A stretch of 56,052 nt of DNA from positions 1 to 56,052 of the IMG/VR virus record IMGVR_UViG_3300005764_000021. One strand, given 5' to 3'. Positions 1 to 56,052 of this stretch are shown here, one piece after another. How positions within the stretch are numbered: the first letter of the stretch is position 1; every line of letters starts with the position of its first letter. The DNA is from a virus. Its lineage: Duplodnaviria > Caudoviricetes. The notes beneath the pieces are model-generated. The model did not search any database and was not told the origin of the DNA. It saw nothing but the letters and a program-made list of their open reading frames with translations. Both the position numbers and the translations under genes were made by a program.

Positions 1-147
1 GCCGAGCGCTCGCGCAAGGGCAGCGTCAAGCTGCTCTGGAGCGTCATGCCCGGGCTCGGCGGTGCCGACATTCGCATCGACGCCGCCGAGGTCCCTTACC
101 ACATCCGCCGACAGGCCTATCGCTGGCTCGCAAAGGAGGCGACATGA
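1..147 (+). CDS. hypothetical protein, 5'-truncated
   Basis: Frame 1 is open from base 1 (AERSRKGSVKLLWS...KEAT) to TGA 145-147; ATGA overlap with the next gene and AAGGAGG upstream of it. Confidence 0.6.
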   Translation, partial: AERSRKGSVKLLWSVMPGLGGADIRIDAAEVPYHIRRQAYRWLAKEAT

Positions 148-332
148 AACTGGAACTCACCGCCGACGAGATCGAGCTGCTGCTCGAAGCACTCAACCGT
201 GCCGCCAGCCGACACGAAAGCTATTCGCGGTTCAATCCGCGCGCGGCGGGCCCGCACGATAAGAAGGCCGCCGCCATGCGCAAGCTGCGGCAACGCCTGA
301 ACCGAACACGGTTGTTAGAAGTGGGGGATTAA
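144..332 (+). CDS. small hypothetical phage protein (62 aa)
   Basis: AAGGAGG SD, ATGA coupling, part of a tightly packed + strand run. Confidence 0.7.
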   Translation: MKLELTADEIELLLEALNRAASRHESYSRFNPRAAGPHDKKAAAMRKLRQRLNRTRLLEVGD

Positions 333-334
333 AA

Positions 335-565
335 ATGGGCTACGCATTCTGCACGTCGAGCTGCTTCGGCTGCGGCCGAATCTTTTCCTACAATCCGATG
401 CGGGTGCCGTCGGTGCCCGCGAACATCAGCCCAACCGGCACGCGCGAGCCGATCTGCGAAGCGTGCGTCGAGCGCGTCAATCCGCTGCGCATCAAGAATG
501 GACTCGAGCCCATTGTGCCCGCGCCCGATGCCTACGAGGCCTGCGACGAGAGCGAGCTGCCATGA
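335..565 (+). CDS. small Cys-rich (CxxC...CxxC) hypothetical protein
   Basis: CFGC and CEAC motifs; follows the previous stop by 2 nt. Confidence 0.7.
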   Translation: MGYAFCTSSCFGCGRIFSYNPMRVPSVPANISPTGTREPICEACVERVNPLRIKNGLEPIVPAPDAYEACDESELP

Positions 566-741
566 ACAAACCGCTGTATCGCATCCATGCGTGGTGCCCA
601 CGCTGCGATAAGACCGCCGACGTGGTCGACGCGATCATCCCGAACCCGCACATCATCTGCCACTACTGTCTGCGCGACGACAATAAACTGGTCGAGATGA
701 AGATCATCGCGGCCTCGCAAATAGGACAGAAGGCCCCATGA
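562..741 (+). CDS. small zinc-ribbon-like protein (59 aa)
   Basis: Start moved to ATG 562 (ATGA overlap); CPRC and CHYC motifs. Confidence 0.65.
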   Translation: MNKPLYRIHAWCPRCDKTADVVDAIIPNPHIICHYCLRDDNKLVEMKIIAASQIGQKAP

Positions 742-986
742 CCGAGGACCGACACGAGTTCTCTGTTTGCGTGTTCTATCCCGGCGGCACGTATGAATAC
801 GTCAAGCGCTGGATCAAAGCCGAGGAAGCGGTGCGGACGTTCAGGGAATGGACCGAAAGCAATATGGCCAAGCGCGGACATCTCGCGCGCATCATTGTCA
901 CCGATGGCGGCGACTGCACCAATATGGAATGGAAGTTCGGCGAAGGCATTACCTATCCGACAGCAGAGATGTTGAGGAAAAAATGA
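738..986 (+). CDS. hypothetical phage protein (82 aa)
   Basis: ATGA overlaps at both ends; globular-looking sequence (RIIVTDGGDCTNMEWKFGEGITYP). Confidence 0.7.
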   Translation: MTEDRHEFSVCVFYPGGTYEYVKRWIKAEEAVRTFREWTESNMAKRGHLARIIVTDGGDCTNMEWKFGEGITYPTAEMLRKK

Positions 987-1204
987 TCTCGGTTCCAAGC
1001 GAGTGGGAGAGATGGGCCGCCGATGGCAATGGTCAGTTTGCCATTGCAATTGCGCTGCTCAAGATCGGACGTGCCATCGAGGTGACCGATATGACGGCCA
1101 CCAGCGAGGCAATCGTTGCCCTCGGCCACGATATCTGCCGCAAATTCACGGCGATCTCGGATGCACTCGATAGTGTTGCAAACGCCATCAGAGAACACGA
1201 ATGA
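983..1204 (+). CDS. hypothetical protein (73 aa)
   Basis: GAGG SD, ATG 983 overlapping the upstream stop. Confidence 0.6.
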   Translation: MISVPSEWERWAADGNGQFAIAIALLKIGRAIEVTDMTATSEAIVALGHDICRKFTAISDALDSVANAIREHE

Positions 1205-1410
1205 AACGCCAGGCCGTCATCGTCGGGCTGGAAGCGCTCGTTGCGCTCGCGCTCGCATTCGCCATCGTCGTTACCTGGCATGCTATCGCCGATGGCAAGA
1301 GCTTCGCAGGTTTTCGTCGCGTCTTTGCCTGCGAAGGGAGGAGTGTGGGGACCGTCGAATTGACACCCCGGGCGGTCCCCCGCTCCGAGTTGGGCGAAGG
1401 CCGGACATGA
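1201..1410 (+). CDS. small protein with N-terminal transmembrane segment
   Basis: Hydrophobic stretch VIVGLEALVALALAFAIVVTW; ATGA overlaps. Confidence 0.55.
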   Translation: MKRQAVIVGLEALVALALAFAIVVTWHAIADGKSFAGFRRVFACEGRSVGTVELTPRAVPRSELGEGRT

Positions 1411-1598
1411 GGGCAATGATCAAGGGCTCTTATGTCTTGACCGAGAGCCAGCGCTGGCGGGTCGCTCGTGCCTATGAGGCAGGCCGAAAGGTGCGCGACA
1501 TCGCCAGCGAGTTCGGTATCAGCATCAATGCCGTGAGTGCAATCGCCATCAACCGAGGCTTCCGCCGTCGGCATCGCAGGTCTGGGACCTATGAATAA
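1407..1598 (+). CDS. helix-turn-helix DNA-binding protein (63 aa)
   Basis: GRKVRDIASEFGISINAVSAIA fits an HTH pattern; start moved to ATG 1407. Confidence 0.7.
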   Translation: MRAMIKGSYVLTESQRWRVARAYEAGRKVRDIASEFGISINAVSAIAINRGFRRRHRRSGTYE

Positions 1599-1785
1599 CG
1601 AGCGCAAACATTTGAGCCAGCTCCTCATCGTGCCGTTCAAGAGCGGCTACACGCTGCATGATTTCGACGGCGTGCGTGTGAGCTTTCATCGCACGAAGAC
1701 CGGCGCGCTGCGGGCGCGGCGCAAACGATTAGAGGTGATTCATGACAGCACGAATGACAGGGCGGCAACTTCGCAAGCATATTGA
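1591..1785 (+). CDS. hypothetical protein (64 aa)
   Basis: ATG 1591 overlapping the upstream stop; fills the gap in the operon. Confidence 0.5.
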   Translation: MNNERKHLSQLLIVPFKSGYTLHDFDGVRVSFHRTKTGALRARRKRLEVIHDSTNDRAATSQAY

Positions 1786-1990
1786 TGCGCTCGGCCTAAG
1801 TCAGCCGCAGTTCGCCGCGCTGATCGGCATCGATTTCCGCACCGTCAATCGCTACGCGCGGGGCGCGCTGCCGATCCCCCGCCCGGTGGCGATCCTCACG
1901 GAATTGCTGGCAACGGTGCGGAAAGACCCTGGATTATGGGCCGAATTACAGAACAGTCTCAGCCACTTGGGCCCCATCCCGACCGCATAG
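1742..1990 (+). CDS. XRE/Cro-like helix-turn-helix regulator
   Basis: LGLSQPQFAALIGIDFRTVNRYARGALPIP is a typical XRE HTH; start may be ATG 1754. Confidence 0.8.
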   Translation: MTARMTGRQLRKHIDALGLSQPQFAALIGIDFRTVNRYARGALPIPRPVAILTELLATVRKDPGLWAELQNSLSHLGPIPTA

Positions 1991-2005
1991 CTGCTATGTG
2001 AGCAT

Positions 2006-2034
2006 CTTGTACACGTGTACGGAATGCCCATATA
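2006..2034 (+). promoter_or_regulatory. putative sigma70-type promoter with a palindromic operator
   Basis: CTTGTA-N17-CATATA resembles the alphaproteobacterial CTTGAC-N17-CTATAT consensus; perfect 12-bp palindrome GTACACGTGTAC (2009-2020) overlaps the -35 and spacer. Confidence 0.55.
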
Positions 2035-2035
2035 C

Positions 2036-2395
2036 GGGGGGTAGGAAGAACGACCGCTTCGGTCGCCTATCCCCGGGTCCCCTGAAAAGGATCGGCCCAA
2101 GACTTCAAGAACCTCCGTTGAGGTTCGAGTTCCCCGACGGGGCGGGGCGTCCGAGGCGGTCAAGCAACAGGCAGAGCGTCCGACGCCTCGAAATAGGACG
2201 CCTCCAGGCCCGGAGACAATCGGGCCCCTCGGCGAGGGCCGAGAACAGTGACGGCCACGCGACGACCGGTAGCATCTTGGTGGCCTGCAAATAACCGGTT
2301 CGGCCCTCACCCAGGTTTCACGAGCTGAGCAGGTCGCCTGAAGTGATGCGTGTGCGATCTGGGCGGAGTGCAGCGAGGCAAACTCACCTCCGCCA
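2036..2395 (+). ncRNA. putative structured RNA / long 5' leader
   Basis: No convincing ORF; consecutive stems: 2038-45/2066-73 enclosing 2051-55/2061-65; 2109-15/2120-26; 2146-58/2184-2202; 2207-12/2221-26; 2226-30/2234-38; 2362-68/2388-94; begins just after the putative -10. Confidence 0.5.
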
Positions 2396-2417
2396 AAATT
2401 TCGAAAGGGAAAGTGTC

Positions 2418-2642
2418 ATGAAGTTCGAAATTGGCAAGACCTACTGCACGCGTTCGATGTGCGACTACGACACCGTCTACCGTTACAAGATCGTCGCGCG
2501 CACCGCGAAGACCCTCACCATCGAGCAATACGGTGAGACCAGCAAGCGCGGCATCTACATGCGCGACAACGTCGAATGCTGCAAACCCAATGGGACCTAT
2601 TCCATGTGCCCGGTCATTCGGGCCGACCGCGAGGTGTACTGA
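2418..2642 (+). CDS. hypothetical phage protein (74 aa, MKFEIGKTY...)
   Basis: AAAGGGA SD, ATG 2418; small beta-rich sequence. Confidence 0.75.
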   Translation: MKFEIGKTYCTRSMCDYDTVYRYKIVARTAKTLTIEQYGETSKRGIYMRDNVECCKPNGTYSMCPVIRADREVY

Positions 2643-2643
2643 A

Positions 2644-2817
2644 ATGGGCAAGGCAGAGAAAGCTTTGAAGGTTCGCAACGAGCATCGTTGCGTCGAGTGT
2701 GGCGATAATCGCGTGATGCACAAGGGCGGTGGTTTTTTCGAATGCTTCATGTGTGGCGCGCGATGGCATGGATCACAAGAGAAGTATCGCGAGGAGTGTC
2801 ATGACCAAAAAGCGTAA
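2644..2817 (+). CDS. small zinc-ribbon protein (57 aa)
   Basis: CVEC...CFMC motifs; starts 1 nt after the previous stop. Confidence 0.6.
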   Translation: MGKAEKALKVRNEHRCVECGDNRVMHKGGGFFECFMCGARWHGSQEKYREECHDQKA

Positions 2818-2986
2818 GTCGCAAATCGTCGCCGAGCTGTCGCGCTTGTCGCGTGATGGTTGGGCCAACGCCAGGCCCGAGGATTATTTGCCGCTCGAAC
2901 GCGAGCTGGCTGTCCCGGACTTCCTGAAGATCACCACCGAACGCCGAAAGGAGGCGTGGAAGGAATACCGCAAGACACGTGGCTGA
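2801..2986 (+). CDS. hypothetical protein (61 aa)
   Basis: GAGGAG SD before ATG 2801. Confidence 0.65.
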   Translation: MTKKRKSQIVAELSRLSRDGWANARPEDYLPLERELAVPDFLKITTERRKEAWKEYRKTRG

Positions 2987-3075
2987 TTGCAGCCCATGCC
3001 CACCACGAGAAGGCCGCTACCTTTCTTTCGCGCTGGGCATGAACGGCAACCACCCGCAACATGAAAGGTTCGCAA

Positions 3076-3351
3076 ATGCCTACGATGGAAGAATTGATGG
3101 CTATCACCATGCAAGGTGAGCCCAACTATCACATGGCCGGTGAGCTTGGTACGCGCCAAGGACTCGAGGTTGCACTCGAAGCATTGGTGCGCCAGGCAAC
3201 CGAGACCGACACCGCGTCCCCGGAAGGTCACACTACCAGGTGCGCAATCGAAATGATCAAGGCCATGCTGCAACAACGCGGCATGGAGGTTTTCAAGAAC
3301 GGCGACGACGGTACGTTGCCGGACTTCTGCGACATCGTGATCTTTGGCTAG
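3076..3351 (+). CDS. hypothetical protein (91 aa)
   Basis: AAAGG SD before ATG 3076. Confidence 0.65.
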   Translation: MPTMEELMAITMQGEPNYHMAGELGTRQGLEVALEALVRQATETDTASPEGHTTRCAIEMIKAMLQQRGMEVFKNGDDGTLPDFCDIVIFG

Positions 3352-3362
3352 GAGGACCGATC

Positions 3363-3707
3363 ATGATCACCATCAAATTCAAACGCCCGCAAGCCGCCGG
3401 TGCTTTCATCAGCATGGCGGAGGGCATGTGGGAAAATGAGCGCGACGACGCCGGGCTCTTGGGAAGCGAAAAGCTTTCTCAGTTAACCGAACTGCTCGAC
3501 GTTCTCGGCAAGCCGACGCCTGACTTCGAACATGCGTGGCAATTGCCTGATCATCTGCGCGACATCGCGAAAGACGTCGCCGACAATTGTGCCGACAACG
3601 CGCACGACATGGGCCTCGATGACGAATCCGACCTGGACGAGAATCCCGAGGACGCCGAGATGGCGTGCTGCCCGTGGGAAGTGACAATCGAAGAGGTGAC
3701 GCCATGA
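3363..3707 (+). CDS. acidic hypothetical protein (114 aa)
   Basis: AGGAGG SD; very D/E-rich C-terminus (DDESDLDENPEDAE). Confidence 0.7.
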   Translation: MITIKFKRPQAAGAFISMAEGMWENERDDAGLLGSEKLSQLTELLDVLGKPTPDFEHAWQLPDHLRDIAKDVADNCADNAHDMGLDDESDLDENPEDAEMACCPWEVTIEEVTP

Positions 3708-4048
3708 GAGACGCTCTTAAGGCAGTCGCATTCGTGGTCGCGTTGATCGCGGTGCTTGCGGTTCTCTCGACCGGGATGAAGGCGCTAAGCGCAGCGCACG
3801 ATACGAATGCCATCAGCGGCATTTTCTCCTCGCTGATGTTCTGGGCGCTTCTCGCGCTCGGCTATTTCTTGCCGACGCTGGTCGCGCGCGGCCGATTGCA
3901 CCGCAACGCGCTCGCCATCGGGATGCTCAATCTATTCCTGGGCTGGACGTTCTTGGGCTGGGTCGTCGCCTTGGTGTGGGCGTGCACGGACAACATCGCG
4001 CCGCGACCAACAGCCGTGCAGCAATTTCTCGCAAACGCAAAGAGGTGA
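3704..4048 (+). CDS. imm: superinfection immunity protein (T4 Imm-like membrane protein)
   Basis: YFLPTLVARGRLHRNALAIGMLNLFLGWTFLGWVVALVWAC matches the Imm_superinfect signature; extra N-terminal TM segment. Confidence 0.85.
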   Translation: MRDALKAVAFVVALIAVLAVLSTGMKALSAAHDTNAISGIFSSLMFWALLALGYFLPTLVARGRLHRNALAIGMLNLFLGWTFLGWVVALVWACTDNIAPRPTAVQQFLANAKR

Positions 4049-4052
4049 TGTC

Positions 4053-4478
4053 ATGAACCATCGTTGTAAGACGCATCCCGATCACTTCTACACGAAGTGC
4101 GAATGCGGCTGCGAGTACTGCGCCGAATATTGGAAATCGTGTCCCCGTTGTTTCGAACGCGAGCATGGCTTCCACGCCTTTCGCGAGAATCTTCGAACCG
4201 CAGACGCCGACGAGCCGGATACGTTTTCCGACGAGCACACATGGCGACACAAGGAGGATGCGAAAATGAAAACCCACAATCTGACCGCCGCTCTTGAGGA
4301 GTTGGTTGACGCCAGCAGCGTCCACGCCGTGCTGCTCGATCTCGCATTCATCTGTCACGAGAAGGCCGACCACATCCGCGCCAATTACAACGCCCTCGGT
4401 GAAGACCGCGAGCTGATCAAGGCGTGGACGAAGGCAGGCAAAATCTGTGATGTCGCGCAAGCCAAAGTGGAGGTGTGA
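4053..4478 (+). CDS. hypothetical protein with Cys-rich N-terminus; possible internal start at 4266
   Basis: GAGGTG SD; CECGCEYC...CPRC; second SD (AAGGAGG) before in-frame ATG 4266. Confidence 0.6.
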   Translation: MNHRCKTHPDHFYTKCECGCEYCAEYWKSCPRCFEREHGFHAFRENLRTADADEPDTFSDEHTWRHKEDAKMKTHNLTAALEELVDASSVHAVLLDLAFICHEKADHIRANYNALGEDRELIKAWTKAGKICDVAQAKVEV

Positions 4479-4479
4479 C

Positions 4480-4695
4480 ATGGCCCGCAAGAAAAAAGTC
4501 CTCCCAGGTGAACGCCACGTCGACGATCTCATGCGCGAGATCGGCAAGGACACAGAGATCGGATGCAACGACGATGGCTCGTTCTTTGCGCCCGATGGCA
4601 CGCTTTGGTTCCCTGCTGAACGTCATGGCTGGTTCTTCCCAGTCGCGAAGCTCAGCGATGCTGATGTTAAGCGCGTCTTCAGGAGGAAGCAGTGA
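4480..4695 (+). CDS. hypothetical protein (71 aa)
   Basis: GGAGGT SD, ATG 4480. Confidence 0.65.
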   Translation: MARKKKVLPGERHVDDLMREIGKDTEIGCNDDGSFFAPDGTLWFPAERHGWFFPVAKLSDADVKRVFRRKQ

Positions 4696-4928
4696 TCACC
4701 AATATGACTGAAGCACTCGCCACCGCCCAGACACTCGGTTATCGCGCCTTTCATGCCGGTCTGTGGCCCGAGAACAATCCATTCCGCGATCAGCGGCTAC
4801 GCCAAGCTTGGCAAGCTGCTTGGAATGCCGAGAACCACAAGGAGATCGAGCGACTGCGGCAGAATGAACCCCGCACCGTCAACCTGATGGACGCCCTGCG
4901 TCGCAGCATCGAGGAGCACAACCAATGA
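4692..4928 (+). CDS. hypothetical protein (RMF/CrpP-like 'GYRAF...NPF...AWQAAW' motif)
   Basis: AGGAGG SD; GTGA overlap; motif resembles small phage RMF-like proteins. Confidence 0.6.
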   Translation: MITNMTEALATAQTLGYRAFHAGLWPENNPFRDQRLRQAWQAAWNAENHKEIERLRQNEPRTVNLMDALRRSIEEHNQ

Positions 4929-5389
4929 GCAAGCTTGTATTCGACGCCGCCGACGTTCGCCGCGTGGTCGAGCATTCGATTGGCTCACCGCGACAGGGGC
5001 GGCTATTCACCGGCTATGACGCCGAAAGCAACCCAACCTACAGCGAGGCCACCGCACCGAGTGTCATTCTCGTACACGATGATGGCATTTATCTCATGAG
5101 TAATGGCCAGCCGCGCGACATCGTCGCAGGTGGTGAAGACAAGCTGGGCGCGCGCTCGTTCGTCGCGCATGCGCAGGGCTGCAATCCAAAGAAAGACACA
5201 GATTGGTGGAACCGCGCGCGCGATCTCGTCGGCGGCGATGACTTCGGCGAGACGCTGCCGTGGGCCCGCGAGCTGCACACCATGATCGTGCGCGGCGCGA
5301 AGACCATCACCATCAAGATCACGCCCAAGGAAATCTCGATTGAAGTATGGGGCCTGGGAGCGCGAGCAGATCGTCTACAAAAGCGGTGA
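4925..5389 (+). CDS. DUF3085-like protein
   Basis: LVHDDGIYLMSNG...AQGCNP...W...GGDDFGE fits the DUF3085 pattern; GAGGAG SD. Confidence 0.8.
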   Translation: MSKLVFDAADVRRVVEHSIGSPRQGRLFTGYDAESNPTYSEATAPSVILVHDDGIYLMSNGQPRDIVAGGEDKLGARSFVAHAQGCNPKKDTDWWNRARDLVGGDDFGETLPWARELHTMIVRGAKTITIKITPKEISIEVWGLGARADRLQKR

Positions 5390-5422
5390 CCGCTGGTTTT
5401 TCGAACTTGGAGAGCAAAGCCA

Positions 5423-5707
5423 ATGAGGCGCAAATACGAAGTCACCGACCGCACCGGCAGGCTGCACACGCGCCAGACCGAGAGCCGCACCTATACCCAC
5501 GCGGTGATTATCCATTTCAAGGAGCAACTGCCGAGCAAGATGTGGCCGACGGGTTGGCCACCGTTCAGCCGCAGCGAATGGGCTGGCTCCCGGCAGCTCG
5601 CCGAGAATGTCATGCGGCGTTATCAGCGCTACGGCAGCGTCGAGGCCGTCGAGCTGCTCGACGCCAAAGAAATCACGCGGCCCATTAAAAGCGGGGACAA
5701 GTCATGA
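5423..5707 (+). CDS. hypothetical protein (94 aa)
   Basis: GGAG SD; RQTESRTYTHAVI motif. Confidence 0.7.
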   Translation: MRRKYEVTDRTGRLHTRQTESRTYTHAVIIHFKEQLPSKMWPTGWPPFSRSEWAGSRQLAENVMRRYQRYGSVEAVELLDAKEITRPIKSGDKS

Positions 5708-5955
5708 CCAGACCTTGCGTTGGCGACTGGATGAAGCTCGGCTGCGGCGACCGCGTGACCGAGATCGATGGCCGTCACGTCGGCCGCGTCGAGGCAATCC
5801 ATCACGGCGCGTTCGTCCAGGTTCGATGGGAGGATACCGGCTGGGTAAGCATGCTGCCGCTTGCCGAGGTCGTGCTGGTCGACCGAGCTGCGACCACCGG
5901 AGCATATTCCGCCCAGGTCGCGCGCAACCGCGCCCGAATCGGATTGAAGGACTAG
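5704..5955 (+). CDS. hypothetical protein, SH3/KOW-like
   Basis: GDRVTEIDGRHVGRVEAI...VQVRWEDTGW; ATGA overlap. Confidence 0.6.
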   Translation: MTRPCVGDWMKLGCGDRVTEIDGRHVGRVEAIHHGAFVQVRWEDTGWVSMLPLAEVVLVDRAATTGAYSAQVARNRARIGLKD

Positions 5956-5958
5956 ACT

Positions 5959-6051
5959 GTGAGATGGGACATTGCCGGAATGATCGCGGTCGGCATCGTG
6001 GTGGCCGGTTACATTGGCTATCTGCTGCACTTGGGACTGATCATCCGATGA
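5959..6051 (+). CDS. 30-aa single-TM peptide (below ORF-track cutoff)
   Basis: GTG...TGA encoding MRWDIAGMIAVGIVVAGYIGYLLHLGLIIR; exactly fills the gap and overlaps the next ATG. Confidence 0.45.
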   Translation: MRWDIAGMIAVGIVVAGYIGYLLHLGLIIR

Positions 6052-6776
6052 TCTTCTACACCGGTCTTCACAAGCCCTGGCAGGCGAAGCATTTCGCCCA
6101 TGCCTTCATCAGCGCGAACCGGATGCGGACGCGCCGCGTGCCGCTTGGCTGTCCTGATTGGATCATGGACTCAGGCGCGTTCACCGAGCTGCAGACGCAC
6201 GGTCGCTACCGCCAGGGCGTCGAGGCCTATGCCGAGCTGGTCAATCGCATCGCTGCCTTCGATCCCGGGCTCACCGCCGTGGTCGCGCAGGACTTCATGT
6301 GCGAGAGCTTGATCCTCGATAGAACCGGCCTGACCATCGGCGAACATCAACGTCTCACCATCGACCGCTACGACCAGCTCCTCGCGCTTTCGCGCGTCCA
6401 GATCATTCCGGTGCTGCAAGGTTTCCGCGTCGAGCACTATCTCCAGCACCTCGAAATCTACGGCGACCGTCTCGCGCCCGGGGCCTATGTCGGCGTCGGG
6501 ACGTTGTGCAAGCGCAACGGCGCACCGTACCAGGTCGAGGCAATTCTCACCGCGATCAAGATCAGGCGGCCGGACCTGCGCCTGCACGGCTTCGGGCTCA
6601 AGACCACGTCACTGCGCAGCGATCTGGTGCAGCGGTGCCTGCACAGCGCCGACAGCATGGCCTGGTCCTATGCCGCTCGCCGCGAGGGCCGCAACCGCAA
6701 CGATTGGCGCGAGGCGCTGGCCTTCAGCAACATGATCGAAATGATGCCAGTTCAACAATGGATGTTCCCCGAATGA
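6048..6776 (+). CDS. tRNA-guanine-transglycosylase-fold protein (DpdA-like deazaguanine DNA transglycosylase candidate)
   Basis: Start moved to ATG 6048; motifs IMDSGAF, QDFMCE, IPVLQG, VGVGTLC, LHGFG, SADSMAWS. Confidence 0.8.
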   Translation: MIFYTGLHKPWQAKHFAHAFISANRMRTRRVPLGCPDWIMDSGAFTELQTHGRYRQGVEAYAELVNRIAAFDPGLTAVVAQDFMCESLILDRTGLTIGEHQRLTIDRYDQLLALSRVQIIPVLQGFRVEHYLQHLEIYGDRLAPGAYVGVGTLCKRNGAPYQVEAILTAIKIRRPDLRLHGFGLKTTSLRSDLVQRCLHSADSMAWSYAARREGRNRNDWREALAFSNMIEMMPVQQWMFPE

Positions 6777-7243
6777 AAGACGACTGGTTTCAAGCAATCG
6801 CCGATTATCTGGCGATGATGCTGGCATTTCTTATCATCGCCTGGATCGGGCCCGCAGAGGCGCAGCAGGGACCGGGCCCGTACATCGGCCGCGATGGCCG
6901 CGCTCATCCGCAAGTCATTGTCTCGGCAAGCGGTGCAATTTTTCCAGTGATCCCCGTGCCCTGCTACGGCAGCATCTGCCCGCTGGTCCTGGCCGCGCCG
7001 TTGCCCTGGCGGCATCGTGCATTCATTCCGCCGATGGCAGCGCTACCTCCGCCTCCACCGCCACCGATTGCCGCGCCAGCGGCCACACCAAGGGCTCGCA
7101 CCGCAGGACCACCGCCGTCGATCAGCCCGGTCCCGGCGGCCCCGTCGGCCAGACCGGCCGGACGCGGGCTGCGTGCGAGCCCGCCGCCGAAGCCGGAAGG
7201 TGCACCGTTCACCCGCGACAAAGAGGACGCACTCGACCCATGA
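6773..7243 (+). CDS. proline-rich exported/membrane-anchored protein
   Basis: ATG 6773 overlap; hydrophobic/signal-like N-terminus (LAFLIIAWIGPAEA) then poly-Pro. Confidence 0.55.
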   Translation: MKDDWFQAIADYLAMMLAFLIIAWIGPAEAQQGPGPYIGRDGRAHPQVIVSASGAIFPVIPVPCYGSICPLVLAAPLPWRHRAFIPPMAALPPPPPPPIAAPAATPRARTAGPPPSISPVPAAPSARPAGRGLRASPPPKPEGAPFTRDKEDALDP

Positions 7244-7262
7244 AACTCAATGGATAAAAAAT

Positions 7263-7349
7263 CCCTGCCTTGCCTCGCCGTGCCAGGCCCCACCCCGCCA
7301 AGCCCCGCCGTACCCCGCCGGGCCGCACCCCGCCTTGCCACGCCTTGCC
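7263..7349. repeat. CCNNR pentamer array 1 (17 units)
   Basis: CCCTG CCTTG CCTCG CCGTG CCAGG CCCCA CCCCG CCAAG CCCCG CCGTA CCCCG CCGGG CCGCA CCCCG CCTTG CCACG CCTTG CC; intergenic. Confidence 0.95.
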
Positions 7350-7366
7350 TGATTAACTGAAAAGGA

Positions 7367-7741
7367 ATGCCGATGACAAGCCACCGCAACAATCCGCTCT
7401 ACCAGGACCTCGCCCGGCATTTCCGCAATCGCCTGATCTGGCTCGTCGACGACGTTTTCGACACTTGCAAGCGAGTCGACATCGATAAAGATTCAGCGCT
7501 CGTCTTGGTCATGCGCGCAGTGATCAATCTCGCGACTGCCACCGCAATCAAGTGGGGAGCATCACGCGAAGACTGGCTCGATCTTTGTGATCAGTATTAT
7601 CGGGAGATGAGCAACCGGGAGAGAAGCAAAAATGAACGAAGACGAAAAGCCTCCACAGGATCCGCCGCCCGCGAAGAAGATGCCGAGCGGGCCCAAGCCG
7701 GAAGTCAATCATCACAATGGTCGTTCAAGAACCTGGGATGA
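7367..7741 (+). CDS. hypothetical protein
   Basis: AAAGGA SD; helical globular sequence; start may be 7373. Confidence 0.55.
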   Translation: MPMTSHRNNPLYQDLARHFRNRLIWLVDDVFDTCKRVDIDKDSALVLVMRAVINLATATAIKWGASREDWLDLCDQYYREMSNRERSKNERRRKASTGSAAREEDAERAQAGSQSSQWSFKNLG

Positions 7742-7823
7742 TCCGGTCGCGGGCAAAATCTCCGACGACCCGCTGCTCGACAAGCTGCTGAGAGAGCATC
7801 CCGAGCGCGATCCTAAAAAGTAA
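7632..7823 (+). CDS. hypothetical protein (63 aa)
   Basis: GGAG upstream; DDPLLDKLLREHPE C-terminus. Confidence 0.5.
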   Translation: MNEDEKPPQDPPPAKKMPSGPKPEVNHHNGRSRTWDDPVAGKISDDPLLDKLLREHPERDPKK

Positions 7824-8103
7824 GTTCGCAAAAAAAGTTTGCCCAGCAAACGCGCGTCATTTCACGGTGCGTTCTCGCATCGGCGCGCGAGTTGTCCGCG
7901 TCGCGCCTGAGTCAAGTTTCCGAAAATGCCAACTCGAGCCCGCATGCCATGCGGGTTTCTTGCACGCGACTCATGCTGAGTCGGAAAATCCAGAAAGTCG
8001 ATTTGCTACACTCGCTGCCGTTGCGTAGGAGGGACACGGCAACAAGAGGGCCCGACCGGCAAAAGCAAGCCGGGCCAAGTTCTTCCCAGGAGTGTCCTAG
8101 GAG

Positions 8104-8592
8104 ATGACCATGGCACGCAAAGTGAAACTCAGCAAGGGTGAGAAAGTGAACCGTGACATCGCGCGGTGGGAGGCTAAGCAAGAGGCCGCAGTGATCATGC
8201 TGCGGAAGTCCGCCGAGGAGCTGGTTCGGCTCCGACGCTGGCGCAAGCGAGAACTCGCACGAGAGACGAAGCGAGCGCTCGCAACGCCGAAACCACCGGA
8301 ACCCACACTGACCGACGGGCTAGACATTCCCGCTTCTTTGGCGCGAGATAATGAGCCTGTGGCGCGGCCGGGCCTGGCACCGCAAGGTGGGGCGCGGCTA
8401 GGTTGTGCAGGGCAAGGCAAGGAGGATCGGGCGAGGCGATTACAAACCTTGCCCGATCCGCGTTCGCCCGAGAAGCGTGCCGAGCGCCGGGCGGTCGAGA
8501 AGGAAGTCCGCCAAGCCGAGCTGACGGGCAAGCGGCGCAAGATGCCGCTCTCAGGTGCTGCCGCCGTGAAGCATATCCGGGAAACTCACTAA
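8104..8592 (+). CDS. basic hypothetical protein containing an in-frame pentamer array
   Basis: AGGAG SD; followed by an intrinsic terminator; contains an LDIPASLAR motif. Confidence 0.65.
   Translation: MTMARKVKLSKGEKVNRDIARWEAKQEAAVIMLRKSAEELVRLRRWRKRELARETKRALATPKPPEPTLTDGLDIPASLARDNEPVARPGLAPQGGARLGCAGQGKEDRARRLQTLPDPRSPEKRAERRAVEKEVRQAELTGKRRKMPLSGAAAVKHIRETH
8361..8422. repeat. GGYNN pentamer array 2 (12 units, 2 imperfect)
   Basis: GGCGC GGCCG GGCCT GGCAC cGCAA GGTGG GGCGC GGCTA GGTTG tGCAG GGCAA GGCAA GG. Confidence 0.85.
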
Positions 8593-8598
8593 CAAAAC

Positions 8599-8633
8599 GG
8601 GCTGCAGCTTTACGAGCTGCAGCCCTTCTTTTT
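8599..8633 (+). terminator. intrinsic terminator of the + strand region
   Basis: GGGCTGCAGCT-TTACG-AGCTGCAGCCC then TTCTTTTT, 6 nt after the stop. Confidence 0.9.
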
Positions 8634-8705
8634 ATGCTCTCGTCTTCAGGGTCAGGATCTTCGAGTGCCTCCTCGGCCCGTCGCATTTGGCATCACCTTC
8701 CTTTC

Positions 8706-8742
8706 AAAAAATAACCCGGCTGTGGACGACGTTCCAGCCGGG
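8706..8742 (-). terminator. intrinsic terminator of the late (-) operon
   Basis: CCCGGCTG/CAGCCGGG stem (8715-22/8735-42) followed on - by TTATTTTTT. Confidence 0.75.
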
Positions 8743-8792
8743 CTTAAGTTGGGACGTTAGACAGAGACTCAGTCAGTCTATCGGGCAGCGCC

Positions 8793-8966
8793 TCATCGGT
8801 GCAACGGCGGCCCAAAAACCTGCCACCCCAAAAGCAGAAACAGAATGAACAGCAGCACGGCATTGCCGCTGACCGCATAGGTGCCCGCGACCATGCCGAA
8901 GTGAGTCAAGAGGCCGAAGACCAACCACACAAGCATGAGGATCCAGTAGCAGAGACCAAGGGTCAT
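8793..8966 (-). CDS. 57-aa two-TM membrane protein (holin candidate)
   Basis: MTLGLCYWILMLVWLVFGLL...AVLLFILFLLLGWQVFGPPLHR; ATGA overlap; not in ORF track. Confidence 0.7.
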   Translation of the reverse strand: MTLGLCYWILMLVWLVFGLLTHFGMVAGTYAVSGNAVLLFILFLLLGWQVFGPPLHR

Positions 8967-9151
8967 AGCTCTCTCCCTTTGCTCGTCTGGATGAAGTCGG
9001 CCGCTCGCTCCATCTCTTCGGTTAGCTCGTTGATCAAATCATCAAGCTCAAGCTCATCGCTCGCGTTCGACGCCTGGCGAAGTTTGTCTGCCAGATCGCC
9101 GACACGAGCGATGAAGCCCTCAAGGGTTGCAGCGTACCCCTGATCGTTCAT
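8963..9151 (-). CDS. small acidic helical protein
   Basis: Starts immediately after the previous stop (TAAATG). Confidence 0.6.
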   Translation of the reverse strand: MNDQGYAATLEGFIARVGDLADKLRQASNASDELELDDLINELTEEMERAADFIQTSKGREL

Positions 9152-9799
9152 TTACCTGCTTGGTGTCGGTGTGCCGGGATGGGTCTCCGACGGCACGACC
9201 GCTACGCCCCAGCCGCTGGCGGGGCTCCAGTAAGTCTTAACGTCCCAGTTCTCCAGCACCGTCGGTTTCTCGGGTTCCGGCGGGATCACGATTGGATGCG
9301 CCGGTACTCCCGGCACCCCCGAACTCGGCGGGATGTAGATCGGGTGTTCCGGCACGCCAGGGATAGTTCCCGGCGGCAAATAGATCGGCGGCGTTGGCAT
9401 TGGCACGTTGCCACCTCCCCAGATGCCGAGCGGTGGCCCACCGGGATGGAACGGCGGTTGTGGCCACGGGCCGGGCGGTCCCGAGATTACCGGCGGATAG
9501 TAGATCGGTGGGCTGACTACTCCGGGCGGCGGCTGCGGGATGTGGATGGGCGGGCTCGGCCACGGGCCGGGCGGTCCTGAGATGCTGGGCGGATAATAAA
9601 TCGGTGGGGACACAACGCCAGCCGGTGGCCAAATCCCAGGAGGGGGTCCGCCGGGATGGAACGGGGGTTGCGGCCAAGGACCGGGTGGGCCCCAGATGCC
9701 GGGCGGCTGGCCGCCACCTCCTGCGGGCGGCAACGGATAGCCAACGCTCAAGCCGCTGTAGGATAACTCGCCGACGATAGTGACAGGGATACCTGCCAT
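9152..9799 (-). CDS. proline/glycine-rich repeat protein (215 aa)
   Basis: AGGAG SD; repeats GPPGPWPQPPFHPGGPP x2, GVVSPPIYYPP x2, GVPxHPIxIPP x2. Confidence 0.8.
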   Translation of the reverse strand: MAGIPVTIVGELSYSGLSVGYPLPPAGGGGQPPGIWGPPGPWPQPPFHPGGPPPGIWPPAGVVSPPIYYPPSISGPPGPWPSPPIHIPQPPPGVVSPPIYYPPVISGPPGPWPQPPFHPGGPPLGIWGGGNVPMPTPPIYLPPGTIPGVPEHPIYIPPSSGVPGVPAHPIVIPPEPEKPTVLENWDVKTYWSPASGWGVAVVPSETHPGTPTPSR

Positions 9800-9935
9800 G
9801 GTTAGGTCTCCTATTTACAGGTCAGTGATGTTGACGGGAATCGGTACGCAGGGACTACGCTGCAACGACTTCATTGCAAGCGTATTACGACGGCTTTGGC
9901 AAGATCGTTTCTTTAGCTTGTGCAAAACTCATCTC

Positions 9936-10136
9936 TCATGATTTCGGCCCGCATTGCTCAAGCGTTGCTTTGAGCAGCTCCTGCCAACGCTCGCCGTTGG
10001 TGTGCTGGATGTACGTCACCATGCCGAGGAACAATAGATTGAAGATCACCAGCGCAAGCATTGCCGGTGTCGACTTCAACGCCTCGACCACCGTGCGCGC
10101 GGTCTCGCCTGCCTCGTGACCGACACCGGGAGTCAT
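9936..10136 (-). CDS. small single-TM protein (lysis region)
   Basis: MLALVIFNLLFLGMVTYI; ATGA overlap. Confidence 0.7.
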   Translation of the reverse strand: MTPGVGHEAGETARTVVEALKSTPAMLALVIFNLLFLGMVTYIQHTNGERWQELLKATLEQCGPKS

Positions 10137-10543
10137 GGCCGCTGGCCTTTTTTTCGTTCCAACTCCTCTTGCGATGCTTTCTCACGCGCGTCGATGGCAT
10201 CTTGGATTTTGACGTAATACTTACGCATGTTTTTAGCGCCAACGATGGCGCGTTCACCCGCCCCTGGATCACCCGCGCGAAGGATCGTGAGAAACAGATG
10301 CTTGACGTGCTCCTTGTAAGCGTCGTCGAGTGCCTCGCGGTCGAGCGCAAACATCCGACTGTCCCAGGTCGACGCGGGCTCGCCGGGGATCGCCGATTGC
10401 AGACGCGGTCCTTGCGCGCCCTCGGCTTGATCCCACGCCCCGCTGAAAAAACCGTAGGCGGCGAGCGCAAATAGGATGATGAGCACGATGATCATCGTCA
10501 GCGCCACGCGATGACCGATCGACATATCTTCAAGAAGCTTCAT
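10133..10543 (-). CDS. N-terminal TM protein with helical C-terminal domain (spanin-like candidate)
   Basis: TM VALTMIIVLIILFALAAYGFF; located downstream of the endolysin. Confidence 0.65.
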   Translation of the reverse strand: MKLLEDMSIGHRVALTMIIVLIILFALAAYGFFSGAWDQAEGAQGPRLQSAIPGEPASTWDSRMFALDREALDDAYKEHVKHLFLTILRAGDPGAGERAIVGAKNMRKYYVKIQDAIDAREKASQEELERKKGQRP

Positions 10544-10653
10544 TGCTCGATCAGATCAAAGAATAGCACGAACAGCGCGATGATCAGCGCCAAGATCGCG
10601 GCCGAGATCAATACTTGCCGCCAAGCTGGAAGCGAACGCCACCATTGCATCAT
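10540..10653 (-). CDS. 37-aa single-TM peptide
   Basis: MMQWWRSLPAWRQVLISAAILALIIALFVLFFDLIEQ; ATGA overlaps at both ends. Confidence 0.65.
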   Translation of the reverse strand: MMQWWRSLPAWRQVLISAAILALIIALFVLFFDLIEQ

Positions 10654-12233
10654 GCGATTTCCGGCTCACTCTCATTCATGTAATCCTCCACGGCCTTGAA
10701 CATCTCATCGGCCTCGCGTTTGAGTGTGACCTCGAATCGAATGACCGGGCCATAGTGATTGCACAAGTTTCGCAGCGTGAGCGCGTGCGCTTCGACAGAA
10801 AACGCAGGGGCGTTTTTCGATAACGCCTGAAAGTCCGCGCCGCGACCGCTGCCGTAGTTTTCCCAATCTGCTGACGAGCATGACACGCCCTCGCTCCATG
10901 CATCGAGATATCCCGGCGACAAGCCTTCCAGATATTCGTCCATCAGATTATCGAATTCAGGATTGCTGGCGTTGCTCGCATTATAGCTCGTTTGAAAGGC
11001 CCCGGCTTCGCACGTGTCCGAGCTTTGGCTCGACGATCCCGCAGATGTATCCCTTCCCACACAGTGCTGCCCGCTACTTTCTCTCATTCCGCTACCGAGC
11101 ATGAATGCATAGAGATGCCGCAGCGTATCGATGCCAGCTGTCTCGTTCGACATGTCTTCGTCTTCGAATTCTTCGCGCCACAAGTTGAGCACGTCCTTGT
11201 CGGAATCAGTGCGCGCCTTCGCCATCTCGACCGCTGCAGGATGATCGGCTTTGAGCTTCTTGTAAGTTTGCGCGAACGATAGCGCCATGCCCTGAGTGAA
11301 CCCTGTTGGCGCGACGCCGCGATCGGGCCAACTGTAGTCCGCGATCTCGCTCCCGTTGGCGATGCGCATGACGATTACTTGCTGGTCGGGCGTGAGCGCG
11401 CCGGGCGGCGGCGGTGGCGGCGGCACGGGGAGCTTGTGCGTGTATAGTGCTTCCCACGTAAGCGGTCCACAAATGCCGTCAGCTTCGAGGCCGCGCGAAC
11501 GCTGATAACGTACAACATTCTCGTAAGTTGTCGGTCCAAAATCACCGTCAAACTCCCCCGTAAACCTTGGAATCATTCTCTGCATGTCGACGACATCGTC
11601 GCCGCTATCACCCTGCCGCAGCGTCGGCCGCTCATCGATTGGCACGCGCTCGGGCCGCTGCGGACGTTCGGGCCGCTGACCTACCGGCGGCGGCTCGGTG
11701 CCGATCACAACGCCGCCGATGGTCTGTGCTATCGCTCGTGCGATGTCTTCGAAATGTTGCTGATAGCGGTCGACGTCGCCGCGTGCATTTACGAACGCGA
11801 CCTCGATTAGTTGAGCTGGCATTTCGGTCTCGCGGACCCACCTCAAATGAGTGCCATCTTTTGCGCCCCGGTCTGTCAAACCGGATGCGATTGCAATCTC
11901 AGCCGAGATGTCTGCGGCCAGGTCGCGGTCGGAGCCGTAGTAGACTTCGACCCCGCGAGTGCCGTCAGTGTCGCCGTCGTGATTGAAATGGATCGAGACG
12001 TCCCTATCGCGCGTGCGCTTGTTGTGCTCGGAGATCAGCCAATTCAAATTCTGGTCTTGGTTCGTGCTGTGCGAATCGATCACGATGTCGCAGCTCACGC
12101 CAGCGGCATTGAGCAGCTCGCCGACACGACGTGTCACTCGCACATTTTCATCGTATTCATCCAAGCCCCAAGGATCCGGTCCATCGGCACCACGCACGAT
12201 GGCTGAGTGTCCGGCGGATATGACAATCCTCAT
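10650..12233 (-). CDS. endolysin: Amidase_3 + peptidoglycan-binding domain + lysozyme-like C-terminal domain
   Basis: Start moved to ATG 12233; ISAGH...E...SIHFN...LIEVAFVN amidase motifs; DGDFGPTT...ADGICGPLTW PG-binding; MRESSG...GAFQ. Confidence 0.9.
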   Translation of the reverse strand: MRIVISAGHSAIVRGADGPDPWGLDEYDENVRVTRRVGELLNAAGVSCDIVIDSHSTNQDQNLNWLISEHNKRTRDRDVSIHFNHDGDTDGTRGVEVYYGSDRDLAADISAEIAIASGLTDRGAKDGTHLRWVRETEMPAQLIEVAFVNARGDVDRYQQHFEDIARAIAQTIGGVVIGTEPPPVGQRPERPQRPERVPIDERPTLRQGDSGDDVVDMQRMIPRFTGEFDGDFGPTTYENVVRYQRSRGLEADGICGPLTWEALYTHKLPVPPPPPPPGALTPDQQVIVMRIANGSEIADYSWPDRGVAPTGFTQGMALSFAQTYKKLKADHPAAVEMAKARTDSDKDVLNLWREEFEDEDMSNETAGIDTLRHLYAFMLGSGMRESSGQHCVGRDTSAGSSSQSSDTCEAGAFQTSYNASNASNPEFDNLMDEYLEGLSPGYLDAWSEGVSCSSADWENYGSGRGADFQALSKNAPAFSVEAHALTLRNLCNHYGPVIRFEVTLKREADEMFKAVEDYMNESEPEIA

Positions 12234-13006
12234 GGCGCAATCTCCATTGCCGTCATCCAGGTCCCGGCCGCACTTCCAAAGGCATGGAATGGCGTAGGCG
12301 TCTGCGTCGTCGAGTTCATCCGCAGTATGCAGTTGGACCCGCTCGCACCGACGCGAAGCGTGTATTGCCTCTGCGCGCCAGCGGGAGAGTCCTCGGCATA
12401 GAACACGAAGCCGGTGCCGCCTTCCTGCGTCGCAGTGTTGTTGATGGCCGTCGTGAAAAACATCCCGGCATTCAAGGCATTCGCGGAACCGGATGAGAAC
12501 ACGGCCCAGATGCCGCAATTGCCAGCAACCGAGTTATCGATGAAATAGGCAAAGCCTACGCCGAACAACCGGACCTTGCTGGTAGTGAGCTTCGGCACAA
12601 TCGTAATGCCGAGGAGTTCCGTGCCTTCGTTGTTCTGCGGAATCGTATCATCGCGTGGAATGATTCCCGCAATTGCATCGGCGAGCTTATAGACGGCCGA
12701 GAAGCTCTGGACGACATAACCGCTCTGAAAAACGACGCCCAGTCCGATGTCATCGAGCGTCGTCGGCGAAGAGAAGCGCGCGACATGGCCCACGGTGACC
12801 GGCGTCACGATGCTCATCACGCCCGGCGCGCCTTGTGGCCCTGGTGGTCCTTGCGCCCCGTCGACGCCTTTGCCGCCGGTCGGGCCGACGGTGCCGACAA
12901 GACCTGGCGGCCCTTGCGGCCCTTGAATGCCGCGCGGCCCTTGCGTGGCAGCGGGATTGATCTCTGCTTCGCCGTAGCCGCTGACGGGAATGGGACCGTT
13001 GCTCAC
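12230..13006 (-). CDS. short collagen-containing fibre protein (paralogue B)
   Basis: Gly-X-Y run, then a beta-rich head with [13 protein letters not shown]. Confidence 0.75.
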
Positions 13007-13731
13007 GCCTGCAGCTCCTCGACGATCAGATACGCGGCCGACGCGCCGCCGAAATATCGAAAGCCCGTTGAGCCATTGAGCCGCAGATTGCCGCCGCCGC
13101 TAAGCCCGCAGCGCACGCTGTATGTGACCGGGGTGATGACACCTGGCACATGCTCGACGTTGAAAGAAAAGCCCTGGAAGTTGTTGAGCATCGTCGCGCC
13201 GAAAAATGCACCGGCTGCAATCGCGTTGGCCGAGAGCGAGGAAAAGACAGAGTAGATCGCCACCGAGGAGGTGTCTGCGGCCCCCCAGCCGTGGCCGCGT
13301 ACTCTGATCCTGTTGTTGACGTTCGACGGCGTGATGGACACCGAAAGGATTTGTGAACCTTCGGTGTTCTGCGGCGGCGTATCGTCCAGCGGGATGGTGC
13401 CAATCAGCGCGGCATTGAGCGCGTAGGTCGCCGATTTCGATTGCAGCACAGTGCCGGAAGCCAGCAGCATGGCGACGACGCCGCTGTCGGTGATGCTGGT
13501 CGCACCGCTGAATTTGGCAAGATTGCCGACAACCGGCGTTGTGCCGGTCACGGATACGTTGCCAGCAGCGCCTTGAGTGCCCTGTGGGCCCGTTGGCCCT
13601 ACCGCGCCTTGCGGGCCGATAGGACCCGCGCTTCCTTGCGGGCCGATGGGTCCAATGGGTCCAGGAGCGCCGCGCGGCCCCTGCGGCGGCATGACGAGGA
13701 TGTAGTGCGGACCTGGATCAATGATCGTCAT
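13003..13731 (-). CDS. short collagen-containing fibre protein (paralogue A)
   Basis: Gly-X-Y run, then a head with [13 protein letters not shown]. Confidence 0.75.
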
Positions 13732-14138
13732 TGTTTGCTCGCGAAAGGAGATGCGCCAGTGATGACGTCCGACGCCGCTCGGGTCGTGCCTTCAACGACT
13801 GCGACTGGGCTCGCATCCCAGAGCCGTTCGGCGGCCCCGTCGGGCCGATAGCGAATGAGATCGGACACGTAGTTGCCAGGAAAGAGCCGCGCGAGCTTGG
13901 CGCGTGTAATGACGATGCTGAACATGCCGTTGTGCGCATCGTCGAGCTGGATACCATCGTCCGGTGTCTGTACCGTGACTGTTGCCTCGTTGTCGTCGTC
14001 GTTCTTGCGGATAAACATACGAAAATCGCTGCCGGTGAGATCAATTGGATTCACGCCATCAGTAAGCTGAAAGCCAGCGATCCAATCGGCATTCTTGGCG
14101 ATGTTCATTTGGCCAGCGAAGAATGCGGGTCCAGCCAT
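13728..14138 (-). CDS. virion structural protein, BppU-N-like adaptor
   Basis: [14 protein letters not shown]...GMFSIVI...GNYVSDL pattern; GAGGAG SD. Confidence 0.65.
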
Positions 14139-14150
14139 TGCGATTTCTCC

Positions 14151-15479
14151 TCACACGTACCAAGCGCCATGGGCGGCAGGGTCGGCCGTGTTTGGTGCTG
14201 GGGTTCCTGCAAGTCCACCGGGCAAGTAGCCAGCCCCTGCGCCGTTTGTCTGGATAACGGAATTAAGATTGGCCCAATACTTTGAGGTTCCAGAATCGCC
14301 GGTCGCACCCGTGAAGGTGGTTCCGTAGAAGTTCATCTGGCCATTGTTCACGCACCTCGCGAAGTAGGTGAAACGCGGCGGCGTGCTCGTCAGCGTGAAG
14401 GTTGCATTTTGTGTGTACAGATTCCCGCCTTCTGCATCGAGGCATGAACCATTGATGCCGCCGGTCGTGCCATCGAGCAATATCGGCCCATCGATGAAGA
14501 TCGAACTGCCCGGCAGCGAGACGATCCAGGCGTATGCTGCCATGCTCGTCGAGGCGCGGAAGTTGCAATAGGCGATGTCGAGCTGCGCGCTGCCGATGGC
14601 TGCGAGTGTATTGGTCACGCCGCCTGTGTTCACCATCGTGAAACCGCGGAGAAATACCGACGCGGACGTTGACGCGAATACGGCAGTGTCGGCGGCGGAC
14701 CCGCCAGCCTGGCAGATGTAGTTGGATGGGTTGTTGATGTCCCCCATGATCGTGAGAATGCCGGGCGTCTGCGGGACCTTCCATGTGCCGGTGTAGGTCC
14801 CGGCCACGCCGAACTGGATGGTGATGGTGCGGCCCGCCGCGATGAACCGTTGCACGATCATGTTGATCGCAGCTTGAACCGTCAGCAGCGCGTGCTGCGG
14901 ATTGTTCGCCATGCCGTCGTTGGCATCGTTGCCATCGATGCGGACCCAGATTGTTGCGGGCGGCAGAATGTAGTCGTTCATGTCGCTGGCGAGAAAAGCC
15001 ATCGTCCTGAATTGCGTACCGTCGTAGGCAAACTCATAAAGCCCGTTAGGAACAAGGTCACCCTTGGCGACCGGCAGACCGTTGCGACGGCGGATGAACT
15101 GCGCGCCCATGCCATTGAGCGAGAGCGTCGGGGTGGTCGTAAGATTGGTCGAGCTGGTTTTCAAAATCCGCACGGTGAGCCCGGTCATGTAGAGGCCAGG
15201 ATTGGGCGTGAGCGTCGATACCATTGCATCGGCGCTACCGGTATCGACGCCGTAGATGACCTTGCCCGACTGGACCGACTGCGCGACCTGCGAACCGTTG
15301 ATGGTCGGGTCCGGCGTGTAGCCGCCATCAATGACAAGGTTCTGAAGCTCGCGCAACGTTTGCTCAAAGCCGTGGAATGACGGGATCGAGCCTTGCACGC
15401 CAATCGACGGATTACCGTTGACATAGCTGTCGTTGCCGTTAATGCCGCCCGTGCTGTTCAATGGTCCCCAATATTTCAT
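14151..15479 (-). CDS. tail fibre/spike protein (baseplate-attachment N-terminus, beta-helix-like C-terminus)
   Basis: Follows the gp48-like gene; GSIP...RELQNLVIDGGYTPD N-terminus; WVRIDGNDANDG motif. Confidence 0.75.
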   Translation of the reverse strand: MKYWGPLNSTGGINGNDSYVNGNPSIGVQGSIPSFHGFEQTLRELQNLVIDGGYTPDPTINGSQVAQSVQSGKVIYGVDTGSADAMVSTLTPNPGLYMTGLTVRILKTSSTNLTTTPTLSLNGMGAQFIRRRNGLPVAKGDLVPNGLYEFAYDGTQFRTMAFLASDMNDYILPPATIWVRIDGNDANDGMANNPQHALLTVQAAINMIVQRFIAAGRTITIQFGVAGTYTGTWKVPQTPGILTIMGDINNPSNYICQAGGSAADTAVFASTSASVFLRGFTMVNTGGVTNTLAAIGSAQLDIAYCNFRASTSMAAYAWIVSLPGSSIFIDGPILLDGTTGGINGSCLDAEGGNLYTQNATFTLTSTPPRFTYFARCVNNGQMNFYGTTFTGATGDSGTSKYWANLNSVIQTNGAGAGYLPGGLAGTPAPNTADPAAHGAWYV

Positions 15480-15499
15480 GACTCGTGCTCCTTCATCAT

Positions 15500-16357
15500 T
15501 CAGGCTGCTATTGGCATCGGCCCTTGCGTAGGCGGATAACCGGGGGAATCGATCGGCGGCAGCGAGCCAAGATCAGGCACATCATTCGGCGAGGTTTGTA
15601 GTTCGCTCGCGGCAAACGTCGTGCCGCCCTGCGAGAAATCGAAGATCAGCGCGGTTTGTGCAGGCTTCCAGCGCAGGAAGATGCATTCTCTATTGAAAGG
15701 AATATCGATGATGAGGTGATGCTGATCGCCGAAGTCCGCGACGCCAAACTGCCACCAGTCATAGGGGATATCGTCGTACTCTATCGTCCAGTAGAAGCGT
15801 ATCTCTGGTTGACCGATCTCCCATTTAACGCCGCCATAGCCGTCGTCGGTCATGCCGAACACGCTGATGCCGAACATCCACGGTGCGTGCTCGTGAATTT
15901 TAATCGGGAAGCCGAGAAACTGCGCGATGTCATAAAAGAACTGGCGCGACTGCCCGCCGAGCATCGTCATCCAACCGACGAGTACTTTGCGCCTCTCATC
16001 GTCGGTGGTGGGCGATGCCCAGCACGGATCCGGCAAGCCCCAATTTCGCTCCCAGTCGGGCAGCAGCTCGCTAGTGGTGCGCGGATCGCTTTCGACCAAT
16101 AGCAGGTCACCCGCGCGTTGATCGACATAGCCCCAGTAGTCGCACAGCCCGAGAACGACATCGTAGAGAACCGATCCAGGCGTCTTCGGCCATGCCTGGC
16201 CTTGCGGCAATAGCGTCAGGAATTGATGGCTGTAATCAGAACCGATGCGCCGGATGTAAGTGTCCCAAGTGGGCTCAATGGTCTGCAGCTTGGTCGGCAA
16301 ATGCCAGACATCAAAGACATTCCCCTGGAAAATATTCTCTTGAAAGACACCGGGCAT
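15500..16357 (-). CDS. baseplate wedge protein, Mu gp48/YmfQ (DUF2313)-like
   Basis: LLPQGQAWP, ESDPRTTSELLPDWERNWGLPD, GGQSRQFF, WKPAQT. Confidence 0.9.
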   Translation of the reverse strand: MPGVFQENIFQGNVFDVWHLPTKLQTIEPTWDTYIRRIGSDYSHQFLTLLPQGQAWPKTPGSVLYDVVLGLCDYWGYVDQRAGDLLLVESDPRTTSELLPDWERNWGLPDPCWASPTTDDERRKVLVGWMTMLGGQSRQFFYDIAQFLGFPIKIHEHAPWMFGISVFGMTDDGYGGVKWEIGQPEIRFYWTIEYDDIPYDWWQFGVADFGDQHHLIIDIPFNRECIFLRWKPAQTALIFDFSQGGTTFAASELQTSPNDVPDLGSLPPIDSPGYPPTQGPMPIAA

Positions 16358-16360
16358 TGA

Positions 16361-18019
16361 TCAGCCGAAGAATGTTGCGGTCGAGACGACGTTCCAGAAT
16401 CCGGTGCCGCCGTTCACGGCGACCATCGTCCAGAAGTTATGGATGCCCTCGCTGACTCGAGTGGCACCGCTCGCCGCCACCGCTGTGCTGGTGTTGGGCG
16501 CGGCCATGCCGACCTCGCTGTCGTAGCCCAGCACATTGGTTGTGCCGTCCATCGTGATCATCGTGTAACAAGAGGCTATGTTCGTGTTGTAGGTGTTGCC
16601 CGAAACCTCGAACCAAACTTCCTCGTCTCCCCAATCCAGGAAGAAAACTTGCGGATTGCCCTGAGTCCAAGATGTGCTCGACGTGCTGAGACCGATGGCA
16701 TTGGCTTGCACGACACGCTGGCGACGATTGAACCAACTGAGCACGCCACGTTGCGTGGGCGCGTCGTTGAAAGCGGGACCGGCAAACACGTAGACCTTGC
16801 CCACCAGAGACCTCGTCGAGTCGCCGGATTTGACCTCGACACCATCGTTCCCGGCCGTCGTGTCGCTCACGTGCGCCGTCGCGCTGAAGTCCAGGGCCAT
16901 CGTGGCCCCGTTCATCCAGGCAAACACGTTGTAGGTGGTCCCGGCGACGAGCGCCTGAGAGGCAACGCCATTGAGAAAGCAACTTGTCGGGTTTGCTGAC
17001 ACTCCAGCGGATGGAATGTCGTAGAGCGCGCCATTTATTTTTAGCTTGCTGCCGTCCTGGCGGTTCAAAACAATTTGCGTTGCGCTCTGAAATTTCAATC
17101 GGCACTGTCCGGCTCCAACCACGACAGGCAACGGCGGTGGATTCCAAGTGCCGTCAGCCCGCAAATAATTCGTGGTGCCGCCGCCGCTCGCGGGCACGTC
17201 ACCGTTGAGCGTAGGCGAGAACACCACACCGCTAACGGTTATGTTGCCGGTTGCCGCTGAAACGAGAATGCCAGTGCCAGCAACAACCGAGAGCGTGCCG
17301 GTCAGCCCGTTGAGCGATTGGACACCGGAACCCGCTGGCGGCGGCGCAGCCCACGAGCCGTCGGCTCTGAGGAAATTCGTTGTGCCGCCCGCGCTCGCTG
17401 GCGTCAGGCCTTTGAGCGTTGCGGTGAACAGACCGAGGGCGGCGGTGAGCTGCACCGGGGTTTGCTCGCCGAGCGTGCCTCCGTTGTCGAAGAGATAACT
17501 TGCCGAAGCGCCACCGGTGATCGGGCTTGAACCGACGCCCAAGGTCACGCTGGTGGGGGGAGCTGCCCAAGTACCATCAGCTCTAAGGAAATTAGTTGTG
17601 CCGCCGCCGCTCGCCGGTGCCAATCCTTTCAGCGTACCCGAAAAGACACCGAGCGTGGCCGTGACCTGCGTCGGCGTTTGCTCGCCTAATACACCAGCAT
17701 TGTCGAACAAGAAGTTGCCCGATGCGCCACCAGTGATCGGGTTTGTGCCGACCGTCAGAGTTAAATTCGTGGGAGGGACCGCCCAGGTCCCATCCGCTCT
17801 GAGGAAGTTTACTGTGCCGCCGGTCGAGCTGCTGGCGACAAAGGTCGTTACCTGCACCGGAGTCAGCTCTTGAGCCGCACCGTCGCTCGTCAGCCGCCCC
17901 ATCATGCGGTTCGCAGCGAGCGTCAGGTTGTGCTGGGCATTCCATTCATTAGTCCCAACGGGACTAACCGCGTCATCTGGAACGGCGACGACGGTGCTGT
18001 GTGTGAGCGAGATTGTCAT
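16361..18019 (-). CDS. tail fibre protein with internal repeats
   Basis: Four GGTxN(F/Y)LRADG(T/S)W motifs; ~72-aa tandem duplication; VQSLNGLTG motif. Confidence 0.75.
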   Translation of the reverse strand: MTISLTHSTVVAVPDDAVSPVGTNEWNAQHNLTLAANRMMGRLTSDGAAQELTPVQVTTFVASSSTGGTVNFLRADGTWAVPPTNLTLTVGTNPITGGASGNFLFDNAGVLGEQTPTQVTATLGVFSGTLKGLAPASGGGTTNFLRADGTWAAPPTSVTLGVGSSPITGGASASYLFDNGGTLGEQTPVQLTAALGLFTATLKGLTPASAGGTTNFLRADGSWAAPPPAGSGVQSLNGLTGTLSVVAGTGILVSAATGNITVSGVVFSPTLNGDVPASGGGTTNYLRADGTWNPPPLPVVVGAGQCRLKFQSATQIVLNRQDGSKLKINGALYDIPSAGVSANPTSCFLNGVASQALVAGTTYNVFAWMNGATMALDFSATAHVSDTTAGNDGVEVKSGDSTRSLVGKVYVFAGPAFNDAPTQRGVLSWFNRRQRVVQANAIGLSTSSTSWTQGNPQVFFLDWGDEEVWFEVSGNTYNTNIASCYTMITMDGTTNVLGYDSEVGMAAPNTSTAVAASGATRVSEGIHNFWTMVAVNGGTGFWNVVSTATFFG

Positions 18020-18026
18020 GGCGCAT

Positions 18027-19106
18027 TCACTCGTAGATGACGTTGCCGAGCACGGGTAAGTATCCGTTCGTCGGCGGCCCTATGGTCGTGAAGGTCAACT
18101 CGTGATGTTCCTCGCCGTCGGCCGAGGAGATCGCCTCGTCGATGCGCGAGCGGTAGACGGTGTCGCCCGGAGCGAATGTGAGCATCTCGTCCTTAAGTGC
18201 TGCTACGATGTTCGCTCGTGTTGTGGAATCGTCAGTCACGAGCTGGGTAATCGGCCCGACGTCAACCGGCCACGGGATCGGCGCAACAACAAAGCAATCC
18301 TTGACGGCGACCGGGCGCACGCTGTCGATGTAGGTCTTGACGGTGTCCACATCGCCGGGCTGCGGGAAACCGCCGTAAGCCGAGCGCAAATCGTCCATCA
18401 TAAATCTAACGGTGATCGTCCCGACGCCTTGCTCTAGCGGAAAGGCCCACGCACGCGTCACGCCAGGAACCGCCAAAGTCCAAGCGACAAAGTCCCTGGC
18501 ATCTCCGCCCATTGGTGGCTGTTGGATGCGCAGCAAGACACGTGCGCGAAGATCGTCGTCGTTCTCTTCGTCGACGCCGCCGCTGATATCGACAACGGTC
18601 ACCGCGTTATCGACACCAGCGAGCACGCTGCCGACTGTAAGCGTGTCGCCTTCGAGGCGATTGCCAATGATGCCAGGATCGAGCGCCCGGACGGTCCCAT
18701 TGGTTGGCCCCGAACCGATTGTCACGACCTCGGTGGTCTCATAAGCGGAGGTCGTGCCGCTGTAGCCAAGCTGAGTCGACAACGGTACGACCGCGCCTGC
18801 AGTGCCGGTAAAGGTCACCATTCCTTGCGCCAGCGTCGCGCCCTTGCGGCCAGTCGTGCCGTCCGCATTTTTCAACCATATGTCCGCATGCCGATCTAGG
18901 AATTCATGTTCCGCGCTGTCCGGCAAAAGTTGCAGTGAGAGCCACTCGACGAATTGAAGCGTGAGATGACACAGCGCGCCCATTGCATCCGAAATGACGC
19001 GCAGCACGCTATTCGGCACGGAGGCATCAGCCCCGGGCAGATTGCCGCGAATGGCATCGCGCACCAGCGACCGCACGGTCTTGAGATCGGGCGTCGACCA
19101 CGGCAT
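18027..19106 (-). CDS. baseplate J / Mu gp47-like protein
   Basis: QLLPDSAEHEFLDRHA, GGVDEENDDDLRARVL, PPMGG, WTLAVPGVTRAW. Confidence 0.95.
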   Translation of the reverse strand: MPWSTPDLKTVRSLVRDAIRGNLPGADASVPNSVLRVISDAMGALCHLTLQFVEWLSLQLLPDSAEHEFLDRHADIWLKNADGTTGRKGATLAQGMVTFTGTAGAVVPLSTQLGYSGTTSAYETTEVVTIGSGPTNGTVRALDPGIIGNRLEGDTLTVGSVLAGVDNAVTVVDISGGVDEENDDDLRARVLLRIQQPPMGGDARDFVAWTLAVPGVTRAWAFPLEQGVGTITVRFMMDDLRSAYGGFPQPGDVDTVKTYIDSVRPVAVKDCFVVAPIPWPVDVGPITQLVTDDSTTRANIVAALKDEMLTFAPGDTVYRSRIDEAISSADGEEHHELTFTTIGPPTNGYLPVLGNVIYE

Positions 19107-19129
19107 CGAAAGTCTCGAAGGCTAGCTGA

Positions 19130-19687
19130 TCATGGACCGCCGAACGGCGGCGTCCCGGTGAAGAACTCACTCAGCGGCTGGCCGGTAATTTCAGACCAGA
19201 GGATTTGATAGCGCAGTTCGATTTCCAACAATGGCCCGCGATAGATGCGCACTACGGCGTTGATCTGTTCACGCGCGACGCGCGAGGCCCAAACATCCAT
19301 GCGGCTTCCGATGCGACGGTCGAGGAACGGCTGGATCGCCGAACGAATGTAATGTTCGACCCGCGTCACCGTCGCTCCCTGCATCGATTCGGCCCCGACG
19401 ATCTTGTCGCGCTTCAACAGCCAAAGCTTGCATCCGATATCCCAGCCATCCCAGATTTCCTCGGCATCTAAATTTGCCCACCAGCCTGCGCGGTCGACGG
19501 AGTCAGGATCCGGCAAGACATCGGAGATTGCCGCGAGCCCATCGGTGCCGAGCGCGACGATGACTGCCGTGGCAAGCGCCTGGGTCTCGTCGAGCGTGCC
19601 ATCGCCGAGTAGCGACCAGTCCATCGTGACTGAGTACGCTGGCGCGTTCGGGAAGATCGCGTTCTGGACGAGGCGGATGTCGGGCAT
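19130..19687 (-). CDS. Mu gp46-like baseplate protein
   Basis: LATAVIVALGTD, RAGWWA, GCKLWLLKRDK. Confidence 0.9.
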   Translation of the reverse strand: MPDIRLVQNAIFPNAPAYSVTMDWSLLGDGTLDETQALATAVIVALGTDGLAAISDVLPDPDSVDRAGWWANLDAEEIWDGWDIGCKLWLLKRDKIVGAESMQGATVTRVEHYIRSAIQPFLDRRIGSRMDVWASRVAREQINAVVRIYRGPLLEIELRYQILWSEITGQPLSEFFTGTPPFGGP

Positions 19688-19693
19688 TTTTTT

Positions 19694-22099
19694 TCAGTAG
19701 AACTCCCGCACGATGATGACGCCAGCCGCTCCATTTCCGCCCGCGCCGACATTGAGGGCTGCAGCAGGACCCGTTCCACCTGCGCCGACAGAATAGGAAT
19801 AAGTCGCGGAGGGTGAATTGATCCACCACTTTACAGCGCCACCGGAGGACCCGCCCGCACCAGGATTGGTAGTAGCAGCAGTAGAGGCGTAACCTCCGCC
19901 GCCGCCAGCGCCAGTGTTCGCAGCAGCGTTGGTGCCTCCCCTAACCTGCCCGCCGCCGCCAGCACCACCAAAGATGGTAGCCCCGCCAGGACTTCCGGCG
20001 CAGTTCACGCCCCCAACAAGCGTCCCTCCGTCCGTTCCCCATCCGCCAGTGATGTTCTGCGTACCTCCGCTTGCTGTGCCAGGAGTACCGGCCGTGTAAT
20101 TGTTGGGACTTGCTCCGCCGCCACCAGCCGTTGCCGAGCCGAATGTTGTATTACCGCCTGCTGTCCCGGCGACACCACTACATCCGCTCGCACCGCCGCC
20201 AACCAGCGTCACTTCGAGCCGCCGACAAACAGGTGACGTTGGCGTCGTGTAAGTGCCGCTGCCGGACAGGAATATCTGTTGTGTCGGCAGCGCTGGAGCT
20301 GCGCCTCCAGGTGGCGCAGCGAAAGTGCCGTCAGCTCTCAGATAGTTTGTCGTGCCGCCGCCGCTCGCAGGCACAAGACCTTGCAGCGTGCTCGAAAATA
20401 CATTGAGCATCGCAGTCGCCACAGTGCCCGATATGTCGCCGACGTTGCCGGTTGAGGCGCTCGGATTAGCCTTGAACGAGTTCGGTGGAGCTGTGGCCAG
20501 TTTGGCGTTGGTCACCGCATTGGGCGCGATGGTCGCCGTGATGGCCGTCGCACCCGATCCGGTGACATCGCCCGAAAGCGTGACGATCTGGTTAGCGGTT
20601 AGATAGCCTTGCGCCACCGCAGCGGTGACTAAGCCTTTCGCGTTAACCGTGATGCCTTGGAAGGTCCCGATGTTGGAGTTGACCGTCGCAAGCGTGGTTG
20701 CGAGCGCACCGCCCGCAGTCGTCACATCGCCGGTCAACGCAGGGAAGCGCGCCGCCGCGAGTAGACCGGTCCAGCCAAGCGTGAGGACTTGGCTCGCAAT
20801 GCTGCCCGTGACGTTGGTGTCGTTGACGACAGCTTGAACAACGTTCGCATTGAGCCGCGTCGCGGCGAGCGTTCCCGTCCAGCCCACCGTGACCGAGGTC
20901 GCTTGCAACAATGCGGTTGCTGGCGTTCCGCCGAGCGTCAGCGTGACGTTGGTATCGTTGACAGCTGTTAACGCTGCCGGGGTGAGGAGCGGCTGAAAGC
21001 TTGCTGCGAGGTTAACCCAGGCGTTGTTGCTGCGGCCATAAATAATACTCCCGGCTTGGAAATTGTCAGCCGCTCCGCTGCGGCAATGAATGCCAGGAAA
21101 GCCGCTGGCATAAGTCGTATCGGTGACACTTGGTTGATCTACTCCGTCGACGCTGCCGGTCAGCGTACTGCCGACAACCCGCAGTTTTAAGATCGAGCCG
21201 CTGTTGACTGGGGCGTTATTGCTCGCAAGTGCGGTCCAGGTTCCATTGTCGCAACGAAAATAAGCAACTTGGGCAGGGGTTGTTAATGGATAACCGATGA
21301 ACACATAGAAGCTTGAGCGGCCACTTCCTTGATGTCGCACCACGACGCCAGCAGTGGAGTAGCCAGTAATGCCGCCGATGATTGTCGCCTGTGCATACTG
21401 GTCGTTTGGAAACGGAGCACCGCTATAGAACGAAACAAAATTAATGTTGGTTGGCGACGATACGACCTGATTGCCCGAAATCTGCAAACTGCCGCCCTGC
21501 GACACGGCAAGGTCCGATGAATCCGTCCAGTTTGCGCCCAGGCCACCATTGGCGCGATTGAAATCATCGGTGATCGAACTCGGCGCATCGGGAATGCCGC
21601 CACCACCACCCGGCGGCGTTGCCCAAGTACCGTCGGCTCTCAGGTAATTCACCGTCCCGCCGCCGCTCGACGGCGCGAGCCCGTTCACTGTCGATGTAAA
21701 AATGGCCGTTGATGCGCGTGAAGTATCGGTTGGATGGATGTGATCGTTACGAGCATACGTCGTGCCGGTTCCGACAGCGGCGGTGCCGTCCATCGCGGGC
21801 GTGGTCGTCGAGGGCGCGGGAATATTGAGTATGGAAGTGTTGATTCCTTGAATGTGCGTGGCATCGATCCACTGCGCGAGTTGGCCGTTGACCGGCGTGC
21901 CTGAATTCGAGACGTTGCCACCACCGGCACCGGCAGTCACAACCGCGATGACGCTCGCTGCCGCTGCTGGCGTTCCGCCCTTGCCATAATAGAGCGTGTT
22001 GTCCTGCTCGTTGAAAGCAAGCTCGGCGTTCGCCAGCCCAGCGGGTGGCCCGGCAGCACCTCCTGCCGCACGGCGCTTGATGCGGATGGTGTTGACCAT
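19694..22099 (-). CDS. long modular tail fibre (801 aa): Mtd-N-like N-terminus, beta-sandwich insert, C-terminal glycine-rich domain
   Basis: TIRIKRR...LANAELAFNE...LYYG; YARNDHIHP; DDFNRANG; VTLVGGG...GAAGVIIVREFY. Confidence 0.8.
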   Translation of the reverse strand: MVNTIRIKRRAAGGAAGPPAGLANAELAFNEQDNTLYYGKGGTPAAAASVIAVVTAGAGGGNVSNSGTPVNGQLAQWIDATHIQGINTSILNIPAPSTTTPAMDGTAAVGTGTTYARNDHIHPTDTSRASTAIFTSTVNGLAPSSGGGTVNYLRADGTWATPPGGGGGIPDAPSSITDDFNRANGGLGANWTDSSDLAVSQGGSLQISGNQVVSSPTNINFVSFYSGAPFPNDQYAQATIIGGITGYSTAGVVVRHQGSGRSSFYVFIGYPLTTPAQVAYFRCDNGTWTALASNNAPVNSGSILKLRVVGSTLTGSVDGVDQPSVTDTTYASGFPGIHCRSGAADNFQAGSIIYGRSNNAWVNLAASFQPLLTPAALTAVNDTNVTLTLGGTPATALLQATSVTVGWTGTLAATRLNANVVQAVVNDTNVTGSIASQVLTLGWTGLLAAARFPALTGDVTTAGGALATTLATVNSNIGTFQGITVNAKGLVTAAVAQGYLTANQIVTLSGDVTGSGATAITATIAPNAVTNAKLATAPPNSFKANPSASTGNVGDISGTVATAMLNVFSSTLQGLVPASGGGTTNYLRADGTFAAPPGGAAPALPTQQIFLSGSGTYTTPTSPVCRRLEVTLVGGGASGCSGVAGTAGGNTTFGSATAGGGGASPNNYTAGTPGTASGGTQNITGGWGTDGGTLVGGVNCAGSPGGATIFGGAGGGGQVRGGTNAAANTGAGGGGGYASTAATTNPGAGGSSGGAVKWWINSPSATYSYSVGAGGTGPAAALNVGAGGNGAAGVIIVREFY

Positions 22100-24327
22100 C
22101 AGAAAAGCCCGCCGTCAAAAACGATGCCATCGATGCCGCCCCCGCTAATCGCGACTGCGTTGGCATTTTGGCTCGCCATCGTTCCAAGGCTGAGCCAACC
22201 GGTGTCGTAATCGGTGGCTGTATTCTTCGCGAGCATTTGCCCTGCGCCGCCGCCCGGCGGAACGCCGACGCCAGCGGGCCCTGCAGGACCTGTTGCTCCC
22301 GCTGTGCCAGGTACACCTTGCGGGCCGGTCGCGCCGGTCGCGCCTTGCGGACCTGCAGGACCTGCAGGACCTGTAGCACCTGTGGGACCTGCTGGACCTG
22401 TGGGGCCCGGAGGGCCACCAGGAGTACCGGCGGGGCCTTGTGGGCCAGGAGGGCCGGGAATGCCGGGCGCTCCCGCTGGGCCAGGCGCACCTGATGGACC
22501 TGCCGGGCCCGGAGCGGCTGCGCCGTACTCGGTGATGATGCAGATGCCGTCGCTGCCGCGACCGCCGTTCAAGCCGATTGGTTGATTGTTAGCGTGCGCG
22601 CCGCTGCCGCCGCTGCCGTAGTTGCGCCCATCAACCGCAGCGACGTAGCCGCCGGAACCAGCCCAGGCGATTCCGAGCGAAGCGCCGCCGCCGAAGATTG
22701 AGCTGCCGCCGCTGCCGCCCGAGGCTTGAATTGGATACGTCGTATCACCGGCAAACCCGGCCTGTCCCGGTTCGCCTGCTGCCGTAAAATCGCCAATGCC
22801 CGGAGCGCCGCCGGGGCCTGCTGAGTAGCCATTCGGTGCGCCACCGCCGTGGGCAAGACAAAGCGTACCGACGCTGGTATCGCCGCCCGGCGTACCCGGT
22901 CCTGCACCTGATCCAGGTATCACGCCGGGCGCGCCACCGACGCCGACGGTGACGTACTGCCCTGTGCCAATCTGCGCGGCAGATGCAAACTTCCTCGAAT
23001 AGCCGCCAGCGCCGCCGCCCGCGCTGATGCCCAACAAATTGACATCGCCAACGAGTCCCGCACCGCCTGCGCCAGCTCCGACGCATTCGATCACGCAGGA
23101 GAGCATGCCCGCACTGGGCGTGTAATTCCGCGAGTAGGTGAAGACCTGGACGCCGACGATCACCGAGCCGGGCGCAGTACCGTCGGTCGTCGCTGGCCTC
23201 ACGCTTAGCTTGCCGTCGGCCGTGACGGTGAGCGAGTTGTCATGATCGAGAAAGAGAAAGCCGTTGGCGAAAGGTGCCGGTCGATCTTCCCGCATCGCCG
23301 CCAAATTGGCCTCGATTTCTGCCGCCGATGCCCCGGCGATTTTCACCGGGTCTTTGACGTTCATCGATAGGTTGGCGTCGTTGCTGATGTTGAACGGCGG
23401 CGACGCGTAGTGCGGAGCTGGTCCGCCTTGTTGCGGATTGGTTTGACCTCCGCCGCTATCGGTACAGCTCTTGATCTTGATCGGCTTTGAGGACCAGCAT
23501 CCGCCATCGACCCAGATGTTTGCCCCGCTGTGGTGGATATGCGTATGCGAGCTGTCGCAGAGCGTCGATTTGTCGATGTCTTTGTAGTGCGTCGTGACCT
23601 GGTTGTCGGTGACGTTGACGTTGCCGTTGCCACGCAGCGTATGCACGGCATCCTTGGTCATATCGACGTAGGTGCTCGAGTCCTCCTTGTGCAGTGTCTT
23701 CTGTCCGGTCGGCTTGCTTTGTCCTTGCGTTCCATCGCTATTAGTCTGACCGCCGCCGTCACCAGCTCGCGCCGTAATCTCGAATGTCTCGATATCGAAT
23801 TCGACGCCTGACTTTGACCTGAAGCTGCGCGCGAGCTTCTGTCCCGGCTGTTGTTGCTGCGTTTGTCCGTTCTTGTTCTCGACTAACTGGAAGCGCATTT
23901 TCTTTTCGGTATTGCCGGTCATGAACATGCCGGTGTCGGTGTTCAAAAACTGCTGCCCCCATTCCTTGAGGCCGAATAGCGCGGTCGCTCCTTTGGCGGC
24001 ATCCTTTGCAAGATTGAGCAATCGATGGCGGCGGTCGTCCATGACGCCAGCGACTGGAAAGCTCCGATTGCCGCCGATGAAGCTCATGAAGCCCTCGGCA
24101 GCTTGTTGGATTATGCCGGGATTTCCGCTCTTCCTCGCGTCGGCAACGACGGACGTAAAACCGTAATTCTGCGGCGCTTCGGAGGAGGGCCACGATTCGC
24201 CCTTCATGCCGGTCGGATTAACGGTCTCCTGCATCAAGTGCTCATCGGCAATCGTGTCGATGAGCGTGCGCGCACCACCGGAGCTATAGCCGCGAAACGC
24301 AATGTCGTAGGGGTTTGATCTGTGCAT
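22099..24327 (-). CDS. Mu gp45-like baseplate spike with long C-terminal extension (Gly-rich + collagen)
   Basis: [16 protein letters not shown]...DDRRHR gp45 motifs; HTHIHH; position after the gp44-like gene. Confidence 0.85.
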
Positions 24328-25559
24328 TAGGGAAAGACGATACCGCTGTGGGTAAACTGATCATCGGGGAGTGTTTCCGGCGGCGAGTCCGGCACCGGCT
24401 GCGCTGGCGCGGCCTGATTAGGTCCTGCGGGCGACGTCGCCTTCGGTGTCATTTGGAAACCAGTGTATTTGAGCCGCTCTGGATTGACCAAATCGAGCGT
24501 TGTGCGCGAGCCTCTTTCCCGATCCTGCTCGTAAGTCACAGAACGAACACCCATGACTTTATCCTTCAGCATTCCCATCGGCGTATTGACTGTCACGAGC
24601 TGGCGTGCCCGCCAGAGATCGCCAGTGCGCGGATTAAACCAGCCGTTGACGACGATGGTCGCGGTGATCTCTTCGCCGTTTCCCCACATAGCTTCGTGAT
24701 CCGCACGCAATTGAACTTCGGTTAGGTCTTTCACCGGGTGTTCCAGCGGCACGAATAATGGGCTGTAGCGGTTTAGAAGACCGGCAGCCTTTGCCATCTG
24801 CTCGGAGGCATTCGCCATATTTTCTTGATCGTCCGCGATCTTCTGGCCTTCGGCCCAGAACCAATCGCGCGCGGCCTCATCGCTGATGACGATTTGCGCG
24901 CTGAGAATATTGAAGCCCTCTACAAGGTCACCAGTGGGTCGGCCGCTTTGTTCACCGATCATCAACCAATGCCCATCTGTTGTCGAACCGACGAGCACAT
25001 TACGATCCTTGGCGAGGCGTTCTAGAAAGCTGAAGATTGTCTCTCCGGGTTGCGCGACCACATACGGCTCAAATTTCTTTTCGCTGATGTTGCCGACGAA
25101 TTCAGGTTTGACTCCTGTTGGTTTAAGGACTTTTTCCGTGATCTCGCGCAACGACATGTGCTCAAATTTCGTATCCGGCGGAATGATGCTCGCCCGCGCC
25201 GCGAACCACGAGCTGCCGATGCCTTGCAGACTGACGCCATGATTGTTGGCATCGTAGGCGACCTGGCGGACAATGATGGTGCCGGTGAGGGCGCGGATGT
25301 TGGCAAGATAGATGACGACATTGTCACGCGGCTTCAATTGCAGCTTGGCCCAAGGAATTGGGCCCGGCTCGGGCGGCGGGATCGGCTCACGTTCCGCGCA
25401 AGTGAAACGAAACTCGGCGTAAGGCACCTCCACCTGGTCGCGCAACCAGACCGTTTCCCAATCGGAATAATAGACACCGTTGACATCAATCGTCGCTCGT
25501 TCCTCGAATTTGCTGTACGGCGACGTCGGCTGAGTGAAGTATGAACCAGTAAACGTCAT
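24327..25559 (-). CDS. Mu gp44-like baseplate hub protein
   Basis: [28 protein letters not shown]...GDLWR. Confidence 0.9.
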
Positions 25560-26228
25560 TTAGCCTGACAATCCCCGGCCCGCCCGCCGCATGAACAGTG
25601 GGTGCACAACCTTGTTCTCGGCCCGCAGCTCGTCGGCGCGACTGGCATCGGCATAGAGCCGATAGGCGGCAGTCAGCGTCGTCATCGTTTGCACGAATTG
25701 AAAGTTCAGCAGGCGCGGCAATGGTCGTGCCGTTTCAACCAGATGGTTGATGACCGCTGCATGCAATCCAACAAGCGCCTGATAGGTCGTCTGCGCCATC
25801 TCGTCGGCCGCGATCTCTTCCGCCGGTGCAAAGGCGGCATTCATGTTCTCCTTCGTCAACTCGACATCACCACGACTGGTGAAAATGATATCGGCAATCA
25901 CGCGCGCCTCGGTCGCCAGCGCAAAGCGGATCAGCGCGTTCTGAACCAGCGTCGCTCCGACCGACACCGGAGCCTCGGCCTCGGCAGCAGCTCGCACGAT
26001 TGCAAGCTTTCGCTGCGGTATGCCGGTCATTCGAGCAAGACGGAAAATGTTGTCCAACGGCAGCCCGGCGCTATCGGTTCGAATCAACTCGTAGGCGTTG
26101 GCCAAAAAGTCTCCGATTGCGGTGCGCAGATCGGAGCCGGGACGTCCGCGCGCGGGGGCCTGCGTCAATAGTTCGGTGAGTACCCGTCGGCAGATCGGGA
26201 CCGCTTCCTTGGCGTCATCTTGGAACAT
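25560..26228 (-). CDS. C-terminal part of Mu gp43/N-like DNA circularisation protein
   Basis: AYRLYADASRADELRAENKVVHPLFM C-terminal motif. Confidence 0.85.
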   Translation of the reverse strand: MFQDDAKEAVPICRRVLTELLTQAPARGRPGSDLRTAIGDFLANAYELIRTDSAGLPLDNIFRLARMTGIPQRKLAIVRAAAEAEAPVSVGATLVQNALIRFALATEARVIADIIFTSRGDVELTKENMNAAFAPAEEIAADEMAQTTYQALVGLHAAVINHLVETARPLPRLLNFQFVQTMTTLTAAYRLYADASRADELRAENKVVHPLFMRRAGRGLSG

Positions 26229-26826
26229 TTTGCGAGATCGCTTCCGGGGCTAATCCTTTTTTAGCAAGCGCCGCCAACGTATCGGCTCTCAGTGTTTCCG
26301 ATTGAGCGACTAGGTTCTGGTAGCTCGACGGTGTCGGATTGAACGGCGGCACGCCGAGCTCGACGAAGCTCATATCGAACACGCAGTACCCGCCGAGCCT
26401 CTCCTCCTCGGTCAAGCGATAGCGCGTACACACAACGATCATCGGGTCTTGCAAGGGGAGCTGCAACGATCCTGGCTGTCCGGTCTCGAGCCGGAACTTG
26501 AGATTGTCGCGCGCATAAGTGTAATTGCGCTGGTAGAGCGGGCTCGCTGTCTCCGTCACGAACTGAATGAGATATCCGCGCACCGAGAACTCGGTGGCTC
26601 TCTTGCCCATGTCTTCACTGTACGGGAAATCTTTTTTCGGAAATTCGTGCGTTACGATGCGACGGCCGTTATCTCGACTACCCGACTCACAGTGAAACTG
26701 GAAGCCGTCGAAATGCGCAGGCAACAGTCGTTGCCGCCAGCCCGAACCGGGATATTGCAAAAACTGACCTTGCAGCGGCTCGGCCCGCAGCGGGTTCGCC
26801 AGATCGCGAATGGTGCTAACGGCCAT
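26215..26826 (-). CDS. DNA circularisation N-terminal domain protein (Mu gp43/N-like)
   Basis: WRQRLLPAHFDGFQF...GRRIVTHEFPKKD...EDMGK...FDMSFVE. Confidence 0.9.
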   Translation of the reverse strand: MAVSTIRDLANPLRAEPLQGQFLQYPGSGWRQRLLPAHFDGFQFHCESGSRDNGRRIVTHEFPKKDFPYSEDMGKRATEFSVRGYLIQFVTETASPLYQRNYTYARDNLKFRLETGQPGSLQLPLQDPMIVVCTRYRLTEEERLGGYCVFDMSFVELGVPPFNPTPSSYQNLVAQSETLRADTLAALAKKGLAPEAISQNVPR

Positions 26827-29800
26827 TTATTCTTCTCCGCCGCCGCTCATCGCTTTAGCTGCAGGCGGCCCTTGGCTCGTTGCTTCCATCTGTTGATGGC
26901 GATGCCACGGCACTTTCTTGAACGGCGCGCCCTGCGTGGTGCTCATCTGGCCTTTCGATTTGATATTCACGTCGACCCTGCCGCTGCCGCGTACCCGATG
27001 AAAGAACCGGCGCGACTGGACCTCGTCCAAGCGCCGCCGTTCTTCCTCTCCAACGGTGTGCGTGCCAGTCACAGTCATCGGTGGCGCTCGCCCGCCCGAA
27101 CCCATTACCGAAGTACTGAGTACGCGCATCGGCGGCGGCGTCGGCCTCGGTCGCGGCAATGGAGCACCAGGTCCAAGCTTCCAAAACGGACGACCCATGC
27201 GCACATTCTCGGCCGCCGCAGCAGCGCCTTGCGCACCGCCGGGGACTTTGGCTGCTGCCTCTGCTTCTCGCTGTCGCTGCAAGGTTTGAGCTAGCAATCG
27301 CTCTTCCATTGCACGATCACGACCAGGGACTGGCGCGCCCGTTGGTAGCTCCAACGTCGTTGTGGGGCCCGCAGTGCTGATGAGAGGTTGCGGTTGCCGT
27401 GCGGCTGTCGCGATTTGAGTTTCACGAGCCTTTTGATCTTGCGCCTTTAATGCAGCCAGATGCTCTGGCCCAAATAACGTATCAATCGAGAAATGCCCGG
27501 TGTCTTTGGTGCGCCAGTGCTCGCCGCCACTCATGCCCCACTTTTGTTCGAGCGCGTTGAGTAATCCGGGGTTCTGGTCAATCCACCGTCGCACGTCAGG
27601 CGCTACGACATCCCGCTTAAGCTGCGCCCAATCTACTGCCATCCCTATAGGATGCTGTGAGGCATTACCTAACCGCGAACCAAAGCCACCGAGCGATTTG
27701 ACCGGAGCACCGGCGGCGATCAAATCGTTAAAGAAGCCCTCGAACTGCGCAGCGGCCCTGGCATTGACAGTGACTCTCTCGCCATTAGCCAACGTGACCG
27801 TTCGTCTCTCGCCGGTTAAAGGGGTTCCCGCAGGCACATTAAAACGACCGCCCGCAGTACCGCGCGGCGTGATGTCGCCCTGCATGGTTGGAACGCTGAG
27901 AAGGCTTACTGCCCCGGCGGCTGTTGCGGTAGGGCCGCCTGTTGTCACCGTCCCGGTCGCGCCGCCTTTTTTTGCTGGCAGATATTGCTGCTGATACCAT
28001 AGCTGCGCTTGTCGCCCGCGACCGATATCGACGCCGTAACGCTCGCCGCTCGGTGAAACATAAGTGACGACGCCGCCGCCGAGGCCCGCAGCGGGTTTGC
28101 CAACCGGCATCAGCGGCCACCCTGGCGCTTGGCTATAGTTGCCGGTCGCGCCGCCTGAAACGTCTGAACCGCCAAGAACAGCATCGACCTCACCGCTTCG
28201 CGTTGCGAGTTCGTTGCCGGAAAATTGCCTGTTATTCATTATTCTGTGCGTTCTGGCCGGGAAGAATTTCTGGTCAGCGAGAATTTGCTTGATGGTTTTC
28301 CCTTCGCTCTTGGCGGCATTCATTACGGATTCAAGAAACGCGACTCTGCCTTGAGAACTGCTATCGTCTTCTGCATCAGCGGCGGCCATCAACCGTCGCC
28401 GCGTCTCCGGGTCTTTCAATTCTTCCGCAAACCCCTTGCGCATGTCGGCGAGCGAATTGTAGGTCTCGTATGAGGCGGGCGGTGCGCCATCGCCGCCGCC
28501 GGTGCCGCCGCCGGTGCCGCCGCCATGTCGACCGGCACGTCCGCCGCCGCGTGTCGCTCTGCCGTAAGGACCGAGCCCACCGGCAGGTCCAGGTCCGGCA
28601 GGTCCGCCGCCGCCCCCTCTGCCCAAGCCGAGAGGTCGCGCGCCCGTGAACGCGCCACCACCGCCAACGCCGCCGCCGCCACCACCGCCAACGCCGCCGC
28701 CAATGCCGCCGCCTGCTGGCACCTCCTCGCCCGACAATATTCGATTGGCGCGCGACAACTGGTCGACCAGCTCCTTGGTCTCCTTGTTCTCTTGTTGCAT
28801 CAGATCGCGGCGCTCGACAGTGCCGGGAGATGGCTCGCCATGCAGTTGCTCAACCCACGGGATATCCGGTTGCCATCGGTTCTTGGGATAATCGCCAGTG
28901 AAGCCTTGGACGCCGCCGGTAAAGTCTTCAGTGCTGACGAGCTGCTGCGGCTTGTTCGGCCCTGCCGACCACCAACTGCCAGCGCGTTTTTGTTTCCAGT
29001 AGTCCTGTAATTGCCTGAAACCTTCCGGCCCAGGCTTGAGCTTCTCGCCCTCTTTCGGACCACCCGGTGGGAATGCTTCGCCCGGCTTGCTCGGTGCCAA
29101 TTCCCTGGCCTTGAAGTTTTTGAGTAGGTTCTCAAGGATCACATTGGCAGCGGATAAGCCCTTGCCAAATTCGGTCTCCATTAGATTCGTTGAAAGGATT
29201 TGAACGATCTCTCGCCATTTCTCGGCGACCTTTGCTTGCTTGTCGGCAATGTCCTCTGCCGCTTTCATCTCCCGTTCCAATATCTTCATTCGCTCCATGG
29301 TAATTTCGTCGATTGGCTGTCGCAGCCTGCGGAAAAGATTAGGAGCGTTCATGCTTTTGTAGATGTCCTCCATCATGGCGGAGGCCTGTCCCGGGGCAAC
29401 CTCCAAGGCCCGTTTTTCAAAGTCTTTAATATATTTCTGCGTCGCTTCGAATAGTTCGGCTGGCTTAGCTTGCAGCTTGTCAAAATCTCTTCCGTAATCT
29501 TCCACAATCTGCCGAAGAGCGGCATCGTCCGCTCGTGAAGCAATCTGGCGTAGCTCTTGGATCAGTTGGCCGCCCTTGCGCGCGGACTCTATTCTGAAGT
29601 GGACGAACTCCCTTTCTGCCTCTTCTCTACTCCAGCCGACACGTCGCGCGAGATTGCCGATCGCATCGATGACCGATGGATGCACCTGGGCCTGTCTTGC
29701 GGCATCGCCGATATCGAGCAACTCTTTGGAAACGCTCGACAGCGCCCGCGACAAGCTCAGCACGGCCAACCCCATCGATCCCGCCGCCGCGCCAGCGACG

Positions 29801-30027
29801 CCCATGGACTGCGCGAGCCTTAGCCATGCTTCCGGTCCTTTGGTGACCGTGTCCAGCAACCGCTTTAACTGAGTGTCGAACTCCTCGGTCCTTTTGCGGA
29901 AATTCTCCAGATTGCCGAGCGCGGATCCGCTGCCGATGTCACGCAGGCTGCGCTTGATCACATCGAGCTGCGCCGTCGCGTTGTCGACGAGCGTGACTTG
30001 CAGTGTGAGTTCGTCGAAGTCTGCCAT
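26827..30027 (-). CDS. tape-measure-like protein 2 with putative SleB-like hydrolase and M15 peptidase domains
   Basis: Helical N-terminus; R...SQHPIGMAVD...DTGHF is an M15 zinc-peptidase pattern; synteny. Confidence 0.75.
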   Translation of the reverse strand: MADFDELTLQVTLVDNATAQLDVIKRSLRDIGSGSALGNLENFRKRTEEFDTQLKRLLDTVTKGPEAWLRLAQSMGVAGAAAGSMGLAVLSLSRALSSVSKELLDIGDAARQAQVHPSVIDAIGNLARRVGWSREEAEREFVHFRIESARKGGQLIQELRQIASRADDAALRQIVEDYGRDFDKLQAKPAELFEATQKYIKDFEKRALEVAPGQASAMMEDIYKSMNAPNLFRRLRQPIDEITMERMKILEREMKAAEDIADKQAKVAEKWREIVQILSTNLMETEFGKGLSAANVILENLLKNFKARELAPSKPGEAFPPGGPKEGEKLKPGPEGFRQLQDYWKQKRAGSWWSAGPNKPQQLVSTEDFTGGVQGFTGDYPKNRWQPDIPWVEQLHGEPSPGTVERRDLMQQENKETKELVDQLSRANRILSGEEVPAGGGIGGGVGGGGGGGVGGGGAFTGARPLGLGRGGGGGPAGPGPAGGLGPYGRATRGGGRAGRHGGGTGGGTGGGDGAPPASYETYNSLADMRKGFAEELKDPETRRRLMAAADAEDDSSSQGRVAFLESVMNAAKSEGKTIKQILADQKFFPARTHRIMNNRQFSGNELATRSGEVDAVLGGSDVSGGATGNYSQAPGWPLMPVGKPAAGLGGGVVTYVSPSGERYGVDIGRGRQAQLWYQQQYLPAKKGGATGTVTTGGPTATAAGAVSLLSVPTMQGDITPRGTAGGRFNVPAGTPLTGERRTVTLANGERVTVNARAAAQFEGFFNDLIAAGAPVKSLGGFGSRLGNASQHPIGMAVDWAQLKRDVVAPDVRRWIDQNPGLLNALEQKWGMSGGEHWRTKDTGHFSIDTLFGPEHLAALKAQDQKARETQIATAARQPQPLISTAGPTTTLELPTGAPVPGRDRAMEERLLAQTLQRQREAEAAAKVPGGAQGAAAAAENVRMGRPFWKLGPGAPLPRPRPTPPPMRVLSTSVMGSGGRAPPMTVTGTHTVGEEERRRLDEVQSRRFFHRVRGSGRVDVNIKSKGQMSTTQGAPFKKVPWHRHQQMEATSQGPPAAKAMSGGGEE

Positions 30028-30036
30028 GGCTTAAGC

Positions 30037-32490
30037 CTAAGACAACAATTCCTGACGGTGACTACGACGAGAGTACCCTTCGCCCAACCAATCTTGGGCC
30101 GCTTCTGTCGCCCTGCCAGACCTCGCCGCGTCATATCTGGCGACCTGGACGCGATTGGCAAACATGCCATCGCCAGAAGCGCGGACATCGACCTCCGGCG
30201 CGTTTTTGCCGATGTTGCCATTGACATGCACATCGAGATTGCCGATTGCATCGATACCAAGATCGGTGGCCATTCCACGGTCGAGCGAGCTACGATTGAT
30301 GTCGCCAGCCTCGCCAACATCGTACTCAGATTCCGGTGCTCCAAGTTTGCTTTCTTCGCGCTCTTTCCTAAGTTCACTGCCGATATACGATCTCTTCTCT
30401 CCGAGCTTGATAATCTCGGGCACGGTTTGCCCAGCTATTTTGGTAGCCCTGAAATAAGGAAATAGCGTTGTTAAAGCCTCCCTGTACTGCTCGTCGGTCA
30501 TGCCTAGCACGCCGCCGACAAAAGTTGGGGCGGAGGGAATAGCTCGCCCGCTGGCTTCCGGCCGCGTCGGGTCCGGGGTCTCGCCCGCGAATTCACGCTG
30601 CTGAAATATGCGTGCAGCACGCTGCGATGGTGTCTCGTTTGCAAGTGCGGCAGCACCCGCTTCCGCTGCGGTTAAAATTGCTTTGCCCGCGCCCGGCTGA
30701 CCGAGCAGTGCTTGTTGCTCTTGCTGCGCTCGCTGTTGCTCGCCCGCAAAAGATGTCCCCGTGACGGTCATCGGCGGCGGGCGAGCAGAGCGCATTTCCG
30801 CCTGCTGTGGCGCAGCCTCACGGGGCGGCAAATCGAGTCCTAATTGCGCAACGTCTTCAATTCCTAATTTCTTAGCCATTTCACCGGCATTTGCCTGACT
30901 CGCCTCTAATTGCTTGGATGCTGCTGCACGTTGCTGCCATCCCATACTCCCGCCTTTTTCCCACTCGGGCCTTCGAATGCCGTATTGACGAAGCTGTTGC
31001 CTGCGCTGCACGTTCTCTGATTCGGCCTGCGATTCCTCGAATGCTCGCACGCCAGCCTCTCCGAGTTGCACGCCATATGTCCACCACGTGGTGGGTTTTT
31101 CTTCCTGAAACGCCGGTTGAGCCCACCATGGTCGGTCGGTCATTCGGACATTCGAAAGTGCACTCGGGCCGATAACTGGGTCAGACCGTGCTTCCGCTGC
31201 AGCGCCACCGCCCGGCTGCGAAGCATCGGATGGGAGTTGCACGGGATTGCTTTCACCTTCTGCGCCGCCCTGCGGTGCGTTGTGAAAAGCTGGCGATAAC
31301 TCCGAGAGTTTCTTTTCCTGGCCCGAGAGCAATGCGTTGAAGCGCCGGAGTTGAGTGATCAATTGAGCGGTGTAATCGAGGTTCTTCTCCCATTCGCCGC
31401 CGAGCAAGCGCTGCGGCTGCGCCTCAGTGCCCTCTTCACGCCGCCGCGTTCCGAGCGCGCCTCCCAACATCGACAGCAACAAATCAAACTGCCACCGCTG
31501 GATCGATCCAGGTCCAAAGGGCCAGACGATTGATGGCCCTTCATCCATTCGCTTCTGCTCGGCTTCCAATCCCTTTCCAATGCCGACTAAACCCCAATTC
31601 ACCAGCTTGACGAGCGCGCCGAGCACCGGATCGCGGGCCACCTCGATGGTAAGCAAGCGCTTGATGGCTTCGAAATTCTCAAACAGCTTCGCCGTCGTTT
31701 CCGCCCAGGACTGTGACGCCGCAATCGTCTTGTCCATCAGCGCTTTGTCTTCCTCGCTGACGGCGATGTATTTGTCGCGCAGCTTCTCGAGTTCGATTGT
31801 GCCAGTCCACACCCTGAGCCATCTCTCGGCTTCTAGTTCTCCTCGTGCCGGATCATGGAAGACATTCGTCAAAGTTTCGCGGATGTTATCTGCGCCCTCC
31901 TTGATCAGATTAAGCTGCTCATGTTGTGGAGCGGCAACAACCCGATTGACCCAATCAGTCACGAACTTTAGCGCTTGCGGATCGCCCTCCAGGCCTTGGT
32001 AAAACGGTTCCCATGCGCCCGGTCGCTTGTTCTTGAGATCAGTGGTTTTCTCGAATACCTCCTGCACGATCTGCATTGTCGCTTCGCGCGAGATGCGAGA
32101 ACGCAATCCGACATTGATCTCCGCTTGCAATTGCGCCGGATGAATACCAATGCGCCGCGCCTGATCGGCGATATCCAGCACCGCCTTGGCTTGTGACGTG
32201 ATGAGATTGACCGATCCTCGGACCATGTCGATGGCGGCTTTGACCGCGAGTGCGCCGCCGGTGAAGATCGCAACGGTGGCAGCAACCGACCGATAAGCAT
32301 CGCCGCGTGATACGCTGGTGAATAGCTCTTTAAGCTCCCTCTCCATGTTGAGGAAGTGCCGCCCCATCACCCGCATGTTGTCGGCTTGCTCTTGGGTGAA
32401 GGTATTGCGGAAACCAACCTTGATCGCTTCAAGGTTCTTTGCCGGGTCACCAGCGACGGTGACCTTAACGCGCATCTCGGTCTCAGCCAC
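30037..32490 (-). CDS. tape-measure-like protein 1
   Basis: Directly after the chaperone frameshift ORF; long helical protein; shares motifs with the downstream gene. Confidence 0.7.
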   Translation of the reverse strand: MAETEMRVKVTVAGDPAKNLEAIKVGFRNTFTQEQADNMRVMGRHFLNMERELKELFTSVSRGDAYRSVAATVAIFTGGALAVKAAIDMVRGSVNLITSQAKAVLDIADQARRIGIHPAQLQAEINVGLRSRISREATMQIVQEVFEKTTDLKNKRPGAWEPFYQGLEGDPQALKFVTDWVNRVVAAPQHEQLNLIKEGADNIRETLTNVFHDPARGELEAERWLRVWTGTIELEKLRDKYIAVSEEDKALMDKTIAASQSWAETTAKLFENFEAIKRLLTIEVARDPVLGALVKLVNWGLVGIGKGLEAEQKRMDEGPSIVWPFGPGSIQRWQFDLLLSMLGGALGTRRREEGTEAQPQRLLGGEWEKNLDYTAQLITQLRRFNALLSGQEKKLSELSPAFHNAPQGGAEGESNPVQLPSDASQPGGGAAAEARSDPVIGPSALSNVRMTDRPWWAQPAFQEEKPTTWWTYGVQLGEAGVRAFEESQAESENVQRRQQLRQYGIRRPEWEKGGSMGWQQRAAASKQLEASQANAGEMAKKLGIEDVAQLGLDLPPREAAPQQAEMRSARPPPMTVTGTSFAGEQQRAQQEQQALLGQPGAGKAILTAAEAGAAALANETPSQRAARIFQQREFAGETPDPTRPEASGRAIPSAPTFVGGVLGMTDEQYREALTTLFPYFRATKIAGQTVPEIIKLGEKRSYIGSELRKEREESKLGAPESEYDVGEAGDINRSSLDRGMATDLGIDAIGNLDVHVNGNIGKNAPEVDVRASGDGMFANRVQVARYDAARSGRATEAAQDWLGEGYSRRSHRQELLS

Positions 32491-32492
32491 AG

Positions 32493-32693
32493 TCAGCCTC
32501 CGCGCGCATCTTCAGCTTCCTGCTGCATGATGCGCGTCAATTGGATCGTGCGGTACAGGTGCAACTGCACCTCACCGAGCGGCATGTTGAGAAAGACTTC
32601 GGGGGAGATTTGATAGAAGCGGGCGAGGCGGTAGCAATCCAAGATCAGGTTCTCGTCGGAACCTACCAAGCCGCCACCTCGGGCAGAAAAAAA
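32493..32693 (-). CDS. -1 frameshift extension of the tail assembly chaperone (gpGT-like)
   Basis: T TTT TTT slippery run at 32693-32687; the -1 frame continues ...SARGGGLVGSDENLILDCYRLARFY... Confidence 0.8.
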   Translation of the reverse strand, partial: FFSARGGGLVGSDENLILDCYRLARFYQISPEVFLNMPLGEVQLHLYRTIQLTRIMQQEAEDARGG

Positions 32694-33121
32694 TTCCTGA
32701 GCCGATAGGCGCAGGAATTCCAATCGCGAGGGTCCATCGTGTCGAGCAGCGGCGAGAGAATACCGGACAGGTTTGCCATGATCAGTGACATCTTCCGCTC
32801 GTCGATGACGACGTCGCCATCGAGATTGATGCGACACGGATTGCCGCAGCGGTTGATATCGCCGCCGGTGGGCTCGCGAAAGACCAGCTCCTTCACGTAC
32901 TCGCCGGTATTGTTGCGGATCGATTTGTGCAAGAGCTTGACGCGGATCGGCCAAGTCTCGGCTGCTGGCGGCGGCGGCGCTTCCTCTATCGGTGGCAACT
33001 CGGGGGTCGCATCGATTTGTGGCGGTGGGCCGTTGTGCTGCGGCCGTGCTGGCGGCTGCTGCGGACCAGGCTTTTGGAAGCCCTCTCGGATGGGTTGGCC
33101 TTGGGTGTCGAAGTCCACCAT
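32663..33121 (-). CDS. tail assembly chaperone (Mu gp41 family)
   Basis: ELVFREPTGGDI...MDPRDW...NFF; lies between tube and tape measure. Confidence 0.9.
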   Translation of the reverse strand: MVDFDTQGQPIREGFQKPGPQQPPARPQHNGPPPQIDATPELPPIEEAPPPPAAETWPIRVKLLHKSIRNNTGEYVKELVFREPTGGDINRCGNPCRINLDGDVVIDERKMSLIMANLSGILSPLLDTMDPRDWNSCAYRLRNFFLPEVAAW

Positions 33122-33130
33122 GTTTCAACC

Positions 33131-33499
33131 TCAGAACAGATTGATTTCGAGACACGTGACGCCTTCCCAACGCACGCGCGCCTGGCCGTCACGAGTATTA
33201 AGTTCGAAGCCACCCTTCACCGTCGCGCCTTGTAAAGTATATTGCTTGCCGTTCGCCAATTGCGCGATGACAGTCGAGTTGACCTGCACGAGCAGGTCTT
33301 CGAAGTTCAGCTCGGGCACTGTGCTGAGATCGCCCTCGATGTAAGGAACGCGAGGCAGCTCTTGATAGCCGTGGACTCCGTCCTGTCCTGCGATCATCGT
33401 TCGTTCGACAGGCGAGGGCGACACGGTGAAGTTGCCGCGAAGGGCATACTGGTTGCCATCCACGGATAGATACGCGATGCCCGCAAATCTTTGGGCCAT
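33131..33499 (-). CDS. tail tube protein (Mu gpM-like)
   Basis: Start moved to ATG 33499 (GGAGA SD); RFAGIAYLSVDG, GQDGVHGYQE, LANGKQY. Confidence 0.9.
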   Translation of the reverse strand: MAQRFAGIAYLSVDGNQYALRGNFTVSPSPVERTMIAGQDGVHGYQELPRVPYIEGDLSTVPELNFEDLLVQVNSTVIAQLANGKQYTLQGATVKGGFELNTRDGQARVRWEGVTCLEINLF

Positions 33500-33613
33500 G
33501 GCGGTTCTCCATGCGCCCACCGCAAAGGCACGAGACCGCAAACGTGGTCGGCGCGGCGAGCCCGTGCGGTACGGGCTTTTCGGCGGCCAGACCTAGCCGC
33601 GCCGGTTGCTTTG

Positions 33614-35446
33614 TCAGAGTGTCGGGACAGTCGGCAGAATGCCGGTCACGCCGATGTTCGCCGGATTTGGACCTATGATCTGGGTATCGATGCCCCTATC
33701 ATATTGCAGTCTAAACTGGGCTAATACCGCGAATACCCTTAACTGGTTTATGAGGTCAGGAGGATAAAGGACATTAACGCGGTTGGGGTCATTAGGGTCC
33801 CGTTCGACTATAAGGTGCTGTTTGAATGCGGTTAGGTTTTCGACCAAACCGTTCCACATATCCATAACGTATTCCGCAACAAGCTCACCTTTGATGATAC
33901 CCGGGGTGACTATAGCTTGGCCCGGCCCGAAACGAGTCCCATCATCAGCTAGCTTGCACCTAGGATACTTGGACGTTATGACATACCTTTGGTTACGTAT
34001 TAGCCTGGCTAAGGTCGCCAAGGTAGTGACTAATTCATAAGCATCGTCCGTATACCCATATAGGTTAAGCTGGTATGTGGTGGTTTCTCGACTAATCATC
34101 GGCTGGTTATCCGACCCAGCCTTTTGAGTAGCGATGCCATTACCGGCCAGCGAGTTCAGCTCGATGGTATCAAACCGGTCCTGCAACGGCGCAAGCTTCA
34201 CCGTATTGAGCGAGAGCGTCTGCAACGGCCTGGCGGGATCGTTGATCAACGCCCTCTGGGCCTTTGCAACATAGCTGGCGACCCAGTCGCCGATCCATGA
34301 CGGCGACGTCAATTCCACGCCCATGATCGAAGTCACGCCACTGTTGCGGGTCTGGCCGAAGGTCACCAGATTGGCATAGGTATCTCGGCGGGCGGCAAAC
34401 AGATGCCCGTAAAGCTGTCTTCGCCAACCCCAGCGACCTGTATCGCTGAAGCCATATTCCATCTCGAAGACTTGCAGCGAAGTGGAATCGGTGTACGGCA
34501 AGCCGACATATTCGAACGGCTTCTCACCCATATTGCTGATGGCTTGGGTGAAGTCCGGCACGCCGGTGCCGCCGCTGAGAAAGCCTGCAGGCCCAGCCGG
34601 ATTCTGGAACGTCAACGCCGCAGCCGAAGCCGTGGTCGCCACGCTCGTGGTGTAGACGCCAGCGCCGCCGGTCGTGCCGGATTGCTGGTTGGTGATCTTC
34701 GTACCGGCAGGCACGCCGGTGCCCGTGATGACCGAGCCAACCTGAATGTTGCCGGTCACCGCGCTCATGGTCAGATTGATGCCCGAAGCCGTTCCCGTGC
34801 CGCTCGCAGTCGTTCCCGCCGCACCGGCAGGCAGGGCAACGCCAAGGCCTTGCGGTGTTTGCTCGCCGCCAATCGTCCCGTAAAAATTCAGATCGACGCG
34901 GATATCGTTGCCGGTCACGCTCTTCCAGCGACACGTCAGCGTCACCACGCCCGCCGCCGATGTTGCCGTCACCGGCAGATCGGGCCACGTGACATTGACC
35001 TCGTACACGATTGCCGATGCGATGCTGGTCGGCGTGTCCGAGGCCGCGATATTCACCGGCACATGCTGACCGGCGATATACAAATGGATCGTGCCAGCTT
35101 GCAAGTTCGCTGGCGTCGGCACGGTGATTGTGATCGTGCCGCTCGCTGCCACCGCACCGCCGGGCTCGGGGACGCCCAGGCCCCACACCTCGTTCGCGAA
35201 GTTGTTGGCATAAAAACTTTTGAAGAGCCGCGACAGCTCCGAGCCGATGCCGAAGTGATCGTCGGCCTGGCTCTGCGTGCCGACGGCAATCGGCACTTGC
35301 GGCGTCGCGTGGCCGAGCGACGTCATGCATCCAATCAGCAACGAGGGCTGATGGATCATCGGGAGCCCGGCTTGCGAAGGATCGACCTCAACCCAATACA
35401 ACGGGATGCGGAGATCGGCGGGGATGTTGTTAAAGCTAATAGGCAT
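33614..35446 (-). CDS. contractile tail sheath protein (Mu gpL-like)
   Basis: ISFNNIP...PLYWVEVD N-terminus; KLADDG...IVTP...RVNVLYPPDLINQLRVFA C-terminus. Confidence 0.95.
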   Translation of the reverse strand: MPISFNNIPADLRIPLYWVEVDPSQAGLPMIHQPSLLIGCMTSLGHATPQVPIAVGTQSQADDHFGIGSELSRLFKSFYANNFANEVWGLGVPEPGGAVAASGTITITVPTPANLQAGTIHLYIAGQHVPVNIAASDTPTSIASAIVYEVNVTWPDLPVTATSAAGVVTLTCRWKSVTGNDIRVDLNFYGTIGGEQTPQGLGVALPAGAAGTTASGTGTASGINLTMSAVTGNIQVGSVITGTGVPAGTKITNQQSGTTGGAGVYTTSVATTASAAALTFQNPAGPAGFLSGGTGVPDFTQAISNMGEKPFEYVGLPYTDSTSLQVFEMEYGFSDTGRWGWRRQLYGHLFAARRDTYANLVTFGQTRNSGVTSIMGVELTSPSWIGDWVASYVAKAQRALINDPARPLQTLSLNTVKLAPLQDRFDTIELNSLAGNGIATQKAGSDNQPMISRETTTYQLNLYGYTDDAYELVTTLATLARLIRNQRYVITSKYPRCKLADDGTRFGPGQAIVTPGIIKGELVAEYVMDMWNGLVENLTAFKQHLIVERDPNDPNRVNVLYPPDLINQLRVFAVLAQFRLQYDRGIDTQIIGPNPANIGVTGILPTVPTL

Positions 35447-35552
35447 GGAGGGACCTCCATCTTTGGGAATGGCGCGTCGTCACGACGGGCCGAGCGATCT
35501 GGTCCCGCAGTTCAGATCGTTTTCAGTGCAAGCGCAGATGCGGGGATTTGCG

Positions 35553-35912
35553 CTATTCGCTTTTCGCCGAGGCGCGAGCGCGCGGGCCGCCGCCGGAATG
35601 CTCGGTCCTAAGCTCGACGTCTTGCGTCTCGACGGTGACATCGCCGTCGCGCAGACGGCGGATGGTGAAGCGGTCGAGTGGCCACTCGGCCGAGCCCTGA
35701 TCGCGGAAGCCGATTTTGCTCGGCTCGTGCTTGAGAAATTTGCGCATGAGCGGGGTCGACGGCACCACGCGCACGCGCGCCGTCGCATTGGCCGCCGCAA
35801 TCGCAGCCAGGCGTTCCGGGTCGGCCTTCTTGCCGTACTGCGCCTGACGCGCGATTTGCTGGCTGACCTTGCGCTGCTGATACTGCGCCGTTTTGAGATC
35901 GATGGTTGCCAT
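35553..35912 (-). CDS. Mu gp38/DUF2635-like small protein
   Basis: WPLDRFTIRRLRDGDV motif, immediately upstream of the sheath; AAGGAG SD. Confidence 0.7.
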   Translation of the reverse strand: MATIDLKTAQYQQRKVSQQIARQAQYGKKADPERLAAIAAANATARVRVVPSTPLMRKFLKHEPSKIGFRDQGSAEWPLDRFTIRRLRDGDVTVETQDVELRTEHSGGGPRARASAKSE

Positions 35913-35931
35913 GGTGGCTTCTCCTTCCGCG

Positions 35932-36636
35932 TTATGGTGGTTTTGGTCCCGTCAACGGCGGCACGACGTAGTCGGGATTGAACTGGTAAACGACATCCAC
36001 GTGCTGGACTTCATTCGGATCCGTCGGCGGCGGGTTGAACGGATATTCAGTCATGACGATGGTCTTGAGATCGTCGAAGTTGGTCGGATACCACTCGCTG
36101 CGGATCGTGTAGGTCAGCTCGATCAATTGCATGCCGATTGGCGTTTCGTTTTTCGAGTCGCGCCCCCAGTCCGGCGACGGGATGTTCAATCGCGGAAAGC
36201 CTTCGATGCGGACGTTGTCCGGGATCGTCGTCTTCAAATGATTGGTCAGCGTGTTGTCGCGCAGGAGCTGGTTGAGGACGAACCATTTGGCCTGATCGAG
36301 CTTGGCCTGCATCGCAACCGGGTCGTTGTTCTTCACCACGATTTGCATACCGACCGGCACAGTGTGCTGCAGCCGGATGTCGCCCGCGTTGGGATCCCCG
36401 TCGGCGGTAGCAAGCTCGCGTCCGAGATAAATTCCAATCGACGGGATTTGATATCCGGCCTCGATGGGCAGCGCTCGGGTGATGCGCTTGATGGCGAAAC
36501 CCTGGAAGAACGACGAGGCCACCAGGCGGTCGTAGATCGCATTGAGGATGATCCACGAATAGCTTTGGGTATCGCTGATGCCGCCGGTGCCGGTCCACGG
36601 CACGTCACGCGTCTGGCGGCCATCGCCGTTGCTCAT
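35932..36636 (-). CDS. putative tail terminator/completion protein
   Basis: Synteny; IPSIGIYLGRE motif; start moved to ATG 36636 (ATGA overlap). Confidence 0.65.
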   Translation of the reverse strand: MSNGDGRQTRDVPWTGTGGISDTQSYSWIILNAIYDRLVASSFFQGFAIKRITRALPIEAGYQIPSIGIYLGRELATADGDPNAGDIRLQHTVPVGMQIVVKNNDPVAMQAKLDQAKWFVLNQLLRDNTLTNHLKTTIPDNVRIEGFPRLNIPSPDWGRDSKNETPIGMQLIELTYTIRSEWYPTNFDDLKTIVMTEYPFNPPPTDPNEVQHVDVVYQFNPDYVVPPLTGPKPP

Positions 36637-37016
36637 GGTGCCGCCGGTTCCCACTTGCGGATCGAGTAGGTCGACTGTCCGCCCGCGTTGTTGGTCGGGC
36701 CCTCGACGATTTCGTAATCGCCGCCTTCGATGTCGGTATCGGCATCGAAGTGCACATGATCGCCTTGCAGCGGCAGCGCGTGGCCTGCGTTGGTGAACTC
36801 GACGCTGCGGATATCCATCATCGTTTCCTGGTCGGAGATTTCGGAGATGACGATGCCCTCATCGTTCATCATCGTAAGCGGCCCGGAATTGAAGATGGCG
36901 CGCATGTCGCCGTATGCGCCGCCACTAGGATTCGACACGAGCGGCGTCACCGTGATCTGACGCGCGAACATGTCGAAGCAGTGCGAATAGAGCAGGGTTG
37001 AGAAGCTGACCGACAT
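36633..37016 (-). CDS. head-tail joining (gpFII-like) protein
   Basis: Synteny; PLQGDHV...YEIV...GG pattern. Confidence 0.7.
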   Translation of the reverse strand: MSVSFSTLLYSHCFDMFARQITVTPLVSNPSGGAYGDMRAIFNSGPLTMMNDEGIVISEISDQETMMDIRSVEFTNAGHALPLQGDHVHFDADTDIEGGDYEIVEGPTNNAGGQSTYSIRKWEPAAP

Positions 37017-37442
37017 TCACCAGGTCAATTTTTCCAGCATCATTTGCCGCATGCGACCGTGCAGCTCGTCTCCCAGCACCTGGCGCAAGATCGGCCGCAT
37101 CGACCAATGCCGATGTTGGCGGTAGACGAGGGCCTTGTGACGCTTATGTCTAATTGGGCGCTTCAAATTCTTGCGCACCGCGCGCAGGTAATGCCGCTGC
37201 TCTTTGAGCGTGAGCCCGACGCCCTCCGACTTGAGCATTTCGAGCAAGCTGTGCGGCCGGACTTTAGTCACCGCCTTTCCGGCGGCGCGAAAGCGCATCG
37301 TGAATGGCCGATGCCGGTGCAAGTCCTCGATTTGCCACGCCGACAATTCCGCGCCGAGATCGACGCGCTTAAAGTGCGCGATCTTGTCGTGCATGTCCTG
37401 CAGCGCTTTCTCGACCGCCGCAGTATCGATCTCGATTGGCAT
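37017..37442 (-). CDS. basic neck/tail-completion-like protein
   Basis: Synteny; RPILR near the C-terminus. Confidence 0.55.
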   Translation of the reverse strand: MPIEIDTAAVEKALQDMHDKIAHFKRVDLGAELSAWQIEDLHRHRPFTMRFRAAGKAVTKVRPHSLLEMLKSEGVGLTLKEQRHYLRAVRKNLKRPIRHKRHKALVYRQHRHWSMRPILRQVLGDELHGRMRQMMLEKLTW

Positions 37443-38114
37443 CTAAGCCCACAGCCTCATGTAATTGATCAGCAGCGCATCGACCGCTTGCATCGACGGC
37501 GACTTGCCAGCCATCCGCAGCAAGACTGCGTTGGGATCGAAGTACGTAACTCGGGCCTCTCTGTGGGAAATTTGGCGAATGCCCGCCACTTGCGCCGTGA
37601 CCAGGCGCATCTTGTATTCCATAATCAGAATCGCGCACGCCTGCTTGAGCGGCATCAGCTCCATGGACGAATCGCTCGGCAGATTGAAGCCGCCGGTATA
37701 GGTCACGATCACCGACTGCGGCCACGCCGAGCAGGTCGCATCATTGGGCGCGACGTAGGAAAGCTTGCCCGAGCGCTCATCAATCTCCCAGCCTAGCGCT
37801 TGAACGGCGCTGCCTTCCGAGACGGCGCTACCAGCGGCGACAACGGTTTCGACATCTGCTGCCTTCACCGGCCAATGTCTGAGCGCGAGCCGCCCGTTGA
37901 ATACGTCGCGCCAGGTCTCCGCCACGCGTTCGCGTCCGAACCTGCGATCACATTTGGTGGAGATGTAAGCCGAATAGGTCGAGATCAGCATCGAGACCAG
38001 CGCGTCCTGCGTCGTATCGGCCGGATTGATGCCGAGCAGCAGCTTGGCTTCGGCCAGCGTCATCAGATCGAAGCTCGGTGCTTCCGTCAGAATCTGTTCC
38101 GTGACATCGGCCAT
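37443..38114 (-). CDS. head-tail connector (HK97 gp6-like)
   Basis: LMTLAEAKLLLGI...D...CDRRF; VTYTGGF...LKQAC. Confidence 0.85.
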   Translation of the reverse strand: MADVTEQILTEAPSFDLMTLAEAKLLLGINPADTTQDALVSMLISTYSAYISTKCDRRFGRERVAETWRDVFNGRLALRHWPVKAADVETVVAAGSAVSEGSAVQALGWEIDERSGKLSYVAPNDATCSAWPQSVIVTYTGGFNLPSDSSMELMPLKQACAILIMEYKMRLVTAQVAGIRQISHREARVTYFDPNAVLLRMAGKSPSMQAVDALLINYMRLWA

Positions 38115-39529
38115 CAGTTCGTTTCTTCGTTGAACTGCTGGAACAGGCTGCGCAGTTCGAGCGCGGGCCCGTGCGTGCCGTCGGACATGACCGGAGTTGC
38201 GGTGTAGTGGACGCGGTCGAGCTTCCAGCTCCTCAACGTCGGAGCCGGTGCACCTGGCTTGCCGTCACTACCGGCCGGGCCTGGCGGCCCGCGTTCGCCC
38301 TTGGGACCAGCGATGCCACGCCCGCCCTGGCGGGCAATCATTTTCCAGCCATCGCCCGGCAGTGCTCCCGGATTATCGCGTCGCGCAATGAATGCCGCCC
38401 CGTCGGACACGACAATATCAAGTGCACGATAGTTTTCTTTGGCATCGTAAGTATCGCGGACCGTAGGCGAGACCGCATCTCGTCCGGCGGCAGCGACGCA
38501 AATCCAGTCGAATGTCGCGCCGGGGACCGAACCGGTGTCCTTGAGTGCTTGATAGGTGTTGTTGCCATGGACGACGATCTCGCCTTCATACGTCACATCA
38601 TCTTGCGTCCATCGTTTTACCTTCGGCAGCTTGCCGGGCGCACCCTCGGCACCGCGCGCGCCGGTCTCGCCGCAAGCGCCGTTCACACCAGGCAGCCCGG
38701 GTAACCCTTGCGGACCCGTCGGGCCCGCTTCGCCTTTGTCACCTTTTTCGCCTTGCGGCCCTTTGAGGCCTTGCGCGCCTTCTTGGCCCGGGATGCCGGG
38801 GACTCCTTGTTCTCCGACATCTCCCTTTTCGCCTTTCTCACCGCGCTCACCTTGCTCACCACGCTCACCGACAAAGCCCGGCGGTCCCGGTGGCCCGATT
38901 TCGCCTCGGAGTCCTTGCGGACCTGCGGGACCGGCGTCGCCTTTCTCGCCGGGCATGCCAACGCCATCGGCTCCGCGAATGCCGGGGAATCCGACATCAC
39001 CTTGAGGGCCAATCGGCCCTTGCATTCCTTGCTCGCCGCGTGGGCCGGGCGGGCCCGCTTCACCACGCTCGCCGCGTAGCCCGGACGCACCAACCGCACC
39101 GACCAGGCCGCGCGGGCCTGCAGGACCTTGCGGCCCCGGCAGACCTTGCGGGCCTCGCGGCCCGTCGTCGCCGTCGACGCCGTTAATTCCATCGGCACCG
39201 CGTTCACCGTCACGCCCTGGCGGCCCTACGGATCCACGTTCGCCATCACGCACCAGCGCCAGGCGCTCGGCCACCGCGCGCGCGACCTCGGCGGGCAGAT
39301 TGACGGCCTCGCCGCGCATCTGCACCAAGATCGATTGCGCCCGCGCTTCGATCTGCGCCAGGAATGACTGTACCCGCGCTTCCATCTGCGCGTGCTCGCG
39401 CGTCCAAATCCGCTGCTGCTCGGCGAGCGCCAGCGCTAACGCGTGATCCCAAATTTCAGGATAGGTGCCGCCGATTGATTCGGGCGGCGTTGTCGAAGAG
39501 CCGTTGTGCTGCGCGTCTGACATCGTCAT
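38114..39529 (-). CDS. collagen-like head/neck fibre protein
   Basis: ~200 aa of Gly-X-Y repeats followed by two small aromatic repeats (YEGEIVVHGNNTYQA; YRALDIVVSDGAAFIA). Confidence 0.85.
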   Translation of the reverse strand: MTMSDAQHNGSSTTPPESIGGTYPEIWDHALALALAEQQRIWTREHAQMEARVQSFLAQIEARAQSILVQMRGEAVNLPAEVARAVAERLALVRDGERGSVGPPGRDGERGADGINGVDGDDGPRGPQGLPGPQGPAGPRGLVGAVGASGLRGERGEAGPPGPRGEQGMQGPIGPQGDVGFPGIRGADGVGMPGEKGDAGPAGPQGLRGEIGPPGPPGFVGERGEQGERGEKGEKGDVGEQGVPGIPGQEGAQGLKGPQGEKGDKGEAGPTGPQGLPGLPGVNGACGETGARGAEGAPGKLPKVKRWTQDDVTYEGEIVVHGNNTYQALKDTGSVPGATFDWICVAAAGRDAVSPTVRDTYDAKENYRALDIVVSDGAAFIARRDNPGALPGDGWKMIARQGGRGIAGPKGERGPPGPAGSDGKPGAPAPTLRSWKLDRVHYTATPVMSDGTHGPALELRSLFQQFNEETN

Positions 39530-40889
39530 CTAGTGCTTTCGGAGTTGGTGGCAGCGTTGCTGCCGGAATTCCCGGCGCTGGTGGTCCCGCCGGTGGCCCA
39601 GCCGGATGTTGTCCCGGCAACGCAGGCATTTTGGCCGCGAATGACAATGGAATTTGTTGCTGTTGCATACGTGGCTCGCTGCCTGCGATCACATCATCAA
39701 GACCTTCTTTGTTGCGTGCTTCGTTAGGCGAGAGAATTCCGCCGGTCACCGCTTCCTTGAGTCCACGGATGCGATCCTTGAAATCTGATCGCAGCAGCGC
39801 AGCGGTGTCGAATTCGATGAACTCGTCCGGTTGGCCCTTCAGACCGAGCAGCCGTTCAAAAGCTTGTTCGCAATGATTGAGACAAAAACCGAGTCCAGTG
39901 GCCAGCCAGAACGTCATAAGCGCTTCGGTCGAACCAGCACTGCCGCCGAGCCCGAGCACCGCGAGCGGTATGCGGAACACCAGCGCGATATGCCCTTCTG
40001 CGACTTTCATGATTTCCGCAATCTGTGCATCACGCGGCGGCGATGCCCACGGATTGACTTTGAGCCCATGTGTGAGGATGGGGGTCTTTCCCTGATTGAT
40101 CCCGCGTGACTGCTCGTCCCATCTGTCGCGCAGCGCCGTCACCGTCGCCAGATCGAGCTGCAGGTCGGTCGAGATCACCGCCGAGGGCCGCGCCTGGTTC
40201 TGATAGAACTGCTGCTGCTGCGAATTGATGGAATCGCTCAAAACGATGTCGCTCATGGCCGCGAGCAGCGGCGATTGTCCCCACAACGGGAACGGATTTT
40301 GGCGGCTGCGGTCGGCATGCAAGCGGATGTGCAAGACATCGCGTTGCGGCACCAGGAGCGGTTCTGCGTTAGTCTCGCGCTCGATCACGCTATTGCCGAA
40401 GAGCCGATAAAAAACTTCACCGTTGACAGCGAGCTGCGGCGCGCACAGCCGCGAGTCCATCAGGTGCAGCTCCGAGACCTCGAAGCGAGAGTTGCGCAGC
40501 GCGAGCGCATAAGCATTGCCGTCCAAATATAATTGTCGGACGGCGTTGAGCATAAAGTCCGACGCGGTCTGATACGCGTTCGGCTTGCGCAGGATCCGCG
40601 AGGCTGCGCTGTTGGTGACGCGAGTATTGCCGCCCTTGTCGTTGAGCCGCCACTGATCGCCTTGGCACATGGCGACGGTCTGCGCGTATGCGCTGACACA
40701 CGCTTCGACCATCGCCGAGCGTGCGGGCGATGGAATGACGTTATAACCGAGCTGCCAAAAATTCGTCGGCGAGCCATCGGGCAACCAACCACCCGAAAGT
40801 GGCAGATAATATGGGCCGCTGCGATATCCTCCCTCGACGGCTTTTGCCGCCCAGCGCAGTCCGCCAGCTACAAGCGAGCGCGCTCCCAT
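39456..40889 (-). CDS. portal protein, HK97 family
   Basis: KPNAYQTASDF, LDGNAY, VLHIR, GQSPL, FRIP, LSPNEARNKEGL. Confidence 0.95.
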   Translation of the reverse strand: MGARSLVAGGLRWAAKAVEGGYRSGPYYLPLSGGWLPDGSPTNFWQLGYNVIPSPARSAMVEACVSAYAQTVAMCQGDQWRLNDKGGNTRVTNSAASRILRKPNAYQTASDFMLNAVRQLYLDGNAYALALRNSRFEVSELHLMDSRLCAPQLAVNGEVFYRLFGNSVIERETNAEPLLVPQRDVLHIRLHADRSRQNPFPLWGQSPLLAAMSDIVLSDSINSQQQQFYQNQARPSAVISTDLQLDLATVTALRDRWDEQSRGINQGKTPILTHGLKVNPWASPPRDAQIAEIMKVAEGHIALVFRIPLAVLGLGGSAGSTEALMTFWLATGLGFCLNHCEQAFERLLGLKGQPDEFIEFDTAALLRSDFKDRIRGLKEAVTGGILSPNEARNKEGLDDVIAGSEPRMQQQQIPLSFAAKMPALPGQHPAGPPAGPPAPGIPAATLPPTPKALDDDVRRAAQRLFDNAARINRRHLS

Positions 40890-40923
40890 TCACGTTGGAT
40901 CCATGCTAACGATTTCAGTGTCT

Positions 40924-41030
40924 GGCCCGGCGTGGCAGGGCGGGGCGGGGTTGGGCCTGGTCCGGCGAGGCGGGGTGTGGCAAGGCAAGGCAGGGAGGGA
41001 GCACCGTTTAACGACGGTGCTCCCGTATTT
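40924..41030. repeat. GGYNN pentamer array 3 (14 units) + hairpin
   Basis: Array 40924-40993; stem GGGAGCACCGT-TTAACG-ACGGTGCTCCC 40997-41024; then GTATTTTT. Confidence 0.95.
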
Positions 41031-41051
41031 TTGTATTATGCAATTGCATCG

Positions 41052-41163
41052 GGCCGGGCGGGGTACGGTGTGGCGCGGCCAGGCAAGGTGTGGTGCGGCA
41101 TGGCGGGGCGTGGCGAGGTATGGCAAGGAGGGAGCGCCGTCACAAGCGGCGCTCCCGCATTTT
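41052..41163. repeat. GGYNN pentamer array 4 (15 units) + hairpin
   Basis: Array 41052-41126; stem GGGAGCGCCGT-CACAA-GCGGCGCTCCC 41130-41156; then GCATTTT. Confidence 0.95.
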
Positions 41164-41164
41164 A

Positions 41165-41380
41165 TCACCCAGGCTTCACTTGCCGGGTCTGATAGGTCTG
41201 GGCGGCGGGCTTTTTCTCGGCTTGCATTGCTTTGCTGCCGAGATGCGATTGCTCCCGCGCCTTCGCGTTGGCTTCCTCGAATGGATCCGGTCCCGATCCG
41301 TCGTCTTCGTGTTCGAGAATATGCTCGCCCAGTGCGGCGCGATCATTCTCATCCTGTGTGGGTGTAGGTCTCGGAGGCAT
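41165..41380 (-). CDS. small protein following the major capsid gene
   Basis: AAGGGAG SD; PRPTPTQDENDRAALG. Confidence 0.7.
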   Translation of the reverse strand: MPPRPTPTQDENDRAALGEHILEHEDDGSGPDPFEEANAKAREQSHLGSKAMQAEKKPAAQTYQTRQVKPG

Positions 41381-41450
41381 GTCTCGGCTCCCTTTTGTGG
41401 ACGAAGATTGCGCGGGCGGAGATACCCGCCCGCGTTAGCTTTGATTCGCG

Positions 41451-43853
41451 TTAGGACCAGGTTACGTTCTGGGTCCACGCAACCGTGCCCGCGCGCCGTT
41501 GAATCCAATTCAAAGGCATCACCATCCTTAAGGCGATACTATCTGTTTGGAATAGCGACCTTTGGGGAGCTGCGACCGTGCTTGGAGACGCCACCAATTC
41601 AAGTGGGGTCGTATCTTCCATGTGGAGAGTCGCCTGGTCCGAAGTTTCTAGCCTCGGAGCCCCGCCGCCAACTACGACAAAGTCCGCGGCGTCGACGAGG
41701 ATCATTGTCTTCGCTGGCACCGTTGCCGAGTCGATTACCGGCACCGTATTGAGTGTTCCGCCGCGAATCTCCTCGCGGAACGGGAAGATGCCGGTGTTGG
41801 TCGCCTGCGTCAACGTCACTGCGAGGATGTCCGACGGGTTCATCAGGAACACCGGCGAACGCAGATTGCCGTAGGTACTCACCGTGAGCGCACCGATGAG
41901 CGCCTTGATGTCGCCGATCAAGGCCGCCATGCCGCCGCCCGCCGTCGCCGTTGTCACGGTGACGCCGTTGAGCAGCCCGGCGGGCCGAACCGCCGTCGCC
42001 GCGTTCGCGTCGATCAGCACGCTGTCGACTGCAACGCTGGTGTCTTGCTGGATCGCCTCGCGAATCAATCCCTCGATTGCAGGGATGGAATGATCCGCCA
42101 TCTCACGGGTCCACACGCTGATGACCGCGAGTTTCTTTGGCACGACCGTCTGCGAGGTGAACGCACCTTGCCGCACGGGAATCGCGAGACCTTCGCCGAC
42201 GAACGAGCCTGCGATGGTTGGCGTGCGTGAGCGGGTCGGAATGATGATGCGTCCGGTGTTACCGAAGTTCAGCGTCATTCCTTTTGCTGAGAGTCGCGTG
42301 AGGATCGCGGCGGGCATTAAAAGCGGCATCAGATCGGCGTAATCTGTCTGCACCAGCTCCTGGGCCCAGCCCGCGACTGTCGTGATCGCGGGTGCCGAGG
42401 CCGCACGCAGAATCAGCTCGCACGAGATTTTGGTCTCGTCGTCGCCGTACTGCGGACGTTGCTCCGCGATCTTGAGCCGGGTCTCCTCCAGCGATTTACC
42501 CCACTGCTTGGCGAAGTGTGCGACCGCGCCAGCCCGCACGAGGTAATCGACGTAATCGACCTGATCACGGCGACTCTTCTTGGCCGTTGCGAAGATCGGA
42601 GCGGCTTTCGCGGGCTCCGGCGGCGGCGGCGGCGTGAACACGGTCATCGCGCGGCTCGCCGCGTGCCCGTTGCCGCCATTCACAGACTTGGCCAACAGCC
42701 GCTCCGACTCCGTCAACGCATTGAGCTGCTTCTCGAGCCCGGCGATGGTGGTGTTGAGGTCTGTGGCCTTCTGCATCTGGTCATCGCTGATGTTGGTTTG
42801 ATCAACCGACTCCCAGTGCTCTTCGAGTGCGTCCTTGTTCTCGTTCAGGAGAGCTTGGACGGCAGTGATACGTTCGGAAAGCGGCGTCATGACGCGGCTC
42901 CCATTCTTACGAGACGTTTTGGCATGCTTGCCAGTGAGCCCACGCCGCTCGACCTGGTCTCTATTGCCATGCTTGGCGAAAACCAGGTCCATTGTCGCAG
43001 GACTAATGCCCAGCGATTTGGAAACCGCCAGCGCATTTGCGTTAGCCGGGATTGAAACCAGCGAGGTTTCGACCAGCTCGGCTTTAAGGTATTTGCGACC
43101 GCTGAACGGATTCTTCTTGTCCAGCGGTTCGCTTTCGATATCGCGGAAGCCGACCGAGACGGCCTTTAAGATACCTGCCTCGATTAGCTTTCGAATTTCA
43201 TCGATACGGTTTGAGGTGCCCTCCGGTGCCATTATCAGCTTGCCGCGCAAAGCCCCTTTATCGACCTTTAATCCATCCCATCTGCCGATCGGAAACGAAG
43301 GATTATGATTAAACAATGCGACCGGATTTTTCCTGAACGAGGCGATATCCCAGCCATCGGCCTTGATGATGTCACCCATCCGGTCGATGCTTTCATCCGA
43401 TAGCACGAAGTCCATTCCTTGCACGGTCTCGGCGTGAGTTTTTTGAATAACGCGATGCATGCCGGACGCTCGTTCCTGCGAATCCTCCCATGCCATGCGG
43501 CACAGGTTCTCGGCGCGGTCGGGGTCATCTTCCATACCCCATTCGTCGGCGAGTTCGTCAGTGCATCGGTCCATGAAATCGCTCTCGGATTCGCCCTCTT
43601 CGGGGTCCGGCACGTCGCGATCAACTTGATCGTCATCTTGCTTTGCCGTCACGCGTGGCGCGCTCGCGCCGAGGTCGGCATCGGCGCTCTTCGGTGCGGA
43701 GCCGCCGTGGGCTTCGCGCCAGGCGTTGAAGCACATCGCGACGGCTTGCTCTTGTGTGCGATCTTCCGGCGCGCCTGTGCCGTAGGCCTCGTGCATGCAG
43801 CGAGCCATGAACGCGTCTTGCTTTTCGTCCTTGCGTGGTTTGGGTAACGGCAT
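41451..43853 (-). CDS. prohead protease-major capsid protein fusion (HK97 fold)
   Basis: DRMGD...LFNHN...PIGRW...VSVGF...ETSLVSIPAN protease motifs; coiled-coil scaffold; FVGEG...PKKLA...SLFQTD capsid motifs. Confidence 0.95.
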   Translation of the reverse strand: MPLPKPRKDEKQDAFMARCMHEAYGTGAPEDRTQEQAVAMCFNAWREAHGGSAPKSADADLGASAPRVTAKQDDDQVDRDVPDPEEGESESDFMDRCTDELADEWGMEDDPDRAENLCRMAWEDSQERASGMHRVIQKTHAETVQGMDFVLSDESIDRMGDIIKADGWDIASFRKNPVALFNHNPSFPIGRWDGLKVDKGALRGKLIMAPEGTSNRIDEIRKLIEAGILKAVSVGFRDIESEPLDKKNPFSGRKYLKAELVETSLVSIPANANALAVSKSLGISPATMDLVFAKHGNRDQVERRGLTGKHAKTSRKNGSRVMTPLSERITAVQALLNENKDALEEHWESVDQTNISDDQMQKATDLNTTIAGLEKQLNALTESERLLAKSVNGGNGHAASRAMTVFTPPPPPEPAKAAPIFATAKKSRRDQVDYVDYLVRAGAVAHFAKQWGKSLEETRLKIAEQRPQYGDDETKISCELILRAASAPAITTVAGWAQELVQTDYADLMPLLMPAAILTRLSAKGMTLNFGNTGRIIIPTRSRTPTIAGSFVGEGLAIPVRQGAFTSQTVVPKKLAVISVWTREMADHSIPAIEGLIREAIQQDTSVAVDSVLIDANAATAVRPAGLLNGVTVTTATAGGGMAALIGDIKALIGALTVSTYGNLRSPVFLMNPSDILAVTLTQATNTGIFPFREEIRGGTLNTVPVIDSATVPAKTMILVDAADFVVVGGGAPRLETSDQATLHMEDTTPLELVASPSTVAAPQRSLFQTDSIALRMVMPLNWIQRRAGTVAWTQNVTWS

Positions 43854-43912
43854 GGCAGCCTCCCTCGCGCGCGAGATGCGCGACTAGCATCGGCGGGGAT
43901 TTGAAAGCCGAA

Positions 43913-44083
43913 TTACTTCGACGGCGGTTCTGGTTTTTTGACCAGCTCGGGGAACGCCTTGGCGACGCCCTCGATCATCCGATCCATTTCTTCCCTGGTC
44001 ATGCGGTCGGGCTCGTCGGGGTCTTCGAGCCACGGCACTGATGCCGACGGGATCGGCGGCTTAGGCGGCTTGCGGGACGGCAT
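43913..44083 (-). CDS. small hypothetical protein (56 aa)
   Basis: GAGG SD then ATG 44083, overlapping the end of the upstream gene. Confidence 0.5.
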   Translation of the reverse strand: MPSRKPPKPPIPSASVPWLEDPDEPDRMTREEMDRMIEGVAKAFPELVKKPEPPSK

Positions 44084-46076
44084 GCTCGGCCTCGTATTTC
44101 GCCATCGACTTCTCGTAGTCGGTCGCCACATCCTTGGAGCGACCGCCCATGTATTTGTACAGCACCTTCTCCGGGTTCCACCAGGTGGCCTGCGCCGCCG
44201 CTGGTTCTAGCTTGATGCCCTGCGCCGCCAGCTTGCCGAGCGCCATGTTGAACACGCGAGTGATGTATTCGCGTTGTTCGGCCCCGCGCGGAGCCTCGAC
44301 CATCTTGCCGCCGTAGCTGTCGACGAAGCGCTCGGCGGCATAGACCAGCTCGCTCTTGCTGCGCGCGCCGGATTTGTATTCGGCCTGATGCTCGGCGTAG
44401 TTTTTCTCGTGCTCGTCGTAGACCTCGTTGGCGATCTTGTTGAGCGCTTCCATGCTAGCCGGTGCTCGACGGCCTTCCTCTTTGAGCGCGTTGCGCAGCC
44501 GGTCGGCGATTGGCTCCATGTCAGGCTGACCGACGCCGGTGTTGGTCATGCGGCCCCAGGCGCGCATGAACCAGATGTCCATCGTCAGCGGCTTAAAGTT
44601 GCCGTTGAGGTTCTGATAGAAGCCGAGACCGATCTTCGGGCCGAGCACGGCCGAGCCGTTGACGACATCGTCCATCGATGTTCTGCCGACCTTGTAGCCG
44701 GTGATCTGCTTCAGCTCGCGCACGGTCATCTCCTTGTTGAAGAATGTGCGCGTGCCGTCGAGACCGAACTTGGCCACAAATTTGTTGAGCTTTTCCATGT
44801 TGCCGTTGATGCCGGAATTCTTGACCTTCATGTCGGTGGGGAATTGTCCCGTCCGGCTGAAATGGCTGTAGGCCTCCTCGGCCAGGCGCACGTTGCTGTC
44901 GACGACTTCGCCCTGACTGGTGACCGCCAGCGCCGCGATGTAGGCGAAGTGCTTGTCCGGGTCGCGCGCGATCTCGGGGTGCATGCGCTCGGCGATCTTC
45001 ATCGCCGCTTTCATCTTGTCCGAGTACCAGGTCGGGGAGCTGTGACCGTTGTTCAGTCCGGCCTTGAGATCGGCAGCGATAGCGTCGGCCAGATAGTTGT
45101 CGGTCTCGGGCGTCGACTCTTCGAGCGAGGATTTGCCGAAGCGCTCTTGCAGCACTTTGCCAGCGCGGTCGTTGAGCTGCTGCGCGACGTCGTGGACGGC
45201 AATCGAGTTCGGCTTGGCCGCCGTCGTGCCGATCATGATGCTGTCGGCGGTGAGCGGGTGGGGCCGCGCTAGCTCTTCGCCCCACCGATTATGAATCCGG
45301 TCCCAGGTTGCTTGACTTCCTTGAACCGGGGATTGGCGGATAATTTGCTCATAAGCTCGTCGCGCGTCGTCGCGCTGCTCGCGGTCGCTGCCGGTGTCTT
45401 GCTGGGTGCCGATGAATTCCGCGCGTCCGTGCGTGTATTCAACGGTGGCTGTCCCGGAGGCTTTGGCAACTGCGTCATGGAGCTTTCCATCGAGGTCTGC
45501 GACGTAGACGGTCGCGCCCTTCTCATGGGGAACCAGGGTGTGGAATGCAAGCCCGTCGGCCAGCAAACCCTCGTGGATTTTTTGGATATCGCCGGGGGCC
45601 TCGAACTTGTAGAGCACCGCCGGGCCCGCAGCTTCGCCGCGAAACAGCAGCACTTGCTTCTGGTCGCCGAGGTGGCCCTTCATGGCCCCGGCCAGGCGTA
45701 GCTGGTCCCAGCTCGCACCCTTGGCGACCGACATTACCGAATTCTCTGCACCGTCCTTCCAGGCCCCGATGATGTCGTGGTCCTCGGCCTGGATCCCGAG
45801 TGTGCGGTCGATCTCGCCCGAGGCCTGCTTGAGCGCGCCCTGCCGCTCGCTGCCGAGCGCCTGGTGCGCGAGGTTCAATCCGAGCGTCGCGGTGTTGGGC
45901 GAGACAAACTCGATGCCCTCCTCGTGTGCTCCCGGCCGCGAGCCCTCGAACCTGCCGGTGGTCGGGTCCTGGATGTAGTCGACGTCGCGCTTCTCGTGCC
46001 ACGCCTTGTCCCCTGCGGGATGCCAGTCGAATTTATCGTCATCGCCCCAATGAAAGCGCTCGGCCCGGAATGTCAT
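44061..46076 (-). CDS. two-domain protein; C-terminal HhH-GPD/DNA-glycosylase-like domain
   Basis: WY...LAVTSQ...N...GPKIG...FYQN...TMDIWFMR...QATWW; N-terminal DPTTGRF leader. Confidence 0.7.
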   Translation of the reverse strand: MTFRAERFHWGDDDKFDWHPAGDKAWHEKRDVDYIQDPTTGRFEGSRPGAHEEGIEFVSPNTATLGLNLAHQALGSERQGALKQASGEIDRTLGIQAEDHDIIGAWKDGAENSVMSVAKGASWDQLRLAGAMKGHLGDQKQVLLFRGEAAGPAVLYKFEAPGDIQKIHEGLLADGLAFHTLVPHEKGATVYVADLDGKLHDAVAKASGTATVEYTHGRAEFIGTQQDTGSDREQRDDARRAYEQIIRQSPVQGSQATWDRIHNRWGEELARPHPLTADSIMIGTTAAKPNSIAVHDVAQQLNDRAGKVLQERFGKSSLEESTPETDNYLADAIAADLKAGLNNGHSSPTWYSDKMKAAMKIAERMHPEIARDPDKHFAYIAALAVTSQGEVVDSNVRLAEEAYSHFSRTGQFPTDMKVKNSGINGNMEKLNKFVAKFGLDGTRTFFNKEMTVRELKQITGYKVGRTSMDDVVNGSAVLGPKIGLGFYQNLNGNFKPLTMDIWFMRAWGRMTNTGVGQPDMEPIADRLRNALKEEGRRAPASMEALNKIANEVYDEHEKNYAEHQAEYKSGARSKSELVYAAERFVDSYGGKMVEAPRGAEQREYITRVFNMALGKLAAQGIKLEPAAAQATWWNPEKVLYKYMGGRSKDVATDYEKSMAKYEAEHAVPQAA

Positions 46077-48952
46077 GCAACCAGCCTTGCAACAAAGCGC
46101 TCCGTGTTGGGCGCTTCGCGCGGTTCATGGCTAACGATCTCTAGCCGGGAGTTGCGCGGAAACAATATCTCCGCTTCCTCGGGGAAATTCGAAAGCGAGC
46201 CAACTGGAAACGCCGGACTGCCTTTCGGTACTTGGATTTCGATGTAGCTCCCCGGCTTATCGATCTTCGACTTGTCGAGCGTCGTGCTCATGAAGGCCGG
46301 ATCACTGAATGAGCCCGCATGATCCAGAATATCCTGCGTCCGCTGCCAGCCCACCGTTCGATAGACCGTCACATCGTGCGGTAGCTTGTGGGCGCTCACC
46401 AGCTCATCAAGATTCTCGGTCTCGGCTGACACGGGACCGGAGCCAAGTCGCGCGGGCGCGTTGAACAGGTCGCTGCTCAGCGTATACATATCGAGCGCCT
46501 GCTTCTGTTCGAGCGGAATATCGCTCACCCCCATTTCATCGCGCAGCGCATCCACCTCGCGGGTCGATGCCGTCACGTTGCGGTCTTCACCGCCAAGCGC
46601 CATCGAGCCCAAGTCATCGCCGCCGTCGCCAGCCGTCCACTTTCCAGCTTCATCGCGCGGTTGGTCGGGATCGAACTTTGCGTACCAACTTTTTTTCTTC
46701 GGAGTCTTTTTTTTGAGCGGCGTCACACCGTCAATGGTCTGACCAAGCCACGGATTGGCACGATCCATGTCGAAGAGCCGACTGATCAAGGCCAACGTCG
46801 ATTTGCTGTTTGGCTTGTCGTCGAGTGCCTTGGCTGCCTCTGCTTGCGTCCGCTGCTCCTCCAAAAACATGTTCGCCTGCCGCAACGCGAACTGCCCCTC
46901 GCCGACGGCAACGCCGACACGACCGATTGCGCCGTCGCGCATGTCACCGACGGCGTAAACACCGGGAAGCGGTGTCTCCAGGTTTTTATTGGTTTGGATT
47001 CTGCCGCCCTTGGCGACCGTCACATCCGCAGGGACCCACTTAGTGTCCGGCATGCTGCCGATGAATTCGCCCAGCGCTTTGATCTGCAAAACTTTACCGC
47101 CGACGGTTTCCATGCTTACTGGATTGCCGCGCGCGTCACGATTGAGTTGCTTGATGCTGTCGCTTTCAATCACCGTGATCTTTGGATTGTTGCGCAACGC
47201 CTCAACCTGATAATCGCTCATGCTCTCCACGATGGGTGAGCGCGCCAGCAGGTAGACATGATCGCAGTGCTGCGCACATCCGAGTGCCGCTTGAGCTGCG
47301 CCATTCGAGCCGCCAATCACGCAGACCCTGCCGCCTGCGCCTGCCTTCGCCAACGCCTTGCCATCTCCGATAATCACGCCCGGTCCCTCTGAGCCGGGGA
47401 AGCTCATGCGGCGAAATTCAACACCACCGGCCAAAATGACCGTGCGACTGTCGATATGCTCACCATTGGACAGCGTGAGATGCTTCAGTCCGGTCTTTGG
47501 ATCATAGGTCATCCCCGTGACCCGGATGCCGAGCTTGGCCTCTGCTCCCAAGCGCTGCGCTTGCTCATACATGTTCTGAGTCAACCGTTCGCCGGTTACT
47601 CCAACCGGGAAGCCAGGGAAGTTCTCAATGCGAGAAGAAAACTTGGCTTGCCCGCCAGCGACCGCAGTGGCCTCGACGACCAGCGTATCGAGGCCTTCCG
47701 CTGCGCCATTGATGCTGGCGGCCAATCCACCGGGGCCAGCGCCGATAATGGTCACATCGCGCGGACCACCCGGTAAACCAATTCCACCGGGCCCACCGGG
47801 ATCGGCGTGCAGACCGTGCATCTCCTTAACGATAGCTTCCAACTGATCTACCAGTGCCTGCGACTCGGGGCCGTCTGGCTTGTCCACATGCGCCAGCAAT
47901 TGGTTGTTGATCTTTGCCCACTCGCTCTTGAGCGCTTTGAATTTCTCAACATCGCCCGGCACCAAACCATAATTGCCAGCCTCGCCGCCGCCAGCGCCGC
48001 CGTCGCTGGCGAACTGCCCACCTTCCGGCGATCCAGCAGGTTCGCGCGGATGCTGCGACTCGTCCCACGCGCGCAACAGCTCCAGCAGCATCTTGCCGAA
48101 CGCGGTTTCGCTCGCGGGCTTCTTGCCCTTGCCGCCGGTGAAGATTTCGGCTTCTTCGAGCAGCTTGGTGATCGAGATGTTAACTCTAGCGATCTTGATC
48201 TTGGTGTCGTTGGTCAAGTTGCCGTCGGCGGCATCGAGCCCGAGCTTGCCCGCCCAGTGATGGTGACCGTCGAGGATGTAGTCGTCCTTGGAAATGATCA
48301 GCCGCTTGGCACCCTGGTTGTCGGGCTCTTTCTCCAGGTGGGCCATCACTGCCGCGACCTTGGCACCGTTCAACTCGTTCTGGGTCGCGCGCAGGTTGGC
48401 GGCAAATTCCCTTTCCTTTTTGATTTCGTAACCCTTCCGCTCCAAGTATTTGCGGAACTCTTTGGTCTGCTCATCAGTCAGTTGCGGCATCTGCGCGCGC
48501 GGGATGCCTTTGGTCTCGGCGCAGAACAGGTTGGTGCCCGCCACGCTCACATCGCAGAGATTGAACACCGGCGCTTGCTGTCCTTGCTTCTGCCAGCGCT
48601 GGGCTTCCTCACCCAGCTTCTTGATCAGCGTCGAGACTTGTTTCGGCTGCGTCAGCTCGACCTTGCGGCCTTCGTACAGTGCGCGCTGCGCGTCAGCGAC
48701 CTTCGAGGTGTGGATGACGCCGTGCGCATCGACATAGGCGTCCTTGCTGTAGCCCTCGCCGGGATGCTCGCGCTCAGCATCTCCTCCACCGCCGCCGCCA
48801 TCACTCGTGAACTGTCCGCCTTCCGAGGATCCTGCGGGTTCGCGCGGGTGAGCCGATTCGTCCCAGGCGCGCAGCAGCAGCTCGAAGCTCGGCAGCGGTG
48901 CCGAGAGATCGCGCCAGACCTCGGCGGTCATATCCGCAAATAAGCCAGCCAC
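46073..48952 (-). CDS. polyvalent protein: ParB/Srx-like + thioredoxin-reductase-like flavoprotein + ADP-ribosyltransferase
   Basis: ISKDDYILDGHHHWA; IIGAGPGG...GGQA...IENFPGFP...GVYAVGD; VYR...FMSTT...EAEILFPR (R-S-E triad). Confidence 0.85.
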   Translation of the reverse strand: MAGLFADMTAEVWRDLSAPLPSFELLLRAWDESAHPREPAGSSEGGQFTSDGGGGGGDAEREHPGEGYSKDAYVDAHGVIHTSKVADAQRALYEGRKVELTQPKQVSTLIKKLGEEAQRWQKQGQQAPVFNLCDVSVAGTNLFCAETKGIPRAQMPQLTDEQTKEFRKYLERKGYEIKKEREFAANLRATQNELNGAKVAAVMAHLEKEPDNQGAKRLIISKDDYILDGHHHWAGKLGLDAADGNLTNDTKIKIARVNISITKLLEEAEIFTGGKGKKPASETAFGKMLLELLRAWDESQHPREPAGSPEGGQFASDGGAGGGEAGNYGLVPGDVEKFKALKSEWAKINNQLLAHVDKPDGPESQALVDQLEAIVKEMHGLHADPGGPGGIGLPGGPRDVTIIGAGPGGLAASINGAAEGLDTLVVEATAVAGGQAKFSSRIENFPGFPVGVTGERLTQNMYEQAQRLGAEAKLGIRVTGMTYDPKTGLKHLTLSNGEHIDSRTVILAGGVEFRRMSFPGSEGPGVIIGDGKALAKAGAGGRVCVIGGSNGAAQAALGCAQHCDHVYLLARSPIVESMSDYQVEALRNNPKITVIESDSIKQLNRDARGNPVSMETVGGKVLQIKALGEFIGSMPDTKWVPADVTVAKGGRIQTNKNLETPLPGVYAVGDMRDGAIGRVGVAVGEGQFALRQANMFLEEQRTQAEAAKALDDKPNSKSTLALISRLFDMDRANPWLGQTIDGVTPLKKKTPKKKSWYAKFDPDQPRDEAGKWTAGDGGDDLGSMALGGEDRNVTASTREVDALRDEMGVSDIPLEQKQALDMYTLSSDLFNAPARLGSGPVSAETENLDELVSAHKLPHDVTVYRTVGWQRTQDILDHAGSFSDPAFMSTTLDKSKIDKPGSYIEIQVPKGSPAFPVGSLSNFPEEAEILFPRNSRLEIVSHEPREAPNTERFVARLVA

Positions 48953-49500
48953 GAATCCTCAATCGCGGTGATGGGCCAACCCTGACTGCTTAACCGGTCG
49001 AGTACTTCCGAGACTTGGACCGCCGGGTTGTTGTAATCGTGCCAGACGATGACACCACCCGGACGGATAAGCGCACGGGATAGAAAGCTGTCGTGTTCAA
49101 CAGCCGCCCGCGAATGATCGCCATCAATGAAGCAGCAATCGCAGGGTTCGACGTCTTGTGGCCCCACGGCGAGCGAGCCGCGTTCGCGGACAAGAAGCCA
49201 GAATCGTGGATCAGGAGCGGCGTAGACACCGGCCGTTCGAGGGACTTCGCTGCGCTGACAAGCGAGGGTTGGCTCATGGCCGGGCGGGATATCGATGCCG
49301 ATATATCTTTCGATTCCCGGTATCTCTCTCAAGATTATCGACGCGGTGCGACCTTCATTCACACCAAATTCGATCACCACCTTCGGCCGGACGCTGCGCA
49401 CCAATGTGACCAGCAGTCCGGTTTCGACGTCGTTGAGATACAAATTGTGAAACGGCCGGATGCGCGCGACTTCGATGCTATCGCGAGGAACCGTCAGCAC
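48928..49500 (-). CDS. class I SAM-dependent methyltransferase (Methyltransf_24-like)
   Basis: VIEFGVNEGRT, FIDGDHS, GGVIVWHDY. Confidence 0.9.
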   Translation of the reverse strand: MLTVPRDSIEVARIRPFHNLYLNDVETGLLVTLVRSVRPKVVIEFGVNEGRTASIILREIPGIERYIGIDIPPGHEPTLACQRSEVPRTAGVYAAPDPRFWLLVRERGSLAVGPQDVEPCDCCFIDGDHSRAAVEHDSFLSRALIRPGGVIVWHDYNNPAVQVSEVLDRLSSQGWPITAIEDSWLAYLRI

Positions 49501-49681
49501 GTGCTAAGCTCTTTGATGTCCCCGTGGTTCAGGGCGAAAACCGTGTAGGTCGATATCCGGGAGGCAAGCCCCGGATGAACTTGCCCGACCGGCTAAGCGA
49601 ACGCCTCTCGCGATCAGCGCCAGTATCGCTTAGGCATCCAGTGTTGGTTTCTCAGTCTATGGCTGAGATGCGTGAGCGAGA

Positions 49682-50908
49682 TCACGGGGACACTTGAGCT
49701 AGCGCGCTCGCCCAATCGCCGGGCGATGTCTGTTTGCACAGCGTGACATTCTCGTACCACTTCTTGCGCCAGCGCCATGAGTGCCAGTGCGAGAGCAAGA
49801 GCTTGACGTTGGGATGTCCGATTGCGCCCGCCAGGTGCACGGCCGCCGTGTCCACCGATATGATCTCGTCCAAGCACAACATTAGTGCGGCGCAGTCGCC
49901 GAAGTTCTCGAACCCGAACGTGCGGGTGCGTCCCGTTCGAGCGCTCGGACGTGGCAACTGCGCCTGCACGCTGTAAATCTCGGCCTCGGGATCGAGATGT
50001 GCGAGCAGCTCCTCGACGTCGATCTCGCGCGGATAGTCGCCGATGCTCGGCTTGCCGATGCTCCACGCGATGCCGATGCGCTTGCGCGAGCTCGAGCTCG
50101 AGCCCAGCCGCTCGCGCCATTCGGCAACGCGCTCGGGATCGACGTCGAGATAGGGACCTGACAAGCACGCATCGGGCGAGACGTACAAGCGGCCGAGGAG
50201 ATGCAGCAGCGGACAGAAATAATCGACGGGCTCGCCGGACGGCATGTAGTCGTCGAGCAGCCCGTCCAGCTCGCGCGGCAGATCGAGCGACACGATTGCG
50301 CCCATGGCTTCGAGCATCGGGACGTAACGCAGGCACATGATGCTGTCGCCAAAGCCGTGCGCGTGCAGCAGCAGGATGCGCTTGCCGTTGATGTTCTCGC
50401 CGCGCCAGGGCCGCATGCCCGCATCGAGCGCAGCGCGGACCTGTGGCCTCATGAATGGCGCGAAGTCCTCGCACTTCTCGTACTGCTCGAAGCCCGTGCG
50501 CCAATCCCCCGCCGCCAGCAGCAGCATCGCGCGATTGAAGCGCGCGCGCAGCGTCGGCGCGATGGCTATGGCTGCATTCGCGGCCTGCAGCGCGGCCTCG
50601 ATCTGGTTCTCGCGGTAGAGCGCGACGACGCGGTTGAACTGCAAAAGGTAGTCGTCGATGTCGATTGATGGATCGTTGGTCAGCTTGCGCTGACCAATCG
50701 CTTTGCCGTTGAGCGCGACGATGATATTGCCCTCGGGCAGCGTGGCCTTGTGGCCGTTCTTGCTGCGGACCTCCAATATTTCGCCGTCCAGCGTCAGCCC
50801 GCGCCAACCATAGTCGGTGGTTTCGTGCCTGATCACCGGATCGAGCTGCGGCGGCTCGCCGAAGTCCGCGAAGATGGTCTGAGGCCGATCTGTTCGTGAT
50901 TCATTCAT
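49682..50908 (-). CDS. TPR-containing glycosyltransferase (GT-B, family 9-like)
   Basis: TPR-like helices; WRGE...HGFGDSIMCLRY; IGIAWS; LDEIISVDTAAVHLAGAIG; WRW...WY. Confidence 0.85.
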   Translation of the reverse strand: MNESRTDRPQTIFADFGEPPQLDPVIRHETTDYGWRGLTLDGEILEVRSKNGHKATLPEGNIIVALNGKAIGQRKLTNDPSIDIDDYLLQFNRVVALYRENQIEAALQAANAAIAIAPTLRARFNRAMLLLAAGDWRTGFEQYEKCEDFAPFMRPQVRAALDAGMRPWRGENINGKRILLLHAHGFGDSIMCLRYVPMLEAMGAIVSLDLPRELDGLLDDYMPSGEPVDYFCPLLHLLGRLYVSPDACLSGPYLDVDPERVAEWRERLGSSSSSRKRIGIAWSIGKPSIGDYPREIDVEELLAHLDPEAEIYSVQAQLPRPSARTGRTRTFGFENFGDCAALMLCLDEIISVDTAAVHLAGAIGHPNVKLLLSHWHSWRWRKKWYENVTLCKQTSPGDWASALAQVSP

Positions 50909-51016
50909 CGTTTGTTGCCGGTGTTTTTGTGCAACGTCGTTTGGTCAGATCAAACGACCCTCCACGCTAGAGATACTCGCCTGGTCGCTCACTTCCACGT
51001 AAGATTACGATCTTGC

Positions 51017-51122
51017 GGCTGGGCGTGGCGCGGCTGGGCTTGGCACGGTCCGGTAGGGCTGGGCAAGGCTGGGCAGGGCAAGGCAGGGGGAAAGCGCCGT
51101 TCACAGCGGCGCTTTCCATTTA
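51017..51122. repeat. GGYNN pentamer array 5 (14 units) + hairpin
   Basis: Array 51017-51086; stem GGAAAGCGCCG-TTCACAG-CGGCGCTTTCC 51089-51117, 2 nt from the capsid-paralogue stop codon. Confidence 0.95.
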
Positions 51123-52208
51123 TTTCCAGGCTGGCGTTAACCAAGCGATTCCCGCTGCGTTTCTCAAGCTCCAAGACATCGGCCATTTGGTCTTGATGGC
51201 AATGGTTTCCGTTTGGAACAAGCTCTTGTGGGTGCCGGTGCTGCCGGGGTCGGCGACCGGCGCAGTGTCCATGTGCAGCGTGCCAGCATTCGCGGCCTCG
51301 ACTTCGAGATCGGGCGACAGCGCCGCCACCAGCGCGGCGTGGGCAATCGCGATGATGTCGCCGCCGACGGCGCTCGATGCGTAGATGTGATAGGGCGCAT
51401 CAGCCTCGTGGTAGATGCGGCCGATGAAGGTCGCGGCCCGGCCGGGCGACATCACCAGGCAGTAGGGCCCAGCGCCGCCGACCGCCGCCACCGCATTGAT
51501 CAGGTTCACCAAGTCCTCGAACGCCGCCGCGAAAGAGTCGGCATTGTTGGATGCCGTCAGCGCGGCAATGCCGCTGCGCAGGCCTGCGGGCTGCGCCGCA
51601 GTCGCGGCGGCCGTACCGAACAGCGCCGCGTCGAGCGCGTAGCCGCACGAGCGCACCAACGCGTCGCCGATGATCTGCTCGGCGTTGCCGCTCTCGATCA
51701 TCTCGCGCGAGAGCACCGAGATCGCCGCCAGCTTGTAGGGCAGCATCTGCACCGCCGCCGAGGCGAGCTGCCGCACCGGAATCGGGCCGCCTTCGGCAAC
51801 GAAGCTCGCGGAGCTGGCCCCGGCCACGATGCCAGGCGCGCTGATGACGCCGTTGCCGTCCCAGGCCAGCACCAGGCTTTCGCGCAGCACCTGTGCGCCG
51901 GCGCTCACGGGCCCCATTGCCGCCAGCGCCTGCACCACGACCGTGCGCACCAACTCCTTGGCCCAGCCGGTCACGCTGGTCATGGCGGGCGCGGACGCCG
52001 CGCGGTTGACGATCTGGTCATGCGGCCAGCGTTCCTGCGCGATCAGATGGGCGCGCGTGTGCTGCAGGCTCGCAATCGCCTTCGCCGTCACCAGCCGGAT
52101 GAAGGCGTTGCCGTCGTCGGGAAGCGGCGGGGTCTTGCGAAACGATTGCACTTGCACGTTGCCATAGCGCTCGCGTGGCACTCGTTCCGACCAGTCGGTG
52201 ATCGTCAT
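51120..52208 (-). CDS. major-capsid paralogue 2 (HK97 fold, no protease domain)
   Basis: Start moved to ATG 52208 (CAGGAG SD); RAASAPA...GWAKELV, FVAEGGPIPVRQ, KLAAIS, SLFQTE align with the MCP. Confidence 0.9.
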   Translation of the reverse strand: MTITDWSERVPRERYGNVQVQSFRKTPPLPDDGNAFIRLVTAKAIASLQHTRAHLIAQERWPHDQIVNRAASAPAMTSVTGWAKELVRTVVVQALAAMGPVSAGAQVLRESLVLAWDGNGVISAPGIVAGASSASFVAEGGPIPVRQLASAAVQMLPYKLAAISVLSREMIESGNAEQIIGDALVRSCGYALDAALFGTAAATAAQPAGLRSGIAALTASNNADSFAAAFEDLVNLINAVAAVGGAGPYCLVMSPGRAATFIGRIYHEADAPYHIYASSAVGGDIIAIAHAALVAALSPDLEVEAANAGTLHMDTAPVADPGSTGTHKSLFQTETIAIKTKWPMSWSLRNAAGIAWLTPAWK

Positions 52209-52222
52209 CGTTGTTGCTCCTG

Positions 52223-52276
52223 AAAAAAGAAGGCGGCGACCCTTTCTGGCAGGGGGGCAATCAGCGAGCCGCCGCC
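52223..52276 (-). terminator. putative intrinsic terminator/attenuator upstream of capsid paralogue 2
   Basis: On -: GGCGGCGGCTC...GGGTCGCCGCC stem with a long loop, then TTCTTTTTT running into the next SD. Confidence 0.6.
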
Positions 52277-52295
52277 GCGCGGGGTAAAACACCCG

Positions 52296-52715
52296 CTAGA
52301 AGCTTCCACCGTCAAATGTTGCATCCCAGGCCGCAGTGTTGCGGCCGTAGGTCGTGCCGTCTTGCGGCGCTTCGGGAATGCCGCCGGTGCCACCGCCGCC
52401 GCCATAGGGACGCATCATGATGGCGCGGCGTGATTGCTGCTGATGCATATCGACGACGACCAGCCCGAAGCCGTCGACGCCGTAGCCATTGAGATCGCCC
52501 TCCAGCACGCCCGGCGGTTGGCCGGTCGCATAATCGATGACGCGATATTCGATGACGCTGCCGGTTTGTATCAGCGAGGCGCGGCGTTGAGCTTGCGCCG
52601 TCATGTCGACATCAACCAATTGCCAGCCCTGCGCGCCGTACTGATTGTAGAGCGCTTCTAGCTCGGCGGCGGCCTTGCCGGTCGCATAGTCAAACACGCG
52701 ATTGACAACGCTCAT
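52296..52715 (-). CDS. tandem DUF4177-like repeat protein with foldon-like C-terminus
   Basis: Two RVxDYATG...LE...N.YG..G..LV.VDM...RRA repeats; GIPEAPQDGTTYGRNTAAW. Confidence 0.75.
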   Translation of the reverse strand: MSVVNRVFDYATGKAAAELEALYNQYGAQGWQLVDVDMTAQAQRRASLIQTGSVIEYRVIDYATGQPPGVLEGDLNGYGVDGFGLVVVDMHQQQSRRAIMMRPYGGGGGTGGIPEAPQDGTTYGRNTAAWDATFDGGSF

Positions 52716-52716
52716 C

Positions 52717-53760
52717 TCACCAATTCGTCGTCGTCATCCAGCCCACGCCGCTGGCCGAGCGCACGCCCCAGGCCACCGGCAGTTTGACCATGATGCCGAT
52801 ACAGTCAGTCTGCCAGATCGATTTCGTGGGCGGGCTGCCGTCCGGGGCCGTGTCCATCTGCACCGCAGCCTCGCGGCTGGTCGCCATGATCGTCGGCGTG
52901 TCGCCGAGCACCGAAGCAATATTGTTGGGCGCGACCGCAATCATGATCATCGTGCCGCGCAACGCCAGCGAGCCGAGAAAGCTCAGCGGGCGCACGCCAT
53001 GCTGGCTGCGCAGATCCGCCAACAGCGCGCGGGTCGTACTGCCGATGAAGATCGGCTGCGTCGAACTCACCGGCGCGACCACGCGATGCAAGGTCTCGAT
53101 GTCGGTCATCAGCGCCGCCACCGGATCAGGCGCGGTGCTGGCCGTCGATGCCGCCACGCCATAACGCAAGCCCGCCGGTCGAGCTGCGCTGCCCGCAACA
53201 TCGTCAAACAACGCAGTGTCGAGCGCAAGCGCGGCCGAGCGCACGAGCGCATCCAGCATCAGCGCTTCGATGTTGGAGGACTGCACCATCTCCCGCGTCA
53301 AGATCACGATCACCGCAAGCTTCTTCGGCACCAGCGTGATCAGCGGCTCGACGTGACCCTGCTGGATCGGAATTGAATCGCTTTCCTTGACGAAGAAGGC
53401 ATAGGCCGAATCGCCGAGCAGCGTCGGCACCGAGATTTGCCCGGCATGATCGAAGTTGAGCTGCAGGCCTTCGCGGAATAATTTCGCCGCCGCCGATTGC
53501 GGGGCCAGCGCCGCAAGAAAGTCCGGCATGACCGTCCGCAGCAGCGCCGGTGTCCCCGCCATGTCCGTCGGTGCCGTCGGTGAGCGCAGCAGCCACGGCA
53601 GGCTGGCGTCGTTGCTCCACATCCTGCGCGCCACCTTCTCAGGTGAAGCGCGATCATAAGCGCCGACAGCAGCAGCAACGCACGCACGCGTTAAGCTCAC
53701 CACTGAGGGCCGCTGCGACGGCTGCGATGTCATCGGAATGAGAGCCGGTGCTGTAATCAT
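52717..53760 (-). CDS. major-capsid paralogue 1 (HK97 fold, no protease domain)
   Basis: FVKESDSIP, PKKLAVIVILTREM, RPAGL, SIWQTD...W align with the MCP; ATGA overlap with terL. Confidence 0.85.
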   Translation of the reverse strand: MITAPALIPMTSQPSQRPSVVSLTRACVAAAVGAYDRASPEKVARRMWSNDASLPWLLRSPTAPTDMAGTPALLRTVMPDFLAALAPQSAAAKLFREGLQLNFDHAGQISVPTLLGDSAYAFFVKESDSIPIQQGHVEPLITLVPKKLAVIVILTREMVQSSNIEALMLDALVRSAALALDTALFDDVAGSAARPAGLRYGVAASTASTAPDPVAALMTDIETLHRVVAPVSSTQPIFIGSTTRALLADLRSQHGVRPLSFLGSLALRGTMIMIAVAPNNIASVLGDTPTIMATSREAAVQMDTAPDGSPPTKSIWQTDCIGIMVKLPVAWGVRSASGVGWMTTTNW

Positions 53761-55364
53761 CCAATCAACGCCCTAACATCCACGAGCGGCTCGGCTTTGA
53801 TCAACGCCAGCGAAAAACTCATCGCCAGCGCAACAACGCCGTCAATCCGCCCGCTGCTCTTCGCCTTGTCGAGCTTGCGCCCGCCAGCACTGTCCTTGCT
53901 GATCACTGCGCAGCCCGCGTTCCAGCTCAGCACCGGATGATTGCCGTGGCGGATTCGCTTCTGCACAATCATGCGCTCTAAAACATCTACGGCAGGACTC
54001 ATCTCCTTGTAGCCTTGTCCGTGTTCCGCGAGCACAACGCTGCAACTTATCTCGTTCAGCTCGCGCTTCAGATCGCCGATGCGCCAGCGGTCAAACGCAA
54101 GCGCCTCGATGCGATAGCGCCCGTGCAGCTCCGCGATCTTCCTCGCAATCACAGCAGGGTCAGTCGCGTCGCCGATGGGCGTGATCAGTCCATCACGCAC
54201 CCAAACGTCATACGGCACGCGATCCTCGTTGGTGCGCGCATTAGGATCGCCAGGCAACCAGAACCACGGGTAGACGTGAAAGACCTGCTCGGCGTCCTGG
54301 TGAATTAGAACGAGCGCACTCAGGTCCCGCGTGTAGCCAAGATCGAGCGCCGCATAGCAGCGCGCACCGTCAGGAATGTGCGGCTTGCCACCACACGCCA
54401 TCCACGATGACGGCTCGATGAAACGAGCCTCCGCCGCGACCCGCTGGTTCAGGATCAGATTTCGGAACGCGTTCTCCAACGAGGGCATGCGCTTCGCCTG
54501 GCTCGCCTGCCGCTTCACATCAGCCAAGCTGCGGAAGTCGTCGAGCGCGGGGTTAGCTTTCTTCCAGGTCGAGCGCTTGAACGGATCGTCAGTCAGCGGC
54601 GCAGTGTGCAACGTCAAATGAAAAGTCTCGTCCTTGATCTCGCCTCGCTGCACACGCAAGCCGTAGTCGATCAAAACCGACAGCGGCGCAAAATCATCGG
54701 CCGCCTGCGTGGAGATGACAATCATCAGCGGCTCTTTGCGCGCGCCCATCGCGCTGTCCATCGCATCGTAGAGCTGCCGATCAGGCGCTTGCCCCAGCTC
54801 GTCGAAGATTACCATAGATGGATTGAGGCCCATCTTTGTCTTGGCCTCTCGACTCAGCGCCATGTAGATCGATTCATTTTCGAGGTCGACTATCTCTTTT
54901 CGGTTGAACAAAACATTGCAGCGCGCGTTCAGATACTCGTGCCGCTTCACCAGCGCGCACATCTCGTGAAAAATCTTGGAGGCCTGCGCACGATCATTCG
55001 CACAAGAATAAATCTCGCCGCGTGGCTCCGCTTCGGGCCCGCACAAGTGACACAGCGCAAGCGCCGCCGCGAGCTGCGTCTTGCCGTTCTTGCGCCCTAA
55101 ACTCAAAACCGCCGTCCGCACAGGACGTCGCCCATCCTCAATCGTCCTATAAGTCTCGTCGATAAATCGACGCTGAAACTTGCGTAACTTCAGCTTAGTC
55201 CCCACCAACTCGCCTGAACTGATCGTCAACTCCTCGCAGAAGCGAATGACCCGCTCAGATCGCGTGAGACCTGGCTCATCCCACGAAAATATCGTGGTCT
55301 CATACCTGCGAAGAACAGCCTGCCTGTCCCGCAGTTTGAAAACCTGCCACCCTTCGAGCGCCAC
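53757..55364 (-). CDS. terL: terminase large subunit (HK97-like)
   Basis: Walker A GRKNGKT, Walker B IFDE, ISTQA, KANP, ALDL, FDRW, IDGVVALAM. Confidence 0.97.
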   Translation of the reverse strand: MALEGWQVFKLRDRQAVLRRYETTIFSWDEPGLTRSERVIRFCEELTISSGELVGTKLKLRKFQRRFIDETYRTIEDGRRPVRTAVLSLGRKNGKTQLAAALALCHLCGPEAEPRGEIYSCANDRAQASKIFHEMCALVKRHEYLNARCNVLFNRKEIVDLENESIYMALSREAKTKMGLNPSMVIFDELGQAPDRQLYDAMDSAMGARKEPLMIVISTQAADDFAPLSVLIDYGLRVQRGEIKDETFHLTLHTAPLTDDPFKRSTWKKANPALDDFRSLADVKRQASQAKRMPSLENAFRNLILNQRVAAEARFIEPSSWMACGGKPHIPDGARCYAALDLGYTRDLSALVLIHQDAEQVFHVYPWFWLPGDPNARTNEDRVPYDVWVRDGLITPIGDATDPAVIARKIAELHGRYRIEALAFDRWRIGDLKRELNEISCSVVLAEHGQGYKEMSPAVDVLERMIVQKRIRHGNHPVLSWNAGCAVISKDSAGGRKLDKAKSSGRIDGVVALAMSFSLALIKAEPLVDVRALIG

Positions 55365-55539
55365 GTCTGTTACCTCAAAGACACGCTATGCGCACATGCG
55401 GCATAGCTCGAATGTCACACCCTAGGTCCGCCTGTAACTAGAAGACGAATATTCCAAGCAATCAGAGGCTTAAGCGATTTTACCTCCCAGGACCCTGATA
55501 GGCCTGGAGGTAACTAAAAAATCCTTTTGCCAACAATGA

Positions 55540-55620
55540 GTTATCAGTGCGAAATTTCTCAAGTCCAACGCGCGCCGCGAGCAGTTGCCATGGCAACTTT
55601 TTCGGATGCCCCCCCCCGGA
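55540..55620. other. probable cos/packaging-signal region
   Basis: Non-coding gap between HNH and terL; on -: G9 run, AAAAAG, perfect 16-bp palindrome AGTTGCCATGGCAACT (55583-55598), GC-rich CGCGGCGCGCG, GAAATTTC. Confidence 0.5.
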
Positions 55621-55698
55621 TTGCTTTTCGGCATGCTTTGTAATGGCGATAGCGAAGCGTGGGAGGGCCTAGCGCAGCGGGGAGGGTCGCAGGTAGGG

Positions 55699-56052
55699 TC
55701 AAGGATCCAAATCGCACAGGCGAGCTTCTGTGCTCGATTGCGTGGCATCGTGGATTGAGTTTTCGGTTGAGCTTTCGGTTTTAATTGGCCAACCGTCGAC
55801 GCCGATCCAAGGACGTTTGCCGCCAATGGTTCGGCCGTGCTTGGCCTCGTGGCATGTGCGGCACAACGATTGCAATCGGCCAAGGATGAATTGATTCCAA
55901 TTATCTCTATCGTAATCGACGATGTGGTCAGCGATGGTTGCTGGCACAGCCATCCCTTTTCTTAAACATTCACAGCACAATGGATTGCTTTTTAGATGTG
56001 CGAGGCGGCGCTTGCGCCAGCGTTCGGACTGGTAGCGTTGACGCCAAGGACG
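55699..56052 (-). CDS. HNH endonuclease (terminase-associated), 5'-truncated
   Basis: Frame open to the window end: RWRKRR...PLCCEC...ADHI...LQSLCRTCHEAKH. Confidence 0.9.
   Translation of the reverse strand, partial: RPWRQRYQSERWRKRRLAHLKSNPLCCECLRKGMAVPATIADHIVDYDRDNWNQFILGRLQSLCRTCHEAKHGRTIGGKRPWIGVDGWPIKTESSTENSIHDATQSSTEARLCDLDP

Follow-up and report, generated by a model that had tools for sequence, protein, structure and literature searches.

Introduction

VIPR, a phage RNA-guided DNA-silencing system, was first described in 2026 (10.64898/2026.04.26.720920). Its guide, the vrRNA, is an RNA of about 100 nt that co-purifies with the protein Vipr and contains 9–16 GGY/NN (YNNGG) units with hypervariable NN dinucleotides, followed by a structured 3' tail. 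A second preprint has Vipr protomers polymerise on the RNA, with GGY gripped and NN exposed (10.64898/2026.04.26.720927). Self-targeting above the 80% cut-off is not among the results reported in these preprints. Solo vrRNAs have been published as well: a third preprint places them in F5 satellites and in 346 VIPR-null Enterobacteriaceae phages, and describes satellite solo vrRNAs that redirect the Vipr of a helper phage in E. coli (10.64898/2026.10.15.759431).

Functional work on VIPR comes almost entirely from two elements, an E. coli phage and a Pseudomonas prophage. Here we analyse a window of 56,052 nucleotides (IMG/VR record IMGVR_UViG_3300005764_000021) that offers a natural worked example from an uncultured, GC-rich soil myovirus, whose gapped code can be read from the sequence.

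Results

An earlier note on this DNA had described five pentamer arrays with a fixed grammar, and all five are present at the positions it claimed. By regex scan, A1 (40924..40993, plus strand, 14 units), A2 (41052..41126, plus strand, 15 units), A3 (51017..51086, plus strand, 14 units) and A5 (7265..7349, minus strand, 17 units) are unbroken tracts of GG[CT]NN, while the vrRNA-like array A4 (8361..8422, plus strand) comprises 12 units, of which CGCAA and TGCAG break the pattern. The scan and inspection also bore out the grammar: 70 of the 72 units conform to GGYNN, the NN dinucleotides vary both inside each array and among A1–A5, all five arrays terminate in GGCAAGG when read in GG orientation, and four are C-rich on the strand of the adjacent genes. 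The ten-unit GGYNN pattern matched 24 times in the window, as against a mean of 0.00 and a maximum of 0 over 100 shuffles that preserved dinucleotides. Units have not been homogenised, and slippage and codon effects are, as the note had argued, insufficient to explain the arrays.

The window has a G+C content of 60% and stems from soil. The plus strand encodes the genes of the first ~8.6 kb, the minus strand those between 10.6 and 55.4 kb; the five units are dispersed over 44 kb, and A1–A3 are antisense within the late operon. The arrays are not an assembly artefact, because the same DNA recurs in contigs from other soil-metagenome runs, including a 778-nt contig of a separate study that spans 50811–51588 with zero differences. 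Among the sequencing runs listed as containing the stretch, there was no RNA run. One run (X4) contributed only two 151-nt records, identical to 40857–41007 and 41034–41184, and a 34-nt piece of A3 on a 14-kb stretch. An Rfam scan of the window gave a sole match at gathering score, an int-alpA RNA away from the arrays, and none in the arrays themselves. Neither megablast nor blastn matched the A1/A2 region to any of 50,697 phage records, and no sigma-70-like promoter was found upstream of the five arrays on either strand.

Read on the GG strand, the vrRNA-like unit is ~105–115 nt long and comprises 9–14 variable GGYNN units, a GGCAA-GGCAG handle, which is found in 5/5 arrays, and a GC-rich hairpin. 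The A1 tail (40997..41034, plus strand) forms a 12-bp GC-rich hairpin followed by a T-run; the tails of A2 (41130..41166, plus strand; 11 bp) and A3 (51089..51127, plus strand; 13 bp) are built likewise. The A4 tail (8424..8459, plus strand) is a 13-bp hairpin including one G-U pair and has no T-run. A5 ends in GGCAA GGCAG GGA and then TTTTTT, without a strong hairpin. That is, a stable hairpin stands 3' of four arrays, and a T-run (U-tract) follows it in three. Folding of the whole 113-nt A1 unit gave z = -4.9, and folding of A5 plus tail z = -0.24. Between the A1 and A2 tails the differences are compensatory, and 3 of the 12 predicted stem pairs are kept through two-sided changes in at least one copy. 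The hairpins with T-runs are terminator-like solely on the GG strand, and the G-U pair is compatible with this strand only. Both point to the GG strand as the functional one and not to the C-rich local mRNA strand emphasised earlier. A TRAP-type repeat was considered and rejected, since the motif is GGY and not (G/U)AG and since the terminator-ended strand is antisense to the adjoining genes for A1–A3 and A5.

The earlier note had proposed a regex search across phage genomes. Run on IMG/VR, the ten-unit pattern returned at least 136 loci and at least 294 unique arrays. Among the matches listed, an HMM seeded on the Vipr of phage SUSP1 detected a homolog in 87 of the 136 array loci and in 63 of the 80 loci having 1.5-kb flanks. 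GGCAA, GGCAG or GGCAT is the last or second-to-last unit in 176 of 294 arrays among the matches listed, and makes up 19% of internal units.

Within the window, the same HMM reached a best E value of 0.16 over all six frames, hhalign of 278 window frames a best probability of 3.9%, and a genome-level search for vipr returned 0 candidates. A phmmer search with SUSP1 vap1, a single query from diverse vap families, found no relative in the window, and ESM Atlas look-alikes of the open frames 7367–7741 and 8104–8592, between A5 and A4, formed no RAMP-like cluster. The record is estimated to be 77% complete, with open frames cut at both ends. A complete VIPR locus, with vipr beside the vrRNAs, was thus not detected in these 56 kb of a record ~77% complete; for the available 56 kb only, the contig corresponds to the working definition of solo vrRNAs, namely vrRNAs with no Vipr match on the contig. 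Two of the five larger contigs of portal relatives (G003 and G004) do carry vipr, and their arrays lack hairpins like those of the window. In IMG/VR, a pattern of handle plus tail start matched 26 times, 0/26 with upstream GGY units and none with Vipr nearby; by this search, the exact handle-plus-tail sequence has no other instance in a vrRNA. The small protein encoded at 335–565 has relatives at 80 metagenomic loci (45–79% identity), none of them on a near-identical contig by which the window could be extended. One of these loci (L224) has a full VIPR locus ~2 kb upstream of the 335–565-like gene and no other gene in common with the window. We consider it about equally probable that Vipr is encoded in the missing ~23% of the genome and that it is supplied by another element, as for solo vrRNAs.

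Two of the guides can be decoded. A1 lies 35 nt from the start codon of the portal gene (39456..40889, minus strand; phrog_12, E 1.5e-70). Its first 11 units form the guide CCx GTx AGx GGx GGx TGx CTx CCx GAx GGx GTx, and its last three, GGCAA GGCAA GGCAG, the constant handle. Under the rule that one target nucleotide is skipped per unit, this guide yields the codons for PVSGGWLPDG(V), a peptide encoded close to the beginning of the portal gene in a sister clade of soil phages. Relatives were matched at 20, 19, 19, 19 and 18 of 22 positions, while 0/200 shuffled guides reached 20. An exact ten-unit scan of IMG/VR found 12 loci, ten of which are portal homologs (61–68% identity). In all ten the match falls at the homologous site and keeps the reading frame, each skipped base being a wobble base, and it covers 20–22 of 22 guide positions (22/22 in two).

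The window's own site, portal codons 30–40 (PLSGGWLPDGS; 40770..40802, minus strand), sits 122 nt from A1 and matches at 16/22 positions. The mismatches are Leu (CTT) and Ser (TCG), each at a GT of the guide, as well as Leu TTG against CTN and Ser TCG against AGY. This score is within the null (132/200 shuffled guides reach it), and any meaning of the predicted site depends on its homology to the sites matched in relatives. Because the mismatching codons are common to the four nearest relatives, all without arrays, the mismatches need not have evolved as escape. Arrays at the orthologous site were found in 0 of 27 portal-relative loci, and in the nearest relatives the gap between the MCP and portal genes holds a sense-strand terminator hairpin in place of the array. 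By comparison with these loci, the arrays are lineage-specific insertions. A search of 185,579 bacterial and archaeal genomes yielded no portal relatives.

A3 ends 34 nt from the stop codon of a major-head-protein-like gene (51120..52292, minus strand; phrog_617, E 2.1e-15), hereafter called capsid-like. Its guide, TGx GTx GCx TGx TTx ACx CCx AGx TGx AAx TGx, spells the final ten codons and the stop of a capsid-like gene under the same rule. Relatives are matched at 19/22 and 18/22 positions, and 1/200 shuffled guides reached 19; an exact ten-unit scan of IMG/VR gave 0 matches. The own site (GIAWLTPAWK*; 51120..51152, minus strand) matches at 17/22 positions, above the null, with only 3/200 shuffles reaching this score. 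Both A1 and A3 thus show what defines a published target: a skip-rule match of at least 80% in relatives, wobble-aligned, in coding sequence. The NN positions, which the note had seen to vary freely, turn out to be the informative part, since those of A1 and A3 spell in-frame codons.

This result bears on two groups of alternatives, most of them raised by the note. If the C-rich mRNA strand acted in cis as a platform, bound by a TRAP-like ring protein or loading Rho, this would account for the 3+2 periodicity and for the C-richness of four arrays on the local sense strand, and the Rho footprint is near the array lengths of 62–87 nt. However, T-run hairpins and the G-U pair fit the GG strand, the NN dinucleotides hold codon-level information on other genes, the grammar occurs together with vipr in viral loci, and the orthologous spot is array-less in the portal-relative loci; we regard this explanation as highly improbable. 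Structural elements (a two-tier G-quadruplex or an i-motif) or a mobile minisatellite, all without guide function, can draw on the GG every 5 nt, which could in principle build two-tetrad G-quadruplexes, and on the lineage-specific insertion. Yet they leave NN unconstrained, while NN here matches conserved peptide motifs in frame with the wobble base skipped, and a minisatellite fits poorly with the unhomogenised units. Such explanations are extremely improbable. Rho loading, G-quadruplex and minisatellite all fail to explain why the NN of two arrays spell in-frame codons.

Self-matches are weaker throughout. The top own-genome sites of the five guides score 16/22, 17/22, 18/28, 16/24 and 13/18, all below 80%, the published target threshold. 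Across the entire 56 kb, A1 and A3 each have one top-scoring site, which adjoins the array at a distance of 122 and 34 nt, respectively. One could conclude from this proximity, and from the own A3 site exceeding its null, that the vrRNAs serve self-regulation, with the near-cognate own portal and capsid-like sites tuning or timing late genes. We think this improbable: relatives outscore self for A1 (20–22 versus 16/22) and for A3 (19 versus 17/22), both own scores are under the cut-off given in the preprints, and the own A1 site is no better than the null.

For A2, A4 and A5 (3/5 guides), no target above the shuffled-guide null was found. Exact ten-unit scans gave 0 matches each for A2 and A5 in IMG/VR, and 0 for A2 in genomes. 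Units 5–14 of A5 had two genome matches, about the chance expectation, which were rejected: there is little or no matching in the units on either side, and one of the two lies within low-complexity sequence. A4 is located inside an open frame (8104–8592) that is coding-like by GC3, and may be decaying. Against 77 vipr regions, none of the five guides exceeded the null. The undecoded guides, together with the lack of a detected vipr in 56 kb, would suit vrRNA decoys that sequester or divert the Vipr of a competing VIPR-positive phage, much as E. coli satellite solo vrRNAs redirect that of their helper in the third preprint. But A1 and A3 each match late genes of related phages specifically and in frame, and the vipr regions remained unmatched, so we judge decoys unlikely.

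Taken together, the five arrays are very probably genes for VIPR guide RNAs. Following the preprints, Vipr protomers would polymerise along each vrRNA, clamp every GGY and present every NN; the NN dinucleotides would pair with double-stranded DNA while skipping each third target base, and the bound Vipr–vrRNA complex would block transcription. We infer that the RNAs of the window would silence late genes of co-infecting relatives and spare its own. The arrays are not the undescribed system that the earlier note had suspected, as VIPR is covered by the three 2026 preprints. Of the suggested binding platform for an oligomeric nucleic-acid-binding protein, the protein part stands, given that a Vipr oligomer reads the 3+2 grammar in 10.64898/2026.04.26.720927; the cis-regulatory part does not, and the arrays most likely encode trans-acting guide RNAs, two of which have NN that spell codons of other phages' genes.

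Discussion

What the two decoded guides target in sister phages are essential structural genes; regulators, satellites and vipr are not among these targets. Own and foreign alleles differ here by changes that the code can see, namely Ser AGY versus TCN, Leu CTN versus TTR, and a Val/Leu substitution. The layout may be new: guide genes lie dispersed in antisense orientation across the late operon, and two adjoin a mismatched target allele, with each decoded vrRNA (A1, A3) at most ~125 nt from the window's own allele of its target gene. Speculatively, and with more doubt than conviction, the guide genes might be allele-linked selfish cassettes, such that, in a mixed infection, a rival whose portal or capsid-like gene is silenced could regain it only through recombination that brings in both the resistant allele and the guide gene. 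In an unrelated viral contig (L063), a lone array immediately follows a 112-aa open frame with an in-frame 20/24 near-match (p = 0.005). Among the matches listed, in IMG/VR flanks, an array-adjacent near-match was seen in 1/13 lone arrays and 0/75 Vipr-linked arrays; A2, A4 and A5 have no adjoining near-match site. The published effector represses rather than cuts, which counts against cassettes of this kind. If the layout holds up, with guides beside resistant alleles and possibly no vipr, vrRNA cassettes could spread and be selected as independent modules. It would then bear on how guide repertoires evolve in VIPR, which has no known spacer-acquisition machinery.

The closest described system is the type II VIPR of SUSP1, which consists of vipr, vap1 and four vrRNAs (10.64898/2026.04.26.720920). 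Shared with it are the grammar, with 12–17 units per array here and 9–16 in published vrRNAs, units of ~100 nt, a structured tail, the 1-nt skip at the wobble position, targets in competing mobile elements and a weaker self-match. In the SUSP1 record, vipr–vap1 is flanked by vrRNAs in a single locus, whereas the window has no detected vipr or vap and five scattered units, three antisense in the late operon. The SUSP1 tail reportedly contains a pseudoknot, whereas the tails here are plain hairpins, three with T-runs.

With solo vrRNAs, as portrayed in 10.64898/2026.10.15.759431, the window shares a contig without Vipr match, a self-match below the match to rivals, and wobble-aligned coding targets near the start or end of genes. 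Published solo vrRNAs stand singly or in pairs at a vipr–vap1 deletion site, whereas the five units here are located elsewhere. Targets in that text are vipr, other vrRNAs, satellites and host REP elements, as opposed to portal and capsid-like genes; and the solo tail is common to the vrRNAs of the Vipr-encoding lender, whereas no such tail match was found here in IMG/VR.

Bacillus TRAP resembles the proposed complex in that a protein oligomer reads a trinucleotide per 5 nt of RNA. It differs in acting in cis on the trp leader, in its uninformative spacers, and in motif, fold and function. Virus-borne mini-CRISPR arrays without cas genes target related viruses, with the effector encoded elsewhere. 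The window is similar in carrying the guide part without a detected effector gene, aimed at close relatives; effector family, repeats and pairing (gapped versus contiguous) differ. Free-standing homing endonucleases of T-even phages adjoin the resistant allele of the site that they cut in relatives (marker exclusion), and recombination that restores the target also passes on the weapon gene. The window likewise appears to link a weapon gene to an immune target allele. Unlike these DNA-cutting enzymes, its weapon would be a guide RNA whose published effector only binds and represses. Allele-linked cassettes, if real, would do with a guide RNA what marker exclusion does with a homing endonuclease, or would resemble a split gene drive, with Vipr possibly provided in trans.

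The phage record

The phage is contractile-tailed, with structural, tail and lysis genes on the minus strand (10.6-55.4 kb) and about 20 small genes plus a DpdA-like gene on the plus strand within the first ~8.6 kb. Three minus-strand genes are similar to major head proteins (41451-43853, 51120-52292 and 52717-53760), one of them fused to a maturation-protease-like N-terminal part. The window spans an entire IMG/VR virus record. This linear 56,052-bp record has an estimated completeness of 77% (CheckV), lacks a terminal repeat and cuts open frames at both ends (an HNH endonuclease frame at 55699-56052, minus strand, and another frame at 1-147, plus strand). It is a fragment. Between the tail-sheath and tail-tube genes lies an int-alpA RNA match (33536-33603, minus strand; Rfam, 40.9 bits versus a gathering score of 35.8). 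According to its Pfam domains, a 959-residue protein of the structural block (46073-48952, minus strand) combines a pyridine-nucleotide-disulphide oxidoreductase (E 1.1e-32) with a C-terminal ADP-ribosyltransferase-exoenzyme domain (E 7.6e-15); its gene neighbours are a methyltransferase and a TPR/glycosyltransferase-like gene.

Five GGYNN arrays and their place in the genome

Inspection of all five repeat tracts and a regex scan of the window bore out what the earlier note had described: five arrays of GG[CT]NN pentamers at the places it gave, 70 of 72 units conforming, and a GGCAAGG ending in GG orientation in every array. A1 (40924-40993, 14 units), A2 (41052-41126, 15 units) and A3 (51017-51086, 14 units) are unbroken and lie on the plus strand, as does A4 (8361-8422, 12 units, two of them broken), while A5 (7265-7349, 17 unbroken units) lies on the minus strand. 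The ten-unit pattern matched 24 times in the window versus 0 times in 100 dinucleotide-preserving shuffles. A1 and A2 occupy the gap that separates the portal gene from the capsid-protease fusion gene, A3 comes just past a capsid-like gene, and A5 and A4 point apart, with 1 kb of the early region between them. Identical stretches were found on soil-metagenome contigs from the runs of other studies, one contig bridging A3; none of the runs listed was an RNA run.

In a sequencing run of 2024, the kind of which is not on record (X4), two 151-nt pieces exactly cover the A1 and A2 cassettes (40857-41184), and a 1077-nt record is shared with A3 over 34 nt (51055-51088) and continues as another GGYNN array. 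On a 14-kb stretch, these three were the only matching records from that run.

The arrays resemble VIPR guide RNAs

The text of a recent preprint describes VIPR as a phage system consisting of a RAMP-like protein called Vipr and of guide RNAs (vrRNAs). These have 9-16 GGY/NN units followed by a structured 3' tail, and their NN dinucleotides recognise double-stranded DNA, every third target base being skipped (10.64898/2026.04.26.720920). The text of another describes a filament of Vipr protomers on the RNA, in which GGY is sequestered and NN presented (10.64898/2026.04.26.720927). In main texts, a literature search on VIPR and vrRNAs, including vrRNAs together with portal, returned only four preprints.

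Scanning IMG/VR for the pattern revealed a widespread grammar, with at least 136 loci; those listed contain 294 distinct arrays of at least eight units, most with varied NN. In the record of phage SUSP1, two genes at 28031-29061 are flanked by arrays. A phmmer search with the upstream gene's 195-residue product detected array-adjacent homologs in 72 of the 136 loci listed from IMG/VR, and an HMM made from these homologs found Vipr in 87 of the 136 listed loci (63/80 of those with 1.5-kb flanks). Of the 294 arrays listed, 176 had GGCAA, GGCAG or GGCAT among their last two units, versus 19% of internal units; such an ending is a general array feature.

The arrays had been proposed to form an undescribed cis-regulatory platform for an oligomeric nucleic-acid-binding protein with 3+2 geometry. 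The oligomeric reader holds in spirit, as the Vipr filament, but the system is not undescribed, since VIPR has been published. Judged by sequence, the arrays are probably VIPR guide RNAs, a new case that can be decoded, with an unusual layout (dispersed and allele-adjacent) and with no vipr gene in the available sequence.

On the GG strand, A1, A2 and A3 are directly followed by an 11-13-bp GC-rich hairpin and then a T-run, A4 by a 13-bp hairpin without T-run, and A5 by a T-run without a strong hairpin. The four tail hairpins differ from one another by compensatory changes, and one stem contains G-U pairs, which the opposite strand would present as A-C mismatches. Array and tail together measure 105-115 nt, which is the published vrRNA size class. 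The GG strand is antisense to the neighbouring genes at A1-A3 and A5, and no sigma-70-like promoter was found near any of the five arrays. Directly 3' of the open frame 8104-8592, which contains A4, lies a perfectly palindromic 11-12-bp hairpin (8599-8625) that has a T-run on each strand and resembles a bidirectional terminator.

Decoding of the guides

For decoding, NN was read as NNx, the last three units (the constant handle) were dropped, and the remaining guide was scored at every position of both strands against shuffled-guide nulls (200 shuffles). Target scans of IMG/VR and bacterial genomes considered exact ten-unit matches only.

Among 29 related records (401 kb), the A1 guide (CCx GTx AGx GGx GGx TGx CTx CCx GAx GGx GTx) reached 20/22 in one (L143), 19 in three and 18 in one, all at one and the same portal site, and 0 of 200 shuffled guides reached 20 in this set. 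When its first ten units were scanned exactly against IMG/VR, 12 loci emerged. Portal homologs (61-68% identity) account for ten of these; each is matched in frame at the homologous site, where the peptide reads PVSGGWLPDG and the skipped base coincides with the wobble position. In L186 and L193 all 22 positions were matched. The remaining two loci represent a single unrelated sequence that contains an in-frame stop.

The phage's own portal reads PLSGGWLPDGS at 40770-40802 (CCA CTT TCG GGT GGT TGG TTG CCC GAT GGC TCG). This site, 122 nt from A1, is the single best A1 site of the genome and matches at 16/22 positions, a score by itself not above the null (reached by 132/200 shuffles). Mismatches fall at Leu (CTT) opposite guide GT, Ser TCG versus AGY, Leu TTG versus CTN, and Ser (TCG) opposite guide GT. 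The four nearest relatives (69-72% portal identity, no arrays) carry the same mismatching codons and score 15/22. Since array-less relatives share these codons, the A1 guide separates two portal clades; the state of the phage's own clade did not necessarily evolve in response, as an escape.

The A3 guide (TGx GTx GCx TGx TTx ACx CCx AGx TGx AAx TGx) has its unique best genome site at 51120-51152, where it covers, in frame, the last ten codons and the stop of the capsid-like gene. This own site lies 34 nt from A3 and scores 17/22 (reached by 3/200 shuffles). The only two IMG/VR homologs of the gene score 19/22 and 18/22 at the same site, the TGA stop being included in the L180 match, and a score of 19 was reached by 1/200 shuffles. 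The exact IMG/VR scan found no exact A3 target. A2, A4 and A5 gave nothing above null in the window, the relatives and 77 vipr regions, nor did exact scans of IMG/VR and bacterial genomes for this group.

Layout and origin of the cassettes

A1 and A3 lie strikingly near their own near-cognate sites: by rough arithmetic, a given guide would have its unique best genome site within 150 nt of its array in about 0.6% of cases. In IMG/VR flanks, among the matches listed, a nearby own best site was present for 1 of 13 lone arrays (L063) versus 0 of 75 Vipr-linked ones. The L063 near-match (20/24, p = 0.005) is in frame in the gene ending at the array. On this unrelated 105-kb viral contig (at 905-1318), the lone 15-unit array lies one base past the stop of a 112-aa open frame, with the near-match inside that frame, 159 nt upstream of the array. 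An array beside its own near-cognate site is an observation, not a rule.

Arrays were absent from all 27 portal-relative loci (0/27), and in the nearest relatives the interval from a small gene to the portal start holds a hairpin with its T-run on the sense strand. Both findings point to vrRNA cassettes that were added, in this lineage specifically, at intergenic terminator sites. An IMG/VR pattern search did not find the exact handle-plus-tail as a vrRNA elsewhere.

The DpdA-like gene (5607-6776, plus strand; Pfam PF23859, E 2.7e-34; PHROG queuine tRNA-ribosyltransferase) suggests 7-deazaguanine modification of the phage DNA, and no preQ0-synthesis genes were seen within the 56 kb. The predicted modification might bear on RNA-guided recognition of the phage's own DNA. 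A superinfection-immunity domain protein of the early region (3665-4048, plus strand; PF14373, E 3.5e-16) is a second, protein-based exclusion function in this phage.

A possible vipr gene in the missing part, or possible solo vrRNAs

HMM, hhalign and genome searches detected no Vipr-like frame in the 56-kb window, and neither of the two open frames lying between A5 and A4 had RAMP-like look-alikes in the ESM Atlas. With about three-quarters of the genome in the record, vipr may sit in the missing part. Among five larger contigs of portal relatives, two carry vipr and arrays, in a different, hairpin-less style, and on an unrelated metagenome contig (L224) a VIPR locus lies 2 kb from a gene homologous to the second gene of the window. 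At that locus (1901-3239), the arrays flanking vipr are very long and unbroken (41, 32 and 21 units) and lack hairpin tails.

Alternatively, the arrays of the window may be solo vrRNAs, meaning vrRNAs without vipr. The text of a third preprint reports solo vrRNAs from satellites and from 346 VIPR-null enterobacterial phages, with a self-match below the non-self match (10.64898/2026.10.15.759431); homing or gene drive is absent from that text. Within the 56 kb available, our arrays count as solo by the working definition in its text. As in those published solo vrRNAs, the self-match in the window is also below the non-self match.

Follow-up and report, generated by a model that had tools for sequence, protein, structure and literature searches.

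The whole stretch of DNA analysed here, called the window in the following, is the 56,052-base IMG/VR record IMGVR_UViG_3300005764_000021. The hairpin and array modules of this phage are probably genes for vrRNAs, the guide RNAs of VIPR, which would be transcribed from the G-rich strand and terminate at their own hairpins. VIPR was first described in 2026, from enterobacterial and Pseudomonas phages, in three bioRxiv preprints (April and October 2026), and everything said about it here refers to their main texts. It is a phage CRISPR-like DNA silencer, in which Vipr is a small Cas7-like protein (bioRxiv 10.64898/2026.04.26.720920, 10.64898/2026.04.26.720927). A vrRNA consists of 9–16 GGY/NN units followed by a constant structured tail (bioRxiv 10.64898/2026.04.26.720920). 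Of every three bases of double-stranded DNA, two are read by the NN pairs (bioRxiv 10.64898/2026.04.26.720920, 10.64898/2026.04.26.720927), and a match level of at least 80% is used for targets (bioRxiv 10.64898/2026.04.26.720920, 10.64898/2026.10.15.759431).

The window covers the whole IMG/VR record, which is linear with a CheckV completeness of 77%, and the phage is of the myovirus type. Besides the genes listed in Table 1, the minus strand carries genes for a collagen-like fibre, a baseplate hub and an endolysin, and the first 9 kb harbor small genes on the plus strand together with a DpdA homologue. Arrays A1 and A2 are flanked by the portal gene and a gene for a 71-aa protein, which is the next gene after the protease-capsid fusion. 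The Rfam gathering scan gave a single match in the record, int-alpA at 33536–33603, and no family at the modules. The int-alpA match had suggested that the adjacent frame 33614–35446 encodes an integrase; this idea was dropped, as the frame encodes the tail sheath. A blastn search of positions 39400–44000 against the INPHARED phages gave no match, and a first search of the literature on pentanucleotide repeats gave nothing relevant.

Table 1. Arrays, tails, promoter-like boxes, self-matches and genes of the window.
Feature	Positions	Strand	Details
A4 vrRNA-like array	7262–7351	-	18 units, all with GG; then TTTTTTATCC, without strong hairpin
A5 best self-match	8006–8037	-	15/22, 17/26 with all units; in frame with open frame 7912–8181 (-), a putative gene
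-10-like box upstream of A5	8347–8352	+	GATAAT
A5 vrRNA-like array	8359–8423	+	13 units, 2 broken; within open frame 8104–8592
A5 tail	8424–8459	+	13-pair hairpin GGATCGGGC...GCCCGATCC, unlike the A1–A3 hairpins, without T tail
Tail sheath	33614–35446	-
Portal gene	39456–40889	-	A1/A2 neighbour; homologues in related phages bear the A1 target
Own allele of A1 target	40771–40805	-	Portal codons 29–40 (LPLSGGWLPDGS), 18/24
A1 array	40922–40996	+	15 units NN-GG-Y, 15/15 with GG; register reading
A1 tail	40997–41033	+	10-pair GC hairpin 40997–41024, then GTATTTTTG
-10-like hexamer upstream of A2	41034–41039	+	TATTAT, 10 nt upstream of A2 unit 1; weak
A2 array	41050–41129	+	16 units, 16/16 with GG; no target found
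A2 tail	41130–41165	+	10-pair hairpin 41130–41156, then GCATTTTAT
Protease-capsid fusion	41451–43853	-
-10-like hexamer upstream of A3	51000–51005	+	TAAGAT, 9 nt upstream of A3 unit 1; weak
A3 array	51015–51089	+	15 units, 15/15 with GG
A3 tail	51089–51127	+	11–13-pair hairpin at about 51089–51117, then ATTTATTTCC
A3 best self-match	51118–51155	-	Last codons and stop of 51120–52292; 20/26 (13 units), 23/30 (all units)
Capsid-fold paralogue	51120–52292	-	A3 neighbour
Capsid-fold paralogue	52717–53760	-
Large terminase	53757–55364	-

All five arrays follow a strict five-base phase. GG was present in 75/77 units and GGY in 70/77, and the NN positions were variable; in A1–A4 the GG was kept in every one of the 64 units. 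The arrays comprise between 13 and 18 units. When both strands of the whole contig were scanned at period 5, at least nine of twelve phased GG were found at these five places only, and the pattern of seven phased GGY occurred 36 times, versus 0 for the backwards pattern. The arrays are far beyond chance. An earlier note on this DNA had described two tandem modules before the portal gene and a third behind a capsid paralogue, and both the places and the gene labels agreed with our results; A4 and A5 are additional arrays that it did not contain. The last three units of A1 (AAGGC AAGGC AGGGA) form the constant 3' part, and the first 12 units represent the guide. One to three such constant 3' units were seen per array, most often AAGGC AGGGR (A1, A3 and A4).

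On the plus strand between positions 38000 and 54000, the three top-ranked terminator-like sites were the hairpins of A1, A2 and A3. The covariation of their stems, also claimed before, is real: all 30 cells are paired over the 10 stem pairs, and three of the ten pairs are changed on both sides (G-C replaced by A-U in two pairs and A-U by G-C in one). Since 21/500 shuffles did as well and only three sequences are available, the support from covariation is modest. A GC-rich stem-loop with a T run directly after it, as in an intrinsic terminator, was found for A1–A3 on the plus strand and not on the mRNA strand. We thereby also recovered the order of array, hairpin and T-rich tail that had been noted for the strand opposite to the mRNA, as well as the missing U tract behind the hairpin on the mRNA strand; this fits an RNA of the G-rich strand that ends at an intrinsic terminator. 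A constant structured 3' end, as typical for a vrRNA, is seen in A1–A3, while A4 lacks a strong hairpin and A5 has another one. The next terminator-like site past the A5 tail is at 8599–8625.

The two-hexamer promoter scan revealed no promoter at any array. Boxes resembling a -10 element were present 6–10 nt upstream of A2, A3 and A5 only, and the same search found none at A1 and A4. The call of a promoter at A2 is weak because a -35 box is absent. The A3 region was recovered in identical form in a contig of another soil DNA run (four runs examined, all yielding fragments only). A 36-mer spanning the A1/A2 junction had no match in metagenome contigs, and the tail motif AAGGCAGGGRGRRAGCRCCG had none in IMG/VR.

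The identity of the arrays was indicated by their counterparts in other viruses. A pattern derived from the shared array end (GGYNNGGCNNGGCAAGGCAGGG) matched at least 118 IMG/VR records. Among those listed, the loci carried arrays of this type, frequently as tandem copies; the arrays often ended in hairpins or abutted a start codon, and in many loci the G-rich array was located just upstream of a start codon. Clustering of the open frames of 118 fetched loci yielded a family of proteins of about 213 aa, which was present in 73/118 loci. An alignment of 46 sequences of this family matched PDB chain 36pp_D, the 'SUSP1 Vipr protein', with E=1.9e-48; no Pfam family corresponded to it. Vipr was encoded elsewhere in 12 of the other 45 records, which brings the Vipr-positive share to 85 of the 118 fetched, out of at least 118 array records. 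In the five Vipr-positive records that we examined, the arrays were within about 1 kb of vipr and on the same strand, and none was dispersed. The window arrays have the same unit code and the same constant end units as those vrRNAs, and they have well over the minimum of four tandem GGY units with two variable bases each that defines a vrRNA (9–16 units being typical). They are not encoded beside a vipr gene, which places them with the solo vrRNAs and still inside the vrRNA kind. Hundreds of such solo vrRNAs have been reported on VIPR-null enterobacterial phages and satellites (bioRxiv 10.64898/2026.10.15.759431).

We decoded the guides by the rule NN-x-NN-x, with two bases read and one skipped, and scored every position. 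In relatives that had been fetched via their capsid protein, and thus independently of the guide, A1 matched the same portal site with 22/26 in two cases. None of 100 shuffled guides reached 22/26, the maximum being 20. The best A1 site was at a portal offset of 84 nt and in frame 0 in 9/9 relatives covering the portal start, as well as in the window, and this frame places the skipped bases on wobble positions. The site spells LP-x-S/T-GGWLPDG. An exact scan of IMG/VR with nine A1 units gave 20 loci, eight of which were portal genes of the same phage family, with 64–68% identity and the same synteny. Two of these (L164 and L172) matched at 24/24, that is, with all 12 guide units, one (L156) at 23/24 and the five others at 22/24; as the 24/24 loci were fetched by requiring nine matching units, only three further units are independent. 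The last three A1 units never matched, as expected for a constant handle. With a skip of one base the score was 24/24, and with skips of 0, 2 or 3 bases it dropped to 17–18, a test that is partly circular as some loci had been fetched by the rule itself. A1 therefore has a target as described for vrRNAs, with 24/24 against a level of at least 80%, a one-base skip and skips on wobble positions. No match to A1 units 3–12 was found in genome_contigs.

The portal gene of the window itself differs from A1 at six positions, distributed over four of the twelve codons, and its match is below the 80% level. Two of the four recoded codons are synonymous family switches (Ser AGC to TCG and Leu CTC to TTG), which would mean escape from a wobble-ignoring code with those two residues unchanged. 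Taken from the matches, A1 is likely to be a working anti-rival guide against the portal genes of related soil phages.

A1 is the only one of the five guides with a convincing target. A3 decodes, in frame, to the last codons and the stop of the neighbouring capsid paralogue. It reached 19–20/26 (77%) in relatives and 20/26 in the window, and 4/100 shuffles were equal. With A3 units 5–13, IMG/VR gave a single, chance-like locus, and with units 4–11 it gave 10 loci, only one of which (L128) was a homologous gene, at 19/26; the 11 loci found in metagenome contigs with units 3–11 included no capsid homologue. A2 units 7–15 had three matches in IMG/VR without extension, and a search of 201 genomes with 15 A2 units, allowing up to 3 mismatches, found none. 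A4 units 4–13 had no match in IMG/VR. In 1.4 Mb of fetched loci, nothing above controls was found for A2, A4 and A5. At the peptide level, a scan of the decoded guides was above controls for A1 only, with A3 being marginal. A4 also shows some likeness to the Pro-rich C-terminus of the neighbouring frame at 7172–7218, which needs indels and was not counted.

As to self-targeting, no site in the window reaches 80% with any of the guides. The best self-match, searched on both strands with all units, was only 175 nt from the guide gene for A1, 82 nt for A3 and 372 nt for A5, and each of these three was in frame with a neighbouring open frame. By hand arithmetic, with an assumed chance of ~1.4% to fall within 400 nt, the probability of three out of five best matches near the guide is close to 3e-5. 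These nearby in-frame matches suggest that guide genes sit beside the phage's own diverged copy of the apparent target.

We compared the array positions with twelve relatives, which had been fetched via the capsid fusion protein (48–66% identity) and which all keep the same gene order. The gap between the 71-aa gene and the portal gene is about 40–200 nt in the relatives versus 275 nt here, and behind the capsid paralogue most relatives have a gap of about 10 nt, where the window has 211 nt. In two of the relatives (L128 and L125) the gap at the A3 position is long and contains decayed arrays of period 5 together with a hairpin and a T tail, all on the antisense strand as here. We concluded that the A3 slot is old and that arrays decay where they are not kept; the intact arrays of the window look maintained by comparison.

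The host is likely to be a Bradyrhizobium-like soil alphaproteobacterium, as judged from related genes. Tail-sheath relatives with 70–74% identity were found in Bradyrhizobium genomes and in Xanthobacteraceae assemblies, and Bradyrhizobium genomes also contain relatives of the capsid and portal genes. No relative of the capsid fusion protein was found in genome_contigs. The A1 site was present at 21/24 in 3/201 Bradyrhizobium genomes, with one match for the reversed control; all three sites were in prophage portal genes with the same order of capsid, 71-aa gene and portal. Vipr was encoded in 17/201 Bradyrhizobium genomes and in 2/5 of the sheath-bearing genomes. In the four Bradyrhizobium VIPR loci that we fetched, one vrRNA follows directly after vipr, and the tails are unlike those of the window. 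A supply of Vipr in trans from the host genus is thus possible; as the tails found here also differ from the SUSP1 pseudoknot tail and recur in no other IMG/VR record, compatibility with any known Vipr is only putative.

The guides of the window are probably truly solo. We searched all six-frame pieces of the record with hmmsearch at maximum sensitivity, and the best hit had E=1.2. A search of the whole record reading through stops gave no Vipr match and no remnant, and the same procedure recovered 5/5 held-out Vipr genes as positive control. The alignment of 208 window pieces to the Vipr alignment by hhalign in global mode, which is a poor test, gave nothing. Between A4 and A5, the frame 7367–7741 encodes a small helical protein with a weak winged-helix likeness that is not RAMP-like, and the product of frame 8104–8592, for which there was no usable protein-atlas match, is unfoldable and not RAMP-like either. 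Two relatives of 73.7 and 67.2 kb, which are complete and have terminal repeats, contained neither Vipr nor arrays, so that the lineage as sampled offers no cognate protein. Vipr was also absent from five records of cousins that bear the A1 target, all of them fragments.

No Vipr is thus encoded in the 56 kb in hand, and since the record is 77% complete, the VIPR-null status depends on the missing quarter of the genome. There is some chance, though a clearly smaller one, that the phage is an ordinary VIPR-positive phage with vipr in the missing ~23% and with guides of its own that are merely dispersed. The record is linear, the complete relatives measure 67–74 kb, and A3, A4 and A5 are located 5–8 kb from a contig end. 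In 3/5 near-complete IMG/VR records that appear Vipr-less, the arrays are within about 2.6 kb of the contig end, which suggests assembly breaks at VIPR loci; these records do not show Vipr-less phages to be common. The arrangement itself argues against this explanation: all five Vipr-positive records have their arrays beside vipr on one strand, while the five arrays here occupy four internal places over 44 kb and both strands. The two complete relatives without Vipr and the published solo vrRNAs on VIPR-null phages (bioRxiv 10.64898/2026.10.15.759431) point in the same direction. The published solos are located where vipr-vap1 was deleted, and they target vipr genes, other vrRNAs, satellites or decoy host repeats (bioRxiv 10.64898/2026.10.15.759431). 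The window arrays are not at the site of a deleted vipr-vap1 cassette, as they lie in gaps between late genes. A self-match below the rival match, as in those solos, was seen for A1 (18/24 versus 24/24) and not for A3 (20/26 in both).

On the basis of the array anatomy, the link between arrays and Vipr elsewhere, the absence of Vipr from the record and the A1 target matches, we propose that the window contains five separately transcribed vrRNA genes. Each would give an RNA of about 100 nt from the G-rich strand: first the GGY-NN units in a row, then between one and three constant 3' units, and finally a hairpin plus U-rich end, which would serve both to terminate and to cap the RNA. Following the published mechanism, Vipr protomers would attach to the GGY triplets and expose the NN pairs, which would base-pair with double-stranded DNA at two of three bases and silence transcription. 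With no vipr gene in these 56 kb, the guides are solo as far as the record goes; the Vipr that loads them would have to be encoded in the missing quarter or come in trans from a resident prophage or a co-infecting phage. A1 would be aimed at portal codons 29–40 in related soil phages that infect Bradyrhizobium-like hosts. We infer transcription, loading, silencing and the benefit to the phage from the sequence.

The position of A1 allows a further, tentative proposal, which may well be wrong: that each solo guide is kept next to the phage's own version of the gene that it silences in rivals, an allele made immune by recoding, so that weapon and immunity form one cassette. In a mixed infection or a lysogen, A1 with borrowed Vipr would shut off the portal gene of the rival. 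The rival could escape by recombination only if it received the resistant allele together with the guide gene. The cassette would then spread through the phage family, as homing-endonuclease genes do by marker exclusion, and two relatives would preserve traces of past rounds in the decayed arrays of their A3 slot.

The arrays might instead be inactive relics of lost VIPR loci, which we regard as unlikely. The absence of Vipr from the record, the broken units of A5 and its position inside an open frame, the decayed arrays at the A3 slot of relatives and the lack of a target at 80% or more for 4/5 guides would all be explained in this way. Unlike the decayed copies of L125 and L128, however, A1–A4 have GG intact throughout. 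The pairing of the hairpins is kept via compensatory changes, A1 matches living portal genes perfectly, and A3 is identical in a contig from another soil run.

We also consider it unlikely that the RNAs act only as decoys, which would soak up or misdirect the Vipr of a rival and not silence anything themselves. Solo vrRNAs of satellites do redirect the VIPR of the helper to decoy sites (bioRxiv 10.64898/2026.10.15.759431), and A2, A4 and A5, without a target found, would be compatible with such a role. A pure sponge has no need for the specific, wobble-phased target that A1 has in an essential gene of rivals.

Even less probable is a timing or dosage device, by which the guides would regulate their own neighbours, the portal gene and the capsid paralogue, through imperfect pairing. 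The short distances of 82–372 nt between guide genes and best self-matches for A1, A3 and A5 are in line with it, and A3 fits its own neighbour as well as any relative. The self-matches of 69–77% are however under the 80% level, and the perfect match of A1 to rivals with a poor match to self corresponds to the anti-rival pattern that the main text of the solo vrRNA preprint describes.

Very improbable is a Rho-type or step-down terminator on the late mRNA that sets the ratio of capsid to portal, which the earlier note had put forward: the arrays are indeed rut-like on the mRNA strand (C about 0.55, G 0.20–0.23), and lie between late genes, and relatives carry a sense-strand hairpin and T tract in the gap between 71-aa gene and portal gene, but rut sites need neither the conserved GGY on the other strand nor the strict 5-nt phase, arrays of this type are found next to vipr genes, where the G-rich strand is the sense strand, A1 decodes to portal in frame, the arrays occur in either orientation to their neighbour genes without a U tract on the mRNA strand, and no capsid gene is near A4 or A5. 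The hairpins may nevertheless have a side effect on the late mRNA. The alternative given by the same note, antisense small RNAs, came close as to the form, a small RNA opposite the late genes that would end at the hairpin and T tail. It does not hold for the function of a usual antisense regulator, because the variable bases decode, with two read and one skipped, to a DNA target in other phages.

The vrRNA kind itself has been in print since 2026. The window suggests that its RNA code extends to soil phages with Bradyrhizobium-like hosts. Should guide and immune allele prove to be linked in general, targets of vrRNAs could be predicted from the neighbouring gene in relatives, and the linkage would be a model for guide spread and exclusion among phages of one family. 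Compared with the main texts of the three VIPR preprints, three features are new: guides that are dispersed and apparently solo, a target in a structural gene, and a guide linked to the phage's own, putatively immune allele. A guide beside its own allele is absent from these main texts.

The window arrays resemble the type II vrRNAs of SUSP1, as described in the main texts, in the tandem GGY-NN units with invariant GGY and variable NN, in the length of about 100 nt (predicted here), in the structured constant 3' end, in the one-base-skip decoding with skips on wobble positions and in targets in competing phage elements. Unlike those, they have no vipr or vap gene beside them, carry a plain U-ended hairpin and not a pseudoknot, have up to 18 units, and are dispersed on both strands and antisense in the late operon. 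With the solo vrRNAs of VIPR-null SUSP1-family phages and F5 satellites they share the apparent absence of Vipr from the element, the self-match below the rival match (A1 only), wobble-aligned guides and a Vipr that is proposed to come from another element (bioRxiv 10.64898/2026.10.15.759431). In contrast to the published solos as the main text presents them, the guides of the window are spread over four unrelated gaps, at least one would target a structural gene of cousins, the portal, a guide gene adjoins the own recoded allele, and the host is a likely soil alphaproteobacterium and not a member of the Enterobacteriaceae.

The tails are similar to intrinsic terminators, with a GC hairpin and then a T-rich run on the G-rich strand. 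Unlike an ordinary intrinsic terminator, each would close a small RNA gene and probably serve as its 3' cap, and the late genes are on the other strand. Phage-borne mini-CRISPR arrays and RNA anti-CRISPRs are a further parallel: here, too, the virus carries the RNA part only, and the proteins come from elsewhere. The window arrays differ from them in the RNA code, in the protein family and in the mode of action, which would be silencing without cleavage.

The KYDRGGWLPDGVTAAVNQTG motif was present in 12 IMG/VR loci of a different phage group (L154, L155, L157-L160, L162, L163, L165, L167, L171 and L173). In these loci, nine units of A1, a vrRNA-like guide array built of five-base units, were matched exactly with no extension beyond them (20/26 in the exact nine-unit scan of IMG/VR). 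The occurrence of KYDRGGWLPDGVTAAVNQTG in this other group means that the GGWLPDGV motif is common to a second protein family.

A1 is followed in tandem by a second array, A2. A contig from the soil DNA run X6 linked window position 41128, the end of A2, back to position 40920, the start of A1, with four other letters in between. This join is a hint that the tandem modules vary in copy number or in order, or that the assembly contains a loop. In the related phage loci L125 and L128, the slot of the third array, A3, was occupied by decayed five-base arrays with a hairpin and a T tail, which lay on the strand opposite to the late genes. Many of their units were worn down to NNRGC or NNGNC, and the decayed array of L128 extended over about 600 nt.

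The positions of further features are listed in the table below. The array A5 and its own hairpin were contained in an unbroken frame of 162 codons, which had a protein-like appearance on both sides of A5 and was followed after its stop by a two-way terminator-like hairpin. One of the three capsid-fold genes was fused to a prohead protease. The portal gene was located downstream of these three genes and not immediately after the terminase, and this order was kept in relatives, including prophages of Bradyrhizobium. A 959-aa protein combined an FAD-dependent pyridine nucleotide-disulphide oxidoreductase domain and a C-terminal ADP-ribosyltransferase exoenzyme domain (PF03496) in one chain. Its gene lay among the head genes, with the capsid paralogues on one side and the protease-capsid fusion on the other, and just parts of the protein were retained in relatives. 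The Rfam RNA motif int-alpA scored 40.9 bits (gathering score 35.8) immediately 3' of the tail sheath gene, with no integrase close by. The presence of a gene similar to DpdA/queuine tRNA-ribosyltransferase suggests that the phage DNA carries 7-deazaguanine modification.

Coordinates of features in the window and in related phage loci
Feature	Location	Strand
DpdA-like gene	5607-6776	+
Frame containing A5	8104-8592	+
Terminator-like hairpin	8599-8625	
int-alpA motif	33536-33603	-
Capsid-fold gene	41451-43853	-
959-aa protein	46073-48952	-
Capsid-fold gene	51120-52292	-
Capsid-fold gene	52717-53760	-
Decayed array	L128:641-1328	
Decayed array	L125:4330-4552	

A tRNA-like 3' half with the T-arm motif GGTTCGA(C/T)TCC was found directly 3' of some vrRNA arrays (IMG/VR loci L001 and L011), which suggests that some of these arrays are positioned next to tRNA genes. 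Four VIPR loci (L207-L210) were fetched from the genus Bradyrhizobium, and each harbored one vrRNA-like array beginning at most about 25 nt from the vipr stop codon. These arrays comprised about 11 units where intact, were interrupted in two of the four loci, and terminated in GGAGA, followed by two hairpins in L207 and L209. The guide was nearly identical between the latter two loci.

Follow-up and report, generated by a model that had tools for sequence, protein, structure and literature searches.

A long gene on the minus strand of a 56-kb virus record (the window, meaning the whole stretch analysed here, with genes for the large terminase TerL, a portal, an S78 protease and capsid proteins) raises the question of why one phage polypeptide should carry three dissimilar modules, each behind a related leader, and whether these leaders connect it with the phage head and its maturation protease. 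The reading frame of this gene (P0001) was open throughout (959 aa on translation), GTG at 48952 being where translation could first begin. Overlaps of the form ATGA joined the gene to both neighbours, one between the ATG at 48931 and the TGA of the methyltransferase gene upstream, the other between its own stop codon and the ATG of the next gene; on this account M8 was taken as the likely start, and the database gene call (P0002) has 952 aa. P0001 is translationally coupled between head-module genes. Whole P0001 and its residues 1–330 were searched against cultured phages with tblastn and no cultured close relative was found; the matches of P0001 were confined to the TrxR-like domain (~30% identity) and to distant ParB-like modules (30–37%). 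Features are collected in Table 1.

Table 1. Features of P0001 and of the head-module genes in the window; a slash within a motif marks a proposed or predicted junction.
Feature	Position	Strand	Size or basis
Putative polyvalent effector gene P0001	46073..48952	(-)	959 aa from GTG 48952; likely start ATG 48931 (952 aa)
Pre-tag ELLLR/A (aa 24-29), proposed protease site	48866..48883	(-)	5/6 identity to MCP junction ELILR/A
Tag 1 WDESAHPREPAGSSEGGQFT (aa 30-49), then Gly-rich linker	48806..48865	(-)	sequence; AF2
Module 1, ParB/Srx-like fold (weak assignment) with DGHHHW (aa about 62-280)	48113..48769	(-)	AF2/Foldseek; PHROG 2859; no Pfam match
Pre-tag ELLR/A (aa 291-295)	48068..48082	(-)	sequence
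Tag 2 WDESQHPREPAGSPEGGQFA (aa 296-315)	48008..48067	(-)	sequence
Module 2, thioredoxin-reductase-like FAD/NAD(P) oxidoreductase without CxxC (aa 399-705)	46838..47758	(-)	Pfam, PDB, TIGR01292
Tag 3, short variant FDPDQPRDEAGKWT (aa 760-773)	46634..46675	(-)	sequence
Module 3, R-S-ExE ADP-ribosyltransferase (aa 815-952)	46097..46510	(-)	Pfam; Vip2 alignment
P0122, 671 aa, two further cassette modules behind degenerate tag (AWHEKRDVDYIQDPTTGRFEGS)	44061..46076	(-)	homologue comparison
S78 prohead protease - helical scaffold - major capsid protein (MCP) fusion, 800 aa	41451..43853	(-)	Pfam, PHROG, AF2
Capsid-protein paralogue (390 aa), junction IVNR/AASAP	51120..52292	(-)	alignment
Capsid-protein paralogue (347 aa), junction WLLR/SPTAP	52717..53760	(-)	alignment
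Portal protein	39456..40889	(-)	Pfam (Phage_portal, E 1e-61)
Large terminase	53757..55364	(-)	profile matches

Ahead of each module of P0001 stood a tag with the consensus [WFY]D[EP]xx(H)PRxxxGx[FW] and, after the tag, a Gly-rich linker. The three leaders, ELLLRAWDESAHPREPAGSSEGGQFTS (aa 24–50), ELLRAWDESQHPREPAGSPEGGQFAS (aa 291–316) and YAKFDPDQPRDEAGKWT (aa 756–773), were present as quoted in a preliminary description of this DNA and form one family. In the AF2 model tag 1 had a pLDDT of about 70 and a beta-bridge at residues 37/48; the region of tag 2 was ~78% identical in DNA to that of tag 1 over 105 nt, and tag 3 was preceded by a Lys-rich stretch (...KKKSWYAK). No Pfam or NCBIfam model covered the tag in the proteins scanned. 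Separately, members of PHROG 15528 and 30637 were seen to carry it. Self-cleavage at an Asp-Pro or Asn-Pro bond was considered and set aside; the commoner WDES-x-HPR variant does not have that bond.

The preliminary description had named the modules ParB/Srx-like, TrxB-like and R-S-E ADP-ribosyltransferase (ART), and these assignments fared differently. Module 3 was borne out: ADPrib_exo_Tox (Pfam PF03496) matched aa 815–952 above the cut-off (E 7.6e-15), and the R (VTVYR), S-T-T (FMSTTL) and E-x-E (EEAEILF) motifs lay in register with those of Vip2, in the order of the R-S-E class (C2/C3/Vip2 type). For module 2 the two-dinucleotide-binding-domain flavoprotein fold of the TrxB class was recovered (Pyr_redox_2 over aa 399–686, Pfam E 1e-32; best PDB match thioredoxin reductase 7aaw, E 3e-32 over 304 residues), but the redox-active CxxC was missing, GDGKALAK, without Cys, standing opposite CAVC of 7aaw; CxxC was also absent in P0022, P0074 and P0101, and the score against TIGR01292 was 150.9 bits at a cut-off of 343. 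The ParB/Srx assignment of module 1 is tentative. Its AF2 model (pLDDT 74) was weakly closest by Foldseek to sulfiredoxin and ParB N-domains (top match sulfiredoxin 3cyi, E 0.011, prob 0.97; top matches sulfiredoxin, pNOB8 ParB-N, Noc and ParB, E 0.011–0.3, TM 0.2–0.56), but it had no Pfam match, ParBc included, and no PDB sequence match; its DGHH was invariant across 26 sequences. The observation of three modules, each with a related leader, was confirmed, and the reading of P0001 as a modular effector polyprotein within a phage head module is supported.

The cassette arrangement extended beyond P0001. In P0122 module A spans aa 40–270 and module B aa 270–665; in homologues of P0122 the tags are canonical, and fusion of these homologues to portal C-termini is frequent. 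Modules of these two types occur in either order, each with its own tag. Among the matches listed, the tag was carried by 99 of the 119 homologues of the N-terminal module of P0001, and the tag regex gave 177 matches in those 119 against 7 in 20 shuffles of all. With a degenerate DNA pattern, 103 stretches were detected in viral contigs, and a further 66 in species-representative genomes that belong to many phyla. Exhaustive phmmer with the 55-aa leader returned 298 cluster representatives (E ≤ 0.001); with a slightly relaxed regex, at least one tag was present in 135 and at least two tags in 109 of the 143 newly listed representatives. P0244, a match of the exhaustive search with 15 'stretches', was discarded as a false positive (an unrelated repeat).

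The motif search for other cargo domains that the preliminary description had proposed was run, and many unrelated cargo classes were found behind the tag, in keeping with its picture of the leader as a portable unit preceding many different enzyme domains across homologues. The tag stood 10–40 aa ahead of ART, ART-PolyVal, Acb1, zeta toxin, GNAT, ATLF-like, NUDIX, InPase, RelA/SpoT, TopoIB, SAM lyase and DUF7178 domains, and lysozymes were also among the tagged modules. It was often located at residues 2–5 of small proteins; in bacterial genomes it lay within 4 residues of a Met in 31 of 53 tagged ORFs (8% expected). The tag appears to be widespread and its recognition new here: a description was not found in the literature searched on capsid targeting, cargo and polyvalent virion proteins, or by motif string, and supplementary alignments may show it. 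Searched with tblastn, the 29-aa leader had no match in cultured phages at E ≤ 10, the query being too short to be sensitive, and 4 matches in plasmids (E 4–9), which are uninformative for the same short, insensitive query.

Direct fusions connected the tag cassettes with phage heads. Among the matches listed, the module was fused N-terminally to S78 protease plus capsid protein in 17 of 120 homologues and behind the portal in six of 120, the latter in the order portal, tag, cargo. MuF-containing polyvalent proteins had 4–5 tags each, and PHROG 15528 ('portal protein') matched the tag at profile positions 646–709. The order in prophages was TerL, tag protein, portal and a second tag protein, or else a tag protein between portal and MuF. 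At 49 genome loci, 134 genes were nearest neighbours of tagged ORFs; 7 of them were portals, 3 terminases, 3 MuF proteins, 4 prohead proteases and 2 capsid proteins. In phi24B, mass spectrometry of virions detected a polyvalent protein (bioRxiv 10.64898/2026.04.10.717836). Of the capsid delivery put forward in the preliminary description, a capsid-internal location of tag cassettes is supported by the portal, protease-capsid and MuF gene fusions, and from the same fusions we infer that P0001 would enter the recipient cell together with the DNA. That P0001 is instead an ordinary cytoplasmic multidomain enzyme for auxiliary metabolism or host takeover, which undergoes no packaging or processing and whose leaders are flexible linkers, we consider very improbable: position in a late operon alone is no proof of virion association, but the motif is conserved across phyla and stands at the extreme N-terminus of single-domain proteins, it occurs in fusions with head-interior proteins, and the gene is translationally coupled between genes of the head module.

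Tagged genes were also found in Gastranaerophilales, with GH108 and phage-type lysozymes, an M23 peptidase, a glutamine-deamidase toxin and an SAA-like protein as cargo. They adjoined housekeeping genes (dcw cluster, MutL, MlaE, BipA, P-type ATPase), no phage genes were present within the about 4 kb viewed on each side, and at two conserved chromosomal positions differing cargo stood behind the same tag. From these loci it follows that the tag is not bound to a neighbouring capsid gene set. They also favour an explanation in which the tag is a short linear motif for a bacterial component or export (secretion, localisation, host hub) rather than a capsid signal, used by phages and bacteria alike, in which case the virion need not contain the polyprotein. 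The occurrence of the tag in many phyla points the same way. We regard this explanation as quite unlikely, because the tag is fused directly to portal C-termini, prohead proteases, capsid proteins and MuF and its genes lie inside head modules, and because many cargoes (Acb1, ART, zeta, RelA/SpoT, SAM lyase) hit cytoplasmic targets, as would fit delivery with DNA. The Gastranaerophilales view moreover covers ~4 kb on each side, and a particle or injection system may be encoded elsewhere. The tag co-occurred with very different head systems (S78, XkdF-type, DUF2213, MuF/SPP1-like); given this diversity and its presence in cargo already fused to portal or capsid, it can be neither simply the site of one protease nor simply a packaging signal.

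The proposal that the prohead protease cuts P0001 depends on the capsid maturation junction of this phage. In the 800-aa fusion Peptidase_S78 covers aa 159–274 and Phage_capsid aa 538–736, and the maturation junction is predicted at R483/A484 (42405/42404). AF2 modelled the protease and scaffold helices confidently but not the capsid domain (mean pLDDT 56; <50 after residue 483), and the search of PDB sequences with the capsid protein returned a single weak match (8gta, E 3.5e-4). Helices extended to residue 486 and strong conservation began at R483/A484; given the low-confidence capsid domain, the junction rests on conservation and not on the fold. Both capsid paralogues were 32–33% identical to the capsid domain and their junctions aligned with it, as the preliminary description had assumed in likening them to ELILR-AASAP of the MCP; among relatives the junction is conserved as hh-R/A[AP][ST]AP. 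An S78 protease with an HK97-fold capsid protein and a removable N-terminal scaffold places the window with HK97-like prohead-protease systems.

Across the ORFs of the window (40,055 positions) ELLLRA, the hexamer at tag 1, was, apart from the MCP junction, the only one at least 5/6 identical to ELILRA; among 396 foreign pre-tag contexts 5/6 was not reached once. The pattern [LIVMW][LIVMN]R[AS] occurs exactly twice in P0001, each time directly next to a tag. The match to the MCP junction had been claimed for the residues before the first two tags; it stood for tag 1, but in strict register the tag 2 site reached 3/6 and the tag 3 site 1/6, the third leader having no ELLxR, and since tags 1 and 2 are paralogous they count as one independent coincidence and not two. 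In homologues fused to S78 protease and capsid protein K/R was present at −2 in 16 of 16 tags, compared with 51 of 198 in an unbiased sample. Pre-tag residues were identical at 1.17 of 4 positions within a contig and at 0.45 of 4 between contigs. This within-contig likeness may stem from paralogy. Co-variation of P5–P2 between MCP junction and pre-tag residues was absent, beyond the basic residue, in 8 other relatives (L010, L019, P0009, P0014, P0032, P0036, P0039 and P0058; 0–1 of 4 positions match), and the closest relative, P0003, has ...KRDKD/W and ...GLERD/W where P0001 has ELLLR/A. The predicted complex of the S78 protease domain (aa 135–310) with the leader (aa 8–62) scored 0.02 without controls and carries no weight either way. 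In five fragmentary contigs (22–82% complete) of lineages with 'E/W' before the tag, S77 was found in 0/5, S78 in 0/5 and an XkdF-type protease in 1/5, the XkdF-type fused ORF having no tag; in the S77 search the control genomes were also without signal. Of the proposed cutting by the prohead protease, the unusual site match and the basic residue at −2 weakly suggest cleavage of P0001 at ELLLR/A, against which stand the missing co-variation and the third leader.

A packaged polyvalent protein left uncut by the prohead protease would account for the same data if the tags were relics of a three-gene fusion or internal multivalent docking elements and the likeness of ELLLR/A to the junction were chance or a helix-end preference. 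In relatives the same modules occur as adjacent separate genes, each beginning with a helix and a tag, so that fusion would be easy; the P5–P2 result agrees with this reading, cargo fused to portal or MuF keeps its tags though targeting is unneeded there, and polyvalent proteins of the N4 vRNAP type are packaged unprocessed (Iyer et al. 2017, PMC5512222). We nevertheless think it unlikely that P0001 stays uncut, in view of the uniqueness of the site match in the genome and its absence from the foreign contexts, the placement of both hh-R/A/S sites of the 959-aa protein directly at tags, the invariable K/R in S78-capsid fusions, and the need for capsid- or portal-fused cargo to be released somehow in order to act in the host.

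Neither polyvalent proteins nor capsid-targeting sequences are new in themselves. P0001 shares with the polyvalent proteins of Iyer et al. 2017 (PMC5512222) the combination of several unrelated effector domains in one phage polypeptide, and their repertoire overlaps that of the tagged family (ART, ART-PolyVal, DdrB-like ParB, MuF, InPase, LPD3, zincin peptidases). It has at least two unrelated effector domains and is phage-encoded; of the domains of the class it contains only ART and the ParB-like module, and it lacks LPD and peptidase domains. Modules homologous to its own are combined with ART-PolyVal, InPase, LPD3, MPTase-PolyVal and MuF. Delivery with DNA and proteolytic release were predicted by those authors, and a recurrent pre-module tag or a capsid-site match was not found in the text of that paper (PMC5512222). 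Polymorphic MuF toxins (Jamet et al. 2017, PMC5576092) likewise place variable toxin domains on a head-morphogenesis domain beside portal and terminase, and MuF-containing relatives of the P0001 system share the tag. MuF (PF04233/PF06152) had no match in P0001 or P0122 and was seen in tagged relatives only, and wording on a motif, linker or cleavage for such a tag was not found in the text of Jamet et al. 2017 (PMC5576092). In HK97 the S78 protease is gp4 and gp5 is cut at K103/S104 (PMC10275583); this phage has in common with it the protease family, the fusion of scaffold and capsid protein, and a basic P1 residue at the (here predicted) junction, but differs in the single 800-aa polypeptide for protease, scaffold and capsid, the two extra capsid paralogues and a cargo with look-alike sites.

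Loading peptides offer functional parallels. In T4 the prohead protease gp21 removes the capsid-targeting peptide, and Alt is a packaged, injected ADP-ribosyltransferase. A conserved N-terminal capsid-targeting sequence on diverse anti-defence internal proteins of T4 steers them into the scaffolding core (PMC3012670). The T4 internal proteins (IPI–III, Alt) and the tagged family both have a short conserved peptide at the N-terminus of diverse cargo, but the T4 signal is removed from separate cargoes, whereas the tag is proposed to stay on chained cargoes in an HK97-like head with an S78 protease. The tag is unrelated in sequence to the T4-type signal, the likeness being functional only, and an S77 (T4-type gp21) protease had no match in the head module of the window. 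Encapsulin cargo-loading peptides are short conserved peptides that send diverse enzymes into an HK97-fold shell; they are usually C-terminal and serve a DNA-free compartment from which nothing is injected. They, too, are unrelated to the tag in sequence. In the Dar system of P1 (DarB, DdrB, DarA) large anti-restriction proteins are likewise enclosed in the head, and for loading a reporter the first 30 residues of DarB are sufficient (PMC9024508); DdrB is described as having a ParB-like domain and as being processed (PMC5512222). The P1 signal is not known to recur as a conserved motif in different phages, and the Dar proteins are separate, whereas P0001 is a cassette polyprotein.

We favour, at slightly better than even chances, the explanation that P0001 is a polyvalent effector packaged in the head and made up of tag-enzyme cassettes, with the S78 prohead protease probably separating the cassettes at R/A. 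What the sequences establish is the anatomy of P0001, how far the tag has spread, the shuffling of cassettes, the fusions with head proteins and the likeness of the sites; packaging, cleavage, injection and the binding target of the tag are what we infer. The protein would consist of three cassettes, a tag with a ParB/Srx-like module, a tag with a TrxR-like flavoenzyme (no CxxC) and a tag with an R-S-ExE ADP-ribosyltransferase, and the translationally coupled P0122 would add two more; the tag, a putative hairpin of roughly 16–20 residues with its Gly-rich linker, would be a portable N-terminal label of tailed-phage head cargo. Made late alongside the head proteins, the polyprotein would be enclosed in the procapsid, where the S78 protease would cut just ahead of tags 1 and 2 at LLR/A, the same hydrophobic-hydrophobic-Arg/Ala site that would separate scaffold from capsid protein, with a probable extra cut near the Lys ahead of tag 3. 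Each enzyme would then be tag-first, like the natural single-module relatives, and would exit with the DNA to act in the newly infected cell.

In a wider reading, which we hold to be possible though short of even chances, the hairpin would serve the head cargo of tailed phages as a near-universal address tag, undescribed so far, and as a portable cassette label that singles out enzymes and toxins to be carried in the head and delivered with the DNA. It would be coupled to protease sites that differ between lineages (here copying the capsid maturation site), and bacteria such as Gastranaerophilales would have adopted it for chromosomal antibacterial effectors loaded in a phage-derived particle. 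If this were true, polyproteins and portal- or capsid-fused cargo would be cut into tag-first enzymes, virion-delivered effectors could be read from sequence alone, and one short peptide might load foreign proteins into many phages. Phage proteins that enter with the DNA act before phage gene expression and are therefore prime counter-defence weapons. To our knowledge, such injected proteins, beyond those of T4, P1, N4 and a few giant phages, could be found only by virion proteomics; a tag on hundreds of proteins would allow this hidden class to be predicted from genome sequences. The domains that it accompanies include Acb1 anti-CBASS proteins, ADP-ribosyltransferases, zeta toxins, SAM lyase, RelA/SpoT and lysozymes. 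The tag would also supply a testable rule for the construction and cutting of polyvalent proteins, and the match between the pre-tag residues and the maturation site in this phage gives a concrete, falsifiable prediction of the cleavage points.

With aa 1–330 of P0001 (the effector polyprotein) as query, 263 relatives were obtained among 7999 scored candidates. The three leaders of P0001 were found exactly as in the preliminary description, and its view of the leader as a repeated modular unit was borne out: among the matches listed, the tag [WFY][DN][EP]xx(H)PRxxxGx[FW] was present in 99 of 119 relatives, preceding varied modules, with 177 matches in these 119, whereas 20 shuffles of all proteins gave 7. 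The window carries a long variant (WDESxHPRxPAGSxxGGQF) and a short one (FDPxxPRDxxGKW). Tags 1 and 2 of P0001 share ~78% DNA identity over 105 nt and are nearly identical as protein; they come from a duplication that is old and constrained rather than recent. In an AF2 model the tag formed a small hairpin (beta-bridge residues 37/48, pLDDT ~70). A degenerate DNA pattern coding WDE-x-x-HPRD was run on viral contigs, giving 103 stretches with 155 distinct tagged ORFs and 226 tags (44 ORFs with more than one), and on species-representative genomes, giving 66 stretches with 53 tagged ORFs at 49 loci; the range of genome taxa included Alphaproteobacteria, Clostridia, Melainabacteria, Planctomycetes and one Woesearchaeote. 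When the 55-aa leader was run exhaustively by phmmer against 1.84 billion cluster representatives, 298 matched at E≤0.001, with proteins of up to 3849 aa and up to 8 tags each; one inspected match was a false positive. Three giant proteins (P0230, P0231 and P0237; 1725–3849 aa, 5–8 tags) have three or four near-constant pre-tag residues within each protein, AAG/AAA in the first two and KGAE/KGAD in the third.

Among the modules of P0001, the R-S-E ADP-ribosyltransferase was confirmed by alignment to Vip2, VsdC, SpvB and Tre1, with Arg, Ser-Thr-Thr and Glu-x-Glu in register (Pfam ADPrib_exo_Tox, aa 815–952, E 8e-15). The flavoprotein module (Pyr_redox_2, aa 399–686, E 1e-32) had been called TrxB-like; its nearest structures are indeed thioredoxin reductases (7aaw, E 3e-32), but it scored far under the NCBIfam TrxB cut-off and no Cys occupies the redox-active CxxC position in P0001 or in three homologues. 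The module is TrxR-like in fold only and is unlikely to have thioredoxin as its substrate. Both this module and its relatives in other tagged polyproteins have lost CxxC and carry G[VL]I.GD instead. The N-terminal module matched nothing in Pfam or by PDB sequence search; its AF2 model (26 sequences, pLDDT 74) had sulfiredoxin, pNOB8 ParB-N, Noc and ParB as closest matches, all of them weak (E 0.011–0.3), so the label ParB/Srx-like is plausible but not secure. DGHH was invariant in all 26 sequences.

The tag stood 10–40 residues ahead of its module regardless of module type. Partners of the N-terminal module among the matches listed included TrxR-like, ART, Acb1 anti-CBASS, ART-PolyVal, DUF7178, ATLF-like, zeta toxin, NUDIX, ChaB with DUF2213, and DUF7689. 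A Pfam tally of 89 tagged viral-contig ORFs gave ART (6), prohead proteases (4; S78 2, XkdF-type 2), zeta toxin (4), portals (3), ART-PolyVal, GNAT and ATLF-like (2 each), and InPase, TopoIB, RelA/SpoT, SAM lyase, LPD3 and MuF (1 each). In close relatives (L009–L011) single modules are adjacent overlapping genes, each opening with a short helix, tag and Gly-rich linker. P0122, the gene 3' of P0001, consists of two modules that occur in either order in homologues with a canonical tag ahead of each (tag in 52 of 107 homologues); the closest homologue reads ESLLQR-WDEGQHPREPAGSS where P0122 shows a decayed AWHEKRDVDYIQDPTTGRFEGS. A Met lay at most four residues before the tag in 31 of 53 bacterial-genome tagged ORFs (e.g. 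MGT-WDESEHPRD; ~8% expected by chance), so the tag-first form is the natural state of many such proteins.

The virus record spanning the window is complete (56,052 bp). P0001 most likely starts at ATG 48931, in an ATGA overlap with the stop of the methyltransferase gene, and the P0001 stop overlaps the start of the next gene (ATGA). The head module includes this translationally coupled methyltransferase and a GT9/TPR-like gene, and its order (terminase, capsid paralogues, then protease/capsid and portal) is unusual. Three capsid-protein paralogues occur within this single 56-kb phage: the main copy belongs to the protease-scaffold fusion, and the stand-alone copies directly follow the terminase gene and retain short N-terminal extensions and an R-A/S junction. 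The latter share 32–33% identity with the capsid portion of the 800-aa fusion, their junctions aligning, and all three proposed capsid junctions are real. The N-terminal repeats of the fusion read DAFMARCMHEAYG...AMCFNAWREAHG and SDFMDRCTDELADEWG...NLCRMAWEDSQ; C19, C97, C118 and W122 were invariant among 17 relatives, and in one relative (P0108) a ChaB domain occupies this position.

Features of the window and tagged loci of Gastranaerophilales
Feature	Positions	Strand	Remark
Large terminase	53757-55364	minus	
Capsid-protein paralogue, 347 aa	52717-53760	minus	
139-aa ORF		minus	between the two stand-alone capsid paralogues
Second capsid paralogue, 390 aa	51120-52292	minus	
GT9/TPR-like protein	49682-50908	minus	weak match
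Methyltransf_24 methyltransferase	48928-49500	minus	weak match
P0001, effector polyprotein	46073-48952	minus	
TrxR-like module of P0001	46838-47758	minus	
P0122, 671-aa ORF	44061-46076	minus	
Prohead-protease/scaffold/capsid fusion, 800 aa	41451-43853	minus	
Fusion aa 1-125	43480-43853	minus	two similar helical repeats with Cys
Portal	39456-40889	minus	
Collagen-repeat protein, 471 aa	38114-39529	minus	Pfam collagen triple-helix repeats, E 7e-38; directly after portal gene
Tagged locus, L171	5848-6549		
Tagged locus, L173	66-818		
Tagged locus, L187	3111-3866		
Tagged locus, L137	6580-7305		
Tagged locus, L142	4169-5437		
Tagged locus, L148	2337-3413		

Cleavage before the leaders by the prohead protease had been proposed from their likeness to the capsid junction. 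ELLLRA ahead of tag 1 agrees with ELILRA of the MCP junction at 5 of 6 positions; no other of 40,055 hexamers from all window ORFs of at least 120 aa (six frames) reached this identity, and none of 396 foreign pre-tag contexts did (maximum 4/6, 5 cases). Only two hydrophobic-hydrophobic-Arg-Ala/Ser sites occur in the 959 aa of P0001, each abutting a tag; tag 3 has Lys at -1 only. The MCP junction (hh-R-A[AP][ST]AP) is kept in relatives, and strong conservation in the 800-aa fusion starts at R483/A484, past a helical scaffold-like stretch. Lys or Arg stood at -2 in 16 of 16 tags of S78+capsid fusion proteins against 51 of 198 contexts in an unbiased sample. Pre-tag residues shared 1.17 of 4 identities within a contig or protein (e.g. 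AAG, KGAE, LD, ADAE, K) against 0.45 between them, the pattern expected if a universal tag were coupled to a protease site that differs by lineage; paralogy can also explain this likeness, and tags 1 and 2 are paralogous and so represent a single event. The unique 5/6 match is consistent with prohead-protease cleavage in this phage, but P5-P2 likeness to the MCP junction was 0–1 of 4 in eight relatives with both features. Likeness past P1/P1' was confined to this genome, and pre-tag ELLLR was absent from P0003, the closest relative of P0001.

Among the matches listed, the N-terminal module stood ahead of S78 protease and capsid protein in 17 of 120 relatives and behind a portal in 6 of 120. 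All portal fusions examined had the order portal, tag, cargo, and a PHROG portal family matched the tag within its C-terminal extension. In MuF-containing polyvalent proteins, ParB-like, 2H/Acb1-like, ART-like and GNAT modules are separated by 4–5 tags per protein. In Clostridia prophages the interval from terminase to portal holds tagged genes, as does that from portal to MuF. Nearest neighbours (n = 134, 49 genome loci) included 7 portals, 3 terminases, 3 MuF, 4 proteases and 2 capsid proteins. The N-terminal extension of a scaffold-capsid fusion and the C-terminal extension of a portal both face the head interior; tag cassettes are proposed to be head-interior cargo, for which the fusions are the best evidence here. 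According to published work, phi24B virions contain a polyvalent protein (bioRxiv 10.64898/2026.04.10.717836), and diverse anti-defence proteins are loaded via short N-terminal signals in T4 (PMC3012670) and P1 (PMC9024508).

The tag cannot be a packaging signal alone, since it is retained on cargo that is already part of a portal, capsid-protein or MuF fusion. Nor can it be the cleavage site of a single protease family, given that S78, XkdF-type, DUF2213 and MuF-type heads all have it. In Gastranaerophilales it occupies residues 2–5 of cargo proteins (GH108 and phage-type lysozymes, M23 peptidase, glutamine-deamidase toxin, SAA-like protein) whose genes adjoin the dcw cluster, MutL, MlaE, BipA and P-type ATPase; at two conserved chromosomal positions the tag is the same and the cargo differs between genomes. 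Either this cargo serves a particle or injection system whose genes lie elsewhere, or the tag is aimed at something that bacteria share.

As a multi-effector phage protein P0001 belongs to the polyvalent proteins (Iyer et al., PMC5512222). In its proposed role as head cargo bearing a common N-terminal label it works like T4 internal proteins and P1 DarB, to which it is unrelated. The tag was not found in Pfam or NCBIfam; motif-string and topical literature searches did not find the tag, the cassette behaviour or the junction with a capsid-type cleavage site, and a word search of the main texts of Iyer 2017 and Jamet 2017, as far as available, gave no mention of them. The multi-effector kind is thus already known, and these three features were not found described. 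The proposed packaged, cut and injected effector is partly supported: the modular tagged architecture and the head-protein fusions stand, but the pre-tag match past P1/P1' is confined to this genome. That the tag serves generally as an address label, so far undescribed, is a realistic possibility.

Follow-up and report, generated by a model that had tools for sequence, protein, structure and literature searches.

Two short HK97-type capsid paralogues accompany a protease-scaffold-capsid fusion in a soil phage and may act as vertex capsomers

To our knowledge, T4-like phages were for a long time the only HK97-fold phages in which dedicated vertex proteins had been described. In T4, the HK97-fold paralogues gp23 and gp24 form the hexamers and the pentamers, respectively. 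A dedicated vertex protein was shown in 2026 for the c2-like lactococcal phages (PMC13595954). In Nocturne116, as described there, ORF18 unites protease, scaffold and MCP, is cleaved at Arg242/Ser243 and forms 50 hexamers, and the adjacent ORF19, a HK97-fold protein of 24% identity without protease or scaffold, forms 11 pentamers (PMC13595954). A preliminary description of the DNA analysed here had stated that HK97-like phages use one MCP, which Nocturne116 renders out of date. Two other systems share part of this design, as their reports describe it: SaPIbov5 Ccm, a capsid homologue, lacks assembly machinery of its own and enters the shell of another protein (PMC8569155), and the two HK97-fold paralogues of Family 2B encapsulins can occur together in a single shell (PMC11071501).

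Here we describe a 56,052-nt viral contig from a soil metagenome (IMG/VR record IMGVR_UViG_3300005764_000021, Caudoviricetes; 77% complete by CheckV estimate), hereafter the window. It encodes three HK97-fold capsid homologues, all on the minus strand: a fusion protein (F) and two short paralogues, MCP-A and MCP-B (A and B). Like Nocturne116 and the c2-like phages as described, the window combines a fusion MCP with a separate HK97-fold paralogue in the head module that lacks scaffold and protease and has a shorter A-domain. The Nocturne116 vertex protein (VP) has 220 aa, a reduced E-loop, an N-arm that is nearly gone and a shortened A-domain tip loop (PMC13595954), whereas the window paralogues, at 347–362 aa, have the full E-loop and N-arm. 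Its gene is single and directly follows the MCP gene, whereas the window has two paralogues upstream of F that, unlike the Nocturne116 VP, are linked to a glycosyltransferase and a small protein, p139. Nocturne116 infects Firmicutes and is a small siphovirus with a prolate head; the window phage is contractile-tailed and of an alphaproteobacterial type.

The other systems differ further. T4 also places a HK97-fold vertex paralogue (gp24) beside its MCP (gp23), but its protease and its scaffold core are separate, and an insertion domain is present in gp23. Ccm is described as satellite-encoded and acting against the helper phi12, whereas the window paralogues belong to the phage's own conserved head module and the window has a full structural module. 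Family 2B encapsulins are described as cellular nanocompartments with cargo, in contrast to the phage head operon here, which includes terminase, portal and protease; A and B have no encapsulin Pfam match, and their neighbours are the terminase, the protease-MCP fusion and the portal. A tblastn search of 50,697 phage records (E ≤ 1e-5), a collection that may not include c2-like phages, returned no match to A or B, which suggests an origin independent of the Nocturne116 VP. Judged by sequence, A and B would be analogous to gp24 and the c2-like VPs and not members of those families by descent.

The capsid genes and their surroundings

One strand of the window carries terminase, fusion MCP, portal, adaptor, sheath, baseplate and endolysin genes (Table 1); past the portal, the head module continues with a collagen-like protein, adaptor, sheath and baseplate. 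The TerL stop codon overlaps the A start (ATGA), p139 starts 2 nt past the A stop, and about 7 kb with five genes lie between B and F, a distance that we counted against a vertex role for B.

Table 1. Positions of the features discussed, in window coordinates
Feature	Position	Strand	Basis or remark
TerL, large terminase	53757..55364	-	Pfam TerL_ATPase + TerL_nuclease; phrog_9 E 5.7e-124
MCP-A, 347 aa, HK97-type short paralogue, protease/scaffold absent	52717..53760	-	phrog_617, BLASTP
p139, 139 aa, two DUF4177-like beta-alpha-beta-beta repeats, Gly-rich linker, foldon-like tail	52296..52715	-	
Terminator-like stem-loop and U-run in p139/B gap	52223..52276	-	folding energy not unusual
MCP-B, 362 aa, HK97-fold short paralogue	51120..52208	-	listed ORF reaches 52292
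Stable 11-bp hairpin right after B stop codon	51089..51117	-	z -5.49
TPR + GT9-like glycosyltransferase (GT)	49682..50908	-	
Methyltransf_24 gene (MT), sugar O-methyltransferase-like	48928..49500	-	GT mostly adjoins
F, 800 aa, protease-scaffold-capsid fusion	41451..43853	-	Pfam, phrog_617
Portal protein	39456..40889	-	

F consists, in order, of an N-terminal Cys-repeat region, an S78 prohead protease, a scaffold and a HK97 capsid protein. It matches Pfam Peptidase_S78 (E 2.1e-10, residues 159–274), Phage_capsid (E 1.2e-12, residues 538–736) and phrog_617 (E 3.8e-82), passes the curated thresholds of PF05065 and TIGR01554, and is preceded by a strong ribosome site (GGAGG). When F was searched by tblastn against the same 50,697 phage records, the matches listed contained 27%-identical fusions in enterobacterial prophages only, at one place per record bar one two-prophage record. 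A profile search of solved structures with F found 8gta (E 1.7e-05, partial) and the Bxb1 MCP only.

The two intact short capsid paralogues reported beside F are confirmed. A matches the capsid half of phrog_617 (E 6.4e-13, profile positions 300–626 of 626), as does B (E 2.1e-15), and both also match the MCP family phrog_10. Neither hits any Pfam or NCBIfam family at curated thresholds, and a minority of A/B homologues carry a precomputed PF05065 label. By BLASTP, A and F share 33% identity over 332 columns (E 3e-29), B and F 32% over 347 columns (E 1e-32), and A and B 36% over 329 columns (E 2e-41). The alignments to F are confined to its C-terminal ~370 residues, in agreement with the earlier statement that the paralogues lack the protease. 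That statement had homology begin at the R-A/S junction of F; instead it starts ~40–50 residues upstream, with B residues ~60–97 aligned to F ~433–483. We considered the R|AAS junction as a maturation site of F, parallel to Arg242|Ser243 of Nocturne116, and did not adopt it because conservation of F extends ~55 residues upstream.

The start of B is most likely the ATG at 52208, which has GGAG 8 nt upstream; homologues of B span 85–93% of the 390-aa listed ORF (51120–52292). An AF2 model of B (pLDDT 76) has the HK97 fold, with N-arm, E-loop, P-domain with spine helix and A-domain. Foldseek places this model closest to 8gta in the PDB (E 3.6e-12), with 232 matches in PDB and 213 in BFVD at E ≤ 0.001 and a probability of 1.00 to phage capsids, HK97, D3, GTA and encapsulins; a profile search of solved structures with B returned 0 matches. 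A presumably shares the fold, given its 36% identity to B.

Between A and B the preliminary description had placed a foldon-bearing repeat protein and a terminator-like element, and both stand in part. The two repeats of p139 and its tail (motif IPEAPxDGxxYGRxxxxW) were found, and we take the tail to resemble the T4 foldon; precomputed labels on homologues give Fibritin_C (PF07921) in one of eight and PF13783 in five of eight. p139 itself scores 17.4 bits against DUF4177 (PF13783), under the cut-off of 25. In its predicted model a beta-alpha-beta-beta unit occurs twice and the tail is disordered, a PDB fold search gave no match at E ≤ 0.001, and BLASTP found no significant similarity to the collagen-like protein. 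The p139/B gap does contain a stem (52232–52276) followed by UUCUUUUUU at 52223–52231, but its folding energy is ordinary (z -1.28). The hairpin 3′ of B is stronger (z -5.49), but no U-run accompanies it on the coding strand.

Conservation, descent and divergence among relatives

The contig is not a chimera: other soil-sample contigs bridge GT/B (X4, 50811–51588), B/p139/A (X3, 51830–52763) and A/TerL (X3, X4) with no differences. The same linkages occur in relatives (L004, L005, L090, L113 and others). Several short joints, for example 41695 to 51923 with 20–21 letters per side, look like paralogous or foreign cross-matches and were set aside.

The arrangement is widespread. A relative is encoded by 571 of 599 viral-contig pattern matches, and the best 80 loci have the order TerL-(MT)-B-GT-(MT)-F-portal-collagen-like protein-adaptor-sheath. 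Among 118 non-overlapping related loci, 106 have a short paralogue (B only in 92, A only in 10, both in 4), and a B-type gene lies at a fixed head-module place (TerL-B-GT-F-portal) in 92. A pure penton role leaves the presence of two short paralogues in some genomes unexplained. GT is the next gene after B for 86 of 96 B-type genes. The fusion was seen in 74 of the 106 loci; 30 stop less than 9 kb downstream, and two have no fusion despite at least 9 kb, one with a long insert (L020) and one with the order MT-GT-A-portal (L110). No clear case of a short paralogue without the fusion was found among the 118 loci. Starting instead from F, B lies upstream in five of the seven loci whose sequence upstream of F reaches 3.5 kb or more; in the sixth (L100) the contig begins inside the GT gene, so that B would fall off it, and in the seventh (L105) a short paralogue lies downstream of F. 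B is thus a core gene of the lineage, and A, found in few relatives, is an accessory cassette, usually with p139. The module was also found in Bradyrhizobium prophages, among them locus L007 in Bradyrhizobium stylosanthis BR 446 and L010 in Bradyrhizobium sp. DASA03120, and in a Xanthobacteraceae MAG. In the literature searched we found nothing on this lineage or on two capsid paralogues in Bradyrhizobium phages; the work on Stx2 phage Sp5 and on P1 DarA/Hdf deals with matters other than HK97 paralogues.

A capsid tree of 60 rows, with Rhizobium prophage single MCPs as the outside comparison, recovered clades for F (95), B (99), core A (99) and A+B (98), and joined (A+B) to (F+C) at 97 against the Rhizobium prophage MCPs. 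A+B is sister to the lineage's own fusion capsid domains; the duplication is therefore old and took place within the lineage. The F sisters L026/L084 and L053/L077 are not sisters in the B tree; B is thus swapped among relatives, an exchange that we counted against a vertex role.

To assess selection, we calculated dN/dS for pairs of relatives. Values were 0.05–0.49 for B (defined in 8 of 11 pairs), 0.27–0.58 for A (5 pairs) and 0.05–0.19 for the F capsid domain (10 of 11 pairs), with most dS above 1, i.e., saturated, and with uncurated ORF starts. All are below 1, which indicates purifying selection on A and B. The decay of the paralogues that had been raised as an objection is excluded by conserved synteny, the 106 of 118 loci and these ratios. 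A look-up of RNA runs containing window positions 44000–53900 listed none.

The divergence of B from F is uneven along the protein. Identity between the B and F consensus sequences is 0.45–0.60 in the E-loop and P-domain parts and 0.17 in the A-domain, which in B is shorter by 17 columns; the P loop is shorter by 7 and the E-loop differs by 1 column. Contacts of the A-domain surround the capsomer axis, and the A-domain is the least conserved part of MCPs generally, so its divergence in B is suggestive only; conservation of the A-domain within each family is 0.62 for B and 0.76 for F. B keeps its N-arm and full-length E-loop, unlike the Nocturne116 VP, which we also counted against a vertex role. 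Pairwise distances of B and the F capsid domain correlate with a Spearman coefficient of 0.54 (28 loci), the highest of the gene pairs tried, compared to 0.42 for the two halves of F, a weak hint in favour of the reading proposed below.

Candidate roles of the short paralogues

We propose a dedicated vertex role for B, with A as a second, fibre-associated variant, and give this reading about an even chance. The head shell would be built mainly from F, and the short paralogues would co-assemble with F there in specialised capsomers, most likely the pentamers of the 11 non-portal vertices. B would be the standard vertex protein of the lineage, and A a second version that came together with p139, a small protein whose tail is of the trimer type, as a cassette of two genes. 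Because p139 is lengthened into fibre-like proteins in relatives, A-capsomers may carry a fibre. Here we infer presence in the virion, the formation of pentamers and any contact between A and p139. The preliminary description had offered four roles: dedicated penton or minor capsomers, alternative capsid sizes, decoys against capsid-sensing defence, and interference with competing elements. Comparative evidence favours the first over the other three because of the core status and fixed head-operon place of the short paralogue, the purifying selection, the old duplication and the Nocturne116-like design.

One alternative is that A and B are equivalent versions of one vertex or minor-capsid function, with double carriers as recombination intermediates or tolerated redundancy; the third capsid gene would then add no new role. 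The scarcity of double carriers among the 106 loci fits this view, as do the positions of A: the cassette occurs as A-p139-B, B-A-p139 or B-GT-A-p139, and A can occupy the usual place of B (A-p139-GT in L005; GT-A-portal in L109 and L110, with B not seen). However, upstream sequence is mostly missing in the A-only loci, so B may lie off the contig; the four non-overlapping double carriers each have A and B intact, and dN/dS of A is below 1; and A is coupled to p139 in 10 of 14 cases but B never, which suggests a distinct property. We consider equivalence unlikely.

It seems less likely still that the paralogues occupy hexameric or other positions in a mixed shell, or give an alternative shell size or shape, in the manner of two-component encapsulins and not as dedicated pentons. 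HK97-fold paralogues are described as able to co-assemble with irregular tiling (PMC11071501), B has the E-loop and N-arm of F, and Foldseek scores of the B model for encapsulins are about those for phage capsids. Against this, the encapsulin Pfam match and a cargo-type neighbour are absent in a phage head operon, and in T4 and Nocturne116, the only two phages for which the sources consulted describe a solved MCP paralogue, that paralogue forms the pentamers.

We think it very unlikely that the paralogues act outside the virion, as decoys against capsid-sensing defence or as dominant-negative subunits that derail competing phages. Ccm is an MCP homologue described as redirecting helper capsid assembly (PMC8569155), the accessory, mobile A cassette followed by a terminator-like element has a moron-like look, and B has diverged more rapidly than the F capsid domain (mean p-distances of 0.44 and 0.30). 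Yet B is less divergent than TerL (0.52) or GT (0.49), and in adequately long relatives it is fixed between TerL and F on the late-gene strand; Ccm-type genes, moreover, belong to satellites and not to complete phages. Such a role is unlikely for B because B is a core structural-module gene, although the accessory A cassette may have one. Finally, a chimeric contig or captured redundant capsid genes being lost can be set aside with near certainty: the window is a metagenomic contig and incomplete, but all junctions are bridged by independent samples, the linkages are common to relatives, short paralogues recur across the related loci with dN/dS below 1, and the sole clearly fragmented copy (L011) has its whole module frame-broken, pointing to MAG assembly errors.

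Returning to the vertex reading, a bolder form of it, which we regard as a long shot, is that A and the translationally coupled p139 form a fibre-bearing vertex capsomer on a HK97-fold capsid. This would be the arrangement of adenovirus and PRD1, a penton with a trimeric fibre, in a HK97-fold shell. If true, a phage that carries A as well as B would have vertices of two kinds, and the TPR-GT and MT that come after a short paralogue in most relatives would glycosylate an exposed vertex protein. More broadly, capsid proteins fused to protease and scaffold may generally depend on a paralogue without scaffold for closure of the five-fold corners. The window lineage would be a third, independent and very large one (seen in at least 571 viral contigs and in Bradyrhizobium prophages) with the same fusion-plus-paralogue design, which suggests a recurrent answer to quasi-equivalence, perhaps linked to the fusion of protease and scaffold. 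Its members differ naturally in the number of short paralogues (one or two) and in whether a fibre-like partner or a neighbouring glycosyltransferase is present, and its culturable lysogens make the idea directly testable.

Three capsid homologues in one head module

The preliminary description reported three capsid genes in this genome, and phrog_617 matches, pairwise alignments, and a fold model all bear this out. The 800-aa fusion F carries an S78 prohead protease at residues 159–274 and a Phage_capsid domain at residues 538–736, and its phrog_617 match spans residues 138–799. Neither short paralogue, A or B, has its own Pfam or NCBIfam match; both match the capsid half of phrog_617 and align with F residues ~454/477–799 at 32–33% identity (E 1e-32 and 3e-29), and they are 36% identical to each other (E 2e-41). 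An HK97 fold is seen in the AF2 model of B (pLDDT 76, from a 36-row alignment), which Foldseek matches at probability 1.00 both to phage capsids (8gta, D3, HK97, and GTA) and to encapsulins. Homology had been said to start at the R-A/S junction, the proposed scaffold/capsid boundary in F. Instead, an alignment of 20 fusions revealed a conserved block (KKELDPLDYLVRA...YGDDE...LRAASAPAMTTV) beginning about 55 residues upstream, which aligns with B ~60–97, a part that folds into confident helices (63–100) in the B model. Because this block is shared, B corresponds approximately to the last 370 residues of F.

The window is the entire linear IMG/VR record (56,052 bp, estimated completeness 77%) and contains a single contractile-tailed phage structural module, with nearly all long genes on the minus strand. 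The gene order is HNH endonuclease, TerL, A, p139 (a 139-aa two-repeat protein), B, a glycosyltransferase (GT), a methyltransferase (MT), a 959-aa protein, a 671-aa protein, and F, followed 3' by portal, collagen-like protein, adaptor, sheath, baseplate, and endolysin. The A start codon overlaps the TerL stop codon (ATGA), and 2 nt separate the A stop from the p139 start. The most likely start of B, judged from a GGAG 8 nt upstream and from homologue lengths of 350–370 aa, is the ATG at 52208, which would give 362 aa.

Coordinates of genes, flanking elements, and bridging contigs in the window, and of selected genes in related loci
Feature	Sequence	Coordinates	Strand
TerL	window	53757–55364	minus
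A	window	52717–53760	minus
p139	window	52296–52715	minus
B	window	51120–52208	minus
TPR/GT9-like glycosyltransferase	window	49682–50908	minus
Methyltransferase, Methyltransf_24 (sugar O-methyltransferase-like)	window	48928–49500	minus
959-aa ParB-like/oxidoreductase/ADP-ribosyltransferase protein	window	46073–48952	minus
671-aa protein without assigned function	window	between 959-aa protein and F	minus
F, 800-aa fusion	window	41451–43853	minus
F residues 1–130	window	43464–43853	
Collagen-like (Gly-X-Y) protein	window	38114–39529	minus
Stem between p139 and B	window	52232–52276	
U-run after stem	window	52223–52231	
Hairpin 3' of B	window	51089–51117	
B-to-GT spacer	window	50909–51088	
GT/B junction, spanned by X4	window	50811–51588	
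B/p139/A junctions, spanned by X3	window	51830–52763	
A/TerL junction, spanned by X3	window	53432–54069	
A/TerL junction, spanned by X4	window	53639–54086	
Long p139 relative	L090	6438–8081	
Long p139 relative	L111	3183–5126	
Long p139 relative	L112	961–2025	
Long p139 relative	L115	952–2010	
Long p139 relative	L117	1440–2585	
'C'	L105	13361–14536	
'C'-like gene	L118	2430–3302	
Split TerL	L004	81–2702	
Split TerL	L025	4982–7600	

Several neighboring features were also recorded. In fusion proteins, the protease is preceded by an extension of roughly 130 aa, without a family match, that contains two similar modules with two conserved cysteines each (C19/C41 and C97/C118 in F); all four are invariant or nearly so in the 20 fusions. 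In the 959-aa protein, a ParB-like region (phrog_2859) at the N terminus is joined to a pyridine nucleotide-disulphide oxidoreductase and, at the C terminus, to an ADP-ribosyltransferase domain. The protein has two copies of the motif LLRAWDES.HPREPAGS.EGGQF, and relatives encode pieces of it as separate genes at the equivalent position; we take it to resemble a head-packaged 'polyvalent' protein. Window and relatives alike have the conserved collagen-like protein (about 410–470 aa) in the interval from portal to head-tail adaptor. A 'tail fibre'-type protein would be unusual there, which makes a head or neck fibre a possible identity. The TerL genes of some relatives carry an interruption of about 1 kb, falling between positions equivalent to residues 95 and 109; L004 has the whole as a single 873-aa ORF. 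An intein or inserted endonuclease may account for it.

Distribution and origin of the short paralogues

A B profile search of viral contigs returned at least 571 relatives among 599 pattern matches, and a search of genomes returned nine loci, including Bradyrhizobium stylosanthis and Bradyrhizobium sp. prophages and a Xanthobacteraceae MAG. The order common to the best 80 viral loci was TerL-[HNH]-[MT]-B-GT-[MT]-[inserts]-F-portal-collagen-like protein-adaptor-sheath, the optional inserts between MT and F being homologues of the 959-aa and 671-aa proteins. After removal of overlaps, 160 pooled loci were reduced to 118, of which 106 had a short paralogue. The fusion was also visible in 74 of these 106, and 30 ended <9 kb downstream. 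In the other two, 9 kb or more of sequence showed no fusion: L020 contains a long insert, and L110 has the order MT-GT-A-portal, upstream of which its relative L109 carries F. A search from F gave 12 loci (11 new), and B lay upstream of F in five of the seven with at least 3.5 kb of upstream sequence; the L100 contig begins inside the GT gene, so B would fall off it, and L105 has a differing 391-aa short paralogue, 'C', downstream of F. Neither the 118 non-overlapping loci nor the F search offered a clear example of a short paralogue lacking a fusion.

The next recognizable gene after B was GT in 86/96 cases and F in 6/96, and Bradyrhizobium prophages are among the B loci without GT. Two of these prophages (L007 and L010) lack both GT and MT; MT (Methyltransf_24) usually adjoins GT within the head module (L016–L095). 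The presence of both enzymes in the head module points to a glycosylated virion protein, for which the short paralogue is one candidate.

The preliminary description had proposed phylogeny to separate duplication from capture. A quick IQ-TREE run on 60 rows gave a tree that sampled 18 of the 38 loci containing B together with F, the full set of five A loci available at that stage, 13 of 21 database proteins of the A family, F and C of L105, and four outgroups (distant single-MCP Rhizobium or alphaproteobacterial loci from the genome search). Support was 95 for the F clade, 99 for B, 99 for core A, and 98 for A+B; (A+B) joined (F+C) against the Rhizobium-type single MCPs (97), although the outgroup falls into more than one clade and three rows of the tree have long branches, which leaves the deepest order unsure. 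A and B group closest to each other, with the lineage's own fusion next, which indicates an old duplication inside the lineage rather than recent capture from an unrelated phage. Mean p-distance was 0.44 for B, above the F capsid domain (0.30) and below GT (0.49) and TerL (0.52). The B and F trees agree on L032/L044 and L048/L098 and disagree on L026/L084 and L053/L077, conflicts implying that B was exchanged among relatives. Pairwise distances of B and the F capsid domain gave a Spearman coefficient of 0.54 (28 loci), the highest of the pairs tried, which are not independent. The L105 'C' is 37% identical to the F capsid domain, and L118 has a similar gene adjoining an A-type gene, so the lineage may have given rise to short paralogues on more than one occasion.

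Candidate roles of B, A, and p139

Of the solved cases, Lactococcus phage Nocturne116 comes closest. According to its description (PMC13595954), ORF18 (prohead protease, scaffold, and MCP) is cut at Arg242|Ser243 and forms 50 hexamers, while the adjoining ORF19, an HK97-fold homologue (24% identity) without protease or scaffold, forms the 11 pentamers; the same gene pair occurs in c2, GE1, and Q54 and is likened there to T4 gp23/gp24. The window's lineage likewise pairs a fusion MCP with a scaffold-less, protease-less paralogue. Between the consensus sequences of B and F, identity is 45–60% in E-loop and P-domain parts but falls to 17% in the A-domain, F being 17 columns longer there. E-loop and P-domain parts make inter-capsomer contacts, and the A-domain surrounds the capsomer axis. 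From this shared design and domain-wise pattern, we give roughly even chances to B being a dedicated vertex protein, which would co-assemble with F hexamers. Counting against this, A-domains are generally the most variable part of MCPs. Furthermore, B retains the E-loop and N-arm, unlike the Nocturne116 vertex protein, and two vertex paralogues in one genome require further explanation.

A-type genes are rare: about 17/80 A-profile loci are at least 50% identical to A, the remainder being B-type. Among the 106 loci, 92 have B only, 10 A only, and 4 both. A p139 relative follows A in 10/14 non-overlapping cases, and the position of the cassette varies: TerL-A-p139-B (window, L090), B-A-p139-GT (L024/L111, L113/L114), B-GT-A-p139 (L108), and A-p139-GT (L005, L112, L115). 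That A and B are interchangeable versions, with double carriers as intermediates, we consider unlikely. The Foldseek matches of B also include encapsulins; mixed or alternative shells, like two-component encapsulins, seem to us somewhat less probable still. A decoy or interference role like that of satellite Ccm, mainly conceivable for A, is improbable.

The protein between A and B had been described as a foldon-bearing repeat protein. The repeats hold: p139 has two beta-alpha-beta-beta repeats (model pLDDT 68–93) and a Gly-rich linker. Among eight homologues with precomputed labels, five have DUF4177 and one has Fibritin_C, the fibritin foldon label. In the monomer model, for which no solved fold matched, the conserved tail (IPEAPxDGxxYGRxxxxW...DGGSF) comes out disordered. 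Long relatives of p139 (350–650 aa) retain DUF4177-like repeats at the N terminus and gain fibre-type repeats, additional EAPxDGxxYGR motifs, and a beta-rich domain that is itself conserved (…WVPYTGPPQSF…DGDWTMVANK…). Since the repeats head these fibre-type relatives, the family looks, by its sequences, like an anchor domain plus trimeric fibre. On the vertex-protein reading, A may be a second version carrying the predicted p139 fibre.

T4 already provides a case of an MCP paralogue serving as vertex protein, and c2-like phages have done so since 2026. Our literature search turned up neither an account of this lineage nor any report of capsid paralogues in phages of Bradyrhizobium. New here are a third, independent, very large lineage with the fusion-plus-paralogue design, natural variants bearing two short paralogues, and the tight association with a TPR-glycosyltransferase, a methyltransferase, and a fibre-like partner.

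Intactness and flanking elements

Artefact or decay is a negligible explanation. Contigs from other soil samples (X3 and X4) bridge the junctions without any differences and related contigs repeat the linkages, so the contig is not chimeric. A has 57 database homologues, mostly 50–73% identical, and B has 298, the best 120 of which include a Bradyrhizobium protein. By NG86, dN/dS was 0.05–0.49 for B (defined in 8/11 pairs), 0.05–0.19 for the F capsid domain (10/11), and 0.27–0.58 for A (5/5); with most dS > 1 and ORF starts uncurated, these ratios are rough and only their direction is safe. All defined values are below 1, which argues against decaying paralogues.

The terminator-like element reported between p139 and B does have a stem followed by a U-run, but its folding energy is unremarkable (z −1.28). 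The hairpin 3' of B is tight (z −5.49) and has no U-run on the coding strand. After it, the 210-nt B-to-GT spacer carries an imperfect GCCCAGCC/GCCTTGCC repeat run; the equivalent spacer is only 10–50 nt in most relatives. In L011, a MAG labelled Chloroflexia, the same head module has each gene broken across several frames, probably through assembly or sequencing error in that MAG, and its label is out of line with the other loci, whose hosts are alphaproteobacterial.
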